A stretch of 64,000 nucleotides of DNA from IMG/VR virus record IMGVR_UViG_3300012930_000003, positions 1,246 to 65,245 of that record. One strand, given 5' to 3'. This DNA is from a virus (lineage: Duplodnaviria > Caudoviricetes). A program made the position numbers and the translations under genes. Positions 1-64,000 of the stretch are shown one piece after another (positions within the stretch are counted from its first letter, which is position 1; each line of letters starts with the position of its first letter). The notes below the pieces were generated by a model. The model was not told the origin of the DNA and made no database searches. It saw only the letters and a program-made list of their open reading frames with translations.

Positions 1-65
1 TAGCCAGGTACGAACGCATCAACTGATCGAGGACATGCGGAACGTATCCGAGCTCCACCCTAGGG

Positions 66-425
66 ATGATAGGTGATGCCGACATTCCTGCGCGGTTGCT
101 GATGTCAGGAACCGTCGAATGGGCAGTCCTGATTTTTCTCGGGGGGATTGCGGCCGGTTCAATGACGCTTGCTTGGGCGGCTCGTGGGATATTGGCGCGT
201 TTCGAATCAAAATACGACGCCTCGCTGGCGGCACTATCTCGGGATGTGCAGGACCGGAACTTCCTCGTCAAATACGATCTGGCGATTGCGCGGCTTGAGA
301 AGGATTTAGAACATGACAAAAATAATCTGAAACATCATGCGGTCATGTCTGGGGAAATGCACGACGATCTACTGAAGGTTCAATTTGAACTCGCCCGGCT
401 TGGGAAGTTGGTTAATGGCAAGTAG
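66..425 (+). CDS. Membrane-anchored coiled-coil protein, probably the last gene of the late/lysis operon
   Basis: N-terminal hydrophobic helix (WAVLIFLGGIAAGSMTLAWAA) followed by a heptad-rich region. Same strand as the late genes and converges on the early arm. Confidence 0.5.
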   Translation: MIGDADIPARLLMSGTVEWAVLIFLGGIAAGSMTLAWAARGILARFESKYDASLAALSRDVQDRNFLVKYDLAIARLEKDLEHDKNNLKHHAVMSGEMHDDLLKVQFELARLGKLVNGK

Positions 426-446
426 GGTTACTGATGAAATGAGTGG

Positions 447-3039
447 TCATTGGCCAGCATCGCTAGGGTGTGGTGCGTCGAACAAAGCTTTGTCATACGC
501 TAAAAGCTTGCAACTCGCGCACTTTTTGTTTTCTTTACTGACCAAAGTTGGCGTACCGCAATCCTCGCAAAATGATCGCCACTTCGCGTTTTTGCTGGCC
601 GCTATCTGTCGCGCGGATAGCGTTGATTTATTATTCCCTTTCATGGCGGCTCTCTCCATGTTCGCTTAGGATCGCTGGCGCCGCGCCCGGAACAGCACGC
701 GAAACGGCCAAGGCAAATCAACCATCTTGAATCGTCCGTCCCGCTTCTGCTCAGTCTCGACAAAGGTCTTGAATTCCATTTCGTGCACTAAGCCGCAATC
801 GCAGCACTTCATCAGGTAGCCCTTCATGACCGGGGCTTGCCAGTCGCACCATCCGCCGCGGCGCTCAATCATCTTTTTGAATCGGGCCATGTTGCTGCCT
901 GTTTAGGACTGGCGATGCTCAAGATGGACGACGGCCGCCATCCCCTTCGCCGTAATGAATAGGTCGGGCATTTCGGTCGGCCCACGGTTGACAACAAGCC
1001 CGGCCTTAAGTGCATCGCCATAACCGCAGCATCTGGCGGCACAGGTGCTCAGCGAGCCGGTTTTGCGGTTGTAGCTTGCCAGCCACTCCAATTGCTCTCG
1101 GGTCATGGTTGATCCCCTGCTCAACATCGAAAGACCCCTAGACGTCCCCGCCCATCGGGCAGCCGCCACGCATTACGGGCGCTGCGCATTGACCGCCGTT
1201 CTTGAACACCCGCTTGCAAGAGGGGCATTTGGAGAGGCTGGCCGATGATGGTGTTTCCCGATAAATCCCGCACATCATGCATCGCTGATTCTGACCGTCC
1301 GTCTCAGGCCATATTTTCCAGTCGTGCGGACAACTGAGCCCCTTGAGCACTGCCGCATCCAGTTGTCGGCGAAATGCATCGCTCATTGTCGCATCTCCTG
1401 ATCCACAACCATCCAGACAAGGGCGCCATCAGCCGCGTCATCGTCAGGGTCCAAGCCGCGTCGCTTGCATTCCTCCCGGGCTTCAATCTCGCGCTCTTGC
1501 TCCGGCGTGATGTCATAGTGGCCGCTGTCAATTAGGTGGTCGCCGTAAGTAATACCCATTTTAGCTCCTTTCTGTCCCCCGATCTTCGGTCAAAGGATCG
1601 TTAGAGTACCTTGTCGAGGCTGGCCAAGATCGCCAGCCACTTCTCTTTGTCATCGTATTCCGAAGTCACCTCGCCAGCCGCAGTCGTATACTGAATCGTG
1701 AACTTGGCTTGCCGCTCCTGCACCCACGACTGCACCGCGTAGACTGGCCGTTGCAAATGCAGATGCAAGATGCCGCCGAAGCGTATCTTGATGCATTCGT
1801 AGCTGACAGATACTTCCGGTGCCATGGCCTACCTAATTATCGTGGTTCAATCTTAGTGTTTCTTCATAGATGTGTTGCTGCGAGCGGGTTGCGGCCTCTT
1901 CTGCGATCCGTTTGGCATCTTCTTCGGATACCCACGGATAGCGATCTATAATTTGCTCGGCGGTCATAGGGTCCCTCGGTGTTCGGTCAGGATCGCTTTG
2001 CTCTGGCGATATATTTCTTGATGGCAGAAAGGACTGGCGCGTGCTGCCCGTCGTGGTCAGCATCCAACGTGTAGTAAATGCACGATCCAAAGTGCCCATT
2101 ATATTCGACGTCTCGCACGCCCGGCAGTTTGTCGAGTTGAGCGAATAGATCGGTACCGTCGATCAGTCTGGCCTTGTCCAATCGGACAATTGCGCGAAAA
2201 TCATCAACGGGCAACTGAATGGCAAAGGACACGGCTGTTATTTCTGGGGTCACTTGGGCTCTCCATTCGTCACAGCGTCACTCTTCTTCGCAAATATCGT
2301 TGAGTGCATCTTCAACGTCGGTCCCTTCGATGTTTTCGTAGGCGACCACGGCCATACTCCACATCGACTGTTCCTGCGGGTGGGTTGCCTGGTCAAAGCG
2401 GTAGCCGGGTTCCACCTGATAACCCATCATGCCGTAGAACACGCGGGCAAGGGCGTTCGCGTCGTCAACGATCTCGCGAGAGGTTCGGAAGGTTTCGGTT
2501 TCTACACTCATGGGGATTCCTCTATGTCTACTGATGATCGTGGTTGGTCATTACCCGATCAATCTGTTTCATTTGCCACTCCAGCAGTAGCCTCGGAGCT
2601 TGCAGTTCGTGGTCGCCCATCGGGTGAACAGACATGGCGTCGCATTCGATCAACTCAATCAGGTTATAGGCAAATTGCCGAGCGAGTTTTGGCATGGTTC
2701 GGATGGATCGGTGGAGATTGCGGGCGAGATCATCAAGGTCTGAGTTCATTGTCATTCCATCCGTTTTTGATATTTTGGCGATGGCTTGTCGCGCGGCGGC
2801 GGTGTGGAAATGATGGCCCCGGGCAATTGACCATCGCATGGCGCGCTGACCGTCGTTACCAGACCATCGCGGGTCATGACGTTGAACGTGCATTTCTCTG
2901 GCGTCAAGATTTGATCGGGGCGGTATTTGCCGCAGTCGTAGATTGGCACGCCGTCGACCATTGCGGTCGGGCGGCATTCGTATGCTGGGCCGATGGTCAA
3001 GTGCCCAGTGAGGGTGAGGATAAGGACGGCGGATTTCAT
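447..3039 (-). CDS. Array of about 11 small hypothetical early genes (e.g. 447-659, 666-890, 1138-1386, 1383-1559, 1601-1825, 1987-2253, 2278-2511, 2752-3039)
   Basis: Tightly packed co-directional short ORFs, several with good RBSs or CxxC pairs. No family recognised. Confidence 0.55.
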
Positions 3040-3121
3040 TTTCGGACTTGCGTATCGGTTCGGGTTGGTCGTAAGTTCCGGTTGCGGGGAATGTCGCCCC
3101 AGAACCCGCGCTTTGTAGTCC

Positions 3122-3670
3122 TCACCTTCGGCCCGAGCGGGAATCGCTCGGGCCGTTGGCGTTTCGATTTACCTGATGGTTCGGTCCGGCCCACGGTTCC
3201 GCGCGGAGATTGGCCAGAGTGCCGACCTTGCCTTCGATCCTCTGCAATATCCGGAATATCGGCGCGTAGGCTTCCTCAAGGCGGATTGCGAGGATTTCAC
3301 TGATGCCTGACCGGATCAGTTGTTCCTCGTATCTGATATTCGGTCGTGGCCCGATTGAGAACAGCCGCCAGTCTGTCAGGGCTGTGGCGACGTGTTGCTG
3401 CCATTTTTCCCGCGCGGTCAACTTTATCTCCGAATCGAATTGATGACAGTGGCGATATCGTCTGCGGTTTGCTGGGACCGCAGGCGGACGTTGGATAGAA
3501 CCGAATTGCTGCCGGACGGTCTCATGCTGGCGGACCATCTCGGCCGCTTCTTCCATCGGCATGAACTGGATGAGGCTGGCGCGGTAGACATCCTCGCTAA
3601 ATTCACCATCGCGGTATCGCTGGGATAGCGCGTCGATGAGTTCCGCTATGTCGCGTTCGTGGTAGGCCAT
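3122..3670 (-). CDS. Hypothetical protein
   Basis: ATG at 3670 coupled (TAATG) to the stop of the upstream small gene. Confidence 0.55.
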   Translation of the reverse strand: MAYHERDIAELIDALSQRYRDGEFSEDVYRASLIQFMPMEEAAEMVRQHETVRQQFGSIQRPPAVPANRRRYRHCHQFDSEIKLTAREKWQQHVATALTDWRLFSIGPRPNIRYEEQLIRSGISEILAIRLEEAYAPIFRILQRIEGKVGTLANLRAEPWAGPNHQVNRNANGPSDSRSGRR

Positions 3671-3834
3671 TATTTTCTGGTCTCCAGAAACCATGATGCC
3701 GTTATGTAATGAACAATTGGGATAATAGCCCAGACTGGAGTTCCAAAAAAATGCAATGCTATTCCGACCGCAGAGGCCAGAAAGAGGGTGAACAGATAAT
3801 CACACCATCCACATGGATATTCGCTGCCGGCCAT
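3670..3834 (-). CDS. Small membrane protein, 54 aa (below the ORF-track cutoff)
   Basis: MAGSEYPCGWCDYLFTLFLASAVGIALHFFGTPVWAIIPIVHYITASWFLETRK, with TAATG coupling at both ends. Confidence 0.55.
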   Translation of the reverse strand: MAGSEYPCGWCDYLFTLFLASAVGIALHFFGTPVWAIIPIVHYITASWFLETRK

Positions 3835-4400
3835 TACCATCCCGCCCATTTTGTGGTGCCGTCCAGCGCTATTTCTGCGTACTCCATCGGTCGTTGGCGC
3901 GGATGTGAATGATAGTCCGGACGGTCACTCCATGCTTGTTCGCCAGCCGTTGGGCCAAACCCGGCGGCGCCCGGGTCAAACCCCGCGCTTTCTGCAGCTT
4001 GTCGGCCATCTTGTAGACCTTGCGGATTTCGCGGACCTGGGCCAGCGTAAGTATTGGATTGATGGCGGAAGATAGGGCCGCCCGAGGCGAGTATGGGCGT
4101 TTGCTGAACGGCCGCTTCTTTGGCATAGAAATACCCTTCAAGGTAGGCGAGGCGCTTCTCGACCGATAGCCGATCAATCGTGGCGTTGGCATCGTCCAGT
4201 TCGGCGGCCATGGCGTGCATGGCGGTGAGTTGTCTCGGCATATCGGAGAGCCGGTGTTCCAGTTCCACGACCATCGCGTTTTTGCTGGAAATGTCGCTGA
4301 CTAGTGCCATGATGCGCGCCTCCATCGTTGCCATCTGGCGGCGCTGCCAGCGGATGGTCACGGCGGGCGATTCGTCGCGTGGGCGTCGGGGGAATGGCAT
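3834..4400 (-). CDS. Coiled-coil hypothetical protein
   Basis: TAATG coupling to the exonuclease stop and to the next gene. Heptad pattern in the N-terminal half. Confidence 0.6.
   Translation of the reverse strand: MPFPRRPRDESPAVTIRWQRRQMATMEARIMALVSDISSKNAMVVELEHRLSDMPRQLTAMHAMAAELDDANATIDRLSVEKRLAYLEGYFYAKEAAVQQTPILASGGPIFRHQSNTYAGPGPRNPQGLQDGRQAAESAGFDPGAAGFGPTAGEQAWSDRPDYHSHPRQRPMEYAEIALDGTTKWAGW
3869..4126 (-). CDS. Small HTH DNA-binding protein nested in another frame of 3834-4400
   Basis: LTLAQVREIR...LANKHGVTVRTIIHIRANDRW matches the HTH pattern at the C-terminus of the HNH at 10360-10908. GAAGGG RBS upstream. Confidence 0.55.
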   Translation of the reverse strand: MPKKRPFSKRPYSPRAALSSAINPILTLAQVREIRKVYKMADKLQKARGLTRAPPGLAQRLANKHGVTVRTIIHIRANDRWSTQK

Positions 4401-5059
4401 TATGCGCGGTCCTTCGCATAGTGAACGGCCGGAACGGGCATCGCGCCCATCTCCTTGAGCTTTCGCAACAGCGCCAAGCATGCATAGGCGTCGGCCTTAG
4501 CCGTGTGATCTCCGAACTCCTCCATGTGGAAGAAAACGCAAGATTCCGACAGCGACGGCCACTTATATCCGCCGCGATTGCCCCGAGGCGGTATTTTGCA
4601 GATGTCAGTCAGCGCCCGCATGGTGCAGATGTTCGGCGCGCGCTCGAAACGGTCATCCATGCCGGCGCGGCGGAGTTCGGCGCGGATTTGCTTCGCATCG
4701 TGCTGCGAGTTGTGACACGCCATGATGCGCCCGTTGTCGACGGCGCTGGAATATTCGTTGAGGGCCTCCGTGATCGGAACGCCGTGTTCGTTGAGAAATT
4801 CCGTCGTCAGGCCGTTGACCTTCGTTGCGCCCTCAGTCATTTCCCATCCGTCGGGCCGGATATAGACCGAGTATTCCTTCTCGACCTCCAAAGCCGCATT
4901 GACGAAAAGCATGGTCAGGGACGCCATGCGCGGCTGTCCGTCGGCATCGGCCGGTTCCTTGTAATTAAATAACCCTGTGCCCTCGGTGTCCGTCACAATG
5001 TAGCCGGGATGGGGTTCGGTGGCGGCGGTTTCTGTCTGAGTATCGTCCATGTCGCTCAT
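4400..5059 (-). CDS. DEDDh 3'-5' exonuclease (DnaQ/epsilon-like)
   Basis: ExoI DTEGTG, ExoII HNSQHD and ExoIII HTAKAD motifs. AAGGAG RBS before ATG 5059. Confidence 0.85.
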   Translation of the reverse strand: MSDMDDTQTETAATEPHPGYIVTDTEGTGLFNYKEPADADGQPRMASLTMLFVNAALEVEKEYSVYIRPDGWEMTEGATKVNGLTTEFLNEHGVPITEALNEYSSAVDNGRIMACHNSQHDAKQIRAELRRAGMDDRFERAPNICTMRALTDICKIPPRGNRGGYKWPSLSESCVFFHMEEFGDHTAKADAYACLALLRKLKEMGAMPVPAVHYAKDRA

Positions 5060-5075
5060 TGTTGTCTCCTTGGGG

Positions 5076-6791
5076 TTAATCGAACAGATTGGCGGATGCG
5101 GTAGCGCCGCCGCCGGTAACGTGTACGAGTTCGCGGGCATTGAGGCGTTGCAGATAGGCGTCGCGGCTGGATCGCTTGTATCCGGTGGCTTCGTCTATTG
5201 CGCCGCGTGGAACGTGGTCGGGGTATTGCTGGATGAGAATATCAAGCACCTTGCGCTCGCCTTCGGGCAGGGTCCGGAGGACGTGATCGCGGAGCGCGGC
5301 TCCAGTCGGCAGCGGATTGAAGTCGTCGCCAAGGGCCGCCACGCCTTCCGCGCTCGCCTCGATACGGTCACCGCGAGCGAATGATAGATACCCGCGTTCC
5401 TTGAGCCGCTGGATATAGGCGTCCCTGGATGACCGCTTATAGCCCGTGAGGACGGTAAGCTGCTGGCGGGTGACGCCGTTGGGGTGCTGCGCTGCGGCGA
5501 TCAGGCAGGCGCGCTCGCCTTTGGGCAGAGCGGCTCCGTTGGCATCAGCTTTTGCGCCCTTGTAGATGTGCCGGACATGCGGTTGGCTGGTGATGTCGGT
5601 TCCCGTGCGGGCGTCGATCACGCGGCGGGCTGGCACCACGACATTGACGGGCTTGGGGCGCATCCCCTGAGCATCGTCAAAAGCCTTATCGGCGAGCCGC
5701 TGGGCCTCCTTGACGGCCGCCAGCGTGGCCGCCTCAAGTTCCCGCATGACGTCGACGATGTGCTGGCGGCCGGCCGATATGCCCTCCTGATAGGCTTGGT
5801 TCCTGATGGTTTGACGTTCTTCCTCAGCCAATGGCGCGGGAACCGCTGGCTGGCGGGCCACATCTGCCCGTAGGCGCGTTATTTCAGCCCGGAGAGCCTT
5901 CAGGTCGTTCGCCTTGGCATCCGCCTCCAAGGCCGTCAGGCGACCCTTGAGGGCATCCAGATTGACTGGGGCTAGCTCCGGCCCCTTGCCGTCGCCGATA
6001 TCGGGGGCGCGGCTGCTATCGAACGTGGTCGGCAGCGGGAACCGGACATGGCGCAGCACGTCGTCCTGCGGCGACCATACCCATGCCTCGCCGGGTTTGA
6101 GCGACGGCAGTGATGCGATGATTTCCCGGCCCTTCTGGGGGTCGGCTTGATCTGCAATCCAATCGGCGATGGCCTTGCGGTCCTGCGGCGCCATCAGGCG
6201 CATGGCGACAAGGCTCTGCGCTTGCGTGAGGCTGTCCTTGTGCAGCTTGGCCGGTCGCTGCGATATCATGGCGATGCGCAGCCCACGGGACCGGCCCAGC
6301 GAAACCAGATTGTTGCCGGCGTGCAGCATCGCTGGCACCGCGCCTCCGACGGCCGCGCCAGCTTGCGGCATGAACAGATGGGCCTCGTCGATGACAAGGT
6401 GCATCGGTCCCTTGTTTTTCCGGCGGATAGCCTCGGCGAATTCGGTAAAGAACGAGGTCCGCTCCGAAACCGTCATCAGCGACATATCGAAGATGGCCGA
6501 ATCGCTACTGGTCGCGAATGTCTCCGCCAGCACAACGGCATCCCGCGCGCGCAACGGATAATCGGCATGGTCCCCGCCGAAAATGTAAATCGGGAAGCCT
6601 TTGCCTTTGCCGTCCGCTTTCAGTCGAAGTCCCCACCAAGCAGAAGTTGGGTCCAGAATGCAAACCCGGTGCCCAGCCGCCAATGCGGGCTCAACCAACC
6701 CGCGTTTTGCAGCACTTGTTTTTCCGGAACCCGTGGCCCCAAGAAACGCGATGTGTTTTCCGATGGCGCCGGCAGGTATTAAATCAGTCAT
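5076..6791 (-). CDS. HerA/FtsK-superfamily (DUF87-like) ATPase with coiled coil and tandem C-terminal winged helices
   Basis: Walker A GATGSGKT, Walker B LVIDEAH, GRSRG and SQRP motifs. The repeat TGYKRSSRDAY occurs twice at the C-terminus. Confidence 0.85.
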   Translation of the reverse strand: MTDLIPAGAIGKHIAFLGATGSGKTSAAKRGLVEPALAAGHRVCILDPTSAWWGLRLKADGKGKGFPIYIFGGDHADYPLRARDAVVLAETFATSSDSAIFDMSLMTVSERTSFFTEFAEAIRRKNKGPMHLVIDEAHLFMPQAGAAVGGAVPAMLHAGNNLVSLGRSRGLRIAMISQRPAKLHKDSLTQAQSLVAMRLMAPQDRKAIADWIADQADPQKGREIIASLPSLKPGEAWVWSPQDDVLRHVRFPLPTTFDSSRAPDIGDGKGPELAPVNLDALKGRLTALEADAKANDLKALRAEITRLRADVARQPAVPAPLAEEERQTIRNQAYQEGISAGRQHIVDVMRELEAATLAAVKEAQRLADKAFDDAQGMRPKPVNVVVPARRVIDARTGTDITSQPHVRHIYKGAKADANGAALPKGERACLIAAAQHPNGVTRQQLTVLTGYKRSSRDAYIQRLKERGYLSFARGDRIEASAEGVAALGDDFNPLPTGAALRDHVLRTLPEGERKVLDILIQQYPDHVPRGAIDEATGYKRSSRDAYLQRLNARELVHVTGGGATASANLFD

Positions 6792-7008
6792 GGGCCCCTC
6801 TCACTTTCTGGTGGATAAGTCGCCAGACAGAGGACTGGCTGATGCCGTATAGCGCCGCAGCGTCGCGCTGTTTCGTCTTGCCGTCGGCCATTAACGATCT
6901 GAGGTCAGCTACCTGCCGGTCTGATAGTGTCGCGACGCGGGAGGATTGCGCCACGATATCCACATACCTCACTTCGCTAATAAAATGGCTGGCATCGATG
7001 TGGATCAT
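6784..7008 (-). CDS. Small HTH protein (possible HNH-endonuclease remnant)
   Basis: LSDRQVADLR...QRDAAALYGISQSSVWRLI. Overlaps both neighbouring genes. Confidence 0.55.
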   Translation of the reverse strand: MIHIDASHFISEVRYVDIVAQSSRVATLSDRQVADLRSLMADGKTKQRDAAALYGISQSSVWRLIHQKVRGAHD

Positions 7009-7517
7009 TCTGGTTCCTCATAGGCTGATGCGGGAGGCGAGGGGCGGTCGTCCAGCGGAGGGCCATCGTTTGACGGCCATCCGGATTCGGTTCGGCGATT
7101 GCGGTCCTCGATTTCAGGCAACAGCGTTGTTGCGTCAAAGCCGAGTATTCGCGACAAAACCCAGAGAGCCCGGTTTTTGAAACGCTTGAACGGTTCCTCC
7201 GCCATTGACGCGAAGTTGATGCTTTTCGGCAAAAATATCATGCGTCCATCAACCAAGCGAAGCGGCCTTACGTGATTTACGGCGACCTTAAGTGCGTCCA
7301 AGAGCGTGTCCTCATCGGGGTATTCGGGTAGATGGTCGGAAGCCAAGTGCAGAATTGCAAAAAAATGGCGATGGTTTTTGGGACTTCTTGGCTTGCGCCA
7401 GTCCACGAGGATTTCCTTTCCCTCGGGGATGGCTTGCATCCATTCCTCGGCGACAAAATCGGCGGGGACGAGACAATTGCCCCGCCGAATAAACGCTTTG
7501 GCATCGAGGTCGGCCAT
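7005..7517 (-). CDS. DUF1367/NinB-like recombination accessory protein
   Basis: PRSPKNHRHFFAIL and PKSINFASM...F motifs. Adjacent to bet. Confidence 0.7.
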   Translation of the reverse strand: MADLDAKAFIRRGNCLVPADFVAEEWMQAIPEGKEILVDWRKPRSPKNHRHFFAILHLASDHLPEYPDEDTLLDALKVAVNHVRPLRLVDGRMIFLPKSINFASMAEEPFKRFKNRALWVLSRILGFDATTLLPEIEDRNRRTESGWPSNDGPPLDDRPSPPASAYEEPE

Positions 7518-7518
7518 A

Positions 7519-9021
7519 TCAGTCCCCGCCGAGCCGCTTTTCGTGCTTGTTGAAGATACCTTGGGCCGCGTCCGAATCCGGCGGGAATTCCAGTTTGGCG
7601 GCCAGCGGTTCGCAGACCTGATCCCAGACGCCTTGCAGCATATCGGGGTCGTCGACGGCGGCGAGTTCGGTATCAATCAATTTTAGAATTGCCTCGGGGT
7701 CCGTCGGCGCGTCGGGTGCGTCGCCGTCCATATCGCCGGGCGCGTTCATATCGGCCGGCGGCGCGGCTTTCTTCGCGGCCTTTTTCTCTGCCTTTTCCTG
7801 TGCGTCCCGGAATGCCTGCATGACTTTCTCAATGGTTTTTTTGACATCACCGGCAACCGAAGGCTTGCCACGGGCCAGCTTTCCGAGAGGTTCGTTATTG
7901 AGGTCGATCCATTTATACAAAACGGAGATATCCGGCGAAGTGCGGATGAGGTCCTGATACTTGGCGGCCCATGTGTCGTAGGTCTCGCCCGTGCCTGGGA
8001 TTTTGTGCGGCTGCGGCCCCGGGTCGGACGGCCCATCGTCCTTTGGCGCGGGCGCGGCCGGTTTCGGTGCCGTGGTTCGCGGCGGGCCGGAACTGATCGG
8101 GTCGGCCTTGGTCTCCTTCGGCTGGCGCGGCGGCGGGGTGCCGTCGCGGGCTTCCTCGGGTTCGGTTGGGGCCGGTTCGGACTTCGGCGGGGCGATGGCG
8201 CGCGGCGGTCCCGCATCCTTGTTCCCGGTCGTGGCGGCATCGGTCACGGCTGGCATGTCGACGCTGAGATCGTGTACGTTGCGTCCGATCATTTCCTCGG
8301 CGGTGAGCTCGTTGCCGATTTCCTCGGGGAACGCGCGGCGGAGCGCGGCGGCCTCGGCGCATTTCTCAAGCTGGCCTTCGGGCCGTTCCTGCCACATCTT
8401 ATTCGGCAACTCGCTGGCGCCCTGCGTGGCGTAGGTCTCAAGCCACGCGACTTTCGGCCCGACGAACTTGCACCGCGATCCATCAACGATGCGATAGACC
8501 GTGATGCGGCACCATTCGGGGAATTCCATATCCACTGCCGCGTCTTTCCACTCGCCCTTTTCCTTCACCCGGCCCTTGAATGTCATGGTGATGGGTTCGC
8601 CGAACTGCGCTTCGTCGCAGCCGGCATATCCCTTCGTTCGGGATGCGGTGGTGCGCAACTCGCTGATGCCAGGCCAAACGGTTTCGACCATCGCGCCGCG
8701 ACCGCTATCCCACATGGGCACGATGTGAACCGGCCGCTTCATGATATCAAGGCCGCGCGACTTGCAATAGGACAGCGCCATCACAATCGAGTCGGCGGTT
8801 TTGGCTGCCGGGAAGATAGCCTCAACGAGGACCTTCCACGTTCCCTTATCGAGGCCAAATCTCTCCTCGATCGCCGGGTGATACGGCAGGCGCGCGGGCT
8901 GGAAAATCGCGACCTCGCCTTTGCTGGTTGACTGATCGGCGACGGTATCGGTTCGTTCTGCGGTCTGTGTCTGCACGGCGTCGCCTTTCGGTTTGTTTTT
9001 GATTCCGGGTGGTCGGCCCAT
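7519..9021 (-). CDS. bet: Phage single-strand annealing protein Bet (RecT family) with long Pro-rich linker
   Basis: YCKSRGLD, GISELRTTASRTKGYAG and MWQERPEGQLEKCAEAAALRRAFP motifs. Confidence 0.88.
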   Translation of the reverse strand: MGRPPGIKNKPKGDAVQTQTAERTDTVADQSTSKGEVAIFQPARLPYHPAIEERFGLDKGTWKVLVEAIFPAAKTADSIVMALSYCKSRGLDIMKRPVHIVPMWDSGRGAMVETVWPGISELRTTASRTKGYAGCDEAQFGEPITMTFKGRVKEKGEWKDAAVDMEFPEWCRITVYRIVDGSRCKFVGPKVAWLETYATQGASELPNKMWQERPEGQLEKCAEAAALRRAFPEEIGNELTAEEMIGRNVHDLSVDMPAVTDAATTGNKDAGPPRAIAPPKSEPAPTEPEEARDGTPPPRQPKETKADPISSGPPRTTAPKPAAPAPKDDGPSDPGPQPHKIPGTGETYDTWAAKYQDLIRTSPDISVLYKWIDLNNEPLGKLARGKPSVAGDVKKTIEKVMQAFRDAQEKAEKKAAKKAAPPADMNAPGDMDGDAPDAPTDPEAILKLIDTELAAVDDPDMLQGVWDQVCEPLAAKLEFPPDSDAAQGIFNKHEKRLGGD

Positions 9022-9033
9022 TTTTAGCTCCTG

Positions 9034-9363
9034 TTAAAACGGCATATCATCGTCATCGTCTGCCTTCGGACGATTGGCGGCAATCTGATTGCGGACGGCC
9101 TTGAGTTCCAAGTCCGCTTGCGCGACGGCCCCGCGCAACTGGTCGCGCTGGCGGTAAAGCTGGTTGACTTCCTCGCGGAGCGATTCGGGATCGGCGAGAA
9201 CCGGCGACTTGCCGTCTACCTGCGACCGCACCCATACCGATAATTCGAGCAAGATATCTTCGGGAACGTCGCCGTCCAAGACGGATGCCTCAGCCTCTAC
9301 GGCTTGGTGCGAGTAGCCGGGGCCGGTGACAAGCTTGCGGTAACGAACTGCGGTGATAATCAT
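9034..9363 (-). CDS. Small coiled-coil protein with SSB-like acidic tail
   Basis: Ends in DDDDDMPF. ATGA overlap with the upstream gene. Confidence 0.65.
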   Translation of the reverse strand: MIITAVRYRKLVTGPGYSHQAVEAEASVLDGDVPEDILLELSVWVRSQVDGKSPVLADPESLREEVNQLYRQRDQLRGAVAQADLELKAVRNQIAANRPKADDDDDMPF

Positions 9364-10367
9364 CTGACATCTGCCTTTTCTTCCACGGTTGCGCACGGTG
9401 TATCTATCCCTGCGTCTACGGCCTTCTGTGCAAGGTTCATAAAAAGATTGTAGACCTCGGGCATCCCGCCGAATTGATGCCACGCTTTCAGCAGATCGAT
9501 TTTGGTCACGACTTTCTTGGTGCGGACGCTCGCGGTTCGGCCGGACCCGCCCTTGATCTGCGCGGACGGCGCTGGCGTATTCGCCATCGGCTTGGCCTGA
9601 ACGGGCTTGGGAGGCTCCGGAGCGAGTTCGCCAGCCACAAGGGCCGCCGCAGCCGCTTTATCGAATTCATCGCGGGCGCGCTCATTGGCCTCGTCTGCGA
9701 TACGTTGGGCCTCAATGGTGGCCTGCCGCAGGTTCTCCCGCTTTACGTCCTCCCAAGCCTCTTGCGCCTTCCGGATATCACTAGCCCCATCGGCGGCAGA
9801 ATCCCGCAGCGGGAACCAAACCTCGCGGATGCGCTTCTGTTCGTCCAGCAGCGGCCGGTTCAAAGCCTCGTATGCCTTGGTGGCCTTGCCGCTTAGGCCG
9901 GTCAGAGCGCTGCGGAGGGTCTGAGCACGCGCGGCGGCTTCGTCGCTCTCGATGACCTTGTAGGCATCCAGGCCAGCCCGTGCGGCTGCAATCTCGGCCT
10001 TGAGCGAGCCCGCAGGGTCCGTCTCGGGGTCGATCTCGGGGCCTTTGGCGGTCGCGGCGGCGCCAGCGTCGTTGTCCAGCCACGCGCCTGTGTCCATCCG
10101 GTGCCAGTATGCCTCCGACGTGATCGGAAATCTTGAAGCATACGGCCACGTCTCAAACATCCGCAGCGGGTCCTGCGGCTGGCGGCCGTTGATGTGGCAC
10201 CTTTGCTCGCCCGTTTCGGCGTCCTTCCAGTAGGCGACGGGTTCGAATGTGCCGTCCTTTTTCTTCTGCCTATAGAATCCACTCTCGGGCGAATCCGCGC
10301 TGATCTGTCCGCGCGTTCCTTTAAGCGCGTTTTCCCACCACAAAAATTCACTTTCAACTTTAGACAT
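9360..10367 (-). CDS. Phage protein of the recombination module (helical/coiled-coil)
   Basis: 335 aa ORF, WW..AL.G...PESGFYR N-terminus, coupled to its neighbours. Confidence 0.7.
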   Translation of the reverse strand: MSKVESEFLWWENALKGTRGQISADSPESGFYRQKKKDGTFEPVAYWKDAETGEQRCHINGRQPQDPLRMFETWPYASRFPITSEAYWHRMDTGAWLDNDAGAAATAKGPEIDPETDPAGSLKAEIAAARAGLDAYKVIESDEAAARAQTLRSALTGLSGKATKAYEALNRPLLDEQKRIREVWFPLRDSAADGASDIRKAQEAWEDVKRENLRQATIEAQRIADEANERARDEFDKAAAAALVAGELAPEPPKPVQAKPMANTPAPSAQIKGGSGRTASVRTKKVVTKIDLLKAWHQFGGMPEVYNLFMNLAQKAVDAGIDTPCATVEEKADVR

Positions 10368-10908
10368 GGGTCCACTTCTCCCTGCGGACGATTAAAGAAA
10401 TCATGCGTTGTGACACGCCAAATTCGGCGGCTAAATCAACCTGCCGAACTATCCCCGGCTTATACCGTGCGCGGATTTTAACCACTTCATCATCGGTCAA
10501 TTTGGATGCTGGATTATCCTCGCCCTCCAAATAGGGAACCAGCCCCAATGCGTGAGCATGGCGAACATTCCGCACAGGGGTGCACCACTCCAAATTGGAC
10601 GGGAGATTATTCGATTTAACGCCGTTCAGATGGTTTGTGTAGGGCATGTTTTCCGGGTTCGGAATGAACGTTTTGGCAATGACGCGGTGGACTTTGATGA
10701 ACTTGCCGCGAACCCGTATTCGAAAATACCCCCTATCTAATTTTTGCGTGTAGACCATTCCGTCTGCGCTCCGACGGATTCTACCCATCGTACTGGCATC
10801 AATCATCACGCCGTTATATTCGCCCGCGCATTGCCACTGTTCGTCGGCCGATATCTGGCCTCGGGTGCCGGCGAGGGCGGCGGTCCACCATGCATATTGG
10901 TCGGTCAA
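10360..10908 (-). CDS. HNH homing endonuclease (NUMOD4-like/HNH_3) with C-terminal HTH
   Basis: VHRVIAKTFIPNP...NHLNGVKSNNLPSNLEWCT...N..H. AT-richer than its flanks. TTG start with AGGAG RBS. Confidence 0.88.
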   Translation of the reverse strand: MTDQYAWWTAALAGTRGQISADEQWQCAGEYNGVMIDASTMGRIRRSADGMVYTQKLDRGYFRIRVRGKFIKVHRVIAKTFIPNPENMPYTNHLNGVKSNNLPSNLEWCTPVRNVRHAHALGLVPYLEGEDNPASKLTDDEVVKIRARYKPGIVRQVDLAAEFGVSQRMISLIVRREKWTHV

Positions 10909-11219
10909 TATCGCGTCTCCTGCTTGGGATTGGTTTCATCTATCGGTGCGGGGTGTTTATTGAAAAATGGGTCATCGGCGCGCCAAGCGACGCTTCCATC
11001 CAGAGATGTTGCGTTGCCCGGATAGTCAAACATTTTGCGACATGCGGCGCTGTATTGCTTCGCTGTGCAAACGGCATATTTATCGACATTGCAATATGCG
11101 ACGTGTGCTGCGAAACGGTCGTGACTCCAAACCCGACAGAGTGGCGATGCGCCAAATATGGCAGTCGCAATCGCGGCAATCGCCAACGCGCTGATACCAA
11201 GAGCGATAAGTTTACGCAC
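10905..11219 (-). CDS. Small exported Cys-containing protein
   Basis: MRKLIALGISALAIAAIATA signal-like N-terminus and 4 Cys. Confidence 0.55.
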   Translation of the reverse strand: MRKLIALGISALAIAAIATAIFGASPLCRVWSHDRFAAHVAYCNVDKYAVCTAKQYSAACRKMFDYPGNATSLDGSVAWRADDPFFNKHPAPIDETNPKQETRY

Positions 11220-11616
11220 GGCTGAATTTCCTTTTCTGCGTCCCGAACCCTCGGGATTGAATTTTGGCCCGCGCCTCTTTCGGCAAGCGCGGCCGGATGG
11301 TGGTGCGGGGTTTTCGCGCGTGGCCGCCGTCGCCTCCGTATTCGAGATAAAGCCGCGCCGCGATGTCGAACGGGTCCAGACTGTGGGTCTGCCAGAACTC
11401 CGATTCGTTCATGGAATGTTGTTCGTCGTGGTGAAATCGGCACATTGGAGTTGAGTGCTTGTCGTGGGGCTTCATGCCCTTGGCGAAAAGCCCGATGCGT
11501 ATATGGCAGGGGTCTGTCATACCGACCGCGCCGCAGATGCAGCAAGGTTTGCCCTTGAGGAAGGTCAAAAACCCTCGGTCGTATAGACGTGGCTGTTTTG
11601 GGCGGACTTGGGGCAC
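11212..11616 (-). CDS. Zn-binding HNH-like nuclease (DUF968-like)
   Basis: PCCICG...DPCHIR...KPHD...PMCRFHHDEQH. Confidence 0.75.
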   Translation of the reverse strand: MPQVRPKQPRLYDRGFLTFLKGKPCCICGAVGMTDPCHIRIGLFAKGMKPHDKHSTPMCRFHHDEQHSMNESEFWQTHSLDPFDIAARLYLEYGGDGGHARKPRTTIRPRLPKEARAKIQSRGFGTQKRKFSRA

Positions 11617-11619
11617 GGC

Positions 11620-13234
11620 CTAATTCCCCGGGAACGCCAGATAGTCCTGAGTTGGTTTATCGGGTCTCCTATTTGCAACCCATCCATCGGGACGCGGTTC
11701 GCAAAGAGCCTCGACGCCAATATGTCTCGCCTCCAGCAAGCACCACTCGCTGTAGCAACGATAAACCACTTGGAGGTCCTGCGGCTGACCCTGCAACACT
11801 AATATCAGTTCCTTGACGGTCATTTCTTTTTCCTCGGTTTTCCGGTTTTCTTCGCCGCCTTCGCAACCGCTTTCACGAGGTCGCGTTTCATCGGCTTGGG
11901 GATCGGCGCCCGTTTGATGAGCGCCTGCGCGCGGTCGTATCGCGCCTCGCGTTGCTCGCGGAGTTTTGCCTCTCGGGGGCCAATTTCTCTCGTCATGGTC
12001 GCTCCGATGAAATCTTGAGCCAGATTTTCAGCGCCGCACTAGCTGCAGCTTCATGCGTCCGGAATACCTTGGCGCGGGCCGAATTGCCGCTGAGGATATA
12101 TCCGTGTCCGACAACTTGAGCGGTGTATCCAGATGACCGCGAATTCATCGCAGTTTGGATTTTTCCGTTCTCAGTGATCTGGCAATAGTTGTTGATGCCG
12201 GTGCGATAGGATTTGAAAAGCACGCCTTCGACCGTGCGCCGACCGCTGCAAAGCTGATATCCCGGGTCAATGAGTGTCTTGCTCATGGCGTAATCACCCA
12301 AAATCCGAGGATGCAAATCAGGATGATGGCCCAAGCCCCGGCGTGGGCGATTTTCATCCCCACATACGCCGCTGCATCAAGCGCGTTCGGCTCTCTGTCT
12401 ATTCTGGGCAGTTCGTCGCTGAGAAGCCTGACCATTTCGTCGGGCCATGTGTCGGAGGGGTCGCGGTTCATTTCCTCATTTCCTTCATCATGTTTTCCCA
12501 AAAATCTTCGTTCTTGGCGTCAACGTCAGTGATTTTGAAAACGACTATTGTGTCGCCGTCGCGCCAAACGTCACCATGGGATTGCACCATTTGATGGATG
12601 GCGCTTGCCACGTTCCGTTCAAGATCAACGCGCCGATACTCTTCCTCGTCGCCGCCGTTGTGTAATACAATCCGGAATGGCATGGTTCTAATCCGGCATG
12701 CCCTGATACACGGCCTTTTCGGTGGTGTAGTCGTTGATGGTGTTGGCGAACGCCTGCGCGATGTACTCAGCAGCGGCGCGGTCGACGGCATGGAAAACCA
12801 GCGTGTCGATGCTGCGCGGCATATCCTCAAATCGAGTAAGGCGCACGTTGTAGACGGCGGACTTGTCGGTGAGGATTTCCTTGTCGACGAATATTTTCAC
12901 AGAAACACTCCCATTGTGATGAGCCAAGCCACGGCGAGGGCCGCAGCGGCGATGCTGAAAGACTGGATGCGGGCGGCGGAGGTCACGACATTTCACCCCA
13001 TTTTGTATCGGGGATAAATCCGCATTTCTCTGCGAATGCGCGAGCCTGCTGCTTGGTACGAAATCCAGCCTTGTCGCAATTCTCGATCGCGCGGGCCGGA
13101 TCAAATGGCGGGCTTTTGTCATCTATGGTGTATGGGGCTGTTTGCACATCATAGCCCTGAGCCCGACACCCGATAATCGAAACGTTGCAGGGCCAACAGT
13201 GCAATTTTCCGTCCGTGAATTCTTCGTCAGCCAT
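11620..13234 (-). CDS. Cluster of small hypothetical early genes (11620-11823, 11993-12286, 12283-12501, 12468-12682, 12983-13234 and others)
   Basis: Short co-directional ORFs with start/stop overlaps. No family recognised. Confidence 0.5.
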
Positions 13235-13283
13235 TCTATTCTCCCGTTGGGCGAGGGCGCCGTGCCCTGTGAATGTGCCCCTA

Positions 13284-13312
13284 TCAATAATCGCGTCGTT
13301 TCAGAAACGCAA
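13284..13312 (-). promoter_or_regulatory. Leftward sigma70-type early promoter
   Basis: TTGCGT-17nt-TATTGA on the minus strand, upstream of the leftward arm. Confidence 0.5.
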
Positions 13313-13320
13313 TAGTTATT

Positions 13321-13349
13321 TTGACAATTTATCGGGGATGGTTTAGAAA
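13321..13349 (+). promoter_or_regulatory. Rightward sigma70-type promoter
   Basis: TTGACA-17nt-TAGAAA at the strand-switch point. Confidence 0.6.
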
Positions 13350-13380
13350 TCGTTCCGGCCAGTCAAATGGAGACCCGACG

Positions 13381-13650
13381 ATGCCCCTCGTTAAATATAC
13401 CGAAATGCCGCCTTACCAGCAGCATTGCGTCCGCGAGATTTACAACGATTGGAAGCCCGAGGAGTGGGCGGATTTTGCCTTCTGGGTCCGAAAGGACGGG
13501 CAGCTTGCCTCACGTCGGGCCGGTCGGCATCAGATGACGGATGATGCGGCGAATCGTCGGCTGAGAGAGATTGCTGGCGGTGCCGTCCGCACCAAGGGCG
13601 ATTTGCGGGAATGGAAGCCCGGTCACTCATTCAGCTTCGTGCGGGACTAA
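13381..13650 (+). CDS. Hypothetical protein
   Basis: GGAG RBS. TAATG coupling to the next gene. Confidence 0.6.
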   Translation: MPLVKYTEMPPYQQHCVREIYNDWKPEEWADFAFWVRKDGQLASRRAGRHQMTDDAANRRLREIAGGAVRTKGDLREWKPGHSFSFVRD

Positions 13651-13868
13651 TGGCAAAGATCAAGACGATTGGGTATGAGAAAATCCTCAAGCAATTTTAT
13701 GAGGATGGAAAGCGCCACGGGGCCAAAAGCCGACTGGGGAGGGCGTTGGGACAAAGCCGGGCGACCGTGGACGCATGGGAACGCCTCGGCATTCCCCTGA
13801 AATACGCCGAGCAGCTCAAAAAGCTGACCGGGCTCGAATTCGGCGATATATGGAAGGTCCCGTCATGA
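13650..13868 (+). CDS. Cro-like HTH regulator
   Basis: GAKSRLGRALGQSRATVDAWERLGIP...LKKLTG, near the start of the rightward operon. Confidence 0.7.
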   Translation: MAKIKTIGYEKILKQFYEDGKRHGAKSRLGRALGQSRATVDAWERLGIPLKYAEQLKKLTGLEFGDIWKVPS

Positions 13869-14061
13869 CCGTTCCTTTGACTGACGGACAATATGGCGCT
13901 CTGCTACATGGGTTGCGGCGTATCGCGAGCGGACGGAAAATCAACCAATGCGGAAATAATCAGCGCATGTGCCGGGATGATCTTGTGACAGAGGCCCGCG
14001 AAATTTGCGATGCGGTAGGCATCAAATGGGATATGCCGATTGATACTGAGGCAAAACAACC

Positions 14062-14283
14062 ATGAACCGGGTCTGGTTTTACTGCGAGGGCGAGGTCGTG
14101 CCATCCGGGGTATTCGAGGCGGTCGTGGCCCTGCGCGGGGCTCCGGGCGGGGATGGATCGCAATGCCGTTTCCCAATCGGAGATATCCGCGCGCTGGATT
14201 TCCGGTTTTGTGATAAAGACGCCGCCTCCGGGAGCGTCTATTGTTCGGAGTGCTCCAAAATCTCGTATCAACCGAAAGGATAA
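14062..14283 (+). CDS. Small Cys-rich protein resembling the GcrA C-terminal domain
   Basis: QCRFPIGD...FRFC...GSVYCSECSKISYQP resembles the C-terminal motif of alphaproteobacterial GcrA. Confidence 0.5.
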   Translation: MNRVWFYCEGEVVPSGVFEAVVALRGAPGGDGSQCRFPIGDIRALDFRFCDKDAASGSVYCSECSKISYQPKG

Positions 14284-14286
14284 CTC

Positions 14287-15084
14287 GTGGCCAATAAACC
14301 AGCCAAAACCGACAATATCGTTGATCCCGCGCTCAAGAAATCGTTCATCGAAATGCGTGACCATTTTGACACGCTGGACCAGCGCGCAAAGTCGGCCGCC
14401 GGCAAACGTCGCCAGTATTCCAAGGAAATCAAGAGTGCTGGCTTTTCGGTGCAGCAGATCAAAATCTCGCTGTTGCTGCAAACCCCCGAGGGCGAGGCCG
14501 AGTTCAAGGCCGAGATGGCAAACAGATTGCTTGCCGCTGCCTATTCGGACGCCGACATCGGCGACCAGCTTTCGTTGTTCCTCGATGGCGACCGGACGCC
14601 GGCCGTCGATCGGGCCTACAAGGAGGGCCAGTCCTGCGCCATGCGGAATGAGGCCATGACCTGCAAATATGCGCCCGAAACGGAACAATATGCCGGTTTC
14701 GTTCAGGGATATCAGGACGAGCAGGGCCGCCAGGTCAAGGCCGGGATCGGCAAGTTGGACGCCAAGAAAACGGACAAATCAACAAAAGCGAAGAAATCTG
14801 GCAAAAACTCAACAGCCAAGGGAACCGGCAAGCGCGGCCGGCCCGCGAAGGCCAAGACGCCTGACCTTCTGGAAGCCGCTGGCGTGCCCGCTGAGCGCGT
14901 TCTGATCAAGAAGGCGGATAAGGACGCCAAGGCGGCGAAAGCGGCCCCACGGCCTGACGCTGGCCCGCCGCGCAAGCCTTCGGCCCAGCCCGTGACCCGG
15001 GCGACGCTGGCGGCGGCCAAGGCCAAGGCGACCGAGGAAGCCGAGTCGTACTTCACGAAGGCCCAAACCGAGGGCAACGCCTAA
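14287..15084 (+). CDS. GapR/DsbA-like DNA-binding protein with Lys/Ala-rich tail
   Basis: Helical N-domain with YSKEIKSAGFSVQQIK, a QLSLF motif and a basic C-terminus. Confidence 0.55.
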   Translation: MANKPAKTDNIVDPALKKSFIEMRDHFDTLDQRAKSAAGKRRQYSKEIKSAGFSVQQIKISLLLQTPEGEAEFKAEMANRLLAAAYSDADIGDQLSLFLDGDRTPAVDRAYKEGQSCAMRNEAMTCKYAPETEQYAGFVQGYQDEQGRQVKAGIGKLDAKKTDKSTKAKKSGKNSTAKGTGKRGRPAKAKTPDLLEAAGVPAERVLIKKADKDAKAAKAAPRPDAGPPRKPSAQPVTRATLAAAKAKATEEAESYFTKAQTEGNA

Positions 15085-15239
15085 TAACCGTGGGGCACCA
15101 TGGCCCCATGGCGCAGTGGTCCGAATTGACGGGCCTCAAACTGTCGGGGCGACTGTAAGCGCCCGCTGCGGGACGGCCTCGGGTAAAACCGGGGCCGTTC
15201 GCTTAAGTAGAAGCCTCATTTCCGACCGGAGAAATTAAC

Positions 15240-15419
15240 ATGCCGCGATACGATATCAGGATGCGCGTCACTTACGAGGAAACTTGGAGCGTTGAGGCCG
15301 CAAGCGAGGCTGAGGCGCGCAAACTGGCCGAAGATTGCGACGAGTCGGTTGATACCGAGGACGGCGGCAACGAAGTCGTTGATTGGGAAATCGTTTCGCT
15401 CAAGCCTGCCGCTGAGTAA
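15240..15419 (+). CDS. Small acidic hypothetical protein (59 aa)
   Basis: GGAG RBS. MPRYDIRMRVTYEETWSVEAASEAEARKLAE... Confidence 0.55.
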   Translation: MPRYDIRMRVTYEETWSVEAASEAEARKLAEDCDESVDTEDGGNEVVDWEIVSLKPAAE

Positions 15420-15606
15420 GGAAAATGCCCGAATATCGACGCCCGATGGTCCCCGGCAAGGGCGCAAACCGCAATCCCAAAATCCGGCTGATGCGCGGGG
15501 CCAAAACAGCCGCCGAATATAAATTCGGCGTCGGCGGGTTGCTGAAAACTCCGGGCCGGTCGCAAAAGCCGATTACGCTCCCGCCGACGCCGTGGGATAA
15601 ACCGAA

Positions 15607-16125
15607 GTGAGAATAGCCGCATTCGATCCCGGAATTAACGGCAGCGCCGCGCTTCTGGTCCGTGGCGGCGACTTCGATCCCGCGCCAAGGTTCTTCGATA
15701 TGGTCGACTTGGCAACCATTCCGGATGGCGAGAAGCGCCAGCTTGACGCCGGGTTCATCTGCGACCTGATGGAAAAATGGCTGCCTGACGTGGTGGTGAT
15801 CGAGAACGTCCAGCCCATGCCATCGATACCTGGGCCAGACGGCGCTAGGAGGTCCATGGGCGCGGCGAGCTCGTTCCGGTTCGGATTGGCCTGTGGGATG
15901 ATTCGCGGCGTCGTGGCGGTCTACACAACGCCTGTGGTGATGGTTCATCCGCAAAGCTGGAAGCGACATTTCGGCCTCAAAGGGCCGGATAAAAAGCAGG
16001 GCGTGGCGCTGATAAAGGAAATGCACCCGTCATCGGCGGCGTTTATCACCCTCGTGAAGCACCACGGACGCGCCGACGCCGGTTTGATGGCGGCTTGGTA
16101 TGCTGAAAAGAGAGGAATGCTCTAA
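15607..16125 (+). CDS. RuvC-like Holliday junction resolvase
   Basis: IAAFDPG, VVIENV, PQSWK and GRADAGLMA acidic motifs. Confidence 0.85.
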   Translation: MRIAAFDPGINGSAALLVRGGDFDPAPRFFDMVDLATIPDGEKRQLDAGFICDLMEKWLPDVVVIENVQPMPSIPGPDGARRSMGAASSFRFGLACGMIRGVVAVYTTPVVMVHPQSWKRHFGLKGPDKKQGVALIKEMHPSSAAFITLVKHHGRADAGLMAAWYAEKRGML

Positions 16126-16712
16126 TGGGCGAATTGGCATCCGGAGCTGGCGATAAACGCCACGCGCTCAAAGTCCGTCGCGACGATCTTTACCAGACGC
16201 CGCCTGAGGCCGTGCGGGCGCTGATCCGCGCTGAGGACATTCCTTCCGTGGTGTGGGAACCCGCATGCGGACCGGGTTCAATCGTTCGGGAATTAAGGGC
16301 GACGAGTCGAATTGTTTACGCGACGGATTTGGTTGACTACGACTCACCCGATCAGGATGAATCTGGTTGGGATTTTTTAATGGAAAAGCAACTGCCTATC
16401 AGAGTTGAGGCCATCGTAACAAATCCGCCATTCAAGCTCGCCTGCCAGTTTGCGACTCACGCCCTTACGCTCTGTCCGAAGGTCGTCATGCTGATGCGGC
16501 TCGCGTTTCTTGAGAGCGAAGGGCGCTCGGCTATTCTGGATGGGGGAAACTTGGCTAGGGTGCACGTTTTCCGCAATCGGCTTCCGATGATGCATCGTGA
16601 AGGATGGGAGGGGCCGAAGTCGACCAATACGATGGCATTCGCTTGGTTTGTCTGGGATAAAAACCACGTTGGTCCGACCGAATTGCACCGTATCTCGTGG
16701 CAAAAATCTTAA
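16125..16712 (+). CDS. DNA amino-methyltransferase (N6-adenine type)
   Basis: DLYQTP, SAM motif WEPACGPG and catalytic TNPPF. Confidence 0.82.
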   Translation: MGELASGAGDKRHALKVRRDDLYQTPPEAVRALIRAEDIPSVVWEPACGPGSIVRELRATSRIVYATDLVDYDSPDQDESGWDFLMEKQLPIRVEAIVTNPPFKLACQFATHALTLCPKVVMLMRLAFLESEGRSAILDGGNLARVHVFRNRLPMMHREGWEGPKSTNTMAFAWFVWDKNHVGPTELHRISWQKS

Positions 16713-16923
16713 GTCATACCAGCGGCTGCGGTTGACTCCTTAACCGACTCGCCGTTACAAATGCAAATGGCCTCCGCGCGGTGCGCAAAAGGCCATTTAC
16801 TTATCCGATAGGCTGTGGCGGCTGGTCGGACAGAGATTTGATTTAGGCAATTCTTGCCTTCTGGTCAACCCCTGCCCTTCGATTTTGCCATCGCCGATTG
16901 GTTCCTAAAATCGGGGAATCCGC

Positions 16924-17580
16924 ATGGCTACGCCGACATTCAGCGTCAAAGATTTCGATAAATTCCAGCACTACAAAGACCGCGCTCCGCCGTGGATAAA
17001 ATTATATAATTCAACGTTGGATAGTTACGAATTTGCACTCTTGAATGATGCCGCTCGGTTTCATTTACTCGCTATCATGTTGCTAGCGAGTCGTTCCGGA
17101 AACAAAATACCATACGACTCGGTGTGGGTTTCCAGCCGGATAAACAGCACTGAGCCGGTTCAATTGGATGTGTTGGTCGACGCTGGTTTTCTTGAGTTAA
17201 ATCAACCGCTACAGCAATTGGGGCATGATGCTAGCAAGATGCAAGCAAAACGCTTGTCTAGAGGAGAGGAGAGGAGAGAAGAGGGAGAGACAGAAAAGAA
17301 AGATGGCGCTACTGCGCCAATTATAAATTTATTTCCAAAACCAGAGGCACCAGCCTCACAAGAAAAATCATATTTTGATCGCTCGGTAGAAATACTCGGG
17401 CCGAAGGGGCGGGGATTGGCGGCAAAATTACTCCAATCGAAAAAGAAGGTAATTGCGGAGGCGCGTGCCGCGATCGAGGTCGCGTCGACCAAATCTGATC
17501 CTGCTGAGTACATCGGTGGAGTAATTCGCCGGGGCGGCGCTGAAACATCGACATGGGTTCATGGGGACGATTTCGGATGA
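16924..17580 (+). CDS. Phage replication initiator-like protein
   Basis: FQHYKDRAPPWIKLY N-terminus, internal purine-rich repeat tract, upstream of the primase-helicase. Confidence 0.65.
   Translation: MATPTFSVKDFDKFQHYKDRAPPWIKLYNSTLDSYEFALLNDAARFHLLAIMLLASRSGNKIPYDSVWVSSRINSTEPVQLDVLVDAGFLELNQPLQQLGHDASKMQAKRLSRGEERREEGETEKKDGATAPIINLFPKPEAPASQEKSYFDRSVEILGPKGRGLAAKLLQSKKKVIAEARAAIEVASTKSDPAEYIGGVIRRGGAETSTWVHGDDFG
17260..17302 (+). repeat. Purine-rich AGAGG repeat tract inside the initiator gene (possible ori element)
   Basis: AGAGGAGAGGAGAGGAGAGAAGAGGGAGAGACAGAAAAGAAAG followed by an AT-rich stretch, a layout reminiscent of lambda O. Confidence 0.4.
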
Positions 17581-17870
17581 CGATAACCGAGCAGCTTGAG
17601 CGGCAAGGCATCCGGCCGCGCGACAAAATCGGAAGTCAGATGCTGACGTGTCCGCAGTGCAGCCATCTCCGCAGAAAGAAAACCCTCAAATGCCTATCGG
17701 TGAAAATTGATGCTCAAGCGGCTCTCTGGAACTGTTTCCATTGCGGATGGCACGGGGCAGCCTTCGCGGATCAAGGCAAAGGCCATGGCGTGGCTCCAAG
17801 AGGAGCGCGGTCTCAGCCCGGAGACTTTGGCGCAGCTCGACGTCGCCGACGGAATAACGTTTTTTCCTGA
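17577..17870 (+). CDS. Primase zinc-binding domain encoded as a separate ORF
   Basis: CPQCS...CLSV...WNCFHCGWHG. ATGA coupling to the initiator gene. Confidence 0.75.
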   Translation: MTITEQLERQGIRPRDKIGSQMLTCPQCSHLRRKKTLKCLSVKIDAQAALWNCFHCGWHGAAFADQGKGHGVAPRGARSQPGDFGAARRRRRNNVFS

Positions 17871-19218
17871 TATCCAGAAAAAATGCCCTGCGATATTTTT
17901 TGGGTATGCGGAGGGATGGAAGGCGCGGGCGTGGCCTGAAAAGGCGTTCGTTTCCGGGAAAGGGTTTGTCCGCTCATTCTGGAACCTTGAGCGGGTGCTG
18001 TTCGCCGAGTCGGAGACGGTTTTCATCGTTGAGGGCGAACTTGATGCCTGCGCCATGGTTGAGGCCGGTATCCATGCAACGCAGGTTCTGGCAGCGCACG
18101 GGGCCAAGGACAAGCCGAGCGTCGGCGACCCGAAGGAAATGGCTGGATACGCCTATGTCGACGCCGCGCTTGAGGCTGGGCTGTCAAAGGTCAAGAAATT
18201 CGTATGGTGCGGCGATAGCGACGGCGCTGGCCGGGTTTTGCGGGAGGATATGGTCAAACTTCTCGGCGCAGCTCGGTTTTGCTTCATCAACTGGCCAGAG
18301 GGGATCAAAGACGCCAACGAGATGCTGCTCAAGGATGGCCCGGAGGCTCTACGGGAGCTTGTTTCGGATGGGTCGCTGCCTTGGCCGGTCAACGGCATAT
18401 ACCGCCTCAGTGAGCTTCCTGAGCCCGCCCCGATGGTGTTGTGGGAACCGGGCTTTCCCGAGTGGGAGGGCAAGGTCAAACTGGCGCCGCGGACTTTGAG
18501 CGTCGTTACAGGCCATCCTGGGCATGGAAAAACTGCCCTGTGGAATCAACTTTGGTTCAACGTCGTGCGCCGATATGAAATCCCGTTTTGCGGCGCGTCG
18601 TTCGAAACGAGGCCTAAGCCCCACGTCCGCCGGCAATTGCGGACGCTGATAAGCGGCAAGATGGAATTTTCGATGAGCGATGACGAACGGGCCGATGCTG
18701 ATCGGTGGATAAACCAGCATTACCTCTTTTTGGTGCATCCTGATTCGCGGCCTAACCTCGAATGGTTCCTCGATATGGCTGAGGTCGCTGTGGTGCGGCA
18801 CGGTGCCCGCATCGTGCAGATTGACCCTTGGAACCGGCTTGAAGGGTCGCGGGCCAGCAACGAGACTGAAACCGATTATATCGGGCGGTGTCTGCGGACG
18901 CTGCACCAATTCGCAACTGACATGAATTGCCATGTTCAAGTACTGGCGCATCCGTCCAAGATGGAAAGCCAGCGGCGCGGCCAGCCTCCGCAGTTGGAAG
19001 ATATTTCCGGCTCCAAGAATTGGGATAACATGGTGGATCAGGGTTTCGTGGTGCATCGGCCGAAGTTGTACGAAAAGGGCGAGATGAAAACCGAAGCCAG
19101 CTTTTACCACCGCAAGGCCAGGTTCGATGAGCTCGGGCACCCCTGCAAACTCAACCTCAATTGGGATAAATTCAAAGGCCGGTATGTTTCGGTCGATTAC
19201 GACATGATGGGGGACTAG
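17785..19218 (+). CDS. Toprim primase-SF4 helicase (T7 gp4/Twinkle-like); start uncertain, frame open from 17707
   Basis: VEGELDA, DSDGAG, KDANE, Walker A GHPGHGKT, IDPWN, LAHPSK and DISGS motifs. Confidence 0.88.
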   Translation: MAWLQEERGLSPETLAQLDVADGITFFPDIQKKCPAIFFGYAEGWKARAWPEKAFVSGKGFVRSFWNLERVLFAESETVFIVEGELDACAMVEAGIHATQVLAAHGAKDKPSVGDPKEMAGYAYVDAALEAGLSKVKKFVWCGDSDGAGRVLREDMVKLLGAARFCFINWPEGIKDANEMLLKDGPEALRELVSDGSLPWPVNGIYRLSELPEPAPMVLWEPGFPEWEGKVKLAPRTLSVVTGHPGHGKTALWNQLWFNVVRRYEIPFCGASFETRPKPHVRRQLRTLISGKMEFSMSDDERADADRWINQHYLFLVHPDSRPNLEWFLDMAEVAVVRHGARIVQIDPWNRLEGSRASNETETDYIGRCLRTLHQFATDMNCHVQVLAHPSKMESQRRGQPPQLEDISGSKNWDNMVDQGFVVHRPKLYEKGEMKTEASFYHRKARFDELGHPCKLNLNWDKFKGRYVSVDYDMMGD

Positions 19219-19249
19219 CGATGGACTGCAAAATGCCGGAGGCGTACCT

Positions 19250-19705
19250 GTGAAGCCAACCGATTTACCCGAATATAGCGTCTGGACGACGATGAAGACG
19301 CGATGCAACAACTCTAATGCATGGAATTTCAAATACTACGGCGGGCGCGGCATCAGGGTCTGCGAGCGATGGGAAACGTTCGAGAATTTCTATGCGGACA
19401 TGGGGCCGCGCCCATCCCCAAAGCACGAATTGGAGCGGTTCAAAAACGATATTGGGTATGAGCCAGGAAATTGCGGTTGGGACACCCATAAAAACCAAAC
19501 CCGCAATCGGGGCAACAAGGTCACGGTGGATTTTCGAGGCCAGACTATGCTCTTGATCGAGGCTTGCGAATTGATGGGGGTGAAAATTGGTCCTGTATAC
19601 GTTCGGCTGAGGCTGGGGTGGAGTTTGGAGGATGCCCTATCTATCCCGCTTCGGGCTAAAGTTCCGAATGGGTGCGGACTTCGGGGTAAAAATAAGCAAA
19701 AATAA
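19250..19705 (+). CDS. HNH homing endonuclease
   Basis: W..MKTRC...YGGRGIRVCERW..FENFYADMG...YEPGNCGW. Confidence 0.82.
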   Translation: MKPTDLPEYSVWTTMKTRCNNSNAWNFKYYGGRGIRVCERWETFENFYADMGPRPSPKHELERFKNDIGYEPGNCGWDTHKNQTRNRGNKVTVDFRGQTMLLIEACELMGVKIGPVYVRLRLGWSLEDALSIPLRAKVPNGCGLRGKNKQK

Positions 19706-19707
19706 AT

Positions 19708-19737
19708 TTGACGGCGGTTGAGGAATGTGCTTATTCT
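19708..19737 (+). promoter_or_regulatory. Sigma70-type promoter
   Basis: TTGACG-18nt-TATTCT preceded by an A-rich UP-like tract and followed by the conserved leader. Confidence 0.6.
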
Positions 19738-19785
19738 AATCCCATCGCACAGAGGCACGGCGCCTCAGCCCTTCGGGAGATGCAA

Positions 19786-20019
19786 ATGACCAACCCAGCC
19801 AACACCCTCGTAAACGCAGACGGAACCATCAACACCCGTTCCGTGATGCAGATGGCCCATGCCATCGCTGCCCGCGCCAATCGCGAATACAAGGAATTTG
19901 CGGCGCGGCAGGTGCGCCATGCGCAGCCGGCCATCAGCTACGCGTGGCACTTCGCCGACGCTCTGCGGGCGGCTTGGGCGCGGGTTGTGGCGATGAAAAT
20001 CAACATGGGGTTTGCGTGA
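19786..20019 (+). CDS. Hypothetical early protein
   Basis: GGGAGA RBS 5 nt before ATG 19786. Confidence 0.65.
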   Translation: MTNPANTLVNADGTINTRSVMQMAHAIAARANREYKEFAARQVRHAQPAISYAWHFADALRAAWARVVAMKINMGFA

Positions 20020-20385
20020 TGGCCGATTACGTCACACTACTCGGGGCCGAACAGGTTCAATCCGCCGCCAGCACAATGATCAGCGCGGCCAGCGAAATGA
20101 ACCGCGCCGCAGCCAACATTGACGGTGCCTTTGAGCGCCATCAGCGGTTCATGGAAGAATGGCTCAACCGCTTTGAGCAAATTCTGGCGGACAATTCATC
20201 GGGTGCGCTATGATCGTCCGTCCGGATATTGTTGTCTCGCACGACGCGGAAGCCGCATTCTGGGGTGTGATGGACCTCTCATGGAACGCGACCTTTGGCG
20301 ACTACGACCTTGACTGTTTGGTGGGTCAGGGCCGCACTCCGCTGGACGCGATTGTCGATTTGCTGGATCAGGCGGAGGTGAGCGA

Positions 20386-20754
20386 ATGAGGGGCGATCAG
20401 GCGGAAAAGGACCGAGATATTGCGATCGGTCAGCGGCTGACGGCGATGCGCCGAGCGGCTGGGGTTTCCCAAGAAAAACTTGGTGAGGCCCTTGGTGTTA
20501 CATTCCAGCAAGTACAGAAGTATGAGAGGGGCAAGAACCGGCTTGGCGTGCGGCAACTGGAAACGGTAACATCCACTCTGGCATGTTCGACGGCAGATAT
20601 CGTTGGCCCTATGGCGCCGGCCAATCCGGAAACTCAAGCCGTGATGACGTTCATGGTGCAGCGCGAAGGGTTCGAGATTGCGAGCGCCTATATGGCGATG
20701 TCGACGACGCGCCGTGTGGTTATCTTGGGTCTGATACGGGACTTGGCACAATGA
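20386..20754 (+). CDS. XRE-family HTH regulator
   Basis: SQEKLGEALGVTFQQVQKYERGKNR, typical of alphaproteobacterial XRE proteins. Confidence 0.88.
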   Translation: MRGDQAEKDRDIAIGQRLTAMRRAAGVSQEKLGEALGVTFQQVQKYERGKNRLGVRQLETVTSTLACSTADIVGPMAPANPETQAVMTFMVQREGFEIASAYMAMSTTRRVVILGLIRDLAQ

Positions 20755-21147
20755 GCGCCGAATCCGTCGCCCAAATCGTCGCTGGCAAGACATCCCTCAA
20801 GGAACTCGCCGCCGCCCGCGCGCTCGGGTACGACACGATAGACGCGCTGATTTCGTCATGGCGAACGCTGGACGCGGTTTACGCGCTCGCCCATTCCGAA
20901 CATCGTCCCGCCGTCTGGCCAAGAGGTTCTGAACCCAGATGAAATCTCAACACCAGCAAATGCGAGATGCCATCAACAACGTTGAACTAGCCCTGAATGG
21001 ACTGGAGATCGATAGCGTCGTGCGTCTGTTCGAAACCGCCGATGATTCTGTGATGGTGAAATTGCCGCTTGGCGCTCTACGGCAGCTTGCCAGATGCTAT
21101 CCAGCGCTCAACCGGATCATCAATGATCCAGCATTTGAGAGGCCATC

Positions 21148-21414
21148 TTGAGCCCCCAGGAATTATCCGACGCCCGCCAGAAATTCGGCATGGCCAAAAA
21201 GGACTTCGGGCTTCTGCTCGGGTACACGGGTGAGCTCCGCAACATCTACATGACCGTGGCCCGGATGGAGGCCGGAACTCGGCCAATCTCGCCGATGGTC
21301 GAACGTCTTGTCCGCATGATGGTCTGGTTCAAGGCCGATTACGGCTACCTGCCCGATCTCGACAACGGCCGGCGCGAGCCGATGGAAATTCCGGAGGCGT
21401 TTAGCAATGAGTAA
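21148..21414 (+). CDS. XRE-like HTH protein
   Basis: ELSDARQKFGMAKKDFGLLLG...VARMEAGTRPI. Confidence 0.7.
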   Translation: MSPQELSDARQKFGMAKKDFGLLLGYTGELRNIYMTVARMEAGTRPISPMVERLVRMMVWFKADYGYLPDLDNGRREPMEIPEAFSNE

Positions 21415-21790
21415 AATAAAAAAGGATTGGGGTTATCGGGCCGCATGGTGCTTGCTGGCAATTATCGCAGCGGCAATTCTCGCCAGACCGATGATCGGGG
21501 CATCACCACCATCGCGGCTTCATCTTGCCGCAGCGGTATTGCACCCCACGAACAAGGAACTTATTTCAGAACTTGATACTGCATGCTTCTCTGGCTATTG
21601 GCTGCACTACGGTCTCAACATCGACATTGATACGCGGCGTATCTGTCACAACCTAGATTCCCTGATGGGGAAAAACTACATGGTTGATTGGGAAAACGAG
21701 CCGATCGGTATCTACCGCAACGATAAATCCCGCGATTTCATTCTCAATCACGATGAATGGATTCAGGAGCAGCGTAGGTGCATACCGTGA
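21407..21790 (+). CDS. Membrane-anchored or exported hypothetical protein
   Basis: Hydrophobic N-terminal segment AAWCLLAIIAAAILA. Confidence 0.5.
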   Translation: MSKIKKDWGYRAAWCLLAIIAAAILARPMIGASPPSRLHLAAAVLHPTNKELISELDTACFSGYWLHYGLNIDIDTRRICHNLDSLMGKNYMVDWENEPIGIYRNDKSRDFILNHDEWIQEQRRCIP

Positions 21791-22128
21791 GAGCACCAAA
21801 CCCATCCCCAGACCGCGCCATGGAAATACTCCGCGAAGTCGCCGCAGCGCGCGGGCTGACTGTTGCCCGTATTGTCGGAGCGTGCCAGCGACGTGAAACC
21901 ACCGCAGCCCGGAAGGCTTTCTGCATCTTGGCGGCGCAGCATGACATCCGGACCAAGGATGTCGCCAATATTCTATCCTGCGATCGGTCGACGGTGAACT
22001 ATCACCAGTCCGATTTCGCAAAAGAGAACAAGAGGCGCACCCGATCCGCGCTGGCGCTGAAGGCCAGAACTTCGCATATCAATGCATGGTGTAAGCTACT
22101 CCGCGCCGTCGAAATGGCAGAACACTGA
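21778..22128 (+). CDS. DnaA C-terminal-like HTH protein
   Basis: ILREVAAARGLTVARIVG...ARK...VANILSCDRSTV. Confidence 0.7.
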   Translation: MHTVRAPNPSPDRAMEILREVAAARGLTVARIVGACQRRETTAARKAFCILAAQHDIRTKDVANILSCDRSTVNYHQSDFAKENKRRTRSALALKARTSHINAWCKLLRAVEMAEH

Positions 22129-22299
22129 CAACGGATGGTATATGATGATCCCGAAAACCCTGCACGGCTGGTGCGTGCTGGCGGCATTTCTAACATGCAT
22201 GTTCGGGCCGTTCTTATGGCGGCTTGTCGCGGCCGCTCGATGCTGAAGGGGAATAGCGCCAACGCGCTGAAATGTCTCAACAACTGAGGGGATTTATCA

Positions 22300-22635
22300 A
22301 TGGATACCAAGTTGAAATTGAAGTGGATCAGGGCGCTTCGCAGCGGCCAGTACCAGCGCGGGAAGGAGGCCCTCGCCGACTGCGATGGAAATAAGTTCTG
22401 CTGTCTCGGCGTTCTGGCGGACATCCAAGGCTGCACATGGAAAGAAGATCGCTACGGCCTTGGGCTTGTACCGATAACGCAATCTGGCCGCGCCATCGTG
22501 TCTACTACCAACAAAATGCTGCCGCCGAAGCATGCTGGCGGCCTAGGCACCGATTTTCAGAAAAAACTAGCTGAAATGAACGACGAAGGAAAATCGTTCA
22601 GGTGGATCGCCGACTACATCGAGAAGAACCTGTGA
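22300..22635 (+). CDS. Phage hypothetical protein
   Basis: KWIRALRSGQYQRG...FCCLGVL...MNDEGKSF..IADYIE pattern common in phages. Confidence 0.7.
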   Translation: MDTKLKLKWIRALRSGQYQRGKEALADCDGNKFCCLGVLADIQGCTWKEDRYGLGLVPITQSGRAIVSTTNKMLPPKHAGGLGTDFQKKLAEMNDEGKSFRWIADYIEKNL

Positions 22636-23058
22636 CCGGGCCGTCACGGTGTCAGCCCAGCACAGAGCTGGCCCCAGGTCTCAAGAAGGCAATGGAGATT
22701 GTTGCCGAGATGCGCCAATCCGAGGCCGGATTGTTCGACGCCAAACATTCCGGCCAGCGCGGCTGTGACCGTGCAGATGCGCTTTACGACGCCTACGTGG
22801 CCATCCGCGCCGCCCTCCAATCCGAGAAAACGCCATGAGCAAGCCATCGATTCCGGCTGGCAAGGAATGTTGCGGACACCCCGTTCACGAAGGCGACCCG
22901 GAATGCTTCGAAACCGTATGCTGCGAAAACTTCGTGACGGCATGCGGTCATGATGATGTTGAAGAGATTAACGACCCGCGCAAGCCATGGGGTTTTGAAG
23001 CGTGGTCTTGCAAGAAATGCGGCGCGAAGTTTTACATCCCGAGAGGTGAGGCCATCTG

Positions 23059-23832
23059 ATGTCTGATTTTGATCCCACCCCCAGCGCACAGACGGTGACG
23101 GCGGACGAGTGGCGCAAGCGAATGCCGCGCTATGTGTCTACGGCTGCGCGCGAGATCGCCGCCGAAATCATGAACGATATCGCTGATGAGCAGCCCGATG
23201 GGGGCCACTATGCGTTGGCGCAGTGGATTGACGCATTCACATCCTCCCTCGCCGCCGCTGATGCGCGGGGGAAGAGACTGGAGGCACCCTTTCGCAACGT
23301 CGATGATCTCGATTGGAGAAATCTTCTTTCGTTCATCGCTTGGACCCCGGATCAGTTCTGGGAATACGTCGGCGGCCTGGTTGGAGAGTTCGAAGCCGGC
23401 CAGATGCGCGACATGCTGGCGGCAAAGGGGCTGGCGGTCACATCCCCTTCTAATGCGAGAGGTTTAGTTTTAATGCCGCGTGAGGCTACTGCCGAGATGG
23501 TTTCTGCCGCCATGGGCGAAATCCCCGAGGACGAGTGCGAGTTTGAACACATCGAGGCGGCCTATCGGGCAATGGTACTGGCGATCCCATCGACCCACCA
23601 ATCAACCCCATGGGACGTCCATCACAATCGGTCTTACGAGCCGGTAGAGACGCGGGCGAAAGAGATTTACGACTTCTTTGAATTCAAGGATGTCGGAGAA
23701 AAACCGGCATGGGTGCCCGGCGGGAACAGCCTTATGCAGGACGAAGCCCGTATCTGTGCGCGCAAGCAGCTTCGTGACGCTGGGCACGCGCCCGCTATGT
23801 CTCCGGCGCAGGGAAAGGCCGGGGCGCAATGA
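23059..23832 (+). CDS. Mosaic hypothetical protein (Ea22-like accessory)
   Basis: Contains LVLMPREATAEMVSAA...AYRAMV, a module frequent in phage accessory genes. Confidence 0.55.
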   Translation: MSDFDPTPSAQTVTADEWRKRMPRYVSTAAREIAAEIMNDIADEQPDGGHYALAQWIDAFTSSLAAADARGKRLEAPFRNVDDLDWRNLLSFIAWTPDQFWEYVGGLVGEFEAGQMRDMLAAKGLAVTSPSNARGLVLMPREATAEMVSAAMGEIPEDECEFEHIEAAYRAMVLAIPSTHQSTPWDVHHNRSYEPVETRAKEIYDFFEFKDVGEKPAWVPGGNSLMQDEARICARKQLRDAGHAPAMSPAQGKAGAQ

Positions 23833-24016
23833 CGCAGGTATCACGAAATGTTACACTACAGCCGCAGGCACTTCTTGAATGTGACGTGAGCAATCGGCGA
23901 TTGAATTCACGATGTTTCCCGCGTCAAGACATTTCTGAAAATGAAAGTTAGCCCTGTGCCGCAAGGACATCACAGACTCGAAACAGACCAAAGTACGAAT
24001 TTGGCGAAAGTCGATT

Positions 24017-24065
24017 TGCTATACTACTCCCACGCGCTCAGGAGGCGCGGGCTGTTTGACATTGT
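24017..24065 (+). promoter_or_regulatory. Extended -10 promoter followed by a hairpin and a boxA-like element
   Basis: TGcTATACT (24017-24025), a CGCGC...GCGCG hairpin, and GCTGTTTGACATTGT (24051-24065). Confidence 0.5.
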
Positions 24066-24506
24066 GGAGAATGACTATGAACGAACAAGGCACACCCACG
24101 CGCATGGAAACGATCAAGGCGAAGTACGACGCATGCGAGATGGGATACGACGAGGCGCTCGCCAGATTGGAGGCGCTTGGGATGTGGGCGCACGACGCCG
24201 ACAACTACCTCATCCCGATCCGGAAGCGGGCCAGGAGCTAAACGGCAATGGCCATGCAGAAGCCGAGGGTGGGCGGTCGCGCAAAGGCGACCGTCCCCGG
24301 AGAGAAGATCGAATATGGCACGATCATCGAAGTGAGTCCGAGCGGCAGGCGATATCAAGTAGAATGGGATCAGCCGGACGAATGCGGCCAGACGATATCA
24401 ATGCACGAACTGAGCCCGGCCTCATACGTGCGGCCGGTCTGACAGGCAACCCCGCGCTCTACCCAGGGCGCGGGGCACTCGCTGTGCTGCCTTCGCAGGA
24501 CCGAGC

Positions 24507-25178
24507 ATGACTAGGCCCGTCGCGCTTGACCTTTTCTGTTGTGCCGGCGGCGTAGCCGAGGGGCTGCACCGCGCAGGCTATCAGGTTGTAGGCGTCGATA
24601 TCCGACCGATGCCGCGATATCCATTCCCGTTCATCCAAGCCGACGCCTTATCGCTGTCGTTCTCGCGGTTCGATCTGGTTTGGGCCTCACCCCCCTGCCA
24701 GCGGTTCTCTGACCTCGCCAAGCGCAACGGCAACGCCGAAGACTGGCCGGACCTGATCGAGCCCACCAGAGCGAAATTGATCGCGTCGGGCGGCCTGTAC
24801 ACGATCGAGAACGTCGAGGCCGCCCCGCTGGTCCCGACCGTGACGCTATGCGGGACGATGTTCCCCGGCTTGCGGGTTCTGCGACACCGGATGTTTGAGG
24901 CCAACTTCCCGATCGTGCAGCCGCCGCACGGTAAGCATCCGAAGGTCCACACCTTCGACAAGCGGAAGTCTCACTTCGGCAAAACCGACGAGAACCGCGA
25001 TTTCGTCCAGGTGACCGGCGGCGGCAACTGCACGCTAGCCGCGGCGAGTAGCGCCATGGGCATCGGCTGGATGACGAAAGCCGAGATCAACGAAGCAATC
25101 CCGCCGGCTTATTCGGAACACATCGGCCGCGCTGCACTCGCCGCATCTCGCGTTCAGCTTCGCGAGGCCGCCGAATGA
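24507..25178 (+). CDS. C5-cytosine DNA methyltransferase (short phage type)
   Basis: LDLFCCAGG, ASPPCQ, IENV and EAIPPAY motifs. Confidence 0.85.
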   Translation: MTRPVALDLFCCAGGVAEGLHRAGYQVVGVDIRPMPRYPFPFIQADALSLSFSRFDLVWASPPCQRFSDLAKRNGNAEDWPDLIEPTRAKLIASGGLYTIENVEAAPLVPTVTLCGTMFPGLRVLRHRMFEANFPIVQPPHGKHPKVHTFDKRKSHFGKTDENRDFVQVTGGGNCTLAAASSAMGIGWMTKAEINEAIPPAYSEHIGRAALAASRVQLREAAE

Positions 25179-25329
25179 CGCAACAATGCGAACGACGCGA
25201 GAGCGGCAACGGCGAGTGGACGTGCGACCGTTGCGAAGCTCTTTGGTTTGGCGAGTTAGCCAAGACGGACTGGCGCCCGTCAACATGCCCCGGCTACTCG
25301 GTGTCGCGCCCGCACCGCGAGGGCAAGTC

Positions 25330-25878
25330 ATGAGTGCCGTCATTTCAAATTGCGGCCTCTACCGTTATCGGCTTGACCGAATGCTTCGCGACGACCACGG
25401 GCCGACCGTCGCATTCGTCATGGTCAACCCATCGACTGCGGACGCAACACAGGACGATGCAACAATCCGAAAATGCATCGGATTCGCCAAGCTCTACAGT
25501 GCCGTGCGACTGATCGTCGGGAACAAATTCGCATACCGCGCAACCGACGTGAAGGAACTCAGAAATGCGGCTGATCCTGTTGGGCCGGAAAACGATGGGC
25601 ATCTGCGCTCAATATTGTCCGAAGCCGATCTGGTGTTCGTGGCCTGGGGCTCGTTAGCGAAGCTCCCAGAGACGCTGCGCGGGCGCTGGAAGGATATCGT
25701 CCGGATCGCTGACGATATCGCCCGCAGCGAGCCCATTGACCTTCTCTCGCTCGGCAAGTGCAGCGACGGCCACCCCCGCCACCCCCTGATGACCGGATAC
25801 GACACGCCGGGCCTGCGATGGCCCGTGCCGTGGTTCGCAGGACGCCAGCTATGTCCACAGGAGACCGCCAGTGAGTGA
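25330..25878 (+). CDS. DUF1643 family protein
   Basis: SAVISNCGLYRYRL, MVNPSTADATQDDATIRKC, AWG and GHPRHPL. Start set by an ATGA overlap with a 52-aa ORF at 25175-25333. Confidence 0.85.
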   Translation: MSAVISNCGLYRYRLDRMLRDDHGPTVAFVMVNPSTADATQDDATIRKCIGFAKLYSAVRLIVGNKFAYRATDVKELRNAADPVGPENDGHLRSILSEADLVFVAWGSLAKLPETLRGRWKDIVRIADDIARSEPIDLLSLGKCSDGHPRHPLMTGYDTPGLRWPVPWFAGRQLCPQETASE

Positions 25879-26346
25879 CCACTCCATGAAAGCCATTTCA
25901 ACCGCTGACAAGATAGTTTCGTTGGCCGAGGATGGCCTTCGCGACCTTGACCGGACGATTGCCTCATGGCCGGCAGAATTTCGCGCAATCATCTGGATTG
26001 CGGTCGCCGACATAGCGCAGCGGCGGCTCCATGCGGCTCGCAATGATGTGGGACAACCGAGCAAGCCCCATGGCAATTGACATCCCTAAATCTATGCGGC
26101 CAAAAACTTAGCAAAATACACCAACCATATGTTAGAGTGAGAGAAATTCATGGACGAAGATAAAGCAAAGACTGCCCTCGCCGCGATTAAGGCAAGAGAG
26201 GCCGAAGCCCGCGCCGCAATCGAGCGAGGGGAGGCCGAAATTGAGATTGGCCAGTTCGCCATGCCGCAACTCGGACTGTCGGTCGCGGTCGCCGATCGGT
26301 TCGGCCGGATATGGCGGGTCGATGGAACTAAACTGGTGATGGTCAG

Positions 26347-26790
26347 ATGAGGAAAGTTTTGCCAGAGAAGTTGGAACTTGGGCGTCTGCGATCAGGGCCG
26401 ATGGCCAGCGATTCCCGATGGGGAGCCTACGGCGCGTTCTTCGTTCAAGGGCCGTGCGGCGAGGAACTCAAGATAGTTGCCAGTGGCGCTGATGCTGACG
26501 ATGGTGTGAGCCGAGGGTGGGAGCACGTTTCCGTTTCGACGCGCCGACGCCCACCTAATTGGCAGGAAATGTGCTTCGTAAAGGACTTGTTCTGGGAGGA
26601 AGAGGAATGTGCCATCCAATTCCACCCGCCGCGCTCGGAATACGTCAACAATCACCCGCATTGTCTGCATCTCTGGGGCCGCGCAGACGGCGCAATTCCC
26701 ACGCCTCCGAGTATTCTGGTAGGCAGGAAGGATATGGGCGAATTGACGGAGGCTTCGGCTCGCCTGCTGCGCAAAGAAATGGGTTTATGA
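26347..26790 (+). CDS. Conserved phage protein
   Basis: GWEHVSVS..RPPNWQEMCFVKDLFW...YVNNHPHCLHLW. Confidence 0.75.
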   Translation: MRKVLPEKLELGRLRSGPMASDSRWGAYGAFFVQGPCGEELKIVASGADADDGVSRGWEHVSVSTRRRPPNWQEMCFVKDLFWEEEECAIQFHPPRSEYVNNHPHCLHLWGRADGAIPTPPSILVGRKDMGELTEASARLLRKEMGL

Positions 26791-26894
26791 ACCCCAACCT
26801 ATCCCGCTCAATCGCTCTGGCGATATTCCTGACGGCCATGCTCGTGCCGGCGGCGTGCCTGATGCTGCTGGCGGTGCAGCCGTGAGAGGTTCAA

Positions 26895-27488
26895 ATGGGT
26901 AATCGATACGGGCGGAAACAGAAGCGGGCGCATCGGGAGATGATTGCCGATTTGGCGTGCGTTAGCCGCAGTCTCCAAACAAGGCTGGATGGCGCCCGCA
27001 ACGACTATCGGCGCGAGCGCGCCAAGGTCTCGCGCCTTGAGGATATATTCCAGAATTGGGACCGCGAAATCAGGTCGTTGCTAGGCCCATATTCCTCATT
27101 TTCGATTAACGACGCCACATATCGGGTAGACCATCCTGACCAGATCAGGCGAATGCCGATTTTGCCGCCAGTCTCTGGCTTCATTAATTTTGACAGTGAT
27201 ATCGGTATCGAAAGCATCGCTTATTACGTCGAGACGATATTTGGGTTTATCGTCGGCCTGAGCGAGCCTGATCTGGTGACGTTGCGTCGGCATATTGCGA
27301 TGCGCGTGATGGTGGGTTCCGAGCGACAGGGCGATTCGAGCTACTACGCTTTCAGCGAAAGCATGTGGCACGCGCTCAAAACCGATCGGCCAGAGGCGCG
27401 CACGCGCATGGCATATCGGATTGCATCTGATTTGGTCGAAGTGCTTGCGCGCGGGGCTGAGAAAAAGAGGGCCAATGCCGGGAAGTAA
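26895..27488 (+). CDS. Hypothetical protein
   Basis: GAGG RBS, 197 aa, RYGRKQKR N-terminus. Confidence 0.6.
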   Translation: MGNRYGRKQKRAHREMIADLACVSRSLQTRLDGARNDYRRERAKVSRLEDIFQNWDREIRSLLGPYSSFSINDATYRVDHPDQIRRMPILPPVSGFINFDSDIGIESIAYYVETIFGFIVGLSEPDLVTLRRHIAMRVMVGSERQGDSSYYAFSESMWHALKTDRPEARTRMAYRIASDLVEVLARGAEKKRANAGK

Positions 27489-28083
27489 GAAGGGCGAGCG
27501 CAGGGGCGGCGCCAAGCCGGGACGGGTCCGCAAATCCAAACCGCCCTCCGGTGCCACCCCTATTGTCAAGCGCATCGGCAATTATAAGGGAAGGACTGTA
27601 GGACAGGCGAATAAGTCCAAGTTCGATCCGCAGATTGGGGTCATCCTCAATCGGGACAATTCTCCGCTGGAAAAAGAGCGGGAACTGGAAATGTATTTCC
27701 TCATTGTTGGCAAGAGGATGCGCCTGCCCAAAGAGGTCATGCTCGACGCAATGCGATATCTGGAAGAGACCGGAATAGAATGGGCCGAAGTCGTCCGGGA
27801 AAATATGAAGGCGCTAGCCGATAGCGAAACCGTAGAGGCGCGGGCCGTATTCGAGCGGGCCATTGAGTTCGCCGAGGTTCGGGTGAGGGAATATATCCTG
27901 CTGGCGGTTGATGTGGCCTACAAAGCCGCCCAATACGTCCATCCTCGGTTGGCGGCCGTTATCACCAATCCCGGCTCTGGCGAATCGCCACTGAACGCCA
28001 TTGCGGCTCTATTCCGGGACCTTGACGAGGCAGGCAAACCTGCGCGTTACATCGACCATGACGCGGGAGACATCGCGAAGTAG
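27475..28083 (+). CDS. Putative terminase small subunit
   Basis: GSKKGERRGG N-terminus and AAQYVHPRL motif. Upstream of terL. Confidence 0.55.
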   Translation: MPGSKKGERRGGAKPGRVRKSKPPSGATPIVKRIGNYKGRTVGQANKSKFDPQIGVILNRDNSPLEKERELEMYFLIVGKRMRLPKEVMLDAMRYLEETGIEWAEVVRENMKALADSETVEARAVFERAIEFAEVRVREYILLAVDVAYKAAQYVHPRLAAVITNPGSGESPLNAIAALFRDLDEAGKPARYIDHDAGDIAK

Positions 28084-28175
28084 GCACAGGAACGTTTCCG
28101 CCACATATATGTTTAACGGCTACCCGCATCGTGCTAATAGGCTGAAATTCAACCCTTTCCGGAGCGAGGAAATAA

Positions 28176-28787
28176 GTGGTCCGCAGGACAGATGCCGAGA
28201 AGAGGGATCGGGTTGCAGTTTGGGCTCGCGAATATAGGGCCCGACGAAAAAACGATCCTGTCAGGCTTGAAAAAATGCGTGCGCAGGAAAAGAAATATAA
28301 GAAGACGATGAGGGACAAGATAAACGCCAGAAGGCGGGCGTATTTCGCCACCGATAATGGGAAATCAAATCGCCGCGACCATATGAGAAGTTTCCTTCTG
28401 AGCCATCCCGATTACTTATTCAATCGAAATTTAGTTAAAAAATTTGGGATTACCGCTGCTCAATATGTAGAGATGGCGGACGCCCAAAATTGGGTTTGCG
28501 CGATATGCAAGAAGCCGGAACGCGCCATACGGAAAGGTCAGGTAATGAGGCTCGCCGTTGACCATCATCATGAGACCGGAGTTGTTCGCGCCCTTTTATG
28601 CTCTCATTGCAATCGGGGGATTGGGTTCTTTGACGGTGATCCATCCGTGATGATGGCCGCTGTAAAATATCTTGATGGTCACGGACTATTTGCGAAAGAA
28701 AATAGACCTCGCAGCAAAACATCGCTACCTAATGGATCGGCGTCAAATATCGGGACTGTAGTCCTTCATACCAAACCGGGAGAATGA
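28176..28787 (+). CDS. Endonuclease VII-family nuclease (probable homing endonuclease)
   Basis: FGIT..Y..M...QNWVCAIC...LAVDHHHETGVVRALLCSHCNRGIG. AT-rich. Confidence 0.88.
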   Translation: MVRRTDAEKRDRVAVWAREYRARRKNDPVRLEKMRAQEKKYKKTMRDKINARRRAYFATDNGKSNRRDHMRSFLLSHPDYLFNRNLVKKFGITAAQYVEMADAQNWVCAICKKPERAIRKGQVMRLAVDHHHETGVVRALLCSHCNRGIGFFDGDPSVMMAAVKYLDGHGLFAKENRPRSKTSLPNGSASNIGTVVLHTKPGE

Positions 28788-28788
28788 A

Positions 28789-29508
28789 ATGTCCATTTCG
28801 CCAGAAGTCGCTAAAGCAGTTGATGAAATCCGGAAGGACCGGGATTTGATTGCGTCGATGCGGAAGGCGGACGATCTGCGTGATCAGCAGCTTGCCGACC
28901 TCAAGGCGCAGGTAGCCGCGCATCCGACGCTTTCCGACGAGGACAAGAAGGCGCTGACTGATGCGGTGAGCGACGCGCAGGACCTTAACCATTCGCTGGA
29001 AGGGCCGGTGGTCGCCAATACGCAGACCACAGCGCCTATTGCGGCCGCGCCGCCAGCTGCCCCGAGCGTTCCACTGATGCCGACCTCGGCCTTTGATCCG
29101 AATCCGCATTCGACCGATCTTGCGGAGGGTTCGGGCCAGCCTCCGCAGTCCAAGGCGATCGCGACGGCGGGCGGGTTCGTTGTTTCGGGCGGGGGTACGA
29201 CGCAGCGCGCGCCGGAGCCTGTTGTGGAACCTGCCGCTGAGGCCGCGCCGGAGGCTCTGCCGGCGGCCGCCGCCGAACCTGCGGCATCTGAGCCAGCGGT
29301 TTCGACTGACGCGCCAGCGGCCATCCCTGAGCCATCGCCGGGGCAGTTGCCGTTCACCACGCCAGCCGGTCAGGATGCCGCTGCGGTTCCGACGCCAACC
29401 CCCGATGCTGCGCCAGCGCCTATTCCGCCCGCTCCTGACCCGGTATCGGCGCCGACGCCCGGACCGGCGACATTCACGCCTCCGCCGCCGAGTAATCCGG
29501 CCGTCTGA
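28789..29508 (+). CDS. Pro/Ala-rich protein with N-terminal coiled coil
   Basis: GGGAG RBS, phage-typical codon usage, followed by a terminator. Confidence 0.65.
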   Translation: MSISPEVAKAVDEIRKDRDLIASMRKADDLRDQQLADLKAQVAAHPTLSDEDKKALTDAVSDAQDLNHSLEGPVVANTQTTAPIAAAPPAAPSVPLMPTSAFDPNPHSTDLAEGSGQPPQSKAIATAGGFVVSGGGTTQRAPEPVVEPAAEAAPEALPAAAAEPAASEPAVSTDAPAAIPEPSPGQLPFTTPAGQDAAAVPTPTPDAAPAPIPPAPDPVSAPTPGPATFTPPPPSNPAV

Positions 29509-29533
29509 GAAAATAGGACCCGACATGGATATC

Positions 29534-29566
29534 AAAGCCCGGCCCTCATCGGCCGGGTTTTCGTTT
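29534..29566 (+). terminator. Rho-independent terminator
   Basis: AAAGCCCGGCC-CTCATC-GGCCGGGTTTT followed by CGTTT. Confidence 0.75.
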
Positions 29567-30379
29567 GCGCAAAACATAAATTGACAATAAGGTATTGGAT
29601 GACCCTCAGAGACCCGCCCATGTACAGCAAATACTTGAAGTGCGATGAATGCGAATGCGTTCTTGATCGCAGGGCCAAGAATGATTTTGGCGGATGTAAT
29701 AGAAATACGGATGGGCGTGGTACATTTGCCCCGGGCGAATGGCCGGAATTACTTGCGTACGCGACATTGATGGGGTGGGATATCGGCCACGAACGGCATA
29801 TATGCCCGAAGCATAGATCGCTGACAAATGCCCAACGTCCTCCGCAAACCTCTCAGGAAGCCGCCCCAGCTATTAGTCCTACCGGAGCGGGATAAGGTCG
29901 AATGCGCGCTCCGGACCGCCTGCTCGGGGCCGCTGGCCGTCGTGGCGCTCGAATTGGAGCGGAACGAGAGTTTCCACCACGGCGCGGTCCTCGAATTAGT
30001 CATTGTGGTTAGGTTTCCGCCGCCGGACGAGGCCAAGCGGCTGACGCTGCGCCATGTGATGCCGGGCGGTGAGCCAAACCTGCGGGAGTTGATGTCGGGA
30101 GCGGAAGCGGCCGGGCAATCCATCGCCATGCGGTTTCGGCGGTATAGCGGATGGGCGCGGCCTGTGGTATCGTATGACTTCTGACGGATGGTGCAATGAA
30201 AAAGCCCAAATACGCTTTGGCGATTGAGTTACGGCGGCTTAATCCGGAATTAGATGTGAAATTCAAGGCTCTACCAGATAAGCTAAAATGGCAGTGGCTG
30301 GAATTCGCCACGAACAATCGGGCCGTTGCCAGTCTCCGCGAAGCGTGGCGGCTCGTCATGCAACATGAGGGGTCGATCA

Positions 30380-30736
30380 ATGGCTAATTGTCGAATTTTC
30401 GGATATTCGGGCATTGTCCAGCTTGAGCAGCGCTTGCTCAAATTCGCCAGCTCGGAATCCGTATTTTGCCGGCAGGAACCATATCTTTGGAGCCAAAAGC
30501 TCGCTCTCAACGGCGCAACGCCGGTTCCGAGCGCGGTCCAAGCCAACGATACCGCAACGATGGTCGTAATCGAGGTCGACGACAACGTGGCCATTCGGTA
30601 CGAAATCAACTTCAACGGCCCGACGGCGACCACCGCGCGGGCGGCCGGAACGCTATCCCCGAAACTGCAGGGCGAGAACGTATTCCAGTGGGTCACGGGC
30701 GCCACGATATCGGTGGTCGACGCATCGGCGGTCTAA
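30380..30736 (+). CDS. Hypothetical beta-rich protein (possibly structural)
   Basis: GAGGGG RBS. MANCRIFGYSG... Confidence 0.55.
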   Translation: MANCRIFGYSGIVQLEQRLLKFASSESVFCRQEPYLWSQKLALNGATPVPSAVQANDTATMVVIEVDDNVAIRYEINFNGPTATTARAAGTLSPKLQGENVFQWVTGATISVVDASAV

Positions 30737-31039
30737 GTAGGGAAGCGATAAATGACATTGAAAGAATTGACCGAAATTACAGAGCATGTCCGCTGGCTGG
30801 TCCTGATGCGATGGACCGATTCCGATATTCTGGATCATGTCGTCATCAAATTACCAGCCCCAATATTCGATATTGTGAGCGCTGATCTGAAGGCTGACAC
30901 GATCAATAAGTTTCGGCCGGATGAACACCACCTTGGCGGAACCGGCAACCACTTTATGTTCAACGGCATCAAGTTCGAGAGGGTCGACGGGCATTATTGG
31001 TCCGTGAGCGCCTTCGACAAGGTGACTGCGGCTTAACCA

Positions 31040-32602
31040 ATGAGCGACGCATCCGCTCTTGAGACCATCCGCCAAACGCCGGAATACCAGGCGAGCAAGA
31101 AGCAACTCGGAAACCGACATTGGCGCCTTAACAATTTATATTGGATTAAAAATGCTGACGGCGTGGCCGTGCCGTTTAGGCTCAATTTCGCGCAACAGCA
31201 TTATTCTGGGCGGGAGTGGTTTCGAGATACTATTCTGAAAAGCCGCAAGCTCGGGTTTTCTTCGTTTATCGGCATTCGGATGCTGGATACGTGCCTTTTC
31301 GCATCCAATAGCACGGGCGGCATCATTGACCAGACTTTGGATGACGCCAAGGCGAAGCTTGCAATCGCTAAATTCGCCTATGAGCGGATGCCACGATCCC
31401 TCCGTGAAGGGATGCCTCTGAACGTCGACAATCAAGAAGAGCTAAAATGGCAGAACGGCTCTAAGATTGTCGCCGGCACGTCCTACCGCGGCGATACCCC
31501 GCAAATGCTGCACGTGTCGGAGTTCGGTCCGATATCAGCCAAAAGTCCACTTATCGCGAAGGAAATCAAAACGGGGTCGATGGAATCGGTTCCGATCAAC
31601 GGCAAGATTTGGGTTGAGAGCACCGCCAAGGGCACATCCGGGGAATTCTATGATCTCGTGAATGCTGGCCAGCAATTGCAGGCGAGTGGGCAGGCGCTGA
31701 CGCAGCGTGATTTTCGCCTCCACTTCTACAATTGGACTATGAACCCGGCCAACCGCCTGCCGATCAACCTTGTGCACATCCCGGCAGACATGCGGGAGTA
31801 TTTCGAGGAACTGCGGACAAAGCACGGCATCGTAACGGACGGCCAACAGCAGGCTTGGTACGTCAAGACGCGCGAATTCCTGGGTCCTGACGATATGAAA
31901 TCAGAGCACCCATCAACGCCGGGGGAATGCTTCTTTGCGTCGCTGGAAGGCGCATACTTCAAGAACGAAATGAACGCCGCAAGGAAGGATAAGCGGATCG
32001 GTTTGCCTGTGCCGTACGACAATACGAGGCCGGTTCACACGGGGCTTGATCTCGGGATGGATGGCGCAATGGCAATCATATTTTTCCAGACCGACGGCGT
32101 TCGGCACAGGTTCATAGATTTTGCCAGGGGCGAGAGCGCTGGCCTATCCGACTTCATTCGGATCGTGAAAGAAAAGGCAACCACGCGGAATTGGATATAC
32201 GGTCGCCACTATTCTCCACATGATATCGAGGTCCGAGATTGGAGTAATATGAGCGGGGTCACAGCCAAAACCCGCAAGGAGGTTGCGGCCGAATACGGAA
32301 TAGATTTTACGGTTGTCGGTCGCGTGTCCGATAAATCCGATTCCATCGAATCGGCTCGGCGGCTAATCGCGACAAGCTATTTCTGTTCCGAGTATGCGGA
32401 AGGTCTTGTCGAGTCCCTGGATTCGTACAGTCGCATGTGGAACAAAACCACATCACAGTGGATGGCAACTCCGGCGAAAAACGGCTATGACCATGCGGCC
32501 GATGCGTTCCAGCAAATTTCCATGGGATTGCAGCCCGACCGCGTTCTAAGGCGTGATATGATCGACGGCGGAAAGAAAAAGGGGAGCCACTGGAGTGCGT
32601 AA
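31040..32602 (+). CDS. terL: Terminase large subunit
   Basis: WRLNNLYWI, Walker A LKSRKLGFS, Walker B LHVSE, ESTAKG, nuclease GLDLG and DHAADAF. Confidence 0.92.
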   Translation: MSDASALETIRQTPEYQASKKQLGNRHWRLNNLYWIKNADGVAVPFRLNFAQQHYSGREWFRDTILKSRKLGFSSFIGIRMLDTCLFASNSTGGIIDQTLDDAKAKLAIAKFAYERMPRSLREGMPLNVDNQEELKWQNGSKIVAGTSYRGDTPQMLHVSEFGPISAKSPLIAKEIKTGSMESVPINGKIWVESTAKGTSGEFYDLVNAGQQLQASGQALTQRDFRLHFYNWTMNPANRLPINLVHIPADMREYFEELRTKHGIVTDGQQQAWYVKTREFLGPDDMKSEHPSTPGECFFASLEGAYFKNEMNAARKDKRIGLPVPYDNTRPVHTGLDLGMDGAMAIIFFQTDGVRHRFIDFARGESAGLSDFIRIVKEKATTRNWIYGRHYSPHDIEVRDWSNMSGVTAKTRKEVAAEYGIDFTVVGRVSDKSDSIESARRLIATSYFCSEYAEGLVESLDSYSRMWNKTTSQWMATPAKNGYDHAADAFQQISMGLQPDRVLRRDMIDGGKKKGSHWSA

Positions 32603-33146
32603 GATCGGAACGAGCAACGCGATTGATTTGGCGGGAATGAGGTTCGTGCGCCTTTCCGTTATTCGACGCGGCCCGAACAACAAACACAGCCAAACCACAT
32701 GGCTCTGTCGCTGCGACTGCGGCACCGAGAGAGTATTCGCTGGCCGGGATTTGCGTGATGGCGATACCAAATCTTGCGGCTGTTTAGATGTGGAATTGCG
32801 GGCTACCCGCAATGTGACGCACGGCCACGCTCGCGTCGGCAAACTCTCCCCTGAATATCGGACATGGCGCAATATCCATGGGCGATGCAACGATCTTTCG
32901 GATGGTCGGTATGGTGGCCGTGGAATCGCGGTCTGCGAACGCTGGGGTGTCTTTGAAAATTTCCTAGCTGACATGGGCGACAAACCATCGCCCCGCCACT
33001 CTATCGATCGATATCCAGACAATAACGGCAACTACGCGCCAGATAACTGTCGGTGGGCGACTGCAAAGCAACAGGCGGCCAATCGACGCCCACGGCGCGA
33101 TCATGTGGCGTCCCGCAATCCGATCGATGCACATGAACCGCGCTGA
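32595..33146 (+). CDS. HNH homing endonuclease
   Basis: DLAGMRF.RL...WLCRCDCG...KSCGC...YGGRGIAVCERW...SIDRYPDNNGNYAPDNCRWAT. Confidence 0.88.
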   Translation: MRKIGTSNAIDLAGMRFVRLSVIRRGPNNKHSQTTWLCRCDCGTERVFAGRDLRDGDTKSCGCLDVELRATRNVTHGHARVGKLSPEYRTWRNIHGRCNDLSDGRYGGRGIAVCERWGVFENFLADMGDKPSPRHSIDRYPDNNGNYAPDNCRWATAKQQAANRRPRRDHVASRNPIDAHEPR

Positions 33147-34063
33147 CCGCCGCCGCGCCGCCCGTGAGGCTGGCATCGACTTCGCGGCGCAACAGCGTGC
33201 GGAGCGGGATACGGCTAGGCTGGAAGCGGCCTGCCTGAAACTATCGCCGATTACCGCTCGGAAGATTTTAGCCGAATGGGCGGCCAAGCCGGGCCGGTCT
33301 CAGGCCGATGTGGACGCAATGAACGGGGCATCCAAATGACCGGATGGAAGCTGGCTTTGCACCTTTGGATTTATCGACGGTCGGGCTGGTATCGTTGGGG
33401 CTGGGGATGGTGGATAACGTTCGGGCTTGCTCGTCTTCAAGGCTACAGCAGATTTGATGCGATATTGTCGATCGTGGCGCACGAGCGATTGGGGACGAAG
33501 ATGTATTATTACCCGAAATGGAAACGGGAGCAGATGCCAGTGAATATCCGGAGGACTGCGGAATGACGATGGAAGATGCGATGGCGGCCCGAACTAGGGC
33601 GCAGATGGAACTGCATTGGCACCTGACGCGCGCTGCGGCCTTCGTGATCGAAGATCGAGTTCTCGGCCCTCTTTTTGAACAGGAGATGCTTTTGGCAGAG
33701 CGCGCTCGGGCAGATTGGCATGTGGCGCAGGATGAATTCGCTCAAGCATTCAACGTCTACCACAACGGCATGATTGCGAAGTCTCCGGACGGCGACAAAT
33801 GGGTAGCGTGAACATCCGCAAAATCTTCAAGGCCAACTGCGGCCCCGGCGCGGTGTATCTCAGTTCCGAGATGCAACAGCGGGGCGAATACAATACCGTC
33901 GCGATCCAATTCGAGATGGTTCCGGAAGGGCGCAAGTTCACCCTCGACGGGGTCATCCATGAAGGCGACGCGGATGCTGAGCTTGAGCGGGCGGTGCTGA
34001 AAATAGCGGCAATCGCCAAGAATATCCGGGCGCATATTGACCCTGACAGGCCGGTGGTGATGA

Positions 34064-34402
34064 ATGGAGCTTAGTCGACGTAATTTCCTGCGTGGGACAG
34101 CGGCGTGCGCGGTCGCTGCTGCGGTGCCGTTACCCGTATTGGCAGAAACCATCCCGCCGATATTTGATGGATATATCGGAACTTATAACGGCGTCATTAT
34201 TCGTCAGGTCGAGAACCTTTATTGGGTGGATGTGCCCGGCACAGACATGGCGCTTCGCGGGTCGATGTCCGCTATTTCGCGGTGGGGTCGAGTTTTTGAG
34301 AAGAAAATGGCCGGGGTTTGCATTGACCCCGAGGATCGTCCATTGGACGGGTGGGAATACATCACGTCGCCAAACTATCGAGGGGAAGATGGGAATACGT
34401 GA
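34064..34402 (+). CDS. Twin-arginine (Tat) signal protein containing a major-capsid-like segment
   Basis: SRRNFL Tat motif plus a hydrophobic stretch, then PIFDGYIGTYNGVIIRQ. Confidence 0.7.
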   Translation: MELSRRNFLRGTAACAVAAAVPLPVLAETIPPIFDGYIGTYNGVIIRQVENLYWVDVPGTDMALRGSMSAISRWGRVFEKKMAGVCIDPEDRPLDGWEYITSPNYRGEDGNT

Positions 34403-34632
34403 ACTCGCCGCCGCGTTCAACGAGGTTTCCAGCCCCGATGCGACCTGCGTCAAGGCGCTGCTGGACTATAAGCGCGCCAGCGGAACGGAATGGCAATTGA
34501 TCGTTTTCTCTGGTAACTACGCTGACGGCTCGCCGTTCGTTATTCAGTCGGAGCCTCAGCGTCCCGAAAGCAATCTTATTCTTGCATCACGGGAAACCGC
34601 TCGTAGTCTTTTGGCTCAAAAAGGATGATGCG

Positions 34633-34944
34633 ATGGGCGTGGCACCAGACCAACAACAGAATATCCAGACGATTACGCGCAATTTCACTCTTGCGGCTGG
34701 GGTCGCGGCCCAGATAGTGCCTGCGAACAACGGTCGAAGATTTCTGCTGATCCAGAATACCGGGATCAATCCGATGTCGATCAAGGAGGATGCTGCTCCG
34801 GTTGCGGCCGGCGGAATGAGTTTTGACCCCGCCTCCTCTGCTGGCGGCCAAGGCGGGAGCTGGAATCCAACCGAAGTTGTGCCGACTAATGCCTATTGGG
34901 CGATATCCACCGTGGGGACGACCGTCATCACGATGGAGGGCTAG
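34633..34944 (+). CDS. Small beta-sandwich, probably virion-associated, protein
   Basis: G.A.QIVPANNGRRFLLIQNTG motif. Apparent paralog at 36214. Confidence 0.6.
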   Translation: MGVAPDQQQNIQTITRNFTLAAGVAAQIVPANNGRRFLLIQNTGINPMSIKEDAAPVAAGGMSFDPASSAGGQGGSWNPTEVVPTNAYWAISTVGTTVITMEG

Positions 34945-34947
34945 GCC

Positions 34948-36159
34948 GTGGTCATCCGTCCGGCCGGGCCGGGACCGATCGGGATATCCTCGGTGCATCG
35001 GCCTGGGCCTCGCGGCGTTGCGGATGCATTGCCGAGTGCTCTGCTCTGGGGATTGGGTCCGCTGATTGGCCTATCGATCTTCAAGGCGGCACTGGCCCGG
35101 GTTCGGGCTGGGACTGGGCGCGGAAAAATCGTCGTCATTGGCGATTCGACCAGCATGGGTGCTGCGGCCGGAACGAGCGGAACATCCAATCTAAACGGCG
35201 CGGCGCAGAAATCGTGGCCGCAGGGATTACACCGCTTCAACAGCGCGCCGAATTATCTCTCGTCAAATTCGTGGTGGGGTACGCAGGGGTATGACAGCGC
35301 TGCTGGTATCACACTGACCAACTATGACACCCGATTGGCGCAGGGCGCGAATTGGAATCCGAACCTGACCTCGCTTGGCGGCAAGGTCATCCGCTACGCT
35401 TCTGGTGCAGCCAATAATTTCTCGTTCACCCCAACCTTTGCTTTCGATACGTTCATCCCGTATTTTCTGAAAAATAACGGCAATGGAACCTGTACGGCGA
35501 ATGTCGATGGCGGATCGTCGTTGGGGACAATCAACACCAATTCCGGCGGCGCGCTGGTATGGGCGAACCAGACCTTTACGACCACGAAAGCCATCCACCA
35601 AATCAATCTGGTTCCGAACAACGATGCTCAAATGTTTTTCGGTGGCATCCTTTGCTATGACAGCACGGTTCCTGCGATCGACGTTATCCAAACCGCCGTT
35701 TATGGCTCAATCGCATCCACATTCACGCCTGCCGTCAACGTCTACGATGCGATCAACACGCTGAAATTCATCGCGCCGGACCTGACCATCATCGATTTGA
35801 CCATCAATGACAGCAACAACGGGACCGCGTTGGCGACCTATTCCGCCAATCTGCAAACCATCATCACGGCGGCGAAGGTGAGCGGCGACGTGCTGCTGAT
35901 GGTTGGTCCTCCGAGCAATACGACGCAGGCCACGGACGGCACGCTGGACACTTATATCGCCGTTCTGAATACGCTCTGCGCGACCAATAAGTGCTCGCTG
36001 GTGAATATGAAAGCGCTTTGGGGCAGCTACGCCAATATCCAGCCGACGTTCCCTTATCTCGATACGCTGCATCCGCTGGCGGCTGGCCATCAGGGTCCGC
36101 CGGCAAACGGATATCCGGACCTCGGGACGGCGGTGGCTAATTTGCTGGCTCGCGCTTAG
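34948..36159 (+). CDS. SGNH/GDSL hydrolase (candidate polysaccharide deacetylase appendage)
   Basis: Block I VIGDST, block III LTIND and block V DTLHP. Confidence 0.8.
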   Translation: MVIRPAGPGPIGISSVHRPGPRGVADALPSALLWGLGPLIGLSIFKAALARVRAGTGRGKIVVIGDSTSMGAAAGTSGTSNLNGAAQKSWPQGLHRFNSAPNYLSSNSWWGTQGYDSAAGITLTNYDTRLAQGANWNPNLTSLGGKVIRYASGAANNFSFTPTFAFDTFIPYFLKNNGNGTCTANVDGGSSLGTINTNSGGALVWANQTFTTTKAIHQINLVPNNDAQMFFGGILCYDSTVPAIDVIQTAVYGSIASTFTPAVNVYDAINTLKFIAPDLTIIDLTINDSNNGTALATYSANLQTIITAAKVSGDVLLMVGPPSNTTQATDGTLDTYIAVLNTLCATNKCSLVNMKALWGSYANIQPTFPYLDTLHPLAAGHQGPPANGYPDLGTAVANLLARA

Positions 36160-36213
36160 ATTTTGTCAAATCGTGGTATATGCCTTGAAACCGAACGGCT
36201 GGAGATGACCAAA

Positions 36214-36579
36214 ATGCGGAAAATTATATCGTGGGTTATTGCCGCGCTCGTTTGGTGGGGGGCGGCTGGCGCGGCGATGGCGACGGACTGCTCTGGGACA
36301 ATCACATCGGGCGGGACGGCGCAGGCCATAACCGGCATCAACGGCAACGTTCGCGGCCTGATGCTTATGAACAACTCCGCAAATCTCATGTGCGTGTCGT
36401 TCAATGGATCGGCGGCGACCATTGCGGGCACGAACTGCGGCGCTGGGTCATGGACATTGGGGCCGGGAACAGCAACTGTTGCTGGGCAGTCGTTCTCGAC
36501 GCCAGTCAATATCACGATCAGCACGGCCTCGATTATCTCGTCGACCACGGGCGATCGGTTTTCATGCGAGCGTCAGTGA
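36214..36579 (+). CDS. Signal-peptide-bearing small beta-sandwich protein
   Basis: MRKIISWVIAALVWWGAAGAAMA signal, VRGLMLMNNS motif, 4 Cys. Confidence 0.7.
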   Translation: MRKIISWVIAALVWWGAAGAAMATDCSGTITSGGTAQAITGINGNVRGLMLMNNSANLMCVSFNGSAATIAGTNCGAGSWTLGPGTATVAGQSFSTPVNITISTASIISSTTGDRFSCERQ

Positions 36580-37601
36580 TGCGCAAGTCGCTTGCCCTTT
36601 TCCTCGTCTGCTGGGCATCGATTGCGGAGGCGCAGTTTGGCGGGTCGATTGGGCTGCCTGGATTTAAAGGCCTCGGAGGCCCGGGCTTTGGCGGGGGCGG
36701 CGCTGTTGCTGCATCCTGTACACCGGGTTCGCAGGTATTTTTATCCTCTGGGACTTTTAACCCCGGCGCTTGCACTACAGCTACCTTCTCAGCCATCGGT
36801 GAAGGTGGCAACGGTGCTGCCGGGAATACATCATCACTCTCTGGCGGCGCGGGTGGGTCAGGTGCGTATTGTTCGGCCTCTGTAAGTGTCACGCCCAACG
36901 TTGATATAAGCATTGTTATTGGAACGGGCGGGACGGGAACCAATACAACCGTCACTGGCAAGAATATCGTTGCCGGCGCTGGAGCCAATGCAAGTAACGG
37001 AACAGGTGGGGCTAATGGATCGTCTGCCGCTTGTACCGCCGCTGCTGCTACAGCTAGAAACGGCATCAATGGAAGGAATTCAACAGTAAGTCGCCCTACT
37101 CCGGGAGGCAGTGGCGCCGCAGGTCCAAGTACATCGGGTTTTGCGGGGGGGTCTCCTTTTACTGGCGGTGCAACTGGCGGCACGGGGGGCGGCGGTGCAG
37201 GGACTAGTGGTTCAGCTGGTGTTGCTACATCGACCATTAATGGTGGTAATGGCGGTAACGGTGCCAATGGTACGGGTGCTGGGGTTGGCGGTATTGGCGA
37301 TGGCACTGCGGGTGGTAATGGAACCTCTCCAGGGGCGGGTGGTGGTGGTGCAGCGGGGTCGATTATCGCAACTGCGGCAGTTGGTGGAAATGGGGCTGCG
37401 GGCACAGACGTTGACGGGTCTACGATCGGTGCGGGCGGCGGTGGTGGGGGTGGTGGGTCAGAAGACACAGGATTAAATGGCGGCGGTGGGGGTAATGGCG
37501 GGACCTGCGGAGGAGGAGGCGGCGGCGGGGGCCGTGGGATTGTAGCGGGTGGCAATGGCGGTGCTGGCGCTCCCGGTTGCGTTCTCGTGACGTATCCCTG
37601 A
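36579..37601 (+). CDS. Glycine-rich (polyglycine-II-type) fibre protein with signal peptide
   Basis: TGATG coupling. MRKSLALFLVCWASIAEA signal. GGAGGSGAY...GGNGGAGAPGCVLVTY is the Gly-rich domain seen in phage fibres. Confidence 0.7.
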   Translation: MRKSLALFLVCWASIAEAQFGGSIGLPGFKGLGGPGFGGGGAVAASCTPGSQVFLSSGTFNPGACTTATFSAIGEGGNGAAGNTSSLSGGAGGSGAYCSASVSVTPNVDISIVIGTGGTGTNTTVTGKNIVAGAGANASNGTGGANGSSAACTAAAATARNGINGRNSTVSRPTPGGSGAAGPSTSGFAGGSPFTGGATGGTGGGGAGTSGSAGVATSTINGGNGGNGANGTGAGVGGIGDGTAGGNGTSPGAGGGGAAGSIIATAAVGGNGAAGTDVDGSTIGAGGGGGGGGSEDTGLNGGGGGNGGTCGGGGGGGGRGIVAGGNGGAGAPGCVLVTYP

Positions 37602-37698
37602 TGCGCGGCGCCATCGCCATGAACTTCGCGCTTTGGGCCATGATTGTGATAGCGTTCGGCAAGTGGTATTCGATAATTTAATTACAACGGAGCATCAA

Positions 37699-38262
37699 AT
37701 GGGCGGTCATCTTCTCGCATCGGTAAATCCGGAAGCTGCGGACCTTATCCAGCCAGCCGCACCGCGCCCTCGCCTGCCGGGCGTCGGCCAAACCGTCGTG
37801 TACCATATGCGTCGCGGCCACGGTCGGAACGGTCGGACCTCGTTTCCGGCGCTCGTACAGGGTCACGGCGAGCGCGATACGCTGATGCTGACGGTCATCA
37901 TCGACGCTGGGGATATGGTCGACGAGCAATTCGTTGAGATGATCGGCCCCGGCAAGGATGATGGGCATTGCTGGGAATGGCCGGAGGGCGTGCGGCCGCT
38001 GGCGGAGCGGCTTGATGAGCCGGCCGGGCTGCGGTCACTAGTGAACGAACTGGATGAGCAAATGGGCAGGATGCATCAATGCGTCCTCGGCGAATTTGAG
38101 GCACCGAAAGTCTCGATCATCCACATCATGCAGGATTTCGAGTCGCGTCTGCGTGCGGTGAAGGCCGAAAACGACGAGTTGCGGGCCAATCTTTTGTCTG
38201 CGGCCGATGTGCTGCCAGCGCCGCGTAACGGCAAAACCAAGGCGCGCGGGAAGAAGAAATGA
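37699..38262 (+). CDS. Hypothetical protein
   Basis: GGAG RBS. PGVGQTVVY...PALV...CWEWP motif plus coiled coil. Confidence 0.65.
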   Translation: MGGHLLASVNPEAADLIQPAAPRPRLPGVGQTVVYHMRRGHGRNGRTSFPALVQGHGERDTLMLTVIIDAGDMVDEQFVEMIGPGKDDGHCWEWPEGVRPLAERLDEPAGLRSLVNELDEQMGRMHQCVLGEFEAPKVSIIHIMQDFESRLRAVKAENDELRANLLSAADVLPAPRNGKTKARGKKK

Positions 38263-38415
38263 GCGACGCCCGGCCGTTTGTTTTACGCAGGCGTCGCGAA
38301 TCAATCACGGCCGAAGAGGTAATCAAGAAATTGCAGGAATTGGGCGGCGATCCGGTAACGGTCAACAAGATCGAGATAGCTATCGCAGCAATCCAAGATG
38401 GGAATGGTCGGTAAA

Positions 38416-40800
38416 ATGGCTGCTCGCGGTGAAATATTGGATGACGTCGAATATCGGGACATGACCGATAAAGGCGACGATTATTTCACGGCCCAAGGCA
38501 AATCCATCGACAAAGACGCGGATGACTGGAATTCCGAGAGTTCGGCGACCGACGCCGACGATATCCAGGCCCGTCCGGTTTCCCTGCTCGGCCCGCGCGA
38601 CAAGTTCATGATCCTGCAGCGGTGGTGGTATTCGGACGCGGACCAATCGGCCAATTGGCGCTCGCAGGCCACGGATGACCTCGGTTTCGTCGCTGGCGAG
38701 CAACTGACCGATGAGGACAAAGCCATTCTTGACGCTGCGAACCGCCCTCACGTCGTTTTCAACCGGGTGCTGACGATCATCAAGGCCATCGCCGGCATGG
38801 AAATCAACGGCCGGCATGAAATCGTGTTTCTGCCTGAGGAAAACGACGACACGATGGTTTCGGAAATCCTGTCGGGAACATCGAAATGGATGGGCCAGAA
38901 GTGCGACGGTGAGGACGAGCAGTCGGAGGCTTTCCAGAAGTGCGCCATTACCGGCATCGGCGTGACGGAATCCCGCTGGACCTATGAGTATGGGGCCAAG
39001 GGGAAATACGTCGAGGAGGAATTCGACTGCCGGGAGTTCTTCTGGGACCGGACGGCGAAGAAAAAGAACCTTGTTGACGCCCGGCGCATGGCTCGGGTTC
39101 GGCGGATGCCGCTTTCGGATGCCATGCAGATGTTTCCCGGCAAGTCGCGCCGTGCTCTTGATGCGTCGTGGGCGGACGCCGGGATTTATTACGATAGCGG
39201 GCCGCGATCGATCGAGGAAAAGCGCATTCGCGACGGCAAGAACTCATACCTCGATTGGGACGATACGAACGAAGTCACCATCGTCTGTATGCAGTGGTGG
39301 GAGCGTGAGCCGTATTACATGGTTGCCGACGAGCAATCGCAGGAAATGGTCGAGATGTCGCCGAAGGAATTTCGGACGCTGGACCGTATGCGCAGGTTGG
39401 CTGGCCAGCCGCGCCTTGACGGTGTGAAGATGACCAAGCGGGCCTATAAGCAGGCGTTCCTTGGGAATGAATATCTCGGGGGCGGCAAGGCGCCGCTGGG
39501 CCAGCAATTTAGCTGGGGCGTCATTACCGGCGAGTGGGATGCGAAAAAGCGGATGTGGTTCGGCCTGACGCGCGTGGTCCGCGACCCGCAGATGTGGGCC
39601 AACAAGTTCATGGCGCAGGTCATGCACATCATGAATTCGACGGCCAAGGGCGGTATCCTGGCGGAGCGGGACGCCTTTGACGACGAGTTGGAGGCCGAGG
39701 AAGGCTATGCGATGGCGGACACCATCACATGGCTCAAGAACGGCGCGCTGAGCCAAGGCAAAAACCCCAAGATTATGCCCAAGCCCGGCCAAGGCGACGC
39801 CTCGGCCTATGTGGCGCTCCTGCAATACGCCGTGACGGCCATTCCGCAGGTTACGGGGGTCAATTTCGAACTGCTCGGCCAGCAGGACATGCAGAACCCG
39901 GGCGTTGTCGAGGCGATGCGCAAGCAGGCCGGCATGACGGTGCTGGCGACGCTGTTCGATGCTTTGCGGCGGTATCGGAAGATAATCGGCCGGATGCGGC
40001 TGGACGTGATCCAGCGGCGCATGAGCGACGGGCGGATTATCCGGATTGTCGGGCCGCAATATACCGGCGCGGTGCGGCTGGCGAAGGATGTCACGGCCGG
40101 CGAGTACGATGTGACCGTTGACGACGCGCCGACGTCGCCGAACCAGAAAGAGGCGAACTGGCTGATTATTTCGTCGCTTATCCCGGTGTTCAAAGATCAA
40201 TTGATGCAACAGCCCGAATTGCTGGCGATGATCCTCGAATACTCGCCGCTTCCTGCTCCGTTGGTGGCTGCGTTCAAGCGGATTGCGCTCGCTCCGCCCG
40301 ATCCAGCGAAGGCTGCGGAGCAGCAGAAGGCCAAGGAATTGATGGTCGCGAAGGTTCTGGCTGAGATCAGCAAGGACGATTCGATTGCGAACATGAATAA
40401 CGCCAAGGCCGGGGCGCAGCAGGGCACGGCGGCCTACGATCTGGCGATTGCGCAGAATATGCAGCACGACAATGCGTTGCAGCGTGGGAAACTGTTAATT
40501 GACGCCAAGAAGGGCGATGCCGAGGTCGGCTTGATCCACGCCAAGGCGGCGCGGGAGGCGGCCGGCATTCACCACGACACGGCGTCAAGCGCGGTGGATA
40601 TCCTCAACGCCCGAACCAAGCATATCGAGGCGACGGACAAGATGCACACAAACCGCGTCGGGGCGCTGAGTGACCATATGGCGGCGACGGCTGGGGTGCA
40701 CCACGATTTGGCTGCGGCGTTCCAGAAGCGGGTTGCGGGGATGGTCGCGGCGCGGACGCCGATTGTTGATCCGAACAAGCAGAAGGCATCAAATGGCTAA
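38416..40800 (+). CDS. Portal protein (P22-like, long C-terminal barrel)
   Basis: DLGFVAGEQ...RPHVVFNRV, GLTRVVRDPQMWANK and YDVTVDDAPTSPNQK. About 795 aa. Confidence 0.88.
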   Translation: MAARGEILDDVEYRDMTDKGDDYFTAQGKSIDKDADDWNSESSATDADDIQARPVSLLGPRDKFMILQRWWYSDADQSANWRSQATDDLGFVAGEQLTDEDKAILDAANRPHVVFNRVLTIIKAIAGMEINGRHEIVFLPEENDDTMVSEILSGTSKWMGQKCDGEDEQSEAFQKCAITGIGVTESRWTYEYGAKGKYVEEEFDCREFFWDRTAKKKNLVDARRMARVRRMPLSDAMQMFPGKSRRALDASWADAGIYYDSGPRSIEEKRIRDGKNSYLDWDDTNEVTIVCMQWWEREPYYMVADEQSQEMVEMSPKEFRTLDRMRRLAGQPRLDGVKMTKRAYKQAFLGNEYLGGGKAPLGQQFSWGVITGEWDAKKRMWFGLTRVVRDPQMWANKFMAQVMHIMNSTAKGGILAERDAFDDELEAEEGYAMADTITWLKNGALSQGKNPKIMPKPGQGDASAYVALLQYAVTAIPQVTGVNFELLGQQDMQNPGVVEAMRKQAGMTVLATLFDALRRYRKIIGRMRLDVIQRRMSDGRIIRIVGPQYTGAVRLAKDVTAGEYDVTVDDAPTSPNQKEANWLIISSLIPVFKDQLMQQPELLAMILEYSPLPAPLVAAFKRIALAPPDPAKAAEQQKAKELMVAKVLAEISKDDSIANMNNAKAGAQQGTAAYDLAIAQNMQHDNALQRGKLLIDAKKGDAEVGLIHAKAAREAAGIHHDTASSAVDILNARTKHIEATDKMHTNRVGALSDHMAATAGVHHDLAAAFQKRVAGMVAARTPIVDPNKQKASNG

Positions 40801-40950
40801 TATTCCTGACGACGTTTTGGAGAAAGTGGCATCGGCGCTGACGGCGGCCGTTGGCATTACGATGGTTCACGCCAAGGAAATGAACAAGAAAATGCTTGAT
40901 GCGTCCATCGCGTTGGACGATGCCATCAATGCGGAAGATGCCGACGACGA

Positions 40951-41331
40951 ATGATCCGTTCCCACTCCGCACTACTCCGCCACGCGCAGGATTTCTTCGC
41001 CGCCGAACTAGTCGGCCTATACCGCTGGGACCGAGTGACGATTGCCGAGCCGGAGCGGATGCCTGCCATCCCGTCGAATGCCGAATACCGCGACCGTCGG
41101 CGGATGATGGAAGAACGCGAGGGGCGGGGGAAATACCTCGAACAGGTCCGGATATTGTTCAAGCCGTGGGAAATTCTGGTTTACTCGTCGATGGAGCGTC
41201 CTCCGCTTGGCGAGGTTTTGCTGCGGGACTTCGACAGCACGCAAACGCTGGTTGAGGGACCGCTCGACTCGGCCACTTGGTCGAAAATCGGAAATTGGAT
41301 AAGATCGCATCAACAGAGGATTGCATCATGA
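40951..41331 (+). CDS. Hypothetical protein
   Basis: ATGA overlaps on both sides. Confidence 0.55.
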   Translation: MIRSHSALLRHAQDFFAAELVGLYRWDRVTIAEPERMPAIPSNAEYRDRRRMMEEREGRGKYLEQVRILFKPWEILVYSSMERPPLGEVLLRDFDSTQTLVEGPLDSATWSKIGNWIRSHQQRIAS

Positions 41332-41852
41332 GGAAACCGATTTTATGTCTCGACTTTGACGGCGTGCTGCACAGTTATTCGAGCGGATGGAAAGGCGCTG
41401 ATGTGATCCCCGATCCGCCGACCGATGGCATGGCCGCTTTTCTGGATAAGGCGGTTGATTTTTTCGATGTGCAGATATTCAGCAGCCGCACGCATCAGCC
41501 CGGCGGCGTCGACGCCATGAAGCGATTTATTTGGGACGCCCTCGCTCATCATTTTGACTGCCCGTTCGCTGGCGATCCTCGCGGCTTTGATCGTGCACTT
41601 GCTGTGCGCGACGCCATTTCATACCCAACCGAGAAGCCTGCGGCCATGGTATCTATCGACGACCGGGCGCTCTGCTTTACCGGCAATTGGGCCGATTTCG
41701 ATCCGCAACGCCTTTTGGAGTTTCAGCCATGGAACAAGTCAAAGTCACTTGGTTCGACCATCAACGTGAGCCGCAGTGCGACCCTAATCCGGCGTATCCA
41801 GACGGCATTGATGTTGATCTTCGCGCCAAGTCGGGCGCGCGGGGCTGCGTAA
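41328..41852 (+). CDS. HAD-superfamily hydrolase/phosphatase
   Basis: ILCLDFDGVLHSY, IFSSR and EKPAAMVSIDDRA motifs. Confidence 0.8.
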   Translation: MRKPILCLDFDGVLHSYSSGWKGADVIPDPPTDGMAAFLDKAVDFFDVQIFSSRTHQPGGVDAMKRFIWDALAHHFDCPFAGDPRGFDRALAVRDAISYPTEKPAAMVSIDDRALCFTGNWADFDPQRLLEFQPWNKSKSLGSTINVSRSATLIRRIQTALMLIFAPSRARGAA

Positions 41853-41989
41853 CTGATCTGCCATATCCGGCCCCGCGTTGCGGCATATATCTCGTTGTCT
41901 GCGAAAAATGCGGGTATTCTGCCGCGATCACGACTGCGGGCCGTGTTGATGATCCGAAAAAGGTCACGCTGCCCTGCAAGCTGAATTAG
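41729..41989 (+). CDS. Small Cys-rich hypothetical protein
   Basis: GGAG RBS. PNPAYPDGIDVD...C...CGIYLVVCEKCG. Confidence 0.6.
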   Translation: MEQVKVTWFDHQREPQCDPNPAYPDGIDVDLRAKSGARGCVTDLPYPAPRCGIYLVVCEKCGYSAAITTAGRVDDPKKVTLPCKLN

Positions 41990-42009
41990 CACCGAAGGAA
42001 CCGCATCAA

Positions 42010-43257
42010 ATGGTTAACCCCGAGAAACTCCCCGATACCGATCAAGGCGCGTCGTCCGGCCCGGCCCCGATTGACGGGCTGACGGCAGAGGAGCAGGCGC
42101 AGCTTGACGCCATGCAGGCAGGCGAGGGCGGCACGCCGGAGGGCGGGAATGTTGACCCGTCCGGCGACGAGCCGATTGATCCGGACCCGGATGCGGAGCC
42201 TGAGGACGATCTCGGTGACGCGGAACCTGCCGAGGGCGACGCAGTTCCGGGTGAGCGCGAACCTGCCGCCGCTGATGGTGCCCAGCGCAAGCCCAAGACG
42301 ATCAGCTACGGCCGGCACCAAAAGGAACTCGCCAAGGCAGAGAAGGTGCGGGCGGACCTGCAGGCCCAACTCGACGGGTCACGCGGGGAGACGAAGAAGG
42401 AGCGCGAGGAACGGCTGCGGCTGGACGAACGCACGAAGATGCTGCTTGAGGCCATCCAAGCCAAGCCCGCGCCATCGGCCGTCGCTGCGGAACCTGCCGA
42501 CCCGGAACCGAACGCCGATGAGGACCCGATTGGGCACACCCAATGGGAAAACCGCCAGTTCCGGAAGGAACTCGACGAGATCAAGGGTGGCCAGAAGAAG
42601 CAGCAAGAGGTTTCGGCGGCGGAAACCGAGGAGCGGCAGGTGATGCAGGACCTAGACGCCGATATCGGCCGCGCGGTGGCGGCGGACCCGACGTTCACCG
42701 ACGCCTTTGTGCATCTGCGGGAGACTAGGTTCACGGAACTCGGGCATATCTTCGCGAACATCGATATCAACGACCCGCAACAGTGCGCGCAGTTGACGCC
42801 GAAGGAACAGGCGGAACTATCGCAGAATATCCAGCGCACGTTTATGAACGAGCAGCTTTTGGTCGCTCGGCAGGCTATCGGCGCCGGCCGTTCCCCTGCG
42901 GCGGTGATTGCCAATCTGGCCAAGGCGCGGGGGTTTAAGCCCAAGGCGGCCGACGCTGGCGACGGCGGGGCCGCTGAGGCGGCTGCGGCTGCCCGCGGCG
43001 GGAATGGCGCGGCCAAGCCCAGCAACGGCTCTGCGTCCCCTGCGGCTGGCGGGAAAGCACCTTCCGTGAAGGACCAACTGAACGCGGTGCGGGACAATCT
43101 GGAAGCCTCGCGGTCGCTTTCGGACGCTGGCGGATCGCCTGGGGCCAATATGACGCCGCAGCGGATCGCGGATATGTCGCCGGAGGAATTCGAGCGGTAC
43201 TATGACAGCATCCCCAAGGACCAGTTTGACCGGATGATGGGAAAGGTGCCGCAGTGA
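42010..43257 (+). CDS. Capsid scaffolding protein
   Basis: Acidic disordered N-terminus, coiled coils and IADMSPEEF C-terminus. Between portal and MCP. Confidence 0.75.
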   Translation: MVNPEKLPDTDQGASSGPAPIDGLTAEEQAQLDAMQAGEGGTPEGGNVDPSGDEPIDPDPDAEPEDDLGDAEPAEGDAVPGEREPAAADGAQRKPKTISYGRHQKELAKAEKVRADLQAQLDGSRGETKKEREERLRLDERTKMLLEAIQAKPAPSAVAAEPADPEPNADEDPIGHTQWENRQFRKELDEIKGGQKKQQEVSAAETEERQVMQDLDADIGRAVAADPTFTDAFVHLRETRFTELGHIFANIDINDPQQCAQLTPKEQAELSQNIQRTFMNEQLLVARQAIGAGRSPAAVIANLAKARGFKPKAADAGDGGAAEAAAAARGGNGAAKPSNGSASPAAGGKAPSVKDQLNAVRDNLEASRSLSDAGGSPGANMTPQRIADMSPEEFERYYDSIPKDQFDRMMGKVPQ

Positions 43258-43514
43258 CCGTCGACTGGGAATTGCTCGGATATTGCCTCGCCATGGTCGG
43301 GGCGGTGGTGGCTATGCTTTGGCTGCGTCCTCGGTGGGACACGGGCGGCGGCGCGCTGATGATATTCGCGCTGGGGATTATCGGCGCTCCGATTTGGACA
43401 GTGTTGCTGGCCCTCATCTGTCTATGGGGGCTGATTTACATGACCGCCACGCTCGCATGGTATATTTTCGTCGCGCCGTTTATCTGGCTGTATCGCCATC
43501 GGCGGGCGGCGTGA
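43254..43514 (+). CDS. Small multi-pass membrane protein
   Basis: Almost entirely hydrophobic, 86 aa, GTGA overlap with the scaffold stop. Confidence 0.55.
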   Translation: MTVDWELLGYCLAMVGAVVAMLWLRPRWDTGGGALMIFALGIIGAPIWTVLLALICLWGLIYMTATLAWYIFVAPFIWLYRHRRAA

Positions 43515-43679
43515 TCGAATACATCGCCATTAAGGTCACCAAGGCCATTCTCATCACATTCGGAATCCTGATCGGCGTTCCCTACGTTCTGGCGCTGATC
43601 GGGCTGGCGAGGGTCGCGGACCGCGCTGGGCGGCGGCGATATCGGAGAGTTTAACCGCACCGGACGGCTCCAACCTTGG

Positions 43680-43708
43680 CGGCCTCAGAAACGGGGCCGT
43701 TTTTCTTT
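43680..43708 (+). terminator. Rho-independent terminator
   Basis: CGGCCTC-AGAAAC-GGGGCCG followed by TTTTTCTTT. Confidence 0.75.
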
Positions 43709-43713
43709 GGGCG

Positions 43714-43742
43714 TTGACGAAACAATATTACACGGCTATATC
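43714..43742 (+). promoter_or_regulatory. Sigma70-type promoter for the capsid operon
   Basis: TTGACG-17nt-TATATC immediately after the terminator. Confidence 0.6.
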
Positions 43743-43919
43743 TGCGGCCGGGTCGAGTATGGAGACCAACGGACAGCTTTGCTGATCCCGAAAAAATACA
43801 CGGTGAGAACCGGCACCCAAACTAGGCACAAGGCCACCGCTTCGGGGCCTTAACCGATGCACCTCCACAAAATTTGAGCTTGGCCGCAGCGTGCGGCCGT
43901 CCCAAATGCAAGGTGCGCT

Positions 43920-45035
43920 ATGTCAACGACCAATTTCCCGCAAAATGACGCCCTTGCGGTAAAACTCTGGGCGCGGGTTCTGGAAACGGAAGCCCTCAAA
44001 TACACCGCCATTCGGCCACTCATCGGCAGCGACGAAAATTCCATCATCCATCTGCAGAACGCCTTGAGCAAAGGCCCGGGCGATCAAATCACCTACGCCA
44101 TCGTCATGCAGCTTGCGCAGGCTGGTTTCACCGAAAACCAACTGGCCGAGGGCAACGGCGAGGCGCTAACGACCTATTCCGACGCTCTGGTCATCAACGA
44201 ACTGATGGGCGTGGTCGGCGTCAAGTCCCGCCGGACCATCGACCAGCAGCGCGTGCCGTGGGACCTCCGCGACGTGGCCAAGGGCCGACTCCGCGACTGG
44301 TACGCCAAGCGGTATTCGGTCGAGTTCTTCAATCAGGTGTGCGGCTACACGCCTCAGGGCGATGCCCGATACACTGGCCTGAATGGCGTCACGGCGCCGT
44401 CGGCAACGCGCATTATTCGCCAGTCCGGCCGCGCGTCGGACGATCTTCTTACCTCGGCGGACACGTTCACCCTCGGCCTGATTGACGCGGCGAAGGAGGC
44501 GGCTATTACGGCTTCCCCGATGCTTCGGCCGATCCAGTACAAGGGCACGTCGATGCGGGAGGGCGGGCGTTCTGACTTCAACAACGCCCTTGAGGACATG
44601 TTCTGCATGTACCTCCATCCGTATCAGGTTACGGCGATGCGCCGGAACACGTCGACCGGCCAATGGCAGGACTTGCAGAAGGCGGCCTATATGGGCCTGC
44701 GCCAGACCGGCAACCCGATCTTCTCGGGCGCGATCGGCATTTACAACGGCGTCATTCTGCGCCAGGCGTTCGATGTCACCAATGGCGTCTCGGCGGCTGG
44801 CGCCGACGTGTCGACGGTCAAGCGGGCCGTGCTGCTCGGTGCGCAGGCTGCCATGATGGGCTTTGGCCAGGACAACGGCCCCACCAAGATCACTTGGAAC
44901 GAGGAACTTTTCGACCACAAACGGCGGTTGGAGATTTCCGCGCTCACCATCCACGGGATGAAAAAGACCCGGTACAATGCGGTGGACTACGGAACGATCG
45001 TCGTTTCGACCTACGCCGCTGCGTCAACGTTCTAA
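43920..45035 (+). CDS. Major capsid protein (DUF4043/N4-gp56-like)
   Basis: AVKLWA..L, GDQIT, EGNGEAL, YLHPYQ and NPIFSGAIGIYNGVIL motifs. 371 aa with strongly biased codons. Confidence 0.9.
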   Translation: MSTTNFPQNDALAVKLWARVLETEALKYTAIRPLIGSDENSIIHLQNALSKGPGDQITYAIVMQLAQAGFTENQLAEGNGEALTTYSDALVINELMGVVGVKSRRTIDQQRVPWDLRDVAKGRLRDWYAKRYSVEFFNQVCGYTPQGDARYTGLNGVTAPSATRIIRQSGRASDDLLTSADTFTLGLIDAAKEAAITASPMLRPIQYKGTSMREGGRSDFNNALEDMFCMYLHPYQVTAMRRNTSTGQWQDLQKAAYMGLRQTGNPIFSGAIGIYNGVILRQAFDVTNGVSAAGADVSTVKRAVLLGAQAAMMGFGQDNGPTKITWNEELFDHKRRLEISALTIHGMKKTRYNAVDYGTIVVSTYAAASTF

Positions 45036-45047
45036 GGGAGCAGCACA

Positions 45048-45467
45048 ATGACCACCGGAGTCCTCGGAGTTGCTGCGCGGCAGGACCCGCGCCAAGTCGT
45101 CAACACGCTGAAGAAGACGTTCAACTTCAACGACGCGGGCATTGCGACGGGTATCCCGTTCGACAATTACCTACCTCAGAACGCCTTCATCGAGAACGTG
45201 CTCGTCGAAATCGTCGCCGTGTTCAATGCTGGTACTACCAACGTCGTCACGGTCGGCACGGTCGCCGCCGCCTACAACAATATCGTGAACGCGGGCGATC
45301 TGAACGAGGCCGTGACGGGCGTGACGCAGGTTACGCGCTCGTTCGGGCGGTCGCTCACCGCATCCGGCGACGTGCTACCGTTCGTGATGTACACCCAGAC
45401 CGGCACCCCCGCGACCACGGGGCAGGGCATCTGCGTCATCTTCTATGAGGGCGGCTGGCTGTCGTAA
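45048..45467 (+). CDS. Capsid cement/decoration protein
   Basis: LPQNAFI...VFNAGTTNVVTVG jelly-roll pattern directly after the MCP. Confidence 0.7.
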   Translation: MTTGVLGVAARQDPRQVVNTLKKTFNFNDAGIATGIPFDNYLPQNAFIENVLVEIVAVFNAGTTNVVTVGTVAAAYNNIVNAGDLNEAVTGVTQVTRSFGRSLTASGDVLPFVMYTQTGTPATTGQGICVIFYEGGWLS

Positions 45468-45507
45468 ACCGCGCGGTCATATCTCTTATCGCACAACGGA
45501 GAATACG

Positions 45508-45849
45508 ATGCCTTTTACCCAAATTATCGACGGACTGCAGACCAACCAAGAGACAGGTTCTACGGCCGCGAACCTGTCGTCAGGTCTGACCTCGATCATC
45601 TCATCGACGGCGGCGCAGGCTTATGCTCTGCCGGCGCCGTTCCCCGGCCTGATGAAGACGATCGTCAAGACTTCATCGTCGACTGCGGTGCAGACGGTTT
45701 CGGCCACGGCTGGCGGCAGTACGTCCACCATCGGTCTCACCGGGGTTACGCTGACATTCAGCGCGGCGGATCAGTCCGTGATTCTGATGGGCGTGGCGGC
45801 GAACAAGTGGCAAATTGTTTCCAATGTGGGGTCGGTTACGGTATCCTGA
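45508..45849 (+). CDS. Small Ser/Thr-rich beta structural protein
   Basis: GGAG RBS. YALPAPFPGLMKTIV...KWQIVS. Confidence 0.6.
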   Translation: MPFTQIIDGLQTNQETGSTAANLSSGLTSIISSTAAQAYALPAPFPGLMKTIVKTSSSTAVQTVSATAGGSTSTIGLTGVTLTFSAADQSVILMGVAANKWQIVSNVGSVTVS

Positions 45850-45853
45850 GTGA

Positions 45854-46552
45854 ATGGGAAGCACGAAAAAGATCGCGGTACTTGGGACCGCCACAAGCAC
45901 TTTAGAGTTCGCCCCGGTCAACGATCCGTCGTGGGAGATTTGGGCGTGCTCACCTTGGATGCAGGGAAAGTTGCATCCTCGGTCGGATGGTGTCGGAGGG
46001 TTCGACCAGTTCTTTGAAATCCATCACTTGGCGCAATTTGCGCCATCAGAGGTGACGGAATTCATTCCATGGATGGGGAAGTGCGGAAAGCCGGTTCACG
46101 TATTCCACGACCTGGGAATTCCAAATCAGGTTTTCTATCCGAGGGAGAAGATTGAAGCCCAGCACGGTCCCGCATTCCTGACATCGACCATTGCATGGAT
46201 GCTCGCACTCGCGATTGACGAGAGGCCGGCCCAGATTGGAATCTGGGGGGTCGATATGGCGGAGGGAACAGAATACGCATGCCAGAAACAGGGGTGCTTG
46301 CACTTCATGGCTTTGGCGAAGTTGCTGGGAATTGATATCGCGTTGCCGTCCGGAAGTGAGTTGCTTAATGTGCGCGCACCTTACCCTGATCGTTATGCCA
46401 CCGACATCGCCGTCAGATTGAAGAAAATGATCGATAAGGCGAGTGCGGAATTGGTTGAGATCGAAAAGGGCTGCAGATTGGTTGACGAGGCAAGGGCCAC
46501 AAAGCGCGGCGAGTTGGAAGCTTTGAATTCAATATATCGGACCATGGTTTAA
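45854..46552 (+). CDS. Rossmann-like protein resembling sialyltransferase/MptE (DUF115) folds
   Basis: KIAVLGTATS...TSTIAWMLALAI...IGIWGVDM...EY. Confidence 0.5.
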   Translation: MGSTKKIAVLGTATSTLEFAPVNDPSWEIWACSPWMQGKLHPRSDGVGGFDQFFEIHHLAQFAPSEVTEFIPWMGKCGKPVHVFHDLGIPNQVFYPREKIEAQHGPAFLTSTIAWMLALAIDERPAQIGIWGVDMAEGTEYACQKQGCLHFMALAKLLGIDIALPSGSELLNVRAPYPDRYATDIAVRLKKMIDKASAELVEIEKGCRLVDEARATKRGELEALNSIYRTMV

Positions 46553-46565
46553 GGGGAATACGCAT

Positions 46566-47060
46566 ATGCTGAAACGCCTCCTGCCGTCCATCATCTTCGC
46601 GCTGGGCCTGATCGGTGCGGCGTATGCCGTGAATATCACCGGCACCAATACCGCGAACGAAAACTCCGTCGTGAAGATGGGTTACGAGCGGCTTTCGGTG
46701 ACGGACGCGATCACGGCCTTTGCTGGGGGAGGGCAGACCAGCGCGGTCCTGCTGGATTCGGGATACAATCGGGTCACCACCGTCGCGTCCGGAAACGATA
46801 GCGTCAAACTGCCGTCCTGCCATACCGGGGCGATCAGCGCCGGCCAATTGCCTGCGGGGCAGATTTCCGGCAATACGATTGGGTTGATCGTATGGGTCAC
46901 CAACGCCGCTGCATCGAACTCGATGAACGTCTATCCGCAGACGGGCGAGTCGATCAACGCCATCGCCGCGAACAGCCCATACGCGATGGCGGCAAACAAA
47001 ACCTCGGCTTTCATCTGCTCGCCGGCCGGAACGATTTGGTATTCGCTGCTTGGATCATAG
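46566..47060 (+). CDS. Head-module beta protein with signal peptide
   Basis: MLKRLLPSIIFALGLIGAAYA signal. ITAFAGGGQTSA...NRVTTVASGNDSVKLP motif of phage structural proteins. Confidence 0.7.
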   Translation: MLKRLLPSIIFALGLIGAAYAVNITGTNTANENSVVKMGYERLSVTDAITAFAGGGQTSAVLLDSGYNRVTTVASGNDSVKLPSCHTGAISAGQLPAGQISGNTIGLIVWVTNAAASNSMNVYPQTGESINAIAANSPYAMAANKTSAFICSPAGTIWYSLLGS

Positions 47061-47074
47061 TATGGTGGTGATGA

Positions 47075-47782
47075 ATGGCCACCGGGAAATCTGCAACGGA
47101 TATGATCGCGCGCATCGCGAGCGAACTCGGGCAGCGGTCTGATCTCGCCCCCGGCGGGGCTTATCCTACCGTCATCACGAACGCGATTTCTGATGCAGTC
47201 GGAATCTACCAGAAAGAGCGGTTTCGGTTCAACGAACTGCAGCCAATTTCCCCATTCACATTGAACACGGTGCAGGGCCAGACCGTTTATGGCGTGGCGG
47301 CAGATGCTCGCATTCCGACGCTATACAAAATCGACTATATCAATTATCTGCTCGGTACTACGACGGAGCGGATGGACCGTGTTTTCCCCGAGGATGTTTA
47401 TTTGGCGTTGCAGAACGGCACGGAAGCCGGGCCACCTCAAGAGTGGGCTTGGGATGGTCAGTCCATCGTCATCTATCCACGGCCGCCATCGACTTCGTAT
47501 CTGTTGACCATCGGCGGATACCTGGCTCTTGATGGCCCAGATTTGACGACGCAACCCGGGCGCGATGTCACCACAAATCCATGGATGAACGATGCGGAGC
47601 GGCTGATCCGGTCGCGCGCCAAATATGAGATTGCGCTCAATTTCACCCGCAATGACAAGATGGTGGCGGCGATGGCTCCTGACTTTGGCAGTGGGGGCGC
47701 GACGGAGCGCGCGTTCAATGAGTTGATAGGCGAGGCTAACAAAATCCGTGGCACATCCCGCATTCGTCCAATGCCATTCTGA
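47075..47782 (+). CDS. Head-to-tail adaptor
   Basis: MIARIASEL.RSDL...RFRFNE...YPRP...TNPWM...LIRSRAK. Position in the module. Confidence 0.7.
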   Translation: MATGKSATDMIARIASELGQRSDLAPGGAYPTVITNAISDAVGIYQKERFRFNELQPISPFTLNTVQGQTVYGVAADARIPTLYKIDYINYLLGTTTERMDRVFPEDVYLALQNGTEAGPPQEWAWDGQSIVIYPRPPSTSYLLTIGGYLALDGPDLTTQPGRDVTTNPWMNDAERLIRSRAKYEIALNFTRNDKMVAAMAPDFGSGGATERAFNELIGEANKIRGTSRIRPMPF

Positions 47783-47792
47783 GGGGCCATAG

Positions 47793-49550
47793 ATGCCCAT
47801 CATCCCATTTCCCGCTTATCGGCCGGACCTCACGGACCTCGGGACCGAAAGTTCGGTTCTGATCTCTGGCGTCCTTCCTCGCGGGGATGGCTTTGGGCCG
47901 TTCAAATCGTTCATTGGCTTTACTCAGGCGCTGCCGGCCAATTGCAGGGGTTTTTTCTTCGCCCGGCGGAGCGATGGATCGATCGCGGTTTTCGCCAGCA
48001 CGTCCACGCGGCTTTACCTGCTGGACAATTCCAGTTTCGCATGGACCGATGTTAGTAAGGGCGGCATCGCATACGGCGCGCTGCCTTCCGACAAGAATTG
48101 GAAATTCGCGCAGTTCAATGACTTTGTTTTGGCGGTTCAGGTCAATACGGTGCCGCAGAAATTCGTACTGAGTTCGGGGTCCGCGTTTGTCGATCTCGGC
48201 GGGTCGCCTCCGCAGGCGGGGCAGATTGCCATCGTCAACGGGTTCGTGATGCTGACGGAGTTGCTTTCCAATTCGCGGCGCGCGCATTGGTGTGATCTGT
48301 TTGCGCCGGAGACATGGACGGCCGGCGTGGGGCTGGCAGATTTTCAGGACTTTCCGGACGGCGGCGTTTGCCATGCGATATCTGGTGGCGATGCATACGG
48401 GGTAATTTTTCAGGATGAGGCAATTCGGAGCCTGACCTATGCGCCGGGGTCGGCGGCTGTGTTCCAGATTGCGCGGATATCGACACAGGATACGCTCTTT
48501 GCGGAATATTCGGTCATCAACGCTGGGACGCGGACCTTCTTTCTATCGGCGCAAGGGTTCAAGGTCATCGTATCGGGCGGTGAGCCTGTGGCGATCGGAA
48601 AAGAGCAAGTCGATACGTTCTTTTTCGAGGATGTTGACCGCAACAGCCTGCAACTCGTCATCGGGGTCGCGGACCCGGCTGGGACGCGGGTGGGATGGGC
48701 CTATAAATCGCAACAAGGCAGCGCTGGGCTATTCGACAAAATCCTGTGGTTTGATTGGTCGATCAAGGACCGGCCGTGGTCGATTGTGCCGATGTCGGGG
48801 CAGTATATCGGGTATCTCGCCAAGCCTGGGTTGACGCTTGAGGCTTTGGACACGATCGCGCCTGGGACGATTGCGATAACGAACGTGACCAATGCGGGCG
48901 GGTTCTGCGTTTTGACGGTCGCGAGCATTGCGCGGGTATCCGGGCCGGCTCCGCCGGACGGCGCTCCGACCGAAACGCAGTTGCAGGTTAACGACCGGAT
49001 TGCGGTCAGCGGCGTGACCGGCACGGGCGGCCTTCCTGCAGCGATCAACGTGGGGAACATCAAGATTACGGCTATCGCAGGGACCGGGCCGTTTACCCTG
49101 ACGACAAACGTTGCTTTTGTCGGGGCCTATACCAGCGGCGGACTGATTGCTGGATCGATTGATGCGCTGCCGTTCTCGCTGGATAGCATTTCGGCGGCAG
49201 CTGTTGCCGCGCTAGCAGCTGTTGGCCCCACATCCATTCTCGGGTTTTTCACCGGCCCCAATATCGAGGCCATTCTTGAGACGCCAGAGCAGGATTTGGG
49301 GGCATGGATATTCCTTGACGGAATCATGCCGTACACAGATTCGGCGGAAGCGATGGGGTCGATTGGCTATCGGAACACGGCTCAGGGGGCGGTGAGTTAC
49401 ACGGCGGAGACGGCGATCAACGGTCGCGGCGATTGTCCAGTGAATATCGAGGCGCAATTTATGAAGGCTCGACTGCGTATCCCGGCTGGATCGACGTGGC
49501 GGTACGCTCGGGGCATCCGGCCGAATGCGCAGCAAGCCGGGGATAGCTGA
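47793..49550 (+). CDS. Tail nozzle/stabilisation protein (P22 gp10-like beta-propeller)
   Basis: 585 aa, beta-rich, WKFAQFND and ADFQDFPDGG motifs. Follows the adaptor. Confidence 0.75.
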   Translation: MPIIPFPAYRPDLTDLGTESSVLISGVLPRGDGFGPFKSFIGFTQALPANCRGFFFARRSDGSIAVFASTSTRLYLLDNSSFAWTDVSKGGIAYGALPSDKNWKFAQFNDFVLAVQVNTVPQKFVLSSGSAFVDLGGSPPQAGQIAIVNGFVMLTELLSNSRRAHWCDLFAPETWTAGVGLADFQDFPDGGVCHAISGGDAYGVIFQDEAIRSLTYAPGSAAVFQIARISTQDTLFAEYSVINAGTRTFFLSAQGFKVIVSGGEPVAIGKEQVDTFFFEDVDRNSLQLVIGVADPAGTRVGWAYKSQQGSAGLFDKILWFDWSIKDRPWSIVPMSGQYIGYLAKPGLTLEALDTIAPGTIAITNVTNAGGFCVLTVASIARVSGPAPPDGAPTETQLQVNDRIAVSGVTGTGGLPAAINVGNIKITAIAGTGPFTLTTNVAFVGAYTSGGLIAGSIDALPFSLDSISAAAVAALAAVGPTSILGFFTGPNIEAILETPEQDLGAWIFLDGIMPYTDSAEAMGSIGYRNTAQGAVSYTAETAINGRGDCPVNIEAQFMKARLRIPAGSTWRYARGIRPNAQQAGDS

Positions 49551-49855
49551 TGGCTATTCAACTTCAGCCACAGGAAAAATCCATCGTTCGCATCGTGCAG
49601 GCGATCATCGAACTTGTGCAGGGGCGACAGAACAGTATCGGGGATGTTACTTTAACCGTTGGTCCGACTTCGACGGTCGTTTCGTTCGTGAATTGCTCAT
49701 CGGATTGCAGGGTATTTTTGCAGCCGCAGAACGCGGCGGCGGTTGCGGCGCAGGCAACTGTTGCTAAAGCGGATACGCTTAAAGGGTCATTCACCATCCG
49801 GCATAACGTAGTTGGCGCTGGGACAATTCTATCTTTCCTCTGCATCGGGGGTTGA
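49550..49855 (+). CDS. Small tail protein
   Basis: GRQNSIGDVTL...GSFTIRH. TGATG coupling. Confidence 0.6.
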   Translation: MAIQLQPQEKSIVRIVQAIIELVQGRQNSIGDVTLTVGPTSTVVSFVNCSSDCRVFLQPQNAAAVAAQATVAKADTLKGSFTIRHNVVGAGTILSFLCIGG

Positions 49856-49857
49856 CC

Positions 49858-50271
49858 ATGGAAACGATGACGGTTGCATGCGTCGAACCTCAGATGGCCG
49901 GCAGGCTTTGGCCGAAAGTTCGCGATTTGATCGATGTTGGCTATGCGGCTGGCGGCGACTTCATGCCGGAAGATATGCTTGAGCAAATCCGCTACGGGAA
50001 AATCCTGATCTGGATCGCGATCGACGAGGACAGCGGGCATATTCACGCGGCGATGACAACCGAACTCGTGGCGATGCGATGTGGCCTCGTATGTTGGATG
50101 GGGCAATGCGGCGGCGATCGGCTACAGGATTGGTCTGGCTTTCACGTCAAGATCGAAGAATATGCGCGCGACGAGGGCTGTGTTAAGATCGTCTTGCGAG
50201 GCCGTCGGGCTTGGGAGCGCGTCCTCGATGGGTTCAAAGTTCGCACGGTGCAATTGGAAAAAGTCTTATGA
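49858..50271 (+). CDS. GNAT-like protein of podovirus tail modules
   Basis: IEEYARDEGCVKIVLRGRRAWERVL. Confidence 0.65.
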   Translation: METMTVACVEPQMAGRLWPKVRDLIDVGYAAGGDFMPEDMLEQIRYGKILIWIAIDEDSGHIHAAMTTELVAMRCGLVCWMGQCGGDRLQDWSGFHVKIEEYARDEGCVKIVLRGRRAWERVLDGFKVRTVQLEKVL

Positions 50272-50451
50272 CTTGGTGGATTTGGTCATTGATTGGAATT
50301 TACGTCATCGGTTTCGTGGCGGTATTCCTATTCAATATGGCGATAGGTCCGATCACGCCGGGGCTGTGTTTGTTGCGCGCGGCTGTATGGCCGTGGTTTA
50401 TTTTGACTGGCCAGCCTCGCGGCGCGCCAATGATGATGGATTGAGGCTGCG

Positions 50452-51591
50452 ATGACCGATAGCACCAAAACCACCAATCAATCGCAAACGAGCCAGACCT
50501 CACCGTGGGCACCGACGCAAGGATTGCTCGGTAACCTGATCAATTCGTACGGCGATCAGAGCACGGCGGTTACGGGCGGGCAGTCGGCGGCGCTTTCCAA
50601 TCTGTCGGGGGCAACGTCGAACCTGCCGAATTTCGGCGCGGCGGGCACGGGGGCGATTTCCAATCTGTTCAACACGAACAATTCCGGCCAAGTCGGGATG
50701 CTCAATACTGCCTATGACACACTGAGGGGCAATTTGGGTGCGACGGCGAGCGGGGCAAATCTCAATCCATATTCGACGCCGGGGTTTGGCGACGCGCTCG
50801 GCACGGCGATGGACGATATCACCAACCGGACGAAGGGCGTTTACGCGGCATCCGGCCGTGACCCGTCGGGCGCGGGATCGTTTGCGCAGTCGCTCGGCCG
50901 TGGTCTGACGCAAGGTATCTCGCCGCTGATCCAGAGTCAGTTCAATCAGAACTACTCGAACATGGCTGCGGCAAACCGCGATCTATTCTCGGGCGCGGGG
51001 TCGACGGCATCTGGCATCAACAATCTGAACCAGCAGCAGTTGAGCAACGGCATCACTGGCATCGGGGCGGCGAGCGCAATCCCGAGCCTCTATACGTCGC
51101 CTGCGATGGCGCAGCTTGGCGCGGCGAATGCTCAATATGCACAGCCATACCAGAACCTCGCTCAATTGTTGCAGCCGTCGGCGGCTATTGCTGGCTTGGG
51201 AAGCCAATCGAGCGGCACGGGAACCAGCACGCAAACTTCGCAGCCGTCTCTCATGGATTCGATTATGGGCGGATTTAAGCTGGCCGGCACTGGGGCGAGC
51301 GCGGCGGGGTCTGCGGCTGCGGCATGGCCTGCGTTGCTGGCGCTATCCGATGTCCGCGCGAAAGAGAACATTGCGCACGTCGGCAAATTGCATGATGGCC
51401 AGAACGTCTATTCGTTCAACATGAAGGGGTCGAAAACTCCGCAGGTTGGCCTGCTTGCGCAGGAAGTCCAGCAACACGTCCCGGATGCCGTGCATGAGCA
51501 TCCGTCCGGTCTCAAGATGGTGGACTATTCGCGAGCTACCCATAAGGCTCGCGCCATGGGTGGCGGTGTCGGCGCATTGAGGGCTGCGTAA
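50452..51591 (+). CDS. DNA ejection/pilot protein with C-terminal S74-like intramolecular chaperone domain
   Basis: TTNQSQTSQTSPW N-terminus, Gly/Ala/Ser-rich body, SDVRAKENI...VGLLAQEV...VDY. Confidence 0.75.
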   Translation: MTDSTKTTNQSQTSQTSPWAPTQGLLGNLINSYGDQSTAVTGGQSAALSNLSGATSNLPNFGAAGTGAISNLFNTNNSGQVGMLNTAYDTLRGNLGATASGANLNPYSTPGFGDALGTAMDDITNRTKGVYAASGRDPSGAGSFAQSLGRGLTQGISPLIQSQFNQNYSNMAAANRDLFSGAGSTASGINNLNQQQLSNGITGIGAASAIPSLYTSPAMAQLGAANAQYAQPYQNLAQLLQPSAAIAGLGSQSSGTGTSTQTSQPSLMDSIMGGFKLAGTGASAAGSAAAAWPALLALSDVRAKENIAHVGKLHDGQNVYSFNMKGSKTPQVGLLAQEVQQHVPDAVHEHPSGLKMVDYSRATHKARAMGGGVGALRAA

Positions 51592-53474
51592 TGGCCGAAA
51601 ACTGGATGACGGACCTGTTGGCAAACCTACAAGGCGGTGGCGCGCCTACCGCGTTTGGTCCTGCCGCGTCGCCGTTCCCGGATATTCCGCAACCTCCGTT
51701 CGGCGTTCCGGACATGAACAGCGCTGGCATTCAACTGGCGATGAACCAAGCGCCAGAGGGAACCGGCGTTCCCGGCCCGGCTGGGATGGCTCCGCCAGTG
51801 ACCGGCGGGAGCGCTCCGTTCGGTATTCCCCCGTCCGTGCAGTTGGCTGCAAAACTCGCGGCACCTCCCCAGACGCCGCCTGAGCCGCCCGGAGGACCAC
51901 TTCCGCCCGGTGCGGTGCCTCTGCCCAAGCCGCGCCCAGAGGAAGCGCCAGCGGCCACGCCAACCGATATCAGCGCCCAATCCAGAGTGCCCGCCGCCGC
52001 GCCCATGGGGCTGGCTCCGCCTGCGCCTAACGAACCATCATTCCTGCAGAAAACTGGAACATTTGCGAAAGCCATTGCCCCAGCATTACTCGGCGTCGGT
52101 GCCGCGTTGCAGGGTGACCAAGGCCACTTGGCCGCGACGATGGCTGCGCAGCGTGATGCTTTGGCAATGCAGGCCGAAAATCAGGACCTAACATCGCGGG
52201 CGCTTTTGAAGGCGGGCGCTTCTGCCTCCGACGTGGCTGCGGCGGTGAAAAACCCAGATTTGCTCAAGGCTCTGGTCGGGAAATATTATGCCAAGGACGA
52301 TGGCATCAAGTTTGAAAAGGTGAAGGATGCCAACGGCAACGAGGTTGGGATTTGGGTCGATCCTAAAAAGCGGACTGTGGAGTCGGCAAATATCCCAGGC
52401 ATTGGGGACAAGACCGAAGGCCAGAACCTGACGGCGAACGCCCTGCGGAAGGCTGGCGCGCCGGATGAACTCGTGGCCGCCGCCGTGAAAAATCCAGAAG
52501 TGCTGAAAGCTGCGATTGCCCAATACCTCGGCAAGGACAAATTCAAGGTCGTGCAGATTGGCGAGAATGATCGAGGCAAAAAGACGTTCCAGCTTATGAA
52601 CGAGCAAGACGGGACCTTTAAGCCGATTCCGGGCGGCGAAGTGGCTGCGGATAACGCTACGGAAGCGGCGGCCGCAGCGGGCATCACGGGGGCAAAATTC
52701 CTGGAGACGGTTCCGAATGCGCAGGATCGGTCACTTATCAAGCAGTTGACCCAATACGATCTCGACCCTGGGAAGCTGTCGGCCAAGGGCGGTAATCGTG
52801 AACGGTTGCTGGCGCTTGCCGAGCAGTATGATCCGGATTTCAAGGCCGCGCTCTACGCGCCGCGTGCGGCGGTGTTAAAGGAATTCACGAGCGGCGGCGC
52901 GAATTCCCCGGCGTCGATCATCACCAACGGCAACACCGCAATTCAGCATTTGGGGCGGATGAGCGAGTTGGCTGATAAACTTGGAGGGGTCAACAGGGCT
53001 GGTATCCTGAATGCCCCGATTAATTGGGCAAACATCACGATTGAGGAATTGAAAAACAACCCGGATTTGGCTCGGTTCAAGGGCGCGCAGGATCGGTTTG
53101 TGGAAGAGGCCACGAAATTCTATCGCGGCGTTGGCGGCAACAAGGCCGATATCGACCGCGCGCTGCATATCCTGACGGCGGCGCAGTCCCCCGAGGCTCG
53201 GCAGGCGGCCATTCAAGAGCAGGCCGAATTGATGCAGTCCAAGGTCAACGCCTTGCAGGACAGATTCAAAAGCGGGATGGGTCCTAGCGGATGGAAAAAG
53301 GCGCTTTCGGAGGCAGGGACGGAATTCTCGATCGTGCAGCAGCATAGCGCTGAGGAATTAGACAAAATCCGCAAGCGCGCGGCTGGTGAAAAGGTTGCGC
53401 CTTCGGCTTCCGCGCCTATTGCTCCCGTTACCAAGGGAACCACGTCCAGCGGTATCACTTGGAGCATTCACTGA
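51591..53474 (+). CDS. Internal virion/ejection protein
   Basis: 627 aa, Pro-rich N-terminus, helical body, internal tandem repeat. Confidence 0.65.
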   Translation: MAENWMTDLLANLQGGGAPTAFGPAASPFPDIPQPPFGVPDMNSAGIQLAMNQAPEGTGVPGPAGMAPPVTGGSAPFGIPPSVQLAAKLAAPPQTPPEPPGGPLPPGAVPLPKPRPEEAPAATPTDISAQSRVPAAAPMGLAPPAPNEPSFLQKTGTFAKAIAPALLGVGAALQGDQGHLAATMAAQRDALAMQAENQDLTSRALLKAGASASDVAAAVKNPDLLKALVGKYYAKDDGIKFEKVKDANGNEVGIWVDPKKRTVESANIPGIGDKTEGQNLTANALRKAGAPDELVAAAVKNPEVLKAAIAQYLGKDKFKVVQIGENDRGKKTFQLMNEQDGTFKPIPGGEVAADNATEAAAAAGITGAKFLETVPNAQDRSLIKQLTQYDLDPGKLSAKGGNRERLLALAEQYDPDFKAALYAPRAAVLKEFTSGGANSPASIITNGNTAIQHLGRMSELADKLGGVNRAGILNAPINWANITIEELKNNPDLARFKGAQDRFVEEATKFYRGVGGNKADIDRALHILTAAQSPEARQAAIQEQAELMQSKVNALQDRFKSGMGPSGWKKALSEAGTEFSIVQQHSAEELDKIRKRAAGEKVAPSASAPIAPVTKGTTSSGITWSIH

Positions 53475-56197
53475 TGGCGACGCTCACCATCGGCGATAAA
53501 TCGGTTTCGGTCGGCGACGACTTTTTGAAGTTGACGCCGGAACAGCAGAACGCGACCGTTGAGGAAATATCGAAGTCGATCGGGGCTGCGCCGACCGAAC
53601 CCGTGACGGCTAATAAAGTTGCGCGGTCGGCGGCAACTGGGGTTCCGATTGTCGGCGGCGTGCTGAACCAACTGGATGCCGCGACCAATGCGGCGCTGGC
53701 GCCGGTTCTCAATCCGCTATTCGCCGAAAAGGACCAATTGAAGGGCGCGACCTTCGCCGAGCGCCGGGCCGAGTCGCTGCGCCAGCAAAACGCGATGGAT
53801 GAGAAGTTCGCAGCGGCGCATCCCGTGGTGGATACGGCCGCCAAGATCACGGGCGGTGTCGCTGGAACCATCCCGGCCATGATGGCGGCGCCGGCCGCAT
53901 TCGGCCTGACCGGAACCTTGCCGCAGATGGTTGCCCGTGGGGCGGTATCGAACGCGGCGTTGGGCGGTGCTGATGCGCTGGTGCGCGGGGAGGACCCGAC
54001 GACGGCGGCCACGGTCGGCGGGGTGGTAGGTGCTGCGGCGCCGCTGGCGGGTCGCGCGGTCGGCAAGTTGGCCCAATCATACCGGGACTTCCGCAGCCCG
54101 CCGCCGGTGGTCGCGCAGAACGTCGAACGGGTCGCTGGCGTTGATGTGCCGCTGACCACGGGGCAAGCCACGGCTGACCCCGCCGTACAGGCTGAGGAGG
54201 AGATTATGCGACGGGGCGCGCGGGGCGCGTCGGCTGAGGACGTGGCCCGGCAGGCAGACCAGCAAGCGCAGGCGGCCGTTGCGGAGGCTTCCGGAAACAT
54301 CACCAAGTCCCTTGACCCGACAGGCGCATCGGCGCGCACCGCCCCGCAGGCGGCCGGGCAGGTCGTTCAATCCGAATTGGCGCAGCAAGAGGCGGCGCGA
54401 ACGGCTGCCGCTGCTGCGCAGGTCTCGCAGGTCGGCGCTGAGGGCGAAAGCCTGGCGCGCGGGCTTGGGGGTGGCGCGGCTCCGGTCTCTCCGTTTGATG
54501 CGGCTGAGAGTACTGGGGCCGCAGTCGCCGCAAGGGCGGCAGAGGCAAAGGCGGCAACGAAAGAGGCTTACAAGGCGCGGGATGCCGTTGAGGGCGTTTG
54601 GAATCCCGAATTCGCGGGCGGGCTGGCGGCGGATGTTCGCAAGCGCATTGCGTCTGGCGATGCCAGCGAGCGCATTCATGTTGATCCGGTTAACGAATCG
54701 ATCGCATCCAAAGCCCTCAAAACTATCGACAATACCGTTGGGAACGGCGGCTTATTCCGGAACGATGCCGCCCCGCGCGCGAGTGCTGAGGAATTGGCGA
54801 GGTCGGCTGCGGCCAAGGAACTTTCCGATACGATGATTGCGCAGGGCATCAACCCTGAGAAGGCTCTAAAGGCGGCTGCGGACGCCCATGGTATTCCGGT
54901 GGAAGCGGTCGGGGCGGCTGAAAAGCCTCCCGCGATTGATCTGCGGGCGATGGATGATGCCCGCAAGCAACTCGGGACAATGTACCGTGACGCAAAGGAA
55001 AAAGGGATAGCGTCTGGCGACAAGTCCGATTGGCGCGCAATGGGCCGCATCCTTCACGAATTCGACAACGCCATTTCGGATGGTCTCAAGAGTGGCCAGT
55101 TTTCCGGCGACGCCAAATTGGCGAAGGAATTGCAGGACGCGGCGCGCAAATCTCACTCCGAATATAAGGAAACGTATTCGGCCAAGCCGGGCGATGAGAT
55201 TGGACGGGCGATCGAGAAAATCCTCGGTCAATATTCCGACACTGCGGCCACGCCTGAGCAAATTCAGGCATTGTCCTATGGTCCGAAGTCAAATCCGGGC
55301 AGCGGCAACGCGGTGAAGGTCGCCGGCCGGTTGCAGAAAATACTGAGCCCGGAGGAATATGGGCAGTGGAAGTCTGGGTTGTTCAAATACGTTGACGATG
55401 CAGAGCTTTCGCCGGCCAAACGCTCCGCTCGGATTGATAATTTCCTGCAAACGAGTTTGGCGAAGGGTGCTTTGACGGCCGATGATCGGTCGGCCATGTC
55501 CACATACGCTCGGAACCTGCGTGCGACGGAACCTGCAGGCCGCCCTGCGAACGATCTCGAAAAGGCCATCGCGCGCATTGCAGGGACTGACGGTCATCTG
55601 CCGGCCGCGCCGAGCGAAGTGACGGACATGCTCTATTCCCGCACCGGAAAGGGCGACAAGGGCATTTCGCAACGACTGGCCGCCCATCTCAAGCAGAACT
55701 TGACGCTGGAAAGCTGGACGGCTGTTCGGCAGGGCATGTGGGAAAAACTGACCAATGCTGGCGAGGGAAAAGTCCCGTTCGAGGCGCAGGCTTTGTCACA
55801 GCGGCTGCATGAGTTCCTGAACGAGAGCGGCAAGGGGCTGTCCTCGATTCTGTTCACCAAGGCGGAACGGGACGAGATGGCCAAGTTGGCTGCGGTCTAT
55901 CGGCGCATGACGCCGCTGAAGGGCACCACCAATCCCTCGGGAAGCGCGACCATCGGTGCCAAGATCGCGCATAAGGCGATGAACAATCTCGGCGCCATGC
56001 TCGGGTTCGGAGCTCACGGCGTCACCGGGGCAATCGTCGGCCACGGGGTACAGAAGGCCGCTGGTGCGATCAAGGATGCCCGGGCGGCAAAGGAGGCAAC
56101 GCAACTATTTTTCGGTCCCCAGGCCAAGCGCGCGGCTATTACGAGCCGAATTCCGGCTCTGGTCGCGCCGGCTGCGGTTGCGGGGGCGCGGCGGTAG
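53474..56197 (+). CDS. Large internal virion/ejection protein
   Basis: About 907 aa, Ala/Gly-rich helical with hydrophobic segments. TGATG coupling. Confidence 0.7.
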   Translation: MATLTIGDKSVSVGDDFLKLTPEQQNATVEEISKSIGAAPTEPVTANKVARSAATGVPIVGGVLNQLDAATNAALAPVLNPLFAEKDQLKGATFAERRAESLRQQNAMDEKFAAAHPVVDTAAKITGGVAGTIPAMMAAPAAFGLTGTLPQMVARGAVSNAALGGADALVRGEDPTTAATVGGVVGAAAPLAGRAVGKLAQSYRDFRSPPPVVAQNVERVAGVDVPLTTGQATADPAVQAEEEIMRRGARGASAEDVARQADQQAQAAVAEASGNITKSLDPTGASARTAPQAAGQVVQSELAQQEAARTAAAAAQVSQVGAEGESLARGLGGGAAPVSPFDAAESTGAAVAARAAEAKAATKEAYKARDAVEGVWNPEFAGGLAADVRKRIASGDASERIHVDPVNESIASKALKTIDNTVGNGGLFRNDAAPRASAEELARSAAAKELSDTMIAQGINPEKALKAAADAHGIPVEAVGAAEKPPAIDLRAMDDARKQLGTMYRDAKEKGIASGDKSDWRAMGRILHEFDNAISDGLKSGQFSGDAKLAKELQDAARKSHSEYKETYSAKPGDEIGRAIEKILGQYSDTAATPEQIQALSYGPKSNPGSGNAVKVAGRLQKILSPEEYGQWKSGLFKYVDDAELSPAKRSARIDNFLQTSLAKGALTADDRSAMSTYARNLRATEPAGRPANDLEKAIARIAGTDGHLPAAPSEVTDMLYSRTGKGDKGISQRLAAHLKQNLTLESWTAVRQGMWEKLTNAGEGKVPFEAQALSQRLHEFLNESGKGLSSILFTKAERDEMAKLAAVYRRMTPLKGTTNPSGSATIGAKIAHKAMNNLGAMLGFGAHGVTGAIVGHGVQKAAGAIKDARAAKEATQLFFGPQAKRAAITSRIPALVAPAAVAGARR

Positions 56198-56322
56198 GCT
56201 CAATGTGGCGTGCGATGGCGTACAAGATGAGGATCATGGTAAGACCGGCCATCGGGCCGCCGAAGTGAACAAGGCCGATGGCGGCGGATTTCAAGGCGAG
56301 TAGCAGGACTAAAAGCAGGAAT

Positions 56323-56838
56323 ATGAGCATGTCCGCAGTTAAGCGCCGGAAACTTCCCAGTCAAGATCGGCTAAAGCATCTTTTTGATTACGATCAAGGG
56401 ACTGGGTTTTTGATTCGGAGGGTAAATGTCAGCAATCAAAAGGCTGGGGAAAGGGCTGGTAATTTTTGCGCAAAAAGTGGCTATCGGGCCATATCTATTG
56501 ACGGAGGCCAGTACAGAGAAGCCAACGTTATATGGGCGTGGATGACAGGGGTTGATCCTTCGGGCATTGTCGATCATCGGGATTTGGTTCGAGATAACAA
56601 TGCATGGGTCAATTTGAGGCTTGGCACTCAATCACAAAACGTCGCCAATAGCCCAGTTCGAACAACCAATATTCTTGGCGTGAAAGGTGTGAGCAAAAAG
56701 CGCGGAAGGTTTAGGGTGCAAATTACAGTAGACGGAGAGAACCATCATCTCGGCACTTTTGATACGGTTGAGGAAGCGTCATCGGTGCGCATGGCTAGGG
56801 CGAAAGAACTGTTCGGCGAATTCGCGAGGCTCGCATGA
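56323..56838 (+). CDS. HNH-AP2 homing endonuclease
   Basis: LFDYDQGTG...VDHRDLVRDNNAWVNLR...SQN...GVKGV...HLGTFDTVEEA...LFGEFA. AT-rich. Confidence 0.88.
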   Translation: MSMSAVKRRKLPSQDRLKHLFDYDQGTGFLIRRVNVSNQKAGERAGNFCAKSGYRAISIDGGQYREANVIWAWMTGVDPSGIVDHRDLVRDNNAWVNLRLGTQSQNVANSPVRTTNILGVKGVSKKRGRFRVQITVDGENHHLGTFDTVEEASSVRMARAKELFGEFARLA

Positions 56839-57542
56839 ATGGGTTGGAGACAGTTCGGGCTCTTATCGACAAGGGATACACGCCTGCGCAGGCGGCGGCT
56901 CTTGCTGGTCACGTCATGCAGGAAAGTGGGTTCGATCCATCGAATGTCAACAAAGGTGAGGATGCGCACGGGCTTGTGCAATGGCGCGGCGACCGCTGGC
57001 AAGGTTTGCAGGATTTCGCCAAAGCGCAAGGGAAATCTCCGACCGATCCCTTGGTGCAGATGGATTTCATCGGCCACGAAATGAGAGGCCCTGAGGCAAA
57101 GGCTGGCGCAGGGTTCATGGCGGCTCCCGACGTTGCGAGCGCCAGTGCGGCTCTCAAGCCCTATATTCGATATGCCGACCCAGGTGGTGCACAGACTGCC
57201 CTGCGGACGAATAACGCGGTCGGACTGCTGGCCCAATATAACGGCGGCGCGCCAACTGCGCCGGTCGATCCGACCAATCCCGCCGATCCGACGCAATCTG
57301 TGGCCGCACCCGCCGCGCCGCTATCCATCGCGCCAGACGCGGCAACGCCCGTGGGCTCGCTGGCGTCGTCGCTGCAGTCGTTGGGCGGCAGTTTGGGCGG
57401 CGGCACTTCGGGCCAACCGGCGCAGCAACCGGCCGCGCCTGACTTCCTCGCGCCGCAGCAAATCGCCATGCCGCAGGCAAATACCGGACAATCGCAACAA
57501 ATCGCCGCCGCCTTGGCCAAGATGTACGGAATCGGAGCATGA
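56835..57542 (+). CDS. Virion-associated lysozyme (phage tail lysozyme type)
   Basis: QAAALAGHVMQESG...GLVQWRGDR...QMDFIGHEM, followed by a Pro/Ala-rich tail. Confidence 0.82.
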   Translation: MNGLETVRALIDKGYTPAQAAALAGHVMQESGFDPSNVNKGEDAHGLVQWRGDRWQGLQDFAKAQGKSPTDPLVQMDFIGHEMRGPEAKAGAGFMAAPDVASASAALKPYIRYADPGGAQTALRTNNAVGLLAQYNGGAPTAPVDPTNPADPTQSVAAPAAPLSIAPDAATPVGSLASSLQSLGGSLGGGTSGQPAQQPAAPDFLAPQQIAMPQANTGQSQQIAAALAKMYGIGA

Positions 57543-58660
57543 AGATGAAATTGATGCGCGGACGGCTGGTTGAATTTCTGATCCTGCTGATGGTGGCTAT
57601 TGGCGCTGGGCCTGCTGGCGCGGCTCTGTGGCAATGGTCGACTACGGCTGGCCTCAACGGCAACAGTGACCCAACTATCAATTTTGCGGAAGGCCAAGCC
57701 CCATCATCGCTGAATGATAGTGCGCGTGCCCTCATGGCGGCGGTCGCAGTCAACATCAAGGACACCAATGGCCAAATCACATCTGGCGGCACAATTGCGG
57801 CGCTCACCCTAACGACGAATACCGTTTTCCCGAGCGCATCCGCCTTGGTTGGGCAGGCGATCACCTTCATTGCCGGCACAGGCAACGGTGCGGGTGCAAC
57901 GCTCAATATCGACGGGACCGGCGCGCTTGCGATCTTTATCGATGGTGTCAACGGGGCCGTGCCCGCGAATACCATCACGGCAGGCGGCATCTACACCGTG
58001 ACGAACACGGGCGGCCTTTATCGGCTGCATTCCGTCTACAACAACCCCTATAATACGGCGCTCGGAAGTATTCTTTGGTCAACGCTTTCGACCGCGCCAA
58101 ATGCGAACTTCGTTCTTGCAAACGGGCAGTGCCTCTCGACGACGACCTATTCGGTCTACTGGGTTGCGCTCGGGTCTCCGGCTAGCGGGGCGTGCGCTGG
58201 CGGGTTTTTTCAAATCATTGACTTGCGCGGTCGCGTTGTCGCCGGATTGGATACGCTCGCCGGAACTGGCGCGGCGGGACGCCTCACGTCGTCTGCGACG
58301 GGTTGCGGCACGGCAATGACGACGGTTGGAGCGGTCTGCGCGAACGGCCTTGAGGGCTACTCTCTCACTGCCGCGCAAATTCCATCGATCACAGCGGCAA
58401 ACGCCAGCGTTTCTCTCAGTGTGAGCACCACCACAAACAACTGGGTTGCGGGCAATACGTCGGATAGCACTGCGGTCAGCGCGGGTGGGGCTGGAACGGC
58501 ATATACGGTTTCAACGGCCGTTGGCCCTGTCGTTTCCAAGCAGCCGGCATCTGGTAGCGCGACGGGCTCCGTATCGGTGACATCCAACAATACCAGCGGC
58601 GCCGTGCATCCTGAGGTGCAGCCGACGATCGGTCTCGTTCCTTTCTTGCGGGTGATTTGA
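57539..58660 (+). CDS. Tail fibre with collar domain, preceded by a signal peptide
   Basis: WSTTA..N..INFAEGQAPSSLNDSARALMA anchor, APNANFVLANGQ...DLRGRVVAGLD collar and VQPTI C-terminus. Confidence 0.8.
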   Translation: MKMKLMRGRLVEFLILLMVAIGAGPAGAALWQWSTTAGLNGNSDPTINFAEGQAPSSLNDSARALMAAVAVNIKDTNGQITSGGTIAALTLTTNTVFPSASALVGQAITFIAGTGNGAGATLNIDGTGALAIFIDGVNGAVPANTITAGGIYTVTNTGGLYRLHSVYNNPYNTALGSILWSTLSTAPNANFVLANGQCLSTTTYSVYWVALGSPASGACAGGFFQIIDLRGRVVAGLDTLAGTGAAGRLTSSATGCGTAMTTVGAVCANGLEGYSLTAAQIPSITAANASVSLSVSTTTNNWVAGNTSDSTAVSAGGAGTAYTVSTAVGPVVSKQPASGSATGSVSVTSNNTSGAVHPEVQPTIGLVPFLRVI

Positions 58661-59082
58661 TGCTGGTTCAAACCAATCTACGGGTGCACCCAACGGCGGC
58701 GGCTCGGAACATTTACTATGAGGCTGCGGCTCCGATCACGGCCAACAATGTGCAGGATGCGATTGAGCAGGCTGCGGCCAGCGGCGGGGCGTCGATAACG
58801 CCGACGAACATTGCCATCGGGCAGTCGCCCTACACGGTGCTGGCGGCCGATCGGTATATCCGGGTGGATACATCCGGTGGCAACGTCACCATTAATATGA
58901 TGCCGTCAGCCGCTCGCAATGGCCTTGATGTTGAAATCAAGAAGGTCACCGCAGATGCTAATTCGGCTTCCGCCGTCCGTAATGGTGGAGAGGACATCGA
59001 CGGCATCGTGTCATATCCAATCGATTCGCCGCTGCTTGCGGTGAGGTTCATGCCGAGGGCAAATGGCTATGATGTTGTTTAG
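58657..59082 (+). CDS. Small tail fibre/adaptor protein
   Basis: ANNVQDAIEQ and SPYTVLAADRYIRVDTSGGNVTI motifs. Confidence 0.65.
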   Translation: MMLVQTNLRVHPTAAARNIYYEAAAPITANNVQDAIEQAAASGGASITPTNIAIGQSPYTVLAADRYIRVDTSGGNVTINMMPSAARNGLDVEIKKVTADANSASAVRNGGEDIDGIVSYPIDSPLLAVRFMPRANGYDVV

Positions 59083-61936
59083 GAAACTTCGCTCGTCATT
59101 GTCTGCACTCGCAACGTCCCTCGCCGTTGCGGGTATGATGCTATCGCCTGTGCTTGCTCAACAGGGTATCCAATTCCCGACAGGAACCATCTACGGCAAC
59201 GACACGGCGTCAACGCGATCTGGCAAGACAGCCACGATGTCGTCGATGTTCGACCGCGCCTATTGTTCGACGGTCGGCTATGTGATTGCCCGCACCATCG
59301 GAACTTGGACGTGCTCGCAGAATATCCCGGTCAAGGCGTCCTATTACGGCGCCATCTGCGACAGCGCGACGACGACATTTGCAGCGAAACTGCAAGATGC
59401 CGTAACGGCTGCGCAGAACGCTGGCGGCCTTCCGGTTGAATTGCCGCCGCCTGCCACCGTCGGCGCGAAATGCATTCACACAACCAGCGTGTGGACGAAC
59501 ATCTGGGCTGGCGCTGGCGTCTTGGCCGCGCCTGGAATGGACATCCGTGGCGTCGACCGTGATGTGACCGTGCTCGATACCCGCGTGGTCGGGTATGCGT
59601 TCGCGACCAATCCGGATTGGCAGTCGGCTTATAAATCGCTCTACCTTTCGACGGTCGGGGCTGGCGGCGTTCTGGCGTCTGGAACCTACTACGTCCAGAT
59701 TACAATGACCGACCCGTCCGCCAACGAGGTATTGGTGACATCGGCAGAGCCGTTCACCGTCCCCGCTACGGGTCGGGTGACATTGCCGCTGCAATCGGTC
59801 CATACCGGATACTGCTACAACATCTATATTTCCGCTTCTAGCCTGATGACATCCTCAAGTTACGGGAAGATCAGTGGCTCCGATGCAATCTGCTTGGGCG
59901 GAAACCAGAGCGTCAATCTGACCGATTTTGGCACGGCTCATGCGGTTCCGACCAATAAGGTCGCGGTCTGGCAGCAAGCCAATTTCGAGAAATTCTCGAT
60001 CACAAATCCCACCGCAGTAGCGGGGGCAAACTGCCTGAGTATTTTCAAGGTCGCGTATACGACCGTCGACAAGTTCTATTGCTCCAGCGTCGTCGATGGC
60101 ATCGATATTCTGACCTATTTCGGCGATGCCGATGGCAGTTTCAACGTCAAGATTACCCAATCTAAATTCAACGGCGTGAGCGGATGGGGCATTAACGGCG
60201 CTGGCGCGGCGGCGGGCCTGTCCTACCTCTTTGTGGAAAACGTAATCTGCAATCTCTGCGGAACGCTGCCGGCGAACTATTTCCCGCCATCCCTTTATGG
60301 CTCTGGATTTGGAATCAGCACGATCTCGCGCGCCAGCCCGAACGTGATGACGACGACGGCTCCGCATACGCTGCAGACCAATGACGAGATTTACATTACC
60401 GGCGTCTTTGGCAGCATGACGCAGCTTGTGAACGGCTGGTATCGCGTCAACGTGACTGGGGCATCGACACTCAACCTTGAGGATTTGGTTACCGGAACGA
60501 TCATCGATACCTCAGGGTTCACGCCATATACGACTGGCGGCGCATTCGCGCTGGCATGGCGTCCTCCGACACAGACGACGGGATCGGGAGGGTTTGCATG
60601 GGGCGGCCTTTCCGCAACCTTCAAGCATTCCGGGTGCACACAGGCAAACGGCACATGCTTCTACGCTACCGAGGTTGTCGGGTCGAACAATCTGAAACTG
60701 GATAATTTCACGGCCGAAAATACGCTCGGCAAGGGGTATTACATCGGGTCTCTGGCCGGCGGTGAATTCTCCGGCATCGAGGTATTGAGCGCGGTGGCCT
60801 ATGGCCAGACCCATGCCGGGATGCAACTCGGCACCGGCTTTGCCGCCGGCGGGGTTTCAAACGTCACCGTATCCAGCGCCAAGGTACGGTCGGATGTGAC
60901 GATTGCCATTGGGTTCGAGCAATTCCGAAACACGAACAATCCCACGGCGTTCACCGATTCAAACCGCGTCCGGAACGTCACTTGGACAACGTACGACCTT
61001 GCGGCAACGCAAGAGCGGTTTCGGGCATTTACTTTTGATCCGATCCCGGGCCAAGTTCAGCTTTCGATATCGGCGGTCAATACCGCACAGCTTATCCCCG
61101 TTGGATATGGCGGCTGCCTCCCGATTCATCTCAAGGCAACGGGTGAATGGGTTTGCGTTCGTGTCCCGAGCGCGGGTGTCACTCAAGCCGGCATTGGCGG
61201 GCTTTCGGCGACCACCACTTATCAACTCTACGCCTACAACTCGGCTGCGACCAATGCGCCATATGCCATTTCGATGGAGGTAAGCGCTACTGGCGTGGCT
61301 CTTGATGCCGCTGGATATTATGTGAAATCCAGCGATAGCACGCGGACTTTCGTCGGGCAGGCGAGGACCGATGGCAGCGGAAATTTCCAGACATCTGGAA
61401 CGCAGAGCACTCTTTTCCCGATCCAGTCCACCGTTCCGATTGTAACGACCGCTGGTGCGGTGTCATGTCCGACATGTGCGGTGACTGGCACCACTATTAC
61501 CGGAGCATATGGCATCACCGGAGGCGGCGATCTTTCGGCCAACCGAACGTTGGGCGTCAACCTCACTACGGCCGCCAACTCCATCGGCGGCAACGTCGCC
61601 ATGAACAATACGGCGAACTATTTCGATGGTCCCAGCATGGCGCAGGGCACCACTGGGACATGGTGGGCTTCCGGTACGGTTACTGTCACAGATACTGCGG
61701 CGACCGCGAATATCGTTTGCAAGCTTTGGGACGGGACAACCGTAATCGATAGCGGTTCTCTGACCACGGCCACGATTGGCCAAAACGCGACTATGACGCT
61801 ATCGGGAACGCTGGCCAGTCCGGCCGCGAACATGCGCATGTCGTGCCGGGATATTTCGGCAACCACTGGTCTGATTTTGAGTGGGGCGAGCGGCAACACC
61901 AAAGACAGCACAATCACAGGCGTTAGAATTCAATAA
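59063..61936 (+). CDS. Tailspike/receptor-binding protein (beta-helix-like) with signal peptide
   Basis: YGAICD...LQDAV beta-helix cap. 957 aa, Thr/Gly/Ser-rich, 18 Cys. Last tail gene. Confidence 0.75.
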   Translation: MAMMLFRKLRSSLSALATSLAVAGMMLSPVLAQQGIQFPTGTIYGNDTASTRSGKTATMSSMFDRAYCSTVGYVIARTIGTWTCSQNIPVKASYYGAICDSATTTFAAKLQDAVTAAQNAGGLPVELPPPATVGAKCIHTTSVWTNIWAGAGVLAAPGMDIRGVDRDVTVLDTRVVGYAFATNPDWQSAYKSLYLSTVGAGGVLASGTYYVQITMTDPSANEVLVTSAEPFTVPATGRVTLPLQSVHTGYCYNIYISASSLMTSSSYGKISGSDAICLGGNQSVNLTDFGTAHAVPTNKVAVWQQANFEKFSITNPTAVAGANCLSIFKVAYTTVDKFYCSSVVDGIDILTYFGDADGSFNVKITQSKFNGVSGWGINGAGAAAGLSYLFVENVICNLCGTLPANYFPPSLYGSGFGISTISRASPNVMTTTAPHTLQTNDEIYITGVFGSMTQLVNGWYRVNVTGASTLNLEDLVTGTIIDTSGFTPYTTGGAFALAWRPPTQTTGSGGFAWGGLSATFKHSGCTQANGTCFYATEVVGSNNLKLDNFTAENTLGKGYYIGSLAGGEFSGIEVLSAVAYGQTHAGMQLGTGFAAGGVSNVTVSSAKVRSDVTIAIGFEQFRNTNNPTAFTDSNRVRNVTWTTYDLAATQERFRAFTFDPIPGQVQLSISAVNTAQLIPVGYGGCLPIHLKATGEWVCVRVPSAGVTQAGIGGLSATTTYQLYAYNSAATNAPYAISMEVSATGVALDAAGYYVKSSDSTRTFVGQARTDGSGNFQTSGTQSTLFPIQSTVPIVTTAGAVSCPTCAVTGTTITGAYGITGGGDLSANRTLGVNLTTAANSIGGNVAMNNTANYFDGPSMAQGTTGTWWASGTVTVTDTAATANIVCKLWDGTTVIDSGSLTTATIGQNATMTLSGTLASPAANMRMSCRDISATTGLILSGASGNTKDSTITGVRIQ

Positions 61937-61948
61937 AGGGGTTGCATC

Positions 61949-62077
61949 ATGCCAATCGACCGAAAGTTATTTTTTGCAGGCATTCGCCAAAGTCCATTTC
62001 CGGGGAAATTGACATCGGGCCAGGTCTCCGGAACGTCGGCCATTCTGGACGAGTGGGAGCGGCGCAATGCGCGGTAA
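61949..62077 (+). pseudogene. 42-codon N-terminal stub of a GH19-type endolysin
   Basis: AAGGGG RBS. MPIDRKLFFAGIRQSPFPGKLTSGQVSGTSAILDEWERRNAR*. Ends inside the start of the HNH gene. Confidence 0.6.
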
Positions 62078-62747
62078 ACGCAGCGAGGAATGGGTTGGCG
62101 TCAGGCTCGGAAAACTCATTATCACCGAATTCTTGGGTCTGACTTCGTTCGGTCGCGGCCAGTCTGCATATTTCAAATTCAAGTGCGATTGCGGCAATGA
62201 GTTTGTAGCACAGAAGTCCAATGTGATTGGAAAAAAGAAAGATTGCGGATGCTCTGAAACTAAATCAGTTGGAACCTCGCCACGCGGGTTTACTCACCAT
62301 CCGTTGAGCAAAATATGGCGCGCACTCATTTCCAGATGCTATCTAGATACCGATGGCAGTTACCCCGACTACGGCGCGCGAGGCATTTCTGTCTGCGGTC
62401 GTTGGATTGATGGCGAGAACGGCCTAACTGGTTTCGAGTGTTTTGTTGACGACATGGGGATGCGTCCAAAGGGTAATTACACCGTCGAACGCATTGAAGT
62501 GAACGGAAATTATGAGCCGTCCAATTGCAAATGGCTGCATAAATCTGGGCAGTCAAAGAACCGACGCAACGTTCCTATGATAACAATCGATGGCCGGACA
62601 ATGTGCATACCAGATTGGTGCCGAGAGACTGGCGTCGGCTATTGGGTCGCTGTCCATCGCATCAAAAGGAAGGGGTGGCCGCCATCGGTCGCCGTTACAA
62701 TCCCGAACGGAATACATTCGTTCGCGCCAACCGGAGAGCATCAATGA
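62067..62747 (+). CDS. HNH homing endonuclease
   Basis: FKCDCG...DCGC...YGARGISVCGRW...FVDDMG...VERIEVNGNYEPSNCKW. AT-rich. Confidence 0.88.
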   Translation: MRGKRSEEWVGVRLGKLIITEFLGLTSFGRGQSAYFKFKCDCGNEFVAQKSNVIGKKKDCGCSETKSVGTSPRGFTHHPLSKIWRALISRCYLDTDGSYPDYGARGISVCGRWIDGENGLTGFECFVDDMGMRPKGNYTVERIEVNGNYEPSNCKWLHKSGQSKNRRNVPMITIDGRTMCIPDWCRETGVGYWVAVHRIKRKGWPPSVAVTIPNGIHSFAPTGEHQ

Positions 62748-63217
62748 CTATTTGGCCGAAAGATAATACAGCCGCGAAGAATGCCTTCTACGGTGATTTT
62801 CAGGATAAGGCTTGGGCAAGCCAATATTTGGTTCGAATCCACCCGCAGTTCATCATCTACTATGCCAAGAAGCCGATGCCGGCTGGTGTTCTTCTCAACA
62901 AGAAGTGCGCTGCGGCTATGCAGGCTGCATTTGATGAGATTTGGGAAAAGTGCGGTCACGATCAAAAACAGGTCGATAAGGCTGGGGCATCGGATTATGC
63001 CGGATGCTTCAATATCCGCAAGATCGCCGGAAGCAACAACTACTCCAACCATTCTTGGGCCTGCGCCATTGACTTATCGCCAGGAACCAACGGCTTCAAT
63101 ATGAAGGGCACACTTAGCCCGATTGTGGTAAACGCCTTCAAGCGGCAAGGCGCTCGATGGGGGGGCGACTACAAAGGCCGCAAGGACCCCATGCATTTCG
63201 AATTCGTTTCATCATAG
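62744..63217 (+). CDS. Endolysin, M15 family Zn peptidase
   Basis: FNIRKIAG...SNHSWACAIDL...WGGDY...DPMHFE. GGAG RBS and ATGA overlap. Confidence 0.88.
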   Translation: MTIWPKDNTAAKNAFYGDFQDKAWASQYLVRIHPQFIIYYAKKPMPAGVLLNKKCAAAMQAAFDEIWEKCGHDQKQVDKAGASDYAGCFNIRKIAGSNNYSNHSWACAIDLSPGTNGFNMKGTLSPIVVNAFKRQGARWGGDYKGRKDPMHFEFVSS

Positions 63218-63230
63218 AAAGGGATTATCC

Positions 63231-63527
63231 GTGAACAGCACACAGTTACAGACAACTTCAGCAACACTTGCCGGCGTGCTTGCCGGCTATGCCGCCGGAC
63301 ACGGCTGGCTTGGGTTGGACTTGGGAGCATGGACCGCCATCATTGCCGGGGGTATCGCGATTTGGCCCGCTATCGTTACGCGGGCTACGTCGCTCAAAAA
63401 TACGGTGGGCGGCATGAAGAACACTACAGTCGTTACTGACGCGGCGAGTGCTGCGGCACTCCCCGACAACAAGGATGTGATCGCAGCAACTCCGGCGATT
63501 GTGGCAGCCATAAAGCAGGCGGCATGA
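63231..63527 (+). CDS. Putative holin
   Basis: Two hydrophobic helices, directly after the endolysin. Confidence 0.6.
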   Translation: MNSTQLQTTSATLAGVLAGYAAGHGWLGLDLGAWTAIIAGGIAIWPAIVTRATSLKNTVGGMKNTTVVTDAASAAALPDNKDVIAATPAIVAAIKQAA

Positions 63528-63928
63528 CCATGAAACGCATCATCGCAATCACGTTGCTCGGGCTATTCCTCGCCGGCTGTGCCAAAGAGATGGCGCTGCT
63601 AGGGACCATCCAGCAAGTCGCCACGGCGACGGTGCCGGCCAGCGTCGTTATCCCTGCCGCCAATGCCTTCGATATCCTCAAAGACACGGCGACGAACTAT
63701 GCTCGGTACTGCATTCAGGGGAAATTCGTTGACGCGATTTGTTCGGCTGGCAATCGTCGAATTGTCGTCAAGTTCGTCCGCTCCGGCACGTCGGCGCGGG
63801 ATCAACTGGAGGATAGCGTCCAGAACGGTACGCCTGCGGCGGCATCAATCTATAATGTCCTCGTGGCTGCCGTGCAGGGTCTACAGGGGACGCCTGCCGC
63901 GTCGTCGCAATTTGGAGGTGCCAAGTGA
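63524..63928 (+). CDS. Lipoprotein (spanin candidate)
   Basis: MKRIIAITLLGLFLAG-C lipobox, in the lysis cassette. Confidence 0.65.
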   Translation: MTMKRIIAITLLGLFLAGCAKEMALLGTIQQVATATVPASVVIPAANAFDILKDTATNYARYCIQGKFVDAICSAGNRRIVVKFVRSGTSARDQLEDSVQNGTPAAASIYNVLVAAVQGLQGTPAASSQFGGAK

Positions 63929-64000
63929 AAACAATCACGATGATGGAACTTCGTAAGTCGCCGGGAGAATATGCCTTCCGTGTACGTGCCGATGGGGAGA
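63925..64000 (+). CDS. Partial ORF with Phd/YefM antitoxin-like N-terminus
   Basis: GGAGGT RBS, GTG start, MKTITMMELRKSPGEYAFRVRADGE. Truncated by the window end. Confidence 0.45.
   Translation, partial: MKTITMMELRKSPGEYAFRVRADGE

What the first reader, a model, noticed from the sequence alone, without database searches (positions are those of the whole stretch)
10293..10908. HNH endonuclease has captured the start of its target gene and carries a synonymously recoded replacement 5' end
Seen: the HNH ORF starts MTDQYA-WWTAALAGTRGQISAD (10843-10890) and the next gene starts MSKVESEFL-WWENALKGTRGQISAD (10293-10340), 13/16 residues identical. At DNA level 10 of the 11 degenerate identical codons differ. 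For GTRGQISAD the codons are GGC ACC CGA GGC CAG ATA TCG GCC GAC versus GGA ACG CGC GGA CAG ATC AGC GCG GAT. The upstream copy has the phage's GC-rich codons and the AGGAG RBS. The downstream copy is AT-richer, like the HNH. Inference: the nuclease inserted about 22 codons into the gene and uses the native RBS and N-terminus for its own expression. It repairs the gene with a recoded, cleavage-immune duplicate, giving splicing-free homing into coding sequence. Known analogy: fungal mitochondrial homing endonucleases that bring a duplicated gene end.
Basis: partly seen in the sequence, partly recalled or inferred. Interest (0 to 1): 0.82.

Follow-up and report, generated by a model that had tools for sequence, protein, structure and literature searches.

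The report
Homing nuclease carrying replacement gene start
A selfish DNA-cutting-enzyme gene sits 22 codons inside a conserved gene of an uncultured soil phage, borrows that gene's own start for itself, and keeps the gene whole by bringing a foreign, differently spelled copy of its front end; this trick is known from fungal mitochondria and yeast but I found no description of it in phages.

Summary
The HNH ORF (10360-10908, minus strand) begins with 22 codons of the next gene, X (9360-10367), and X begins again with a second copy (13/16 residues identical, 10/11 degenerate codons different).

Evidence that the HNH is an insertion:
- 91 of 98 X homologues and 25 distinct related loci carry one uninterrupted N-terminus of the upstream (MTD..WW) type. 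None has an HNH.
- The closest HNH-free relative with DNA (L001) is 36/36 nt identical to the upstream copy up to GAC. It is 33/33 identical again from 10259 onward.
- Between these points, synonymous codons differ 10/11 and 6/11, against 83/228 in the rest of the gene (p=4e-4).
- Two contigs from another soil study join across the site with a net loss of exactly 550 nt.

The foreign segment is therefore 10842 to about 10260. It holds an I-HmuI-like HNH lacking its own Met-Thr, a new X start overlapping the HNH stop, and a 33-nt co-converted tract. No intron signature was found.

Cleavage, immunity and mobility are inferred, not shown, and only this phage carries the cassette. This is the 5' mirror image of fungal mORF gene hybrids and yeast WHO elements. 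The scan has noted the same architecture before on other DNA.

The parts
10917..10921 (-). AGGAG Shine-Dalgarno (SD) of the native X start. It now serves the HNH fusion ORF. It lies 8 nt before the TTG, inside the 3' end of the upstream 104-aa ORF, whose TGA overlaps the TTG.
   Evidence: Sequence read; ORFs.
10843..10908 (-). Native 5' fragment of gene X (TTG start plus 21 codons, MTDQYAWWTAALAGTRGQISAD). It is displaced upstream and fused in frame to the HNH as its only translation start.
   Evidence: Positions 10878-10843 are 36/36 nt identical to the HNH-free relative L001. The N-terminus is typical of the family. GC3 is 0.77. AF2 pLDDT is 51-61, so it lies outside the nuclease fold.
10360..10842 (-). 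Body of an I-HmuI-like HNH homing endonuclease (E23 to V182 plus TAA). It lacks its own start codon.
   Evidence: phrog_59 E=2.7e-34 and Pfam HNH_3 24.4 bits, 25.8 bits. PDB 1u3e matches by sequence at E=3.8e-6 and by fold at E=1.7e-6. All 18 invariant family columns are kept. Most of the 27 aligned homologues start 0-4 residues before the invariant W25.
10378..10383 (-). SD-like AGGGAG, 10 nt before the new X ATG. It is encoded within the HNH's conserved C-terminal RREKWTHV codons.
   Evidence: Sequence. The C-terminus is conserved in P0100, P0101, P0105 and P0109. Its function is inferred.
10293..10367 (-). Replacement 5' end of X (codons 1-25, MSKVESEFLWWENALKGTRGQISAD). The ATG at 10367-10365 overlaps the HNH stop by 8 nt (ATGTCTAA).
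   Evidence: GC is 0.47 and GC3 0.48. Against L001, 10/11 synonymous codons differ, compared with 83/228 in the rest of the gene, p=4.3e-4. The best DNA match among 25 distinct relatives is only 35/48.
10260..10292 (-). Co-converted tract (codons 26-36, SPESGFYRQKK). It is not duplicated but is still foreign-like at synonymous sites.
   Evidence: 6/11 identical-residue codons differ from L001. The last difference is at 10262-10260. The HNH-free contig of run X3 leaves 31 nt unaligned here, ending at 10260.
9360..10259 (-). Remainder of gene X, native-like. X is a conserved phage protein of unknown function in the DUF968-X-RecT module.
   Evidence: Positions 10259-10227 are 33/33 identical to L001 and codons 37-48 are 35/36 identical. 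There are 98 homologues and no Pfam family. The AF2 model has pLDDT 87.7 and no PDB fold match.
10260..10842 (-). The whole foreign segment (about 583 nt): a 550-nt net insertion plus 33 nt that overwrote native sequence.
   Evidence: Flank identity to L001. Net -550 joints in runs X2 (551-1) and X3 (581-31). Composition shift.

Best explanation
A mobile 'cut, insert and replace the gene end' cassette has invaded the 5' coding region of phage gene X.

What the cassette holds (10842 to about 10260):
- An I-HmuI-type HNH homing endonuclease gene without its own start codon.
- Directly after it, overlapping its stop (ATGTCTAA), a foreign copy of the first roughly 36 codons of X, spelled with different synonymous codons.

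What is shown from sequence:
- The insertion lies after codon 22 of the resident X.
- The resident's SD, TTG start and 22 codons are now the in-frame leader of the nuclease, and its only possible start.
- X is translated anew from the cassette's own ATG, giving a full-length protein whose conserved N-terminal domain is intact.

What is inferred:
- The nuclease cuts or nicks uninterrupted X alleles at or near the ...GCC GAC^TCG CCC... site, which the insertion splits.
- The break is repaired from the cassette-bearing genome. The displaced native fragment serves as the left homology arm and the X body beyond about 10260 as the right arm, so the HNH and the new gene front are copied in together.
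- The low DNA identity of the two copies (28/48, longest run 6 nt) keeps the phage's own recombination system (a RecT homologue lies just downstream) from deleting the nuclease between direct repeats. It also leaves no second intact target site.
- The first fusion probably arose by one-sided homologous repair plus an illegitimate join at HNH codon 3.
For: 1. Empty site. L001 reads GCC CTC GCC GGC ACC CGA GGC CAG ATA TCG GCC GAC|TCG CCC GAG AG... It is 36/36 identical to the upstream copy and then continues as the window does after the downstream copy.

2. Sharp foreign tract against L001. Identical-residue codons differ 10/11 (codons 13-24), 6/11 (25-36), then 1/11 (37-48, 35/36 nt). The rest of the gene gives 83/228. 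Fisher p=4.3e-4. The sequence is 33/33 identical from 10259.

3. Two Logan contigs of a different study join 10295->10847 (skip 551, 1 letter between) and 10259->10841 (skip 581, 31 letters between, which read PQSGFYRQKR). Both are net -550. The X3 contig is 91% identical to the window over 10044-10259.

4. 91/98 homologues have one uninterrupted N-terminal motif and none has two. 33 related loci, giving 25 distinct 5' ends, have a single copy and no HNH body next to X.

5. Composition steps at both junctions.

6. The HNH is intact and I-HmuI-like. Homologues start MTE[RQ]W, which matches the window from E23. No in-frame start lies between the TTG and E23.

7. No Rfam match (E<=10) to any intron in 9300-11700.

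8. X residues 11-30 are part of a confidently modelled N-terminal domain (pLDDT 90-93), so X needs a front end.

9. Both junctions are bridged by independent contigs.

10. Published precedents for the mechanism:
- WHO elements replace the FBA1 3' end at each homing event (PMC7282813, abstract and section 10).
- Fungal mORFs carry a foreign C-terminus while the native one stays near-identical to relatives (PMC3630166, passages).
Against: - No cleavage, immunity, expression or mobility data exist.
- The cassette is known only from this phage: one protein cluster of 2 members, from two assemblies of 65,245 and 65,263 nt. The next HNH is only 63% identical and has a different N-terminus.
- A 154-nt contig 100% identical to the HNH in another study's run (X2) is the only hint of the element elsewhere, and its flanks are unseen.
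- The donor lineage of the replacement end was not found (best 35/48 nt).
- 10/11 differing codons is barely beyond random expectation (P=0.049). 'Recoding' is therefore imported divergence, and selection against homology is not demonstrated.
- Left of codon about 10 the upstream copy is not L001-like (MTDQYAWWTA against MSDPTT..FEWWQN). The local background is mosaic, and L001 is only 75% identical overall.
- TTG is a weak start.
- If the recognition site lay wholly within the retained 36 nt, the genome would still be cleavable.
Confidence: 0.75

Rival explanations
1. This is a frozen accident. A single illegitimate recombination with another phage carrying [HNH][X] produced the fusion. The nuclease played no part and no longer moves. 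The arrangement persists only because X stayed functional.
For: Only one phage carries it. No second genomic background is seen with flanks. No cleavage data exist. The left junction (HNH codon 3 joined to X codon 22) must be illegitimate under any model.
Against: - The nuclease keeps all 18 invariant family positions and its full length, and its fold is confidently predicted.
- The junction lies in the most conserved block of X, as homing sites typically do.
- A short co-conversion tract with a sharp end is the expected footprint of break repair.
- An identical 154-nt HNH piece occurs in a run whose other pieces on this region are mostly under 90% alike.
Confidence: 0.15
2. This is an in-place tandem duplication of the X 5' end that accompanied HNH insertion. 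The downstream copy then drifted at synonymous sites, and no foreign gene end was imported.
For: The two copies are 13/16 identical in protein. Both belong to the 'GTRGQISAD' sub-type shared with L001, P0002 and P0014.
Against: - The upstream copy is 36/36 identical to L001, while the downstream copy differs from L001 at 10/11 synonymous codons, against 83/228 elsewhere in the same gene.
- The divergent tract runs 33 nt beyond the duplicated part, which a duplication does not explain.
- GC3 drops to 0.48.
Confidence: 0.05
3. The 550 nt are a group I (or other self-splicing) intron with an in-frame HNH ORF. X is made by splicing exon 1 (22 codons) to SPESGFYR.
For: The insertion lies exactly between codons, and removing it would restore the family sequence. 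Phage HNH genes of the I-HmuI type are classically intron-encoded (recalled, and the 1u3e title).
Against: - No Rfam family matches at E<=10 on either strand of 9300-11700.
- The insert is filled end to end by the HNH ORF and 75 nt of X-coding sequence, with no room for a ribozyme core.
- A complete, protein-conserved replacement N-terminus with its own SD-like site and ATG would be pointless in an intron.
Confidence: 0.03
4. The shared peptide is a functional module that both proteins need, for example a partner-binding tag. It was acquired or kept independently of any insertion event.
For: Both copies are kept at protein level. The motif is the most conserved part of X.
Against: - None of the 27 HNH homologues aligned carries the motif. 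Most start just before W25, and P0100, P0101 and P0111 have unrelated longer N-termini.
- The leader is modelled as detached (pLDDT 51-61).
- Its DNA is 36/36 identical to an X gene, which shows descent, not convergence.
Confidence: 0.02

Closest known systems
WHO homing elements at FBA1 in Torulaspora and Lachancea yeasts (Coughlan et al. 2020, PMC7282813; abstract and section 10 read)
   Same: - The endonuclease gene homes into a protein-coding gene without intron or intein.
- It replaces one end of the gene with a divergent copy that it carries.
- The displaced old end stays beside the element and serves as a recombination arm.
- The gene end shows far higher nucleotide divergence than the rest of the gene.
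   Different: - WHO elements are LAGLIDADG/intein-derived proteins in a eukaryotic nucleus and replace the 3' end.
- Their displaced fragment is a non-expressed relic.
- Here an HNH in a phage replaces the 5' end, and the displaced fragment is reused as the nuclease's translation start.
Mobile endonuclease ORFs (mORFs) forming gene hybrids in fungal mitochondria: Allomyces macrogynus atp6; Glomus sp. atp6, atp9, cox2, nad3 (Beaudet et al. 2013, PMC3630166, passages read; the Allomyces paper itself was not seen)
   Same: - The inserted endonuclease ORF comes with a foreign copy of the gene end.
- The native copy stays near-identical to close relatives, while the inserted copy is much more diverged in DNA than in protein.
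- The ORF is sometimes in phase with the host gene.
   Different: - These are C-terminal, not N-terminal.
- The enzymes are GIY-YIG or LAGLIDADG and the genomes are organellar.
- The nuclease reads through from the host gene's body instead of capturing its start codon.
Free-standing phage homing endonucleases and intronless homing (T4 seg/mob genes, e.g. mobE; PMC2790892, abstract start in a search listing only)
   Same: This is a phage HNH or GIY-YIG gene outside any intron. It is presumed to cut the nuclease-less allele and to be copied in together with flanking donor markers by co-conversion.
   Different: Those genes sit between genes with their own starts. They do not interrupt a reading frame, borrow its start, or carry a duplicate gene end.
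ShiLan-type hidden HNH insertions in phage methylase genes (Arsenault et al. 2025, PMC11855218, abstract read)
   Same: An HNH gene lies inside a phage coding sequence with no detectable intron or intein, and how it is translated is an open question.
   Different: - There the host protein reads through the insert in another frame and tolerates it as a loop.
- No duplicated gene end is present, and the nuclease has its own GTG start.
Engineered home-and-rescue (HomeR) gene drives (PMC7968924, abstract start in a search listing only)
   Same: The design logic matches: a nuclease targets a needed gene and carries a recoded rescue copy of the cut end.
   Different: HomeR is a synthetic Cas9 system in insects. 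This is an analogy of function only.

Membership tests
I-HmuI-type HNH homing endonuclease | HNH (His-Me finger) nuclease motif | tested here: met
   Pfam HNH_3 scores 24.4 bits (cut-off 24.8) on the protein and 25.8 bits, over the cut-off, in the six-frame search. phrog_59 gives E=2.7e-34. N92, H93, N105 and N114 are among the invariant columns of 28 aligned proteins.
I-HmuI-type HNH homing endonuclease | Overall architecture: N-terminal beta domain, HNH, C-terminal helical DNA-binding part | tested here: met
   The AF2 model has pLDDT 96-98 from residue 21. The top Foldseek hit is 1u3e (I-HmuI) at E=1.7e-6 over 174 columns. phmmer to 1u3e gives E=3.8e-6.
I-HmuI-type HNH homing endonuclease | Presence/absence polymorphism at a fixed site among related genomes | tested here: met
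   The gene is absent from 33 related loci and from 2 bridging contigs, with an exact 550-nt difference.
I-HmuI-type HNH homing endonuclease | Site-specific cleavage of the nuclease-less allele | not testable with these tools
   This needs the purified protein tested on empty-site and junction substrates.
Gene-end-replacing homing elements (fungal mORF hybrids, yeast WHO) | Endonuclease ORF inside a coding gene, with a second copy of the displaced gene end restoring the reading frame | tested here: met
   X is full length (335 aa) and aligns end to end with its family.
Gene-end-replacing homing elements (fungal mORF hybrids, yeast WHO) | Displaced native end near-identical to relatives; functional end foreign or divergent in DNA but conserved in protein | tested here: met
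   The upstream copy is 36/36 identical to L001. For the downstream copy, 10/11 synonymous codons differ, against 83/228 elsewhere (p=4.3e-4).
Gene-end-replacing homing elements (fungal mORF hybrids, yeast WHO) | Recurrence: the same element in several genomes, or clusters of relic ends | tested here: inconclusive
   Only this phage carries it. One identical 154-nt HNH contig occurs in another study's run, with flanks unseen. No relic ends are found in the window.
Gene-end-replacing homing elements (fungal mORF hybrids, yeast WHO) | The carried gene end confers resistance to the element's own nuclease | not testable with these tools
   Inferred only. 6 of the 12 nt left of the right junction differ from the empty site.
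Group I intron with HNH ORF | Conserved ribozyme core | tested here: not met
   No Rfam match at E<=10 in 9300-11700 on either strand. The insert is wholly protein-coding.
Intein | In-frame insertion without a stop, flanked by splicing blocks | tested here: not met
   The HNH ORF ends in TAA at 10362-10360, and X resumes in another frame from its own ATG.

The most novel reading that the evidence does not exclude
This could be one example of an unrecognised, general class of phage 'start-capture' homing elements. In this class the HNH genes have given up their own initiation signals. They live as in-frame passengers on the first codons of a target gene and carry a portable restart module: an SD-like AGGGAG and an ATG embedded in the conserved ...RREKWTHV* codons. 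That module re-initiates whatever replacement gene front is attached. Such a natural home-and-rescue drive could enter the 5' end of essential phage genes and reshuffle their N-termini between lineages. The short homology needed for its spread would come from the phage's own RecT system.
Probability: 0.25. Interest if true: 0.8.

Novelty: new variant of a known kind. Interest (0 to 1): 0.65.

Why it matters
- It shows that homing endonucleases can colonise the inside of phage protein-coding genes without an intron, an intein or gene splitting. They do so by bringing a replacement gene front and using the orphaned original start for their own expression.
- This widens the set of sites open to selfish nucleases in phages.
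- It explains one way in which gene N-termini become mosaic between phage lineages.
- It is a caution for annotation: the 22-codon leader makes the nuclease look as if it has a unique domain, and the target gene's start looks atypical.
- It is a natural counterpart of the engineered home-and-rescue gene-drive design.
- It gives a compact system of about 0.6 kb on which target recognition, self-immunity and the role of repeat divergence could be tested directly.

Tried and rejected
Closed or unproductive tools and scans:
The contigs of P0002, P0032, P0036, P0084 and the closest HNH homologues (P0100-P0106) could therefore not be fetched. I used the search for related loci, the DNA search and the genome search instead.
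- The genome-contig scan with the X alignment found no relative. X appears only in viral or metagenome contigs.
- The phage GenBank collection holds only remote X relatives (3 records, <30% identity).

Function of X:
- It stayed unknown. It has no Pfam or NCBIfam family and only a weak phrog_10477 'exonuclease' hit at E=3e-4.
- The profile found no PDB relative.
- The model found no PDB or BFVD fold match at E<=0.001.

Donor and recurrence:
- The donor of the replacement end was not found. The best match among 25 distinct relatives is 35/48 nt.
- An exact 27-nt search of viral contigs found only L001's contig.
- I tried to test whether the HNH family's C-terminal codons generally carry a start for the next gene. 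It failed because the only homologues with DNA (L013-L017, 32-46% identical) have other C-termini.

RNA and reads:
- No RNA holder was listed for the region, so expression and splicing could not be examined.
- In runs X2-X4 many parts of the region have no cover. I draw nothing from those gaps.

Readings I considered and dropped:
- A simple 'model B', in which the downstream copy is resident and only the [X fragment + HNH] came in. It was rejected by the L001-like/foreign/L001-like pattern.
- Codon-adaptation as a discriminator of the two copies. It does not separate them.

Literature:
- Five full-text searches found no phage example of a homing endonuclease carrying a duplicated target-gene end. 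Subscription journals are outside that library.
- PMC2248197 (Xanthomonas phages) was read in passages and is irrelevant here.
They hold the identity matrices behind the quoted percentages.
Full report
WHERE THE WINDOW LIES. The window is bases 1246-65245 of a 65,245-bp virus record with direct terminal repeats, rated 100% complete. It is an uncultured phage seen in soil metagenome runs.

The region of interest reads on the minus strand in this order:
- a DUF968/HNHc-like gene (11212-11616);
- a low-GC 104-aa ORF (10905-11219);
- the HNH ORF (10360-10908);
- gene X (9360-10367);
- a small ORF;
- a RecT-family annealing protein (7519-9021).

THE OBSERVATION. It is exactly as described.
- The HNH ORF starts at TTG 10908 and reads MTDQYAWWTAALAGTRGQISAD, followed by EQWQC.
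- X starts at ATG 10367 and reads MSKVESEFLWWENALKGTRGQISAD, followed by SPESGFYRQ.
- From WW to D, 13 of 16 residues are identical and 10 of the 11 degenerate identical codons differ. Nucleotide identity is 28/48, and no identical run is longer than 6 nt.
- The similarity is not chance. BLASTP gives E=1e-9 for the pair, the genome-wide search gives E=1.7e-4, and there is no third copy in the window.
- Both junctions are bridged without mismatch by independent Logan contigs of the probable source run, so this is not a chimeric assembly.

WHICH COPY IS THE ORIGINAL.
- Gene X belongs to a family of 98 detected homologues with no Pfam family.
- 91 of the 98 begin with one uninterrupted motif: M[TSA]D.[FY].W[WH]..AL.G.RGP...[DE]P..G.YR. 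Two more have C in place of P. The remaining five are fragments, fusions or distant. None has two copies.
- The upstream copy is an ordinary member of this set. P0028 starts MTDQYEWW, and P0002 has WWTAALAGTRGQISAD 16/16.
- Scans of viral and metagenome contigs gave 47 loci. 33 of them include the X 5' end, giving 25 distinct sequences. Each has a single copy contiguous with the gene body.
- A tblastn of the HNH against all 47 loci matched only its first 23 residues, at the X start. No match at E<=1e-3 lay beyond spurious extensions of that motif.
- The closest relative with DNA is L001 (76% protein identity, 75% DNA identity). It reads GCC CTC GCC GGC ACC CGA GGC CAG ATA TCG GCC GAC | TCG CCC GAG AG. 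The 36 nt before the bar are identical to window 10878-10843. The sequence after the bar is what follows the downstream copy in the window.

THE FOREIGN TRACT HAS SHARP EDGES. I made a codon alignment of window X to L001 X and counted identical-residue degenerate codons that are spelled differently.

| Codons of window X | Codons differing | Note |
|---|---|---|
| 13-24 (the downstream copy) | 10/11 | |
| 25-36 | 6/11 | |
| 37-48 | 1/11 | 35/36 nt identical |
| All codons after 25 | 83/228 | |

- Fisher p is 4.3e-4 for the first block against the rest.
- The last foreign-type difference is at 10262-10260. Positions 10259-10227 are 33/33 identical to L001.
- The pattern is therefore L001-like, then foreign, then L001-like. 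The foreign segment runs from 10842 to about 10260.
- Composition agrees. GC/GC3 is 0.67/0.77 in the native 66 nt, 0.51/0.59 in the HNH body, 0.47/0.48 in the new 75 nt, and 0.63/0.73 in the rest of X.
- This pattern rejects two alternatives. It rejects an in-place duplication followed by drift. It also rejects the idea that the downstream copy is resident and only the upstream fragment plus HNH arrived.

INDEPENDENT EMPTY SITES. Contigs of three soil runs from a different study were laid on 8800-12200.
- One X2 contig joins 10295 to 10847, skipping 551 nt with one letter between. Read on the minus strand this gives ...GCA GAT TCG..., that is A-D-S.
- One X3 contig joins 10259 to 10841, skipping 581 nt with 31 letters between. 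Those letters read PQSGFYRQKR.
- Both contigs are uninterrupted X alleles that differ from the window by exactly 550 nt.
- In both, the 5' part aligned to the upstream copy, not the downstream one.
- The X3 contig is 91% identical to the window over 10044-10259, and its unaligned 31 nt end at 10260, the same boundary as found with L001.
- Run X2 also holds a 154-nt contig 100% identical to HNH positions 10387-10540. 16 of the 26 X2 pieces laid on this region are under 90% alike. This is a weak hint that the nuclease exists in another background, but its flanks are unseen.

THE NUCLEASE.
- The ORF matches phrog_59 (E=2.7e-34) and Pfam HNH_3.
- It matches the solved homing endonuclease I-HmuI by sequence (1u3e, E=3.8e-6, query 31-124) and by fold (E=1.7e-6 over 174 columns).
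- In an alignment with 27 homologues it keeps all 18 invariant positions.
- Most homologues start 0-4 residues before the invariant Trp (MTERW, MTEQW, MAEEW, MW). In the window, E23-Q24-W25 follows the 22 X-derived residues directly. The gene therefore lacks only its own Met-Thr.
- No ATG, GTG or TTG lies in frame between 10908 and E23, and the frame is open for only 9 codons upstream without a start. The X start, with AGGAG 8 nt upstream, is thus the only way to translate a complete nuclease.
- AF2 gives pLDDT 51-61 for residues 1-20 and 96-98 afterwards. The leader is a detached tail.
- Only the window's own protein cluster (2 members, from two assemblies) has this leader. The next homologue is 63% identical with an unrelated zinc-ribbon-like N-terminus.

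THE RESTART OF X.
- The new ATG (10367-10365) lies inside the nuclease's last codons, ACC CAT GTC TAA.
- An SD-like AGGGAG (10383-10378) lies in the codons for R-E. These codons belong to the C-terminal RREKWTHV that P0100, P0101, P0105 and P0109 share.
- The first residues of the new N-terminus (MSK) are thus dictated by the overlap. From EFLWW on it resembles natural family N-termini, for example P0031 MTEFLWWQN.
- The AF2 model of X (pLDDT 87.7) places residues 11-30 in a confident N-terminal domain (pLDDT 90-93). This argues that X needs this segment.
- The function of X remains unknown.

NOT AN INTRON OR INTEIN.
- No Rfam family matches at E<=10 in 9300-11700.
- The 550 nt are coding from end to end.
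- The nuclease ORF ends in a stop, and X resumes in another frame.
- No RNA run holds the region, so splicing is excluded by anatomy and not by experiment.

HOW IT MOST LIKELY WORKS. The anatomy above is shown. The rest is inferred by analogy with two published systems.
[quoted passage not shown] The displaced fragment acts as the recombination arm, and the carried end confers resistance (PMC7282813, abstract and section 10).
- Fungal mitochondrial mORFs carry a foreign C-terminus, while the native C-terminus stays near-identical to relatives (PMC3630166, passages).

In this phage the inferred steps are as follows.
- The nuclease would cut uninterrupted X near GAC^TCG, a site that the insertion splits.
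- Repair from a cassette-bearing genome would use the displaced native fragment on the left and the X body beyond about 10260 on the right. This copies in the nuclease together with the new gene front.
- The 33-nt co-converted tract is the expected footprint of such repair.
- The poor DNA identity of the two copies would prevent precise deletion by the phage's own RecT-type recombination. It would also leave no second complete target.
- The original fusion needs one illegitimate join, HNH codon 3 to X codon 22.

WEAKNESSES.
- There is one phage only, with no biochemical or RNA evidence.
- The donor lineage is unknown (best 35/48 nt).
- 10/11 is only marginally beyond random codon choice (P=0.049).
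- A codon-frequency index does not distinguish the copies.
- The background relative to L001 is mosaic, and the first 10 codons of the upstream copy are not L001-like.

COMPARISON AND NOVELTY.
- This is the 5'-end mirror image of WHO elements and mORF gene hybrids, carried out by an HNH enzyme in a phage.
- The added twist is that the orphaned gene start is reused to express the nuclease.
- It differs from free-standing T4-type seg/mob genes, which lie between genes with their own starts.
- It differs from ShiLan-type hidden HNH inserts, which have no duplicated end (PMC11855218, abstract).
- It also differs from genes fractured by an endonuclease gene and repaired by split inteins (PMC2677866, listing only).
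- Five full-text searches found no phage case in print.
- Earlier notes of this scan describe the same architecture on other DNA, including two 5' start-capture cases. They are unchecked AI notes, and I did not test them.
- I rate the finding a new variant of a known kind, with interest 0.65.

Noticed in passing
window 10905-11219 (-): A 104-aa ORF with low GC (0.52, GC3 0.51), a hydrophobic N-terminus and several Cys residues. It sits between the DUF968 gene and X. It has no family match. It is absent from relatives in which X follows the DUF968 gene directly (L002, L005, L006, L008, L009, L010). Contigs of runs X3 and X4 skip it together with the HNH. It looks like a separate moron-like insertion.
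   Followed up: partly
window 56278-56838 (+): A second HNH_3 gene (186 aa, 39.2 bits). It is free-standing between a 912-aa ORF and a 235-aa ORF, and has its own ATG. No captured gene start is evident.
   Followed up: partly
protein P0084 (homologue of X, 293 aa, contig not retrievable): This X homologue begins MPGFYRQ, exactly at the position of the insertion site in the window. Its 5' end may be interrupted or lost at the same spot.
   Followed up: no
window 10360-10383 (-) and proteins P0100, P0101, P0105, P0109: The conserved HNH C-terminus ...RREKWTHV* is encoded here as AGG GAG AAG TGG ACC CAT GTC TAA. That stretch contains an SD-like site, an ATG and the stop. It could be a built-in restart signal for whatever gene follows. 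This could not be tested because the DNA of the close homologues was not available.
   Followed up: partly
window 9360-10367 (-) and loci L001-L011: X is a conserved phage protein family with no Pfam, NCBIfam or PDB relative. The confident AF2 model shows a small N-terminal beta domain, a single helix of about 100 residues (142-245) and a C-terminal domain. In relatives it usually lies just downstream of a DUF968 gene, and in this window it lies upstream of a RecT gene.
   Followed up: partly
proteins P0096 (435 aa) and P0018 (390 aa): Two X homologues carry long N-terminal extensions. P0096 begins like the HNH-like gene that lies upstream of X in L011. These may be read-through fusions or frameshifts with the upstream gene.
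   Followed up: no
window 10906-10908 against HNH homologues: The native X start reads M-T-D-Q-Y and the usual start of this HNH family reads M-T-E-[RQ]-W. Whether this resemblance helped the fusion or is coincidence is unknown.
   Followed up: no
This could be a relic of a similar gene-end event.
   Followed up: no

What the first reader, a model, noticed from the sequence alone, without database searches (positions are those of the whole stretch)
36214..61936. Virion appendage proteins with Sec signal peptides and paired cysteines: possible periplasmic folding and extracytoplasmic virion completion
Seen: five genes in the structural region begin with a basic-hydrophobic-(A/V)xA signal peptide. 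They are 36214 (MRKIISWVIAALVWWGAAGAAMA/TDC), 36579 (MRKSLALFLVCWASIAEA/QFG), 46566 (MLKRLLPSIIFALGLIGAAYA/VNI), the 57539 tail-collar fibre (MKMKLMRGRLVEFLILLMVAIGAGPAGA/ALWQW) and the 59063 tailspike (MAMMLFRKLRSSLSALATSLAVAGMMLSPVLA/QQG). Their predicted mature parts have even Cys counts (4, 6, 2, 4, 18). In the tailspike these fall into nine neighbouring pairs (e.g. YCSTV..WTCS, VICNLCG, GCTQANGTCF, SCPTC). Core proteins (portal, MCP, adaptor, nozzle, ejection proteins) and the small beta proteins at 34633, 45508 and 58657 have no signal, and those three small proteins have no Cys. Known: tailed phages assemble in the reducing cytoplasm, and fibres normally have no signal peptide. From memory, the WSTTA..N..INFAEGQAPSSLNDSAR anchor usually sits right at the N-terminus of related fibres, whereas here a leader precedes it. 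Inference: receptor-binding and decoration proteins are exported, oxidised by host Dsb enzymes and attached to particles only at or after lysis. This could stabilise them or hide them from cytoplasmic anti-phage sensors.
Basis: partly seen in the sequence, partly recalled or inferred. Interest (0 to 1): 0.92.

Follow-up and report, generated by a model that had tools for sequence, protein, structure and literature searches.

The report
Phage tail fibres carrying export signals
A complete 65-kb soil-type phage, like hundreds of uncultured relatives, puts ordinary bacterial secretion signals and paired cysteines on its tail fibre, tailspike and several small fibre-like proteins, so its host-recognition gear very probably folds in the periplasm and not in the cytoplasm where the particle is built.

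Summary
Observation confirmed. All five N-termini read as written. A crude signal-peptide detector of my own (SignalP was not available) calls all five, with mature Cys counts 4, 6, 2, 4, 18.

The leaders are conserved. 120 of 120 close fibre homologs carry a basic, hydrophobic, (A/V)x(A/S) leader directly before the anchor, and all have 4, 6 or 8 mature Cys. 94 leaderless family members start at the anchor, never have Cys at the first collar pair, and show random Cys parity. The 164-aa protein shows the same coupling. In six genomes, 40 of 43 leader proteins have even mature Cys. In the spike, 8 of 9 neighbouring Cys pairs are kept or lost together in a 45%-identical homolog.

Export and periplasmic oxidation are well supported. 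The leader arose once in the fibre tree, so that covariation is one event.

Seven literature searches found no report of this for tailed phages. This scan has noted the same pattern on other DNA: 147 notes in at least 129 genomes.

The parts
57539..58660 (+). Tail-collar-type fibre, 373 aa. Leader is residues 1-28 (57539-57622). Predicted mature N-terminus is ALWQWS... Four Cys are invariant in the clade alignment.
58657..59082 (+). Small 141-aa protein between fibre and spike, with no leader and no Cys. Lead only: it resembles the N-terminal (T4 gp9/gp10-like) domain of tailspikes.
   Evidence: (homologs of 141-151 aa with 0 Cys in L004, L006, L008, L009, L011, L014). (L022). (Atlas; leads only).
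59063..61936 (+). Distal receptor-binding protein or tailspike, 957 aa. Leader is residues 1-32 (59063-59158). Mature N-terminus is QQG... It has 18 Cys as nine neighbouring pairs.
46566..47060 (+). 164-aa protein directly upstream of the adaptor gene. Leader is residues 1-21 and there are 2 Cys. The predicted fold resembles N-terminal or XD (T4 gp9/gp10-like) domains of tailspikes.
36214..36579 (+). 121-aa protein with a leader of residues 1-23 and 4 Cys. Conserved with its leader in 3 of 5 complete relatives, next to the terminase-side small genes.
36579..37601 (+). 340-aa glycine-rich protein with a leader of residues 1-18 and 6 mature Cys. Its start overlaps the stop of the previous gene by one base. 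No homolog was found by BLASTP in the five relatives.
34064..34402 (+). 112-aa protein with a twin-arginine (Tat) signal. It is a sixth export-signal gene in the same region and was not found in the five relatives.
47075..49550 (+). Adaptor (235 aa) and nozzle (585 aa). They have no leaders and are the presumed docking site of the fibre anchor (inferred, not shown).
   Evidence: One search gave no verdict.
62603..63928 (+). Lysis cassette: an M15 peptidase without a leader, a two-helix holin-like protein, and a lipoprotein (possible spanin). Together they imply holin-dependent lysis of a diderm host.

Best explanation
The fibre, the distal spike and the 164-aa gp10-like protein are virion appendage proteins made with cleavable Sec-type signal peptides. 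The smaller proteins at 36214 and 36579 may be too, with less certainty.

Proposed steps:
1. The proteins are exported unfolded to the periplasm of a diderm host, probably an alphaproteobacterium.
2. Signal peptidase I cuts them. For the fibre this happens one to two residues before the conserved anchor.
3. Their paired cysteines are oxidised there, and they fold and trimerise outside the cytoplasm.
4. The particle (P22-like portal, capsid, adaptor, nozzle, ejection proteins, and the leaderless Cys-free 141-aa protein) is built in the cytoplasm.
5. The two sets can only meet when the holin opens the inner membrane, so infectious particles are completed at or after lysis.

Shown by comparison: the signals, and their coupling with cysteine pairs.
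Inferred by homology: virion membership of the fibre.
Pure inference: the joining step.
For: Signals:
- Detector calls: 5 of 5 in the window, 117 of 120 close fibre homologs and 93 of 120 homologs of the 164-aa protein.
- The 3 uncalled fibre rows carry the same leader behind an upstream-extended start.
- Both spike homologs found carry leaders.
- In the 120 fibres, the n-region has net charge +2 in 108.
- A, V or L holds the -3 place in 114, and A, S or G the -1 place in 108.
- Pro holds the -4 place in 101.
- The best 10-residue hydropathy is at least 2.31.
- Leader identity is 39%, against 73% for the anchor.

Coupling with Cys:
- 120 of 120 close fibres have 4, 6 or 8 mature Cys.
- Among 152 family rows, 47 of 49 leader rows are even.
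- The 94 leaderless rows split 54 even (21 with none) to 40 odd. None of the 94 has Cys at the first collar pair, against 34 of 49 leader rows.
- In the 164-aa family, 89 of 93 called rows have Cys at both columns. 20 of the 24 truly leaderless rows have A or S at the first column.
- In six genomes, 40 of 43 leader proteins are even. ORFs without leaders give 130 even-nonzero to 147 odd.
- 8 of 9 spike pairs are co-kept or co-lost in P0123.

Virion link:
- The anchor matches phrog_30879 and the N-termini of leaderless fibres.
- The gene order is the same as in ppBeUSDA76-2.
- The 164-aa model (pLDDT 88) matches tailspike N-terminal domains: Solidus gp83 at E 2.5e-4, CBA120 TSP4, and T4 gp9 and gp10.

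Consistency across loci:
- In 11 loci with the fibre, small protein, spike order, 13 of 13 distal proteins have a leader. 12 of 13 have even Cys.
- No Dsb, thioredoxin or signal-peptidase family appears among the 19 Pfam families hit by 65 window proteins.
Against: - There is no proteomic, microscopic or genetic evidence for any step.
- SignalP was not available. The detector is my own heuristic.
- The leader state changes only once on the fibre tree, so leader/Cys covariation in that family is a single event. The independent-pairs test had n = 1.
- Virion disulfides are known to form without export (Milano, Q-beta, a siphovirus tail tube; passages of PMC13576161).
- In one sub-clade (L010, and L015 to L018, of which only L015 was mapped) the fibre gene carries a hydrophobic N-terminus, called as a leader only in L010. 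The next genes have no leader.
- The 141-aa protein between fibre and spike has no leader.
- Cys-Cys distances could not be measured, because the structure tool returns no coordinates.
- The fibre monomer model was poor (pLDDT 63).
- Joining after dilution at lysis looks inefficient.
Confidence: 0.55

Rival explanations
1. The leaders are genuine and the proteins are exported, but they never join particles. They act on the infected or lysogenic cell's envelope, by masking or destroying receptors, excluding superinfection, or keeping progeny from sticking to debris. This would resemble lambda Lom or Bor, or T5 Llp (recalled examples). The particle would use other proteins, such as the leaderless S74-chaperone protein at 50452, to bind the host.
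For: - In relatives G001 to G003, arrays of 4 to 8 leader proteins (62 to 970 aa) lie next to the terminase gene, outside the tail module. The window's 36214 and 36579 occupy that place.
- The Atlas gives pectate-lyase-like leads for the spike, so an enzyme acting on envelope glycans is plausible.
- A leader-bearing fibre gene stands in a Bradyrhizobium genome where this capsid query found no match.
- There is no evidence of virion membership.
Against: - The fibre keeps a strongly conserved anchor (73% identity, invariant W, S, N, D, P, S, R positions). This anchor is the N-terminus of the leaderless fibres of related podophages, in the same gene position.
- Cleavage recreates that N-terminus.
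- The 164-aa protein sits directly before the adaptor gene in 4 of 5 relatives. It has a tailspike-attachment-type fold.
Confidence: 0.27
2. The hydrophobic N-termini are not export signals. They stay on the proteins in the cytoplasm, for example as trimerisation, docking or membrane-contact helices. The cysteines oxidise spontaneously after release into oxic soil, as in other phages with virion disulfides.
For: - Virion disulfides without a dedicated machinery are documented (passages of PMC13576161).
- AlphaFold draws residues 2-20 of the fibre and 5-20 of the 164-aa protein as helices.
Against: - The full n/h/c pattern, with small residues at -3/-1 and Pro at -4, is conserved while the sequence drifts.
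- The hydrophobic cores are 10 to 15 residues, which is short for a membrane anchor.
- At least a dozen unrelated proteins share the pattern.
- Such N-termini would be engaged by the host Sec machinery in any case (established knowledge).
Confidence: 0.1
3. Artefact: the start codons are wrong or the resemblance is chance.
For: - One source's gene call for the 164-aa protein starts at residue 22 (P0270).
- The spike has internal ATG-ATG codons at positions 25-26.
Against: - The leader is in frame and conserved in 120 of 120 fibre homologs.
- No start codon lies between codon 19 and the anchor.
- The chance rate of my detector is about 4 of 234 on the opposite strand.
Confidence: 0.02

Closest known systems
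Leaderless tail fibres of Bradyrhizobium phage ppBeUSDA76-2 (OP596614.1) and Rhizobium phage RHph_Y1_10 (MN988487.1), and leaderless prophage fibres in Bradyrhizobium-family genomes
   Same: Same N-terminal anchor and collar-type body (37-43% identity). The gene lies last in the tail module, after the ejection proteins and a lysozyme-like protein.
   Different: They start 4-5 residues before the anchor, have no leader, and have A/G in place of the first collar Cys pair.
Mosaic adhesive trimer (MAT) fibres of Bdellovibrio bacteriovorus (PMC10769870; passages read)
   Same: They are phage-tail-fibre-like trimers made with a signal peptide and working outside the cytoplasm. This shows that such fibres can be exported and fold there.
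   Different: They are cellular proteins displayed on the predator's surface and are not part of a virus particle. No homology was tested here.
Filamentous-phage adsorption protein pIII
   Same: A virion receptor-binding protein with a signal peptide whose disulfides form in the periplasm before it joins the particle.
   Different: Inoviruses assemble by extrusion through the envelope. This is a tailed phage with a P22-like portal and a holin-type lysis cassette.
Exported endolysins (fOg44 Lys44; SAR endolysins of P1 and phage 21; passages of PMC6116005)
   Same: Late phage proteins that use the host Sec system before lysis.
   Different: They are lysis enzymes, not particle parts.
Phages with disulfide-crosslinked tails or capsids (Agrobacterium phage Milano, Q-beta, a siphovirus tail tube; passages of PMC13576161)
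   Same: Cysteine bonds stabilise virion parts.
   Different: No export signals are reported for them. Oxidation is thought to be spontaneous or host-assisted after assembly.

Membership tests
Sec-type signal peptide cut by signal peptidase I | Positively charged n-region | tested here: met
   All five window leaders have net positive n-regions. 108 of 120 fibre homologs have net +2, and 118 of 120 have at least +2.
Sec-type signal peptide cut by signal peptidase I | Uncharged hydrophobic core of about 7-15 residues, shorter than a membrane anchor | tested here: met
   The window cores called by my detector span 11-17 residues. In 120 of 120 fibre leaders the best 10-residue Kyte-Doolittle mean is at least 2.31.
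Sec-type signal peptide cut by signal peptidase I | Small residues at -3 and -1, and a helix breaker before them | tested here: met
   In 120 fibres, A, V or L is at -3 in 114, A, S or G is at -1 in 108, and Pro is at -4 in 101. The window sites are AMA/T, AEA/Q, AYA/V, AGA/A and VLA/Q.
Sec-type signal peptide cut by signal peptidase I | Prediction by a trained tool (SignalP) and experimental cleavage | not testable with these tools
   SignalP is not installed, and there are no proteomic data for this uncultured clade.
Tail-collar-type phage fibre (phrog_30879 anchor plus Pfam PF07484 Collar) | N-terminal anchor motif | tested here: met
   phrog_30879 at E 1.8e-10, fibre residues 29-82 to profile positions 3-56 of 64.
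Tail-collar-type phage fibre (phrog_30879 anchor plus Pfam PF07484 Collar) | Collar domain recognised by Pfam | tested here: inconclusive
   No Pfam hit for the window protein at E 0.01 or better. PF07484 is precomputed on 3 of the 120 listed homologs. The Microcystis phage homolog is annotated as tail collar.
Right-handed beta-helix tailspike | Beta-helix or pectate-lyase-type fold | tested here: inconclusive
   Pfam gives only a sub-threshold E1_FCCH hit (24.8 bits, below the 29.5 cut-off). The Atlas gives pectate-lyase leads at 0.80-0.81 and a structure TM of 0.39/0.45. The only PDB sequence hit is to tail collar fibres gp4 at E 0.002.
T4 gp9/gp10-like (XD) attachment domain of branched tailspikes | Fold match of the 164-aa protein | tested here: inconclusive
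   Foldseek against PDB: Solidus gp83 at E 2.5e-4 with TMq 0.46, then CBA120 TSP4 1-335, T4 gp9 and T4 gp10 at E 0.009 to 0.14. Foldseek against BFVD: E 1.4e-11 to uncharacterised phage proteins.
Twin-arginine (Tat) signal (gene at 34064) | Pfam TAT_signal above the gathering score | tested here: met
   29.8 bits against a cut-off of 22.7, residues 2-22.

The most novel reading that the evidence does not exclude
A tailed phage with a two-compartment assembly line.

The head and tail are built in the cytoplasm. They carry only leaderless, cysteine-free docking pieces, such as the 141-aa gp9/gp10-like protein.

The whole receptor-binding set (fibre, beta-helix spike, and the 164-aa adaptor-like protein) is Sec-exported, oxidised by host Dsb enzymes and perhaps pre-assembled in the periplasm.

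Particles become infectious only when the holin merges the two compartments.

Host Sec and Dsb functions would then be morphogenesis factors of a tailed phage. This route is shared by a large uncultured clade of about 65-kb phages. According to other notes of this scan, it is also shared by unrelated soil phages.
Probability: 0.45. Interest if true: 0.9.

Novelty: new variant of a known kind. Interest (0 to 1): 0.8.

Why it matters
Textbook morphogenesis of tailed phages takes place wholly in the reducing cytoplasm.

A large clade that routes its host-recognition proteins through the Sec pathway and the oxidising periplasm would do three things:
- It would add an extracytoplasmic step to that pathway.
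- It would make host Sec, signal peptidase and Dsb functions into phage assembly factors.
- It would explain how soil phages can obtain disulfide-stabilised fibres.

It also bears on annotation. Gene callers and curators tend to trim or distrust such leaders, as in one source's call for the 164-aa protein.

It also bears on the expression of such receptor-binding proteins for host-range work, which would need periplasmic or oxidising expression.

The claim can be tested at the bench with ordinary phage-host experiments once a member is cultured.

Tried and rejected
- Complex prediction (adaptor, nozzle and fibre residues 27-110): score 0.02 against a mark of 0.32, no verdict. It is not used as evidence either way.
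- AlphaFold2 of the fibre monomer: pLDDT 63, with the C-terminal third below 50.
- The structure tool gives no coordinates and no file in /data.
- PDB sequence searches gave nothing useful: spike, one hit at E 0.002; fibre profile, one hit at E 0.1.
- tblastn against 50,697 phage records: spike, no match; 164-aa protein, no match; fibre, 3 records, all leaderless.
- Pfam on five leader proteins of relative G003: 0 families.
- Independent-contrast test of leader against Cys on a FastTree tree of 137 of 152 rows. I dropped 9 N-truncated rows and 6 shorter than 250 aa. The leader changes once, so n = 1 and the test has no power.
- Paralogy of 36214 with 34633: one 34-residue alignment at E 0.009, weak. 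Paralogy of 46566 with 45508: none.
- The hydrophobic segment of the GDSL esterase (34948) was called by my detector from an internal GTG. I rejected it as a Sec signal because Arg follows at +1 and +3. It nevertheless remains among the 43 proteins counted.
- Host:
  - A GcrA family hit points to Alphaproteobacteria; that GcrA is typical of them is recalled.
  - 26 of 301 Bradyrhizobium-family genomes have fibre homologs. All 4 whose fibre ORF I read are leaderless, and most other matches start at profile positions 16-26.
  - One 61-kb phage-like contig is binned in a Bryobacteraceae MAG. Of 300 other genomes of that phylum, 0 had a match.
  - The host therefore remains inferred.
- Literature: seven searches found no report of Sec leaders on tail fibres or tailspikes. 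The Tunturi-virus paper holds neither 'signal peptide' nor proteomic data. The Bcep781 search was not followed up.

Full report
WHAT THE WINDOW IS

The window is bases 1246-65245 of a 65,245-bp IMG/VR virus record. The record has direct terminal repeats and is rated 100% complete.

Pfam finds a P22-like portal, a Phage_capsid_3 capsid and a tail lysozyme. It also finds an S74 chaperone protein, an M15 peptidase and a GcrA homolog, among 19 families hit by 65 window proteins. It finds no Dsb, thioredoxin or signal-peptidase family.

The late genes run on the + strand in this order: terminase (31040), portal, scaffold, capsid, adaptor, nozzle, ejection proteins, fibre, spike, and a lysis cassette at the right end.

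The closest cultured capsid is that of Rhizobium phage RHph_Y1_10, at 51% identity. The clade is therefore uncultured.

THE OBSERVATION

The fibre's ATG at 57539 overlaps the stop of the upstream gene. A second ATG lies 7 nt behind a GGAG. No start codon lies between codon 19 and the anchor.

SignalP was not available. I wrote a crude detector with four requirements:
- net positive n-region;
- uncharged core of 8-18 residues with mean hydropathy of at least 1.6;
- small residues at -3 and -1;
- no Pro at +1.

It of 182 + strand ORFs of 60 aa or more, against 4 of 234 on the - strand. None of the core particle proteins is called.

The detector also picked up a lipoprotein in the lysis cassette (63524). 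It also called a protein at 34064-34402, whose Tat signal Pfam confirms above its cut-off.

The Cys counts and the nine neighbouring spike pairs are correct.

THE LEADERS ARE CONSERVED, NOT ACCIDENTS OF ANNOTATION

A word-indexed search found 297 fibre relatives. The 120 listed (42-100% identical, many on contigs of about 65 kb) all carry a leader before the anchor. My detector of the 120. The other three have the same leader behind an upstream-extended start.

Counting back from the first anchor tryptophan across the 120:
- A, V or L holds the -3 place of the predicted site in 114.
- A, S or G holds the -1 place in 108.
- Pro holds the -4 place in 101.
- The n-region has net charge +2 in 108.
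- Leader identity between random pairs is 39%, against 73% for the next 40 residues.

This is how a signal peptide evolves: the pattern is kept and the sequence is free. Cleavage would leave one or two residues before the anchor. That is the N-terminus the leaderless fibres of ppBeUSDA76-2 and RHph_Y1_10 have.

COUPLING WITH CYSTEINES

All 120 close fibres have 4 (97), 6 (22) or 8 (1) Cys after the leader. Four Cys are invariant in a 34-row alignment. Extra Cys appear as local pairs.

An exhaustive HMMER search of 1.84 billion representatives gave 2,916 hits, of which the best 150 were listed. I aligned these with two added rows:
- 49 rows have a leader. Of these, 47 have even mature Cys, and 34 have both Cys of the first collar pair.
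- 94 rows start at the anchor. None has Cys at either column of that pair. Their Cys counts split 54 even (21 of them zero) to 40 odd.
- 9 rows are N-truncated.

Against this, the leader state changes only once on a FastTree tree of 137 of these rows. For the fibre alone the covariation is therefore one evolutionary event, and the independent-pairs test has no power.

Independent support comes from other families.

The 164-aa protein:
- 93 of 119 homologs are called with a leader, and 89 of those have Cys at both columns.
- Of the 26 uncalled rows, 2 have truncated or weak leaders and both Cys.
- Of the 24 truly leaderless rows, 20 have A or S at the first column and a lone Cys at the second.

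Six complete genomes:
- 43 leader proteins were kept, from at least a dozen unrelated families. Lipobox proteins and calls that trim more than 20% of the ORF were dropped.
- They split 40 even to 3 odd.
- 364 ORFs without a call split 130 even-nonzero to 147 odd.

The spike:
- Its 45%-identical homolog P0123 also has a leader and 18 Cys.
- It keeps or lacks both members of 8 of the 9 neighbouring pairs.

ARE THESE PARTICLE PROTEINS?

Fibre: yes, by homology.
- The anchor matches phrog_30879 from profile position 3.
- The gene lies where the leaderless fibre lies in ppBeUSDA76-2, after the S74 protein, two ejection proteins and a lysozyme-like protein.

164-aa protein.
- It lies directly before the adaptor gene in 4 of 5 complete relatives.
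- Its model (pLDDT 88) matches N-terminal attachment domains of tailspikes and T4 gp9 and gp10 in the PDB. The best hit is at E 2.5e-4 with TMq 0.46.
- It also matches many uncharacterised phage proteins in BFVD, at E 1.4e-11.
- One distant homolog carries the domain behind a tail-fibre-type N-terminus.

Spike.
- It has only two sequence relatives.
- The Atlas gives pectate-lyase-type leads below the level that counts as more than a lead.

Locus architecture.
- In 11 loci with the order fibre, small Cys-free protein, distal protein(s), 13 of 13 distal proteins have a leader by eye or by detector.
- 12 of those 13 have even Cys. The exception, in L009, has 9 Cys in an ORF that looks interrupted.
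- The small protein between them never has a leader or a Cys.
- The Atlas places the small protein near gp9/gp10-like N-terminal domains of spikes (a lead only).

Exceptions and weaker cases.
- In one sub-clade the genes after the fibre have no leader. It comprises L010 and L015 to L018, of which only L015 was mapped. Only the L010 fibre was called as having a leader.
- The genes at 36214 and 36579 are less clearly structural. In G001 to G003 their counterparts belong to arrays of 4 to 8 leader proteins (62-970 aa, 2-20 Cys) beside the terminase gene. That block sits elsewhere relative to the portal than it does in the window.

HOW IT MOST LIKELY WORKS

The appendage proteins are exported by Sec, cut by signal peptidase I, and oxidised and folded in the periplasm. 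The particle is built in the cytoplasm. The two meet when the holin opens the inner membrane.

The leaderless M15 endolysin, the two-helix holin-like protein and the lipoprotein fit ordinary holin-dependent lysis of a diderm host.

Final attachment of tailspikes and fibres to finished particles is spontaneous in classical in vitro systems such as P22 and T4 (recalled). The last step is therefore feasible, but it is inference here.

The main rival is that some or all of these proteins are secreted accessory proteins that never join particles. This is strongest for the terminase-side array and weakest for the fibre.

A second rival is uncleaved hydrophobic N-termini with disulfides formed after release, as discussed for other phages in PMC13576161. 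This does not explain the conserved cleavage pattern.

COMPARISON WITH WHAT IS KNOWN

Seven full-text searches found no report of Sec leaders on tail fibres or tailspikes of tailed phages.

The nearest things in print that I read in passages:
- Bdellovibrio MAT fibres: phage-fibre-like trimers with signal peptides on a cell surface (PMC10769870).
- Exported endolysins (PMC6116005).
- Disulfide-crosslinked virions (PMC13576161).

Filamentous-phage pIII is the closest mechanistic analogue, but I recall it and did not read it.

This scan has noted the same pattern before on other DNA. 147 notes in at least 129 genomes hold the search words. The eight follow-ups listed there, on myoviruses, podoviruses and prophages, plus one found by sequence look-up, reached similar verdicts. 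These are unchecked AI notes and are not independent evidence.

VERDICT

Export plus periplasmic oxidation has about 0.9 probability for the fibre, the spike and the 164-aa protein. Completion of particles outside the cytoplasm has about 0.5. I class it as a new variant of a known kind (tail fibres and spikes), with a possible new assembly route behind it.

Noticed in passing
window 34064-34402 (+): A 112-aa protein with a twin-arginine signal (Pfam TAT_signal 29.8 bits, cut-off 22.7). BLASTP found no homolog in the five complete relatives.
   Followed up: partly
window 34948-36159 (+): A GDSL/SGNH esterase. Only its esterase part matches a PHROG 'tail protein' (phrog_15881, profile positions 217-539 of 554). 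The N-terminal part is replaced by a hydrophobic segment followed by Arg at +1 and +3, which does not look like a cleavable Sec signal.
   Followed up: partly
G001, G002 and G003 (loci L032-L043), next to the terminase gene: Arrays of 4 to 8 leader-bearing proteins of 62 to 970 aa with 2-20 Cys. They have no Pfam family (five were tested). The terminase-plus-array block lies after the lysis genes in G003 but before the portal in the window, so the order has been rearranged.
   Followed up: partly
G004 (L045), oriented 23633-26979: Three tandem fibre paralogs, each with its own leader, with 6, 6 and 8 mature Cys. There is no 141-aa protein or spike after them.
   Followed up: no
window 46566-47060; protein P0270: One public source's gene call for this protein starts at residue 22, exactly the predicted mature N-terminus, and so drops the leader.
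   Followed up: no
window 59135-59140: In-frame ATG-ATG at codons 25-26 of the spike, near the end of the hydrophobic core. It is also present in the 90%-identical homolog P0122 but absent in L004. A leaderless isoform is conceivable but untested.
   Followed up: no
L009 11477-14873: The distal leader protein of this relative seems interrupted. A 618-aa ORF with 9 Cys is followed by a 628-aa ORF in another frame. This may be a frameshift or an assembly error.
   Followed up: no
L023/L053 (Bradyrhizobium sp. Ghvi, 810-kb contig): A leader-bearing fibre gene with the clade's Cys pattern stands beside a serine-recombinase-like gene. This capsid query found no match in that genome.
   Followed up: partly
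window, early region and 32595, 56278, 62067: A GcrA cell-cycle-regulator homolog and two Pfam HNH_3 endonucleases occur among the window's proteins. HNH-like ORFs interrupt the late operon near the terminase, before the lysozyme-like gene and after the spike.
   Followed up: no

Follow-up and report, generated by a model that had tools for sequence, protein, structure and literature searches.

A GH19-like endolysin remnant, an HNH-family gene and an intact M15 endolysin in the lysis region of a soil phage

The window analysed here is a 64,000-nt stretch of a Caudoviricetes record (IMGVR_UViG_3300012930_000003, positions 1,246 to 65,245), in which the lysis genes follow a long tail-fibre/tailspike-like gene (Table 1). 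A 42-codon ORF led by a ribosome-binding site stops 11 nt within a 226-aa HNH-family ORF, and the TGA of the latter overlaps the ATG of an M15 endolysin gene in the form ATGA. This layout had been described in an earlier sequence-only reading and is confirmed from the sequence. The final two to three codons of the 42-codon ORF (hereafter the stub), together with its stop codon, come from inserted DNA. The 957-aa ORF upstream, which had been called a tailspike, has neither a PHROG match nor a Pfam match above the cut-off, and the label is thus not sustained by any family. Its residues 47-786 are 43% identical to a 1302-aa protein located 5' of the M15 gene at locus L013, and its C-terminal ~125 residues are similar to the C-termini of fibres at loci L002, L042, L046 and L175. 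Positions 59000-64000 matched nothing in the phage records by blastn, and a promoter and terminator scan of the locus remained at chance level.

Table 1. Features of the lysis region in window coordinates.
Feature	Position	Strand	Basis or remark
957-aa tail-fibre/tailspike-like gene	59063-61936	+	ORF scan; stop TAA 61934-61936; context gene
AAGGGG, Shine-Dalgarno-like	61936-61941	+	7 nt 5' of stub ATG (61949), read from sequence
GH19-like endolysin remnant, 42 codons	61949-62077	+	Codons 1-39/40 GH19-derived; homology to intact endolysins
GGGAG, likely RBS of HNH-family ORF	62055-62059	+	7 nt 5' of its ATG, read from sequence
HNH-family (PHROG label), homing-endonuclease-like 226-aa gene	62067-62747	+	PHROG matches
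Window-specific 660 nt relative to L002 (insert or replacement)	62068-62727	+	DNA alignments
M15 upstream region common to L002	62728-62743	+	Contains GGAGAG 62733-62738
Intact Peptidase_M15_4 endolysin, 157 aa	62744-63217	+	PF13539 match
Holin-like membrane protein, 98 aa	63231-63527	+	Label inferred from position and hydrophobic segments
Lipoprotein-like protein, 134 aa	63524-63928	+	Weak LPAM_1 and Rz-like spanin matches

When the 42-aa stub was compared with 50,697 phage records by tblastn, 42 records matched (best E ~1e-6), 25 of them over at least 80% of the stub. Almost all of them belong to phages of Rhizobium, Sinorhizobium or Ruegeria, where the matches map to the starts of genes annotated as chitinase, GH19 or lysozyme-like. 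In particular, the stub aligns with the N-termini of the GH19-like endolysins of Rhizobium phage 16-3 (p029), Ruegeria phage DSS3-P1 (gp40) and Sinorhizobium phage phi2LM21 (p54) at 46-55% identity, and with uncultured 184-aa GH19-like forms at 85-100% identity. In a set of 5.8 billion proteins, 26 longer proteins match the stub, the best of which is P0005, an intact protein of 184 aa that is identical to stub residues 1-39 at all 39 positions. In L002, the sole close relative identified, the counterpart of the stub is the start of an 82-aa remnant, which is 90% identical and shares 36 of those 39 residues; as the stub is nearer to the intact P0005 than to the L002 remnant, the two remnants may have separate origins. 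Judged by these comparisons, the resemblance of the stub to GH19-like endolysin N-termini is far beyond chance, and the 42-codon ORF is, on homology, the N-terminal remnant of a real GH19-like endolysin gene. The sequence-only reading had recognised this N-terminus and proposed a homology search of the 42 residues, and its identification is borne out.

Family models describe the same proteins less evenly. The stub itself has no match in Pfam or PHROG scans, while PHROG 181 ('endolysin') is matched by both the 82-aa remnant of L002 and the intact gene of L042. Two of ten intact relatives pass the PF00182 (Glyco_hydro_19) cut-off of 25.5 bits, namely DSS3-P1 (30.4 bits) and L046 (31.2 bits); another seven fall below the threshold (13.6-24.9 bits) and one gives no match. 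The W/H-E-T...QP-x-x-E segments of the intact relatives, in which we take the E of W/H-E-T and the E of QP-x-x-E to be the catalytic acidic residues, start at about residue 55. Unlike the GH19-like endolysins of alphaproteobacterial phages, the stub stops at residue 42, before this conserved catalytic segment, and hence cannot work as a GH19-family enzyme. A search of this genome with the stub finds the stub alone, and downstream of the insert there is no 3' portion of a GH19 gene.

The 157-aa ORF matches PF13539 (Peptidase_M15_4; E 4.3e-14, 53.3 bits, cut-off 25) and the 'endolysin' family PHROG 17001 (E 1.1e-11). It also aligns with the L-alanyl-D-glutamate peptidase Ply500 (2vo9, E 3.4e-5) through the segments SNHSWACAID and DPMH, whose residues are presumably metal-binding. 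As in other Ply500-type M15 peptidases, residues 98-154 align with the catalytic domains, including SNH...D and D..H; unlike them, the window protein is a single-domain form of 157 aa that lacks a cell-wall-binding domain, and only its C-terminal 60 residues align. Against L002 its omega is 0.028. As the only endolysin-type gene detected in the lysis region of the window, the intact M15 peptidase is, on sequence grounds, what now serves as the phage's endolysin, and its earlier description as a non-homologous replacement enzyme still appears apt. The 98-aa holin-like protein downstream has no Pfam or PHROG match and is 98% identical in amino acids in L002. The 134-aa lipoprotein-like protein is 81% identical in L002 and gives weak matches to LPAM_1 (E 0.0096) and to an Rz-like spanin PHROG (E 0.12), and it may be spanin-like.

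The 226-aa ORF is matched by four PHROG families labelled HNH endonuclease (374, 3377, 2081 and 953; E 2.6e-46 to 8.5e-9), most strongly by PHROG 374 (E 2.6e-46) and PHROG 3377 (E 3.4e-41). The family is present in 1,061 phage records, and RefSeq calls the best phage homologue an HNH endonuclease. Relative to 12 homologues the ORF is full length. The protein begins with a four-Cys module, continues into an HNH-like core and ends in a helical module. In an alignment of 13 members of the family, R142, N153 and N165 are invariant but no His is, and E/D-R-I seems to stand where the first His would be expected. Pfam searched up to E 1 returns only DUF1922 and CapR noise (CapR E 0.66), NCBIfam matches neither this ORF nor the M15 ORF, and the best phmmer hit among PDB sequences has an E of only 1.2. 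An AlphaFold model of the protein (pLDDT 81.4) has no Foldseek match in the PDB at E <=0.001; VIA-align ranks the HNH enzyme PacI (3m7k) first, with 78 residues aligned at an rmsd of 4.2 within model residues 69-168, but the Z of 5.7 is below the level that the tool calls trustworthy. The HNH label of the sequence-only reading is thus carried by the PHROG families and not by Pfam, NCBIfam or an invariant His, and the protein is a putative nuclease.

This genome carries three copies of the family, the 226-aa gene and two diverged paralogues. In the L002 record the family is represented by just two diverged paralogues (34-37% identity), neither of them at this locus. The 660-nt insert has a GC content of 0.511 against 0.581 for the window, at the 2.5th percentile of 660-nt windows. 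Compared with L002, the gene is an ORF-sized presence/absence difference at one site with homologous flanks on both sides. Given this difference, the several diverged copies and the low GC content, the 226-aa gene behaves, as far as sequence comparison can tell, like a free-standing homing-endonuclease gene. Its likely ribosome-binding site, GGGAG, falls in the E-W-E codons of the stub, where L002 and intact GH19 genes have the same bases, and is therefore supplied by resident GH19 sequence; the last six codons and the stop codon of the ORF are supplied by the M15 upstream region. A self-splicing element enclosing the gene, such as a group I intron, was considered and rejected, as an Rfam search of 61700-63400 with E up to 1 gave no intron RNA match and no 3' exon completes the GH19 gene.

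The junctions were placed by comparison with L002, which encodes about codons 1-70 of the GH19 gene and then the same M15 peptidase (94% amino-acid identity), with no HNH gene. Homology between the window and L002 extends up to the A of the HNH ATG (62067) and restarts at 62728, which leaves 16 nt to the M15 ATG, so that the window-specific stretch is almost exactly the HNH ORF. In its place L002 carries 274 unrelated nt (3103-3376), and the region upstream of M15 is identical to L002 3377-3395 at 19 of 19 nt. A GH19-like endolysin gene has thus been cut after codon 39/40 by DNA that starts, to the base, with a complete HNH-family gene, which agrees with the earlier statement that the resident glycosidase gene was truncated at the insert. 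The direction of the difference between L002 and the window is one that we infer from sequence, and the argument rests on this one close relative. The stretch of L002 between the remnant and M15 (3190-3395) gave only chance-level similarity by tblastx and blastn against all loci and the window, except for the 19 nt before M15; as a guess, it may represent the 3' end of a fibre gene from a donor. Divergence from L002 is the same for the stub as for M15 (82.5-84% nucleotide identity; dS 1.14 and 1.35), whereas the dS of the holin-like gene is only 0.36, which points to a recombination boundary at the M15/holin junction.

Surveys of related loci show that the neighbouring genes occur in other combinations. 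Of 53 distinct informative M15 loci, none has an HNH-family match within 1.5 kb upstream, and one, L002, has a GH19 piece upstream. At L013, L154 and L155 an M15 gene of 75-86% identity lies right after a fibre or structural gene, with neither stub nor HNH gene. Since L002 has M15 after a GH19 remnant without an HNH gene, and none of the 53 loci has one, HNH and M15 appear separable. An intact GH19 gene directly 5' of this M15 was found at none of 78 GH19 loci and 114 M15 loci; a tandem arrangement in the other order, M15 followed by a GH19-like gene of 219 aa, is present at L010. In a search of the 78 GH19 loci for further truncated genes, nine were not counted as full length: L111, L113 and L117 are cut by contig ends, the alignments of L092, L093, L105 and L116 start late, and L053 and L107 are in two pieces.

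Two sets of metagenome contigs bear on the same junctions. A soil contig of 5,813 nt (X2) matches window positions 62021-62067 and 63217-63582, the latter with 10 differences in 366 nt, and the stretch of the window without a match in it is exactly HNH+M15 (1,149 nt). In this contig an apparently intact GH19 gene is joined directly to a holin-like gene 97% identical to that of the window. Its GH19 product is most probably P0012, an intact protein of 184 aa, as P0012 comes from a contig of the same length, 5,813 nt, and the peptide SPFPGKLSAG is encoded here; between its two matching pieces probably lies the rest of P0012. Very probably, then, P0012 directly precedes the 97%-identical holin-like gene, and a full-length GH19 gene occurs at this locus in a relative, as the sequence-only reading had anticipated. 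Other gaps in X2 coverage, such as 62138-62371, were not counted as absence. The tailspike-like gene (record 9) and the GH19/holin genes (record 14) of X2 are on separate contigs of similar depth, which may come from different genomes. Contigs of X1 run without differences across both the stub/HNH and the HNH/M15 junction; as X1 is possibly the source sample itself, this bridging is not independent support for the assembly.

The stub is under strong constraint at the protein level. Over codons 1-40 the window and L002 differ by 16.5 synonymous and 4.5 non-synonymous changes (omega 0.044; binomial P 5e-7), and over 37-40 codons omega is about 0.03-0.04 at a dS of about 1.1. Its start codon is kept in both phages, as is a Shine-Dalgarno-like site, L002 having AAGGA at the position that matches AAGGGG in the window. 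Such constraint would fit a functional micro-protein selected after loss of the enzyme, either as a leader for the downstream genes or in a role of its own, and a third truncated form, P0001 (46 GH19 residues and an unrelated tail), could be read in the same way. However, codons 41-70 of L002, useless without the rest of the enzyme, have an omega of 0.08-0.10 against intact genes, and intact genes give 0.06-0.10 among themselves, so that the constraint can be read as recent truncation rather than a stub-specific function. After a recent truncation the stub would keep the exact N-terminal sequence of a working enzyme, and its sequence is merely that of intact enzymes, as the identity with P0005 attests. 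Only four short GH19-like proteins were found in the 5.8-billion-protein set, in a search that, with the stub as query, can find only truncated forms that retain it; their end points differ, which argues against a conserved stub family. The RNA fold of 61925-62110 is likewise not unusual (z -0.41), and a selected micro-protein is considered highly improbable. The same fold value, the HNH ORF's own GGGAG 7 nt upstream, and constraint on the amino acids of the stub, which coupling would not require, count against the earlier proposal that the stub was kept as a translational-coupling leader. For annotation, the case serves as a warning that very low dN/dS in a short ORF need not mean a functional micro-protein and may instead reflect the recent truncation of a gene.

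The explanation that best fits these data, and that we hold to be somewhat probable, is a recombinant lysis cassette in which HNH and M15 are two separate units, M15 came first, the truncation is recent and the stub has no function. It is ordinary gene shuffling in a soil phage, caught while still fresh. An ancestor would have carried M15 in tandem behind an intact GH19 gene or behind an L002-like remnant, and the HNH gene would then have replaced the sequence from GH19 codon 41 to 19 nt before the M15 start, leaving a recently truncated and functionless stub. GH19-like endolysins are the type used by the nearest flank-relatives of the window phage, and the points counted in favour include the tandem endolysins of this phage group (L010). 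Counted against it are the X2 contig, which lacks exactly HNH+M15 as a one-cassette model predicts, the lack of an intact GH19-then-M15 relative in the surveyed loci, the weak nuclease evidence (no Pfam or NCBIfam match, no invariant His, a low PacI Z) and the closer similarity of the stub to P0005 than to the L002 remnant.

The sequence-only reading had preferred a single HNH+M15 block that entered a tailspike-GH19-holin phage and replaced the GH19 gene from codon 41 to its end, destroyer and substitute arriving together. The X2 contig, most probably with its intact P0012, brackets precisely such a block, the drop in dS from M15 to the holin-like gene places a recombination boundary at its right end, and the ATGA overlap joins its two genes. 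Against these stand L002, in which the same M15 and the same 19-nt upstream region lie behind a GH19 remnant without an HNH gene, and the equal divergence of stub and M15 from it; in addition, none of the 53 loci offers a donor of the required type, and entry as one block needs a left junction that falls exactly on the HNH start codon by chance. The occurrence of M15 without HNH or stub in L013, L154 and L155, an observation that the sequence-only reading had itself named as refuting, weakens this proposal further, and we regard it as unlikely, though conceivable. The comparison of lysis loci that had been suggested thus supplied the intact GH19 gene expected in a relative, but also M15 genes without HNH. 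A different view of the 226-aa protein makes it a domesticated DNA-binding protein (a Zn-ribbon with a helix-turn-helix-like tail) recruited to the lysis region, the GH19 truncation being an unrelated deletion; it draws on the missing invariant His and Pfam HNH match, the faint CapR similarity and the merely weak fold matches. We think it very unlikely, in view of the ORF-sized presence/absence difference with L002, the multiple, diverged and scattered family copies in both genomes, the strong PHROG matches and RefSeq naming, and the HNH enzyme PacI as top structural match.

A more far-reaching version would have the HNH-family protein act as an active homing endonuclease that targets the 5' third, a conserved part, of GH19 endolysin genes and forms, with M15, a unit that destroys or converts the sole endolysin gene of co-infecting relatives while its carrier is immune and still lytic. 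We consider this improbable. Among 56 unique GH19 genes, the 18 nt encoding DEWERR, at which the HNH gene is inserted, rank 300th of 568 windows in conservation, and the argument from target site is therefore only suggestive. The idea that conservation of the gene peaks at the insertion point was rejected, as the top block of 18 nt, encoding RWLAYM, lies just downstream, ~15-30 nt past the insertion point; it is deleted in the window, and P0001 breaks inside it. If the far-reaching version were true, homing into an essential gene would have been made tolerable by a non-homologous substitute; should the HNH protein really cut GH19 genes, this would be a case of a selfish element invading an essential gene when a substitute is at hand.

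Among Staphylococcus and Streptococcus phages, some lysin genes contain introns. HNH genes have been described in introns of Pectobacterium phage CB7, and the nrdA gene of Aeromonas phage Aeh1 is split by mobE (PMC7344957). The window resembles these two cases in having an HNH-family ORF inside the reading frame of a phage gene, and differs in having no Rfam intron match over 61700-63400 and no GH19 3' part; what comes after the insert is the unrelated M15 gene, which has a start of its own here and in the relatives without the stub. Free-standing homing-endonuclease genes are exemplified by the seg and mob genes of phage T4, and in ICP1 and other phages such genes lie where genetic exchange has its boundaries (Barth, Dunham and Seed, 2023; PMC10448857). 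Like those genes, the compact nuclease-family ORF of the window is missing from a close relative and located beside or inside an important gene at a boundary between flanks of differing history, with several diverged copies. Unlike them, it is a gene of putative cleavage and homing activity from a family without an invariant His; its insert borrows its stop codon and stands in place of 274 nt in the relative rather than being a clean addition, and the interrupted GH19 gene is restored by neither splicing nor a split-protein arrangement.

A limited literature search found no earlier report of this exact arrangement. The base-exact junctions, one of them with a nuclease-family gene on it, fit the published view that such genes mark boundaries of exchange between phages (PMC10448857). 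The locus offers a clean, datable snapshot of the rebuilding of a phage lysis cassette, with three comparable states: an intact GH19 gene with the holin-like gene, a GH19 remnant with M15, and a GH19 stub with HNH and M15.

The lysis region lies at the right end of the window, which covers positions 1246 to 65245 of an IMG/VR virus record; that record is complete (65,245 bases) and has direct terminal repeats. A sequence-only reading had described a 42-residue stub, an HNH gene and an M15 peptidase here, and the stub ORF yields exactly the residues that it quoted. The stop codon of the stub falls 11 nt within the 226-aa ORF, whose TGA in turn overlaps the ATG of the M15 ORF. Upstream, the last ~125 residues of the fibre-/tailspike-like protein (61560-61936) share 42-56% identity with the much shorter fibres of four other loci (L002, L042, L046 and L175), whereas the body aligns with L013 and L131, so the fibre itself is a mosaic.

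Features of the lysis region, in window coordinates
Feature	Position	Basis
Fibre-/tailspike-like ORF, 957 aa	end 61936	ORF reading
AAGGGG site	5' of ATG 61949	sequence reading
Stub ORF, 42 residues	61949-62077	sequence reading
226-aa ORF (HNH gene)	62067-62747	ORF reading
157-aa ORF (M15)	62744-63217	ORF reading
98-aa membrane protein (holin-like), then 134-aa lipoprotein-like protein	3' of M15	ORF reading

The GH19 identity proposed for the stub was borne out. Hits by tblastn in 42 phage records (26 Rhizobium, 10 Ruegeria and 3 Sinorhizobium; best E 1e-6) place it at the extreme 5' end of endolysin genes of the GH19, chitinase or lysozyme-like type, and 26 longer proteins match it among 5.8 billion. 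One of these, the 184-aa P0005, shares residues 1-39 with the stub without a single difference and reads on from there into the conserved catalytic segment. Since the Pfam GH19 model scores above threshold in only 2 of 10 intact relatives (sub-threshold in 7), "GH19-like" is the appropriate wording. The stub ends upstream of the conserved acidic residues and is thus a remnant of a GH19-like endolysin rather than an enzyme. Another short GH19-like protein, P0001 (69 aa, known as a protein alone), has 46 residues of the GH19 N-terminus. Its break falls within the RWLAYM block, which is the best-conserved 18-nt stretch of this gene family, and a Gly-rich tail resembling a fibre C-terminus follows.

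The PHROG hits of the 226-aa protein (E 2.6e-46 and 3.4e-41) are to families that carry the label HNH endonuclease. It belongs to a very widespread family (1,061 phage records), the best match being a RefSeq "HNH endonuclease". A 13-member family alignment shows four N-terminal Cys in at least 90% of the sequences; R142, N153 and N165 never vary, but there is no invariant His. There is no match in Pfam, NCBIfam or PDB sequences, and a structural model (pLDDT 81) has no Foldseek match and reaches only Z 5.7 with its best VIA-align match, the HNH enzyme PacI. These results argue for calling the protein HNH-family by label and a putative nuclease. Two further copies in the same genome, at 19250-19705 and 32595-33146, are 36% and 42% identical to it; the latter directly follows a 520-aa ORF (31040-32602) that we take to be the putative large terminase. 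HNH-family genes are often near lysis genes, and in L188 and L205 one lies ~500 nt downstream of M15. In Pfam, the four-Cys module (residues 20-63, window 62126-62255) faintly resembles the CapR homology domain (E 0.66), described from ICP1 homing-endonuclease relatives (PMC10448857).

Homology scans using M15, the remnant, the holin-like protein and the HNH protein as queries retrieved 34, 79, 15 and 17 viral loci, respectively, plus 80 metagenome loci. The sole contig in these scans syntenic on both sides is L002 (also recorded as L039, L118, L153 and L233), with amino acid identities of 94% for M15, 98% for the holin-like and 81% for the lipoprotein-like protein, beyond which it further matches the left end of the window's genome. 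Its stub-like ORF has 82 codons, ~70 of them GH19-derived, through W-E-T and QPIIEGGG. This remnant is separated from M15 by ~200 nt, and an HNH gene is absent there; two diverged HNH-family paralogues occur elsewhere in the record. In DNA alignments, homology with the window stops at the A of the HNH start codon (62067) and resumes at 62728, so the 660 window-specific nt (274 nt in L002) are almost exactly the HNH ORF. The GGGAG site of this ORF is supplied by GH19 codons E-W-E, and its last six codons and stop by the region upstream of M15. Between its fibre gene and GH19 remnant, L002 also has a 109-aa ORF (2651-2980) absent from the window, with an N-terminal membrane segment and coiled-coil tail that may be read as Rz/i-spanin-like; L007, L008, L017 and L188 have weak homologues of it at 0.2-1.3 kb upstream of M15.

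Over codons 1-40, the window and L002 stubs differ by 16.5 synonymous and 4.5 non-synonymous changes (dS 1.14, omega 0.044; binomial P 5e-7 against neutrality), much like M15 (dS 1.35, omega 0.028). When L002 codons 41-70 are set against intact genes, omega is 0.08-0.10, the same as between intact genes. Such constraint does not last long in a dead fragment; thus, either the two truncations occurred recently and independently or the fragments have a function. Recent truncation is favoured because the useless codons 41-70 of L002 are as constrained as codons 1-40, because the stub has the same sequence as the N-terminus of an intact enzyme (P0005), and because short GH19-like proteins (P0001, P0003 and P0004) are rare, each with a different end point.

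At 53.3 bits (Pfam cut-off 25), the 157-aa protein belongs to Peptidase_M15_4; it also matches PHROG "endolysin" and aligns to the Ply500 catalytic domain (2vo9, E 3.4e-5) through its SNH...D and D..H segments. Its position behind the stub and HNH gene was confirmed, and the interpretation given with it in the sequence-only reading was partly supported. The idea that HNH and M15 invaded the GH19 gene as a single cassette was weakened: M15 occurs without stub or HNH, an outcome that this reading had itself named as refuting it. In L013, M15 (75%) directly adjoins the stop of a tailspike (43% identity over 740 residues), and a holin-like gene (51%) comes next; in L154 and L155 (M15 85-86%), a structural or fibre gene is immediately 5' of M15. 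Among 114 M15 loci, 53 are distinct, include the gene start and have at least 400 nt upstream; a GH19 piece precedes M15 in one (L002), and an HNH-family match within 1.5 kb upstream in none. Entry as one block is unlikely, but is kept alive by a soil contig found on comparing two soil runs with window 60500-64000. This 5,813-nt contig of run X2 matches 63217-63582 (10 differences in 366 nt) and 62021-62067, past which it continues as a diverged GH19 N-terminus, and the similarity gap brackets exactly HNH and M15. P0012, an intact 184-aa GH19 protein on a single 5,813-nt contig, includes the peptides encoded by the X2 pieces. Some relative therefore very probably has intact GH19 immediately before a near-identical holin-like gene and, as seen from the two matching pieces alone, very probably lacks exactly the HNH and M15 of the window. 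Similarly, L042 has a fibre with a C-terminus resembling the window's, intact GH19, a small membrane protein and a lipoprotein, in that order.

Most likely, this phage group has two standard cassettes, in which GH19 or M15 precedes the holin-like gene. In the lineage shared by the window and L002, M15 would have been placed behind GH19, which would then have been lost through deletion or rearrangement in L002 and through replacement by a free-standing HNH-family gene in the window. An ancestor with both enzymes is plausible because L010 (5971-8038) has M15 (66% identical) followed by genes for a GH19-like (219 aa) and a lipase-like (329 aa) protein, so this phage carries tandem genes for two peptidoglycan hydrolases. 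The flanks (fibre genes and holin-like gene) may have been exchanged further: between the window (63231-63527) and L002 (3880-4173), the holin-like gene has dS 0.36 versus 1.35 for the adjoining M15, and it is 97% identical to the X2 contig from another soil run; the M15/holin junction is a recombination boundary. Unlike the intron-borne or gene-splitting HNH genes described in PMC7344957, the window locus has neither an intron signal nor a 3' half of the GH19 gene. In L095/L096 (6557-7078) and L107 (5409-5930), an opposite-strand HNH-family gene directly adjoins intact GH19; since L095 and L096 appear to be the same phage, two distinct phages have this arrangement.
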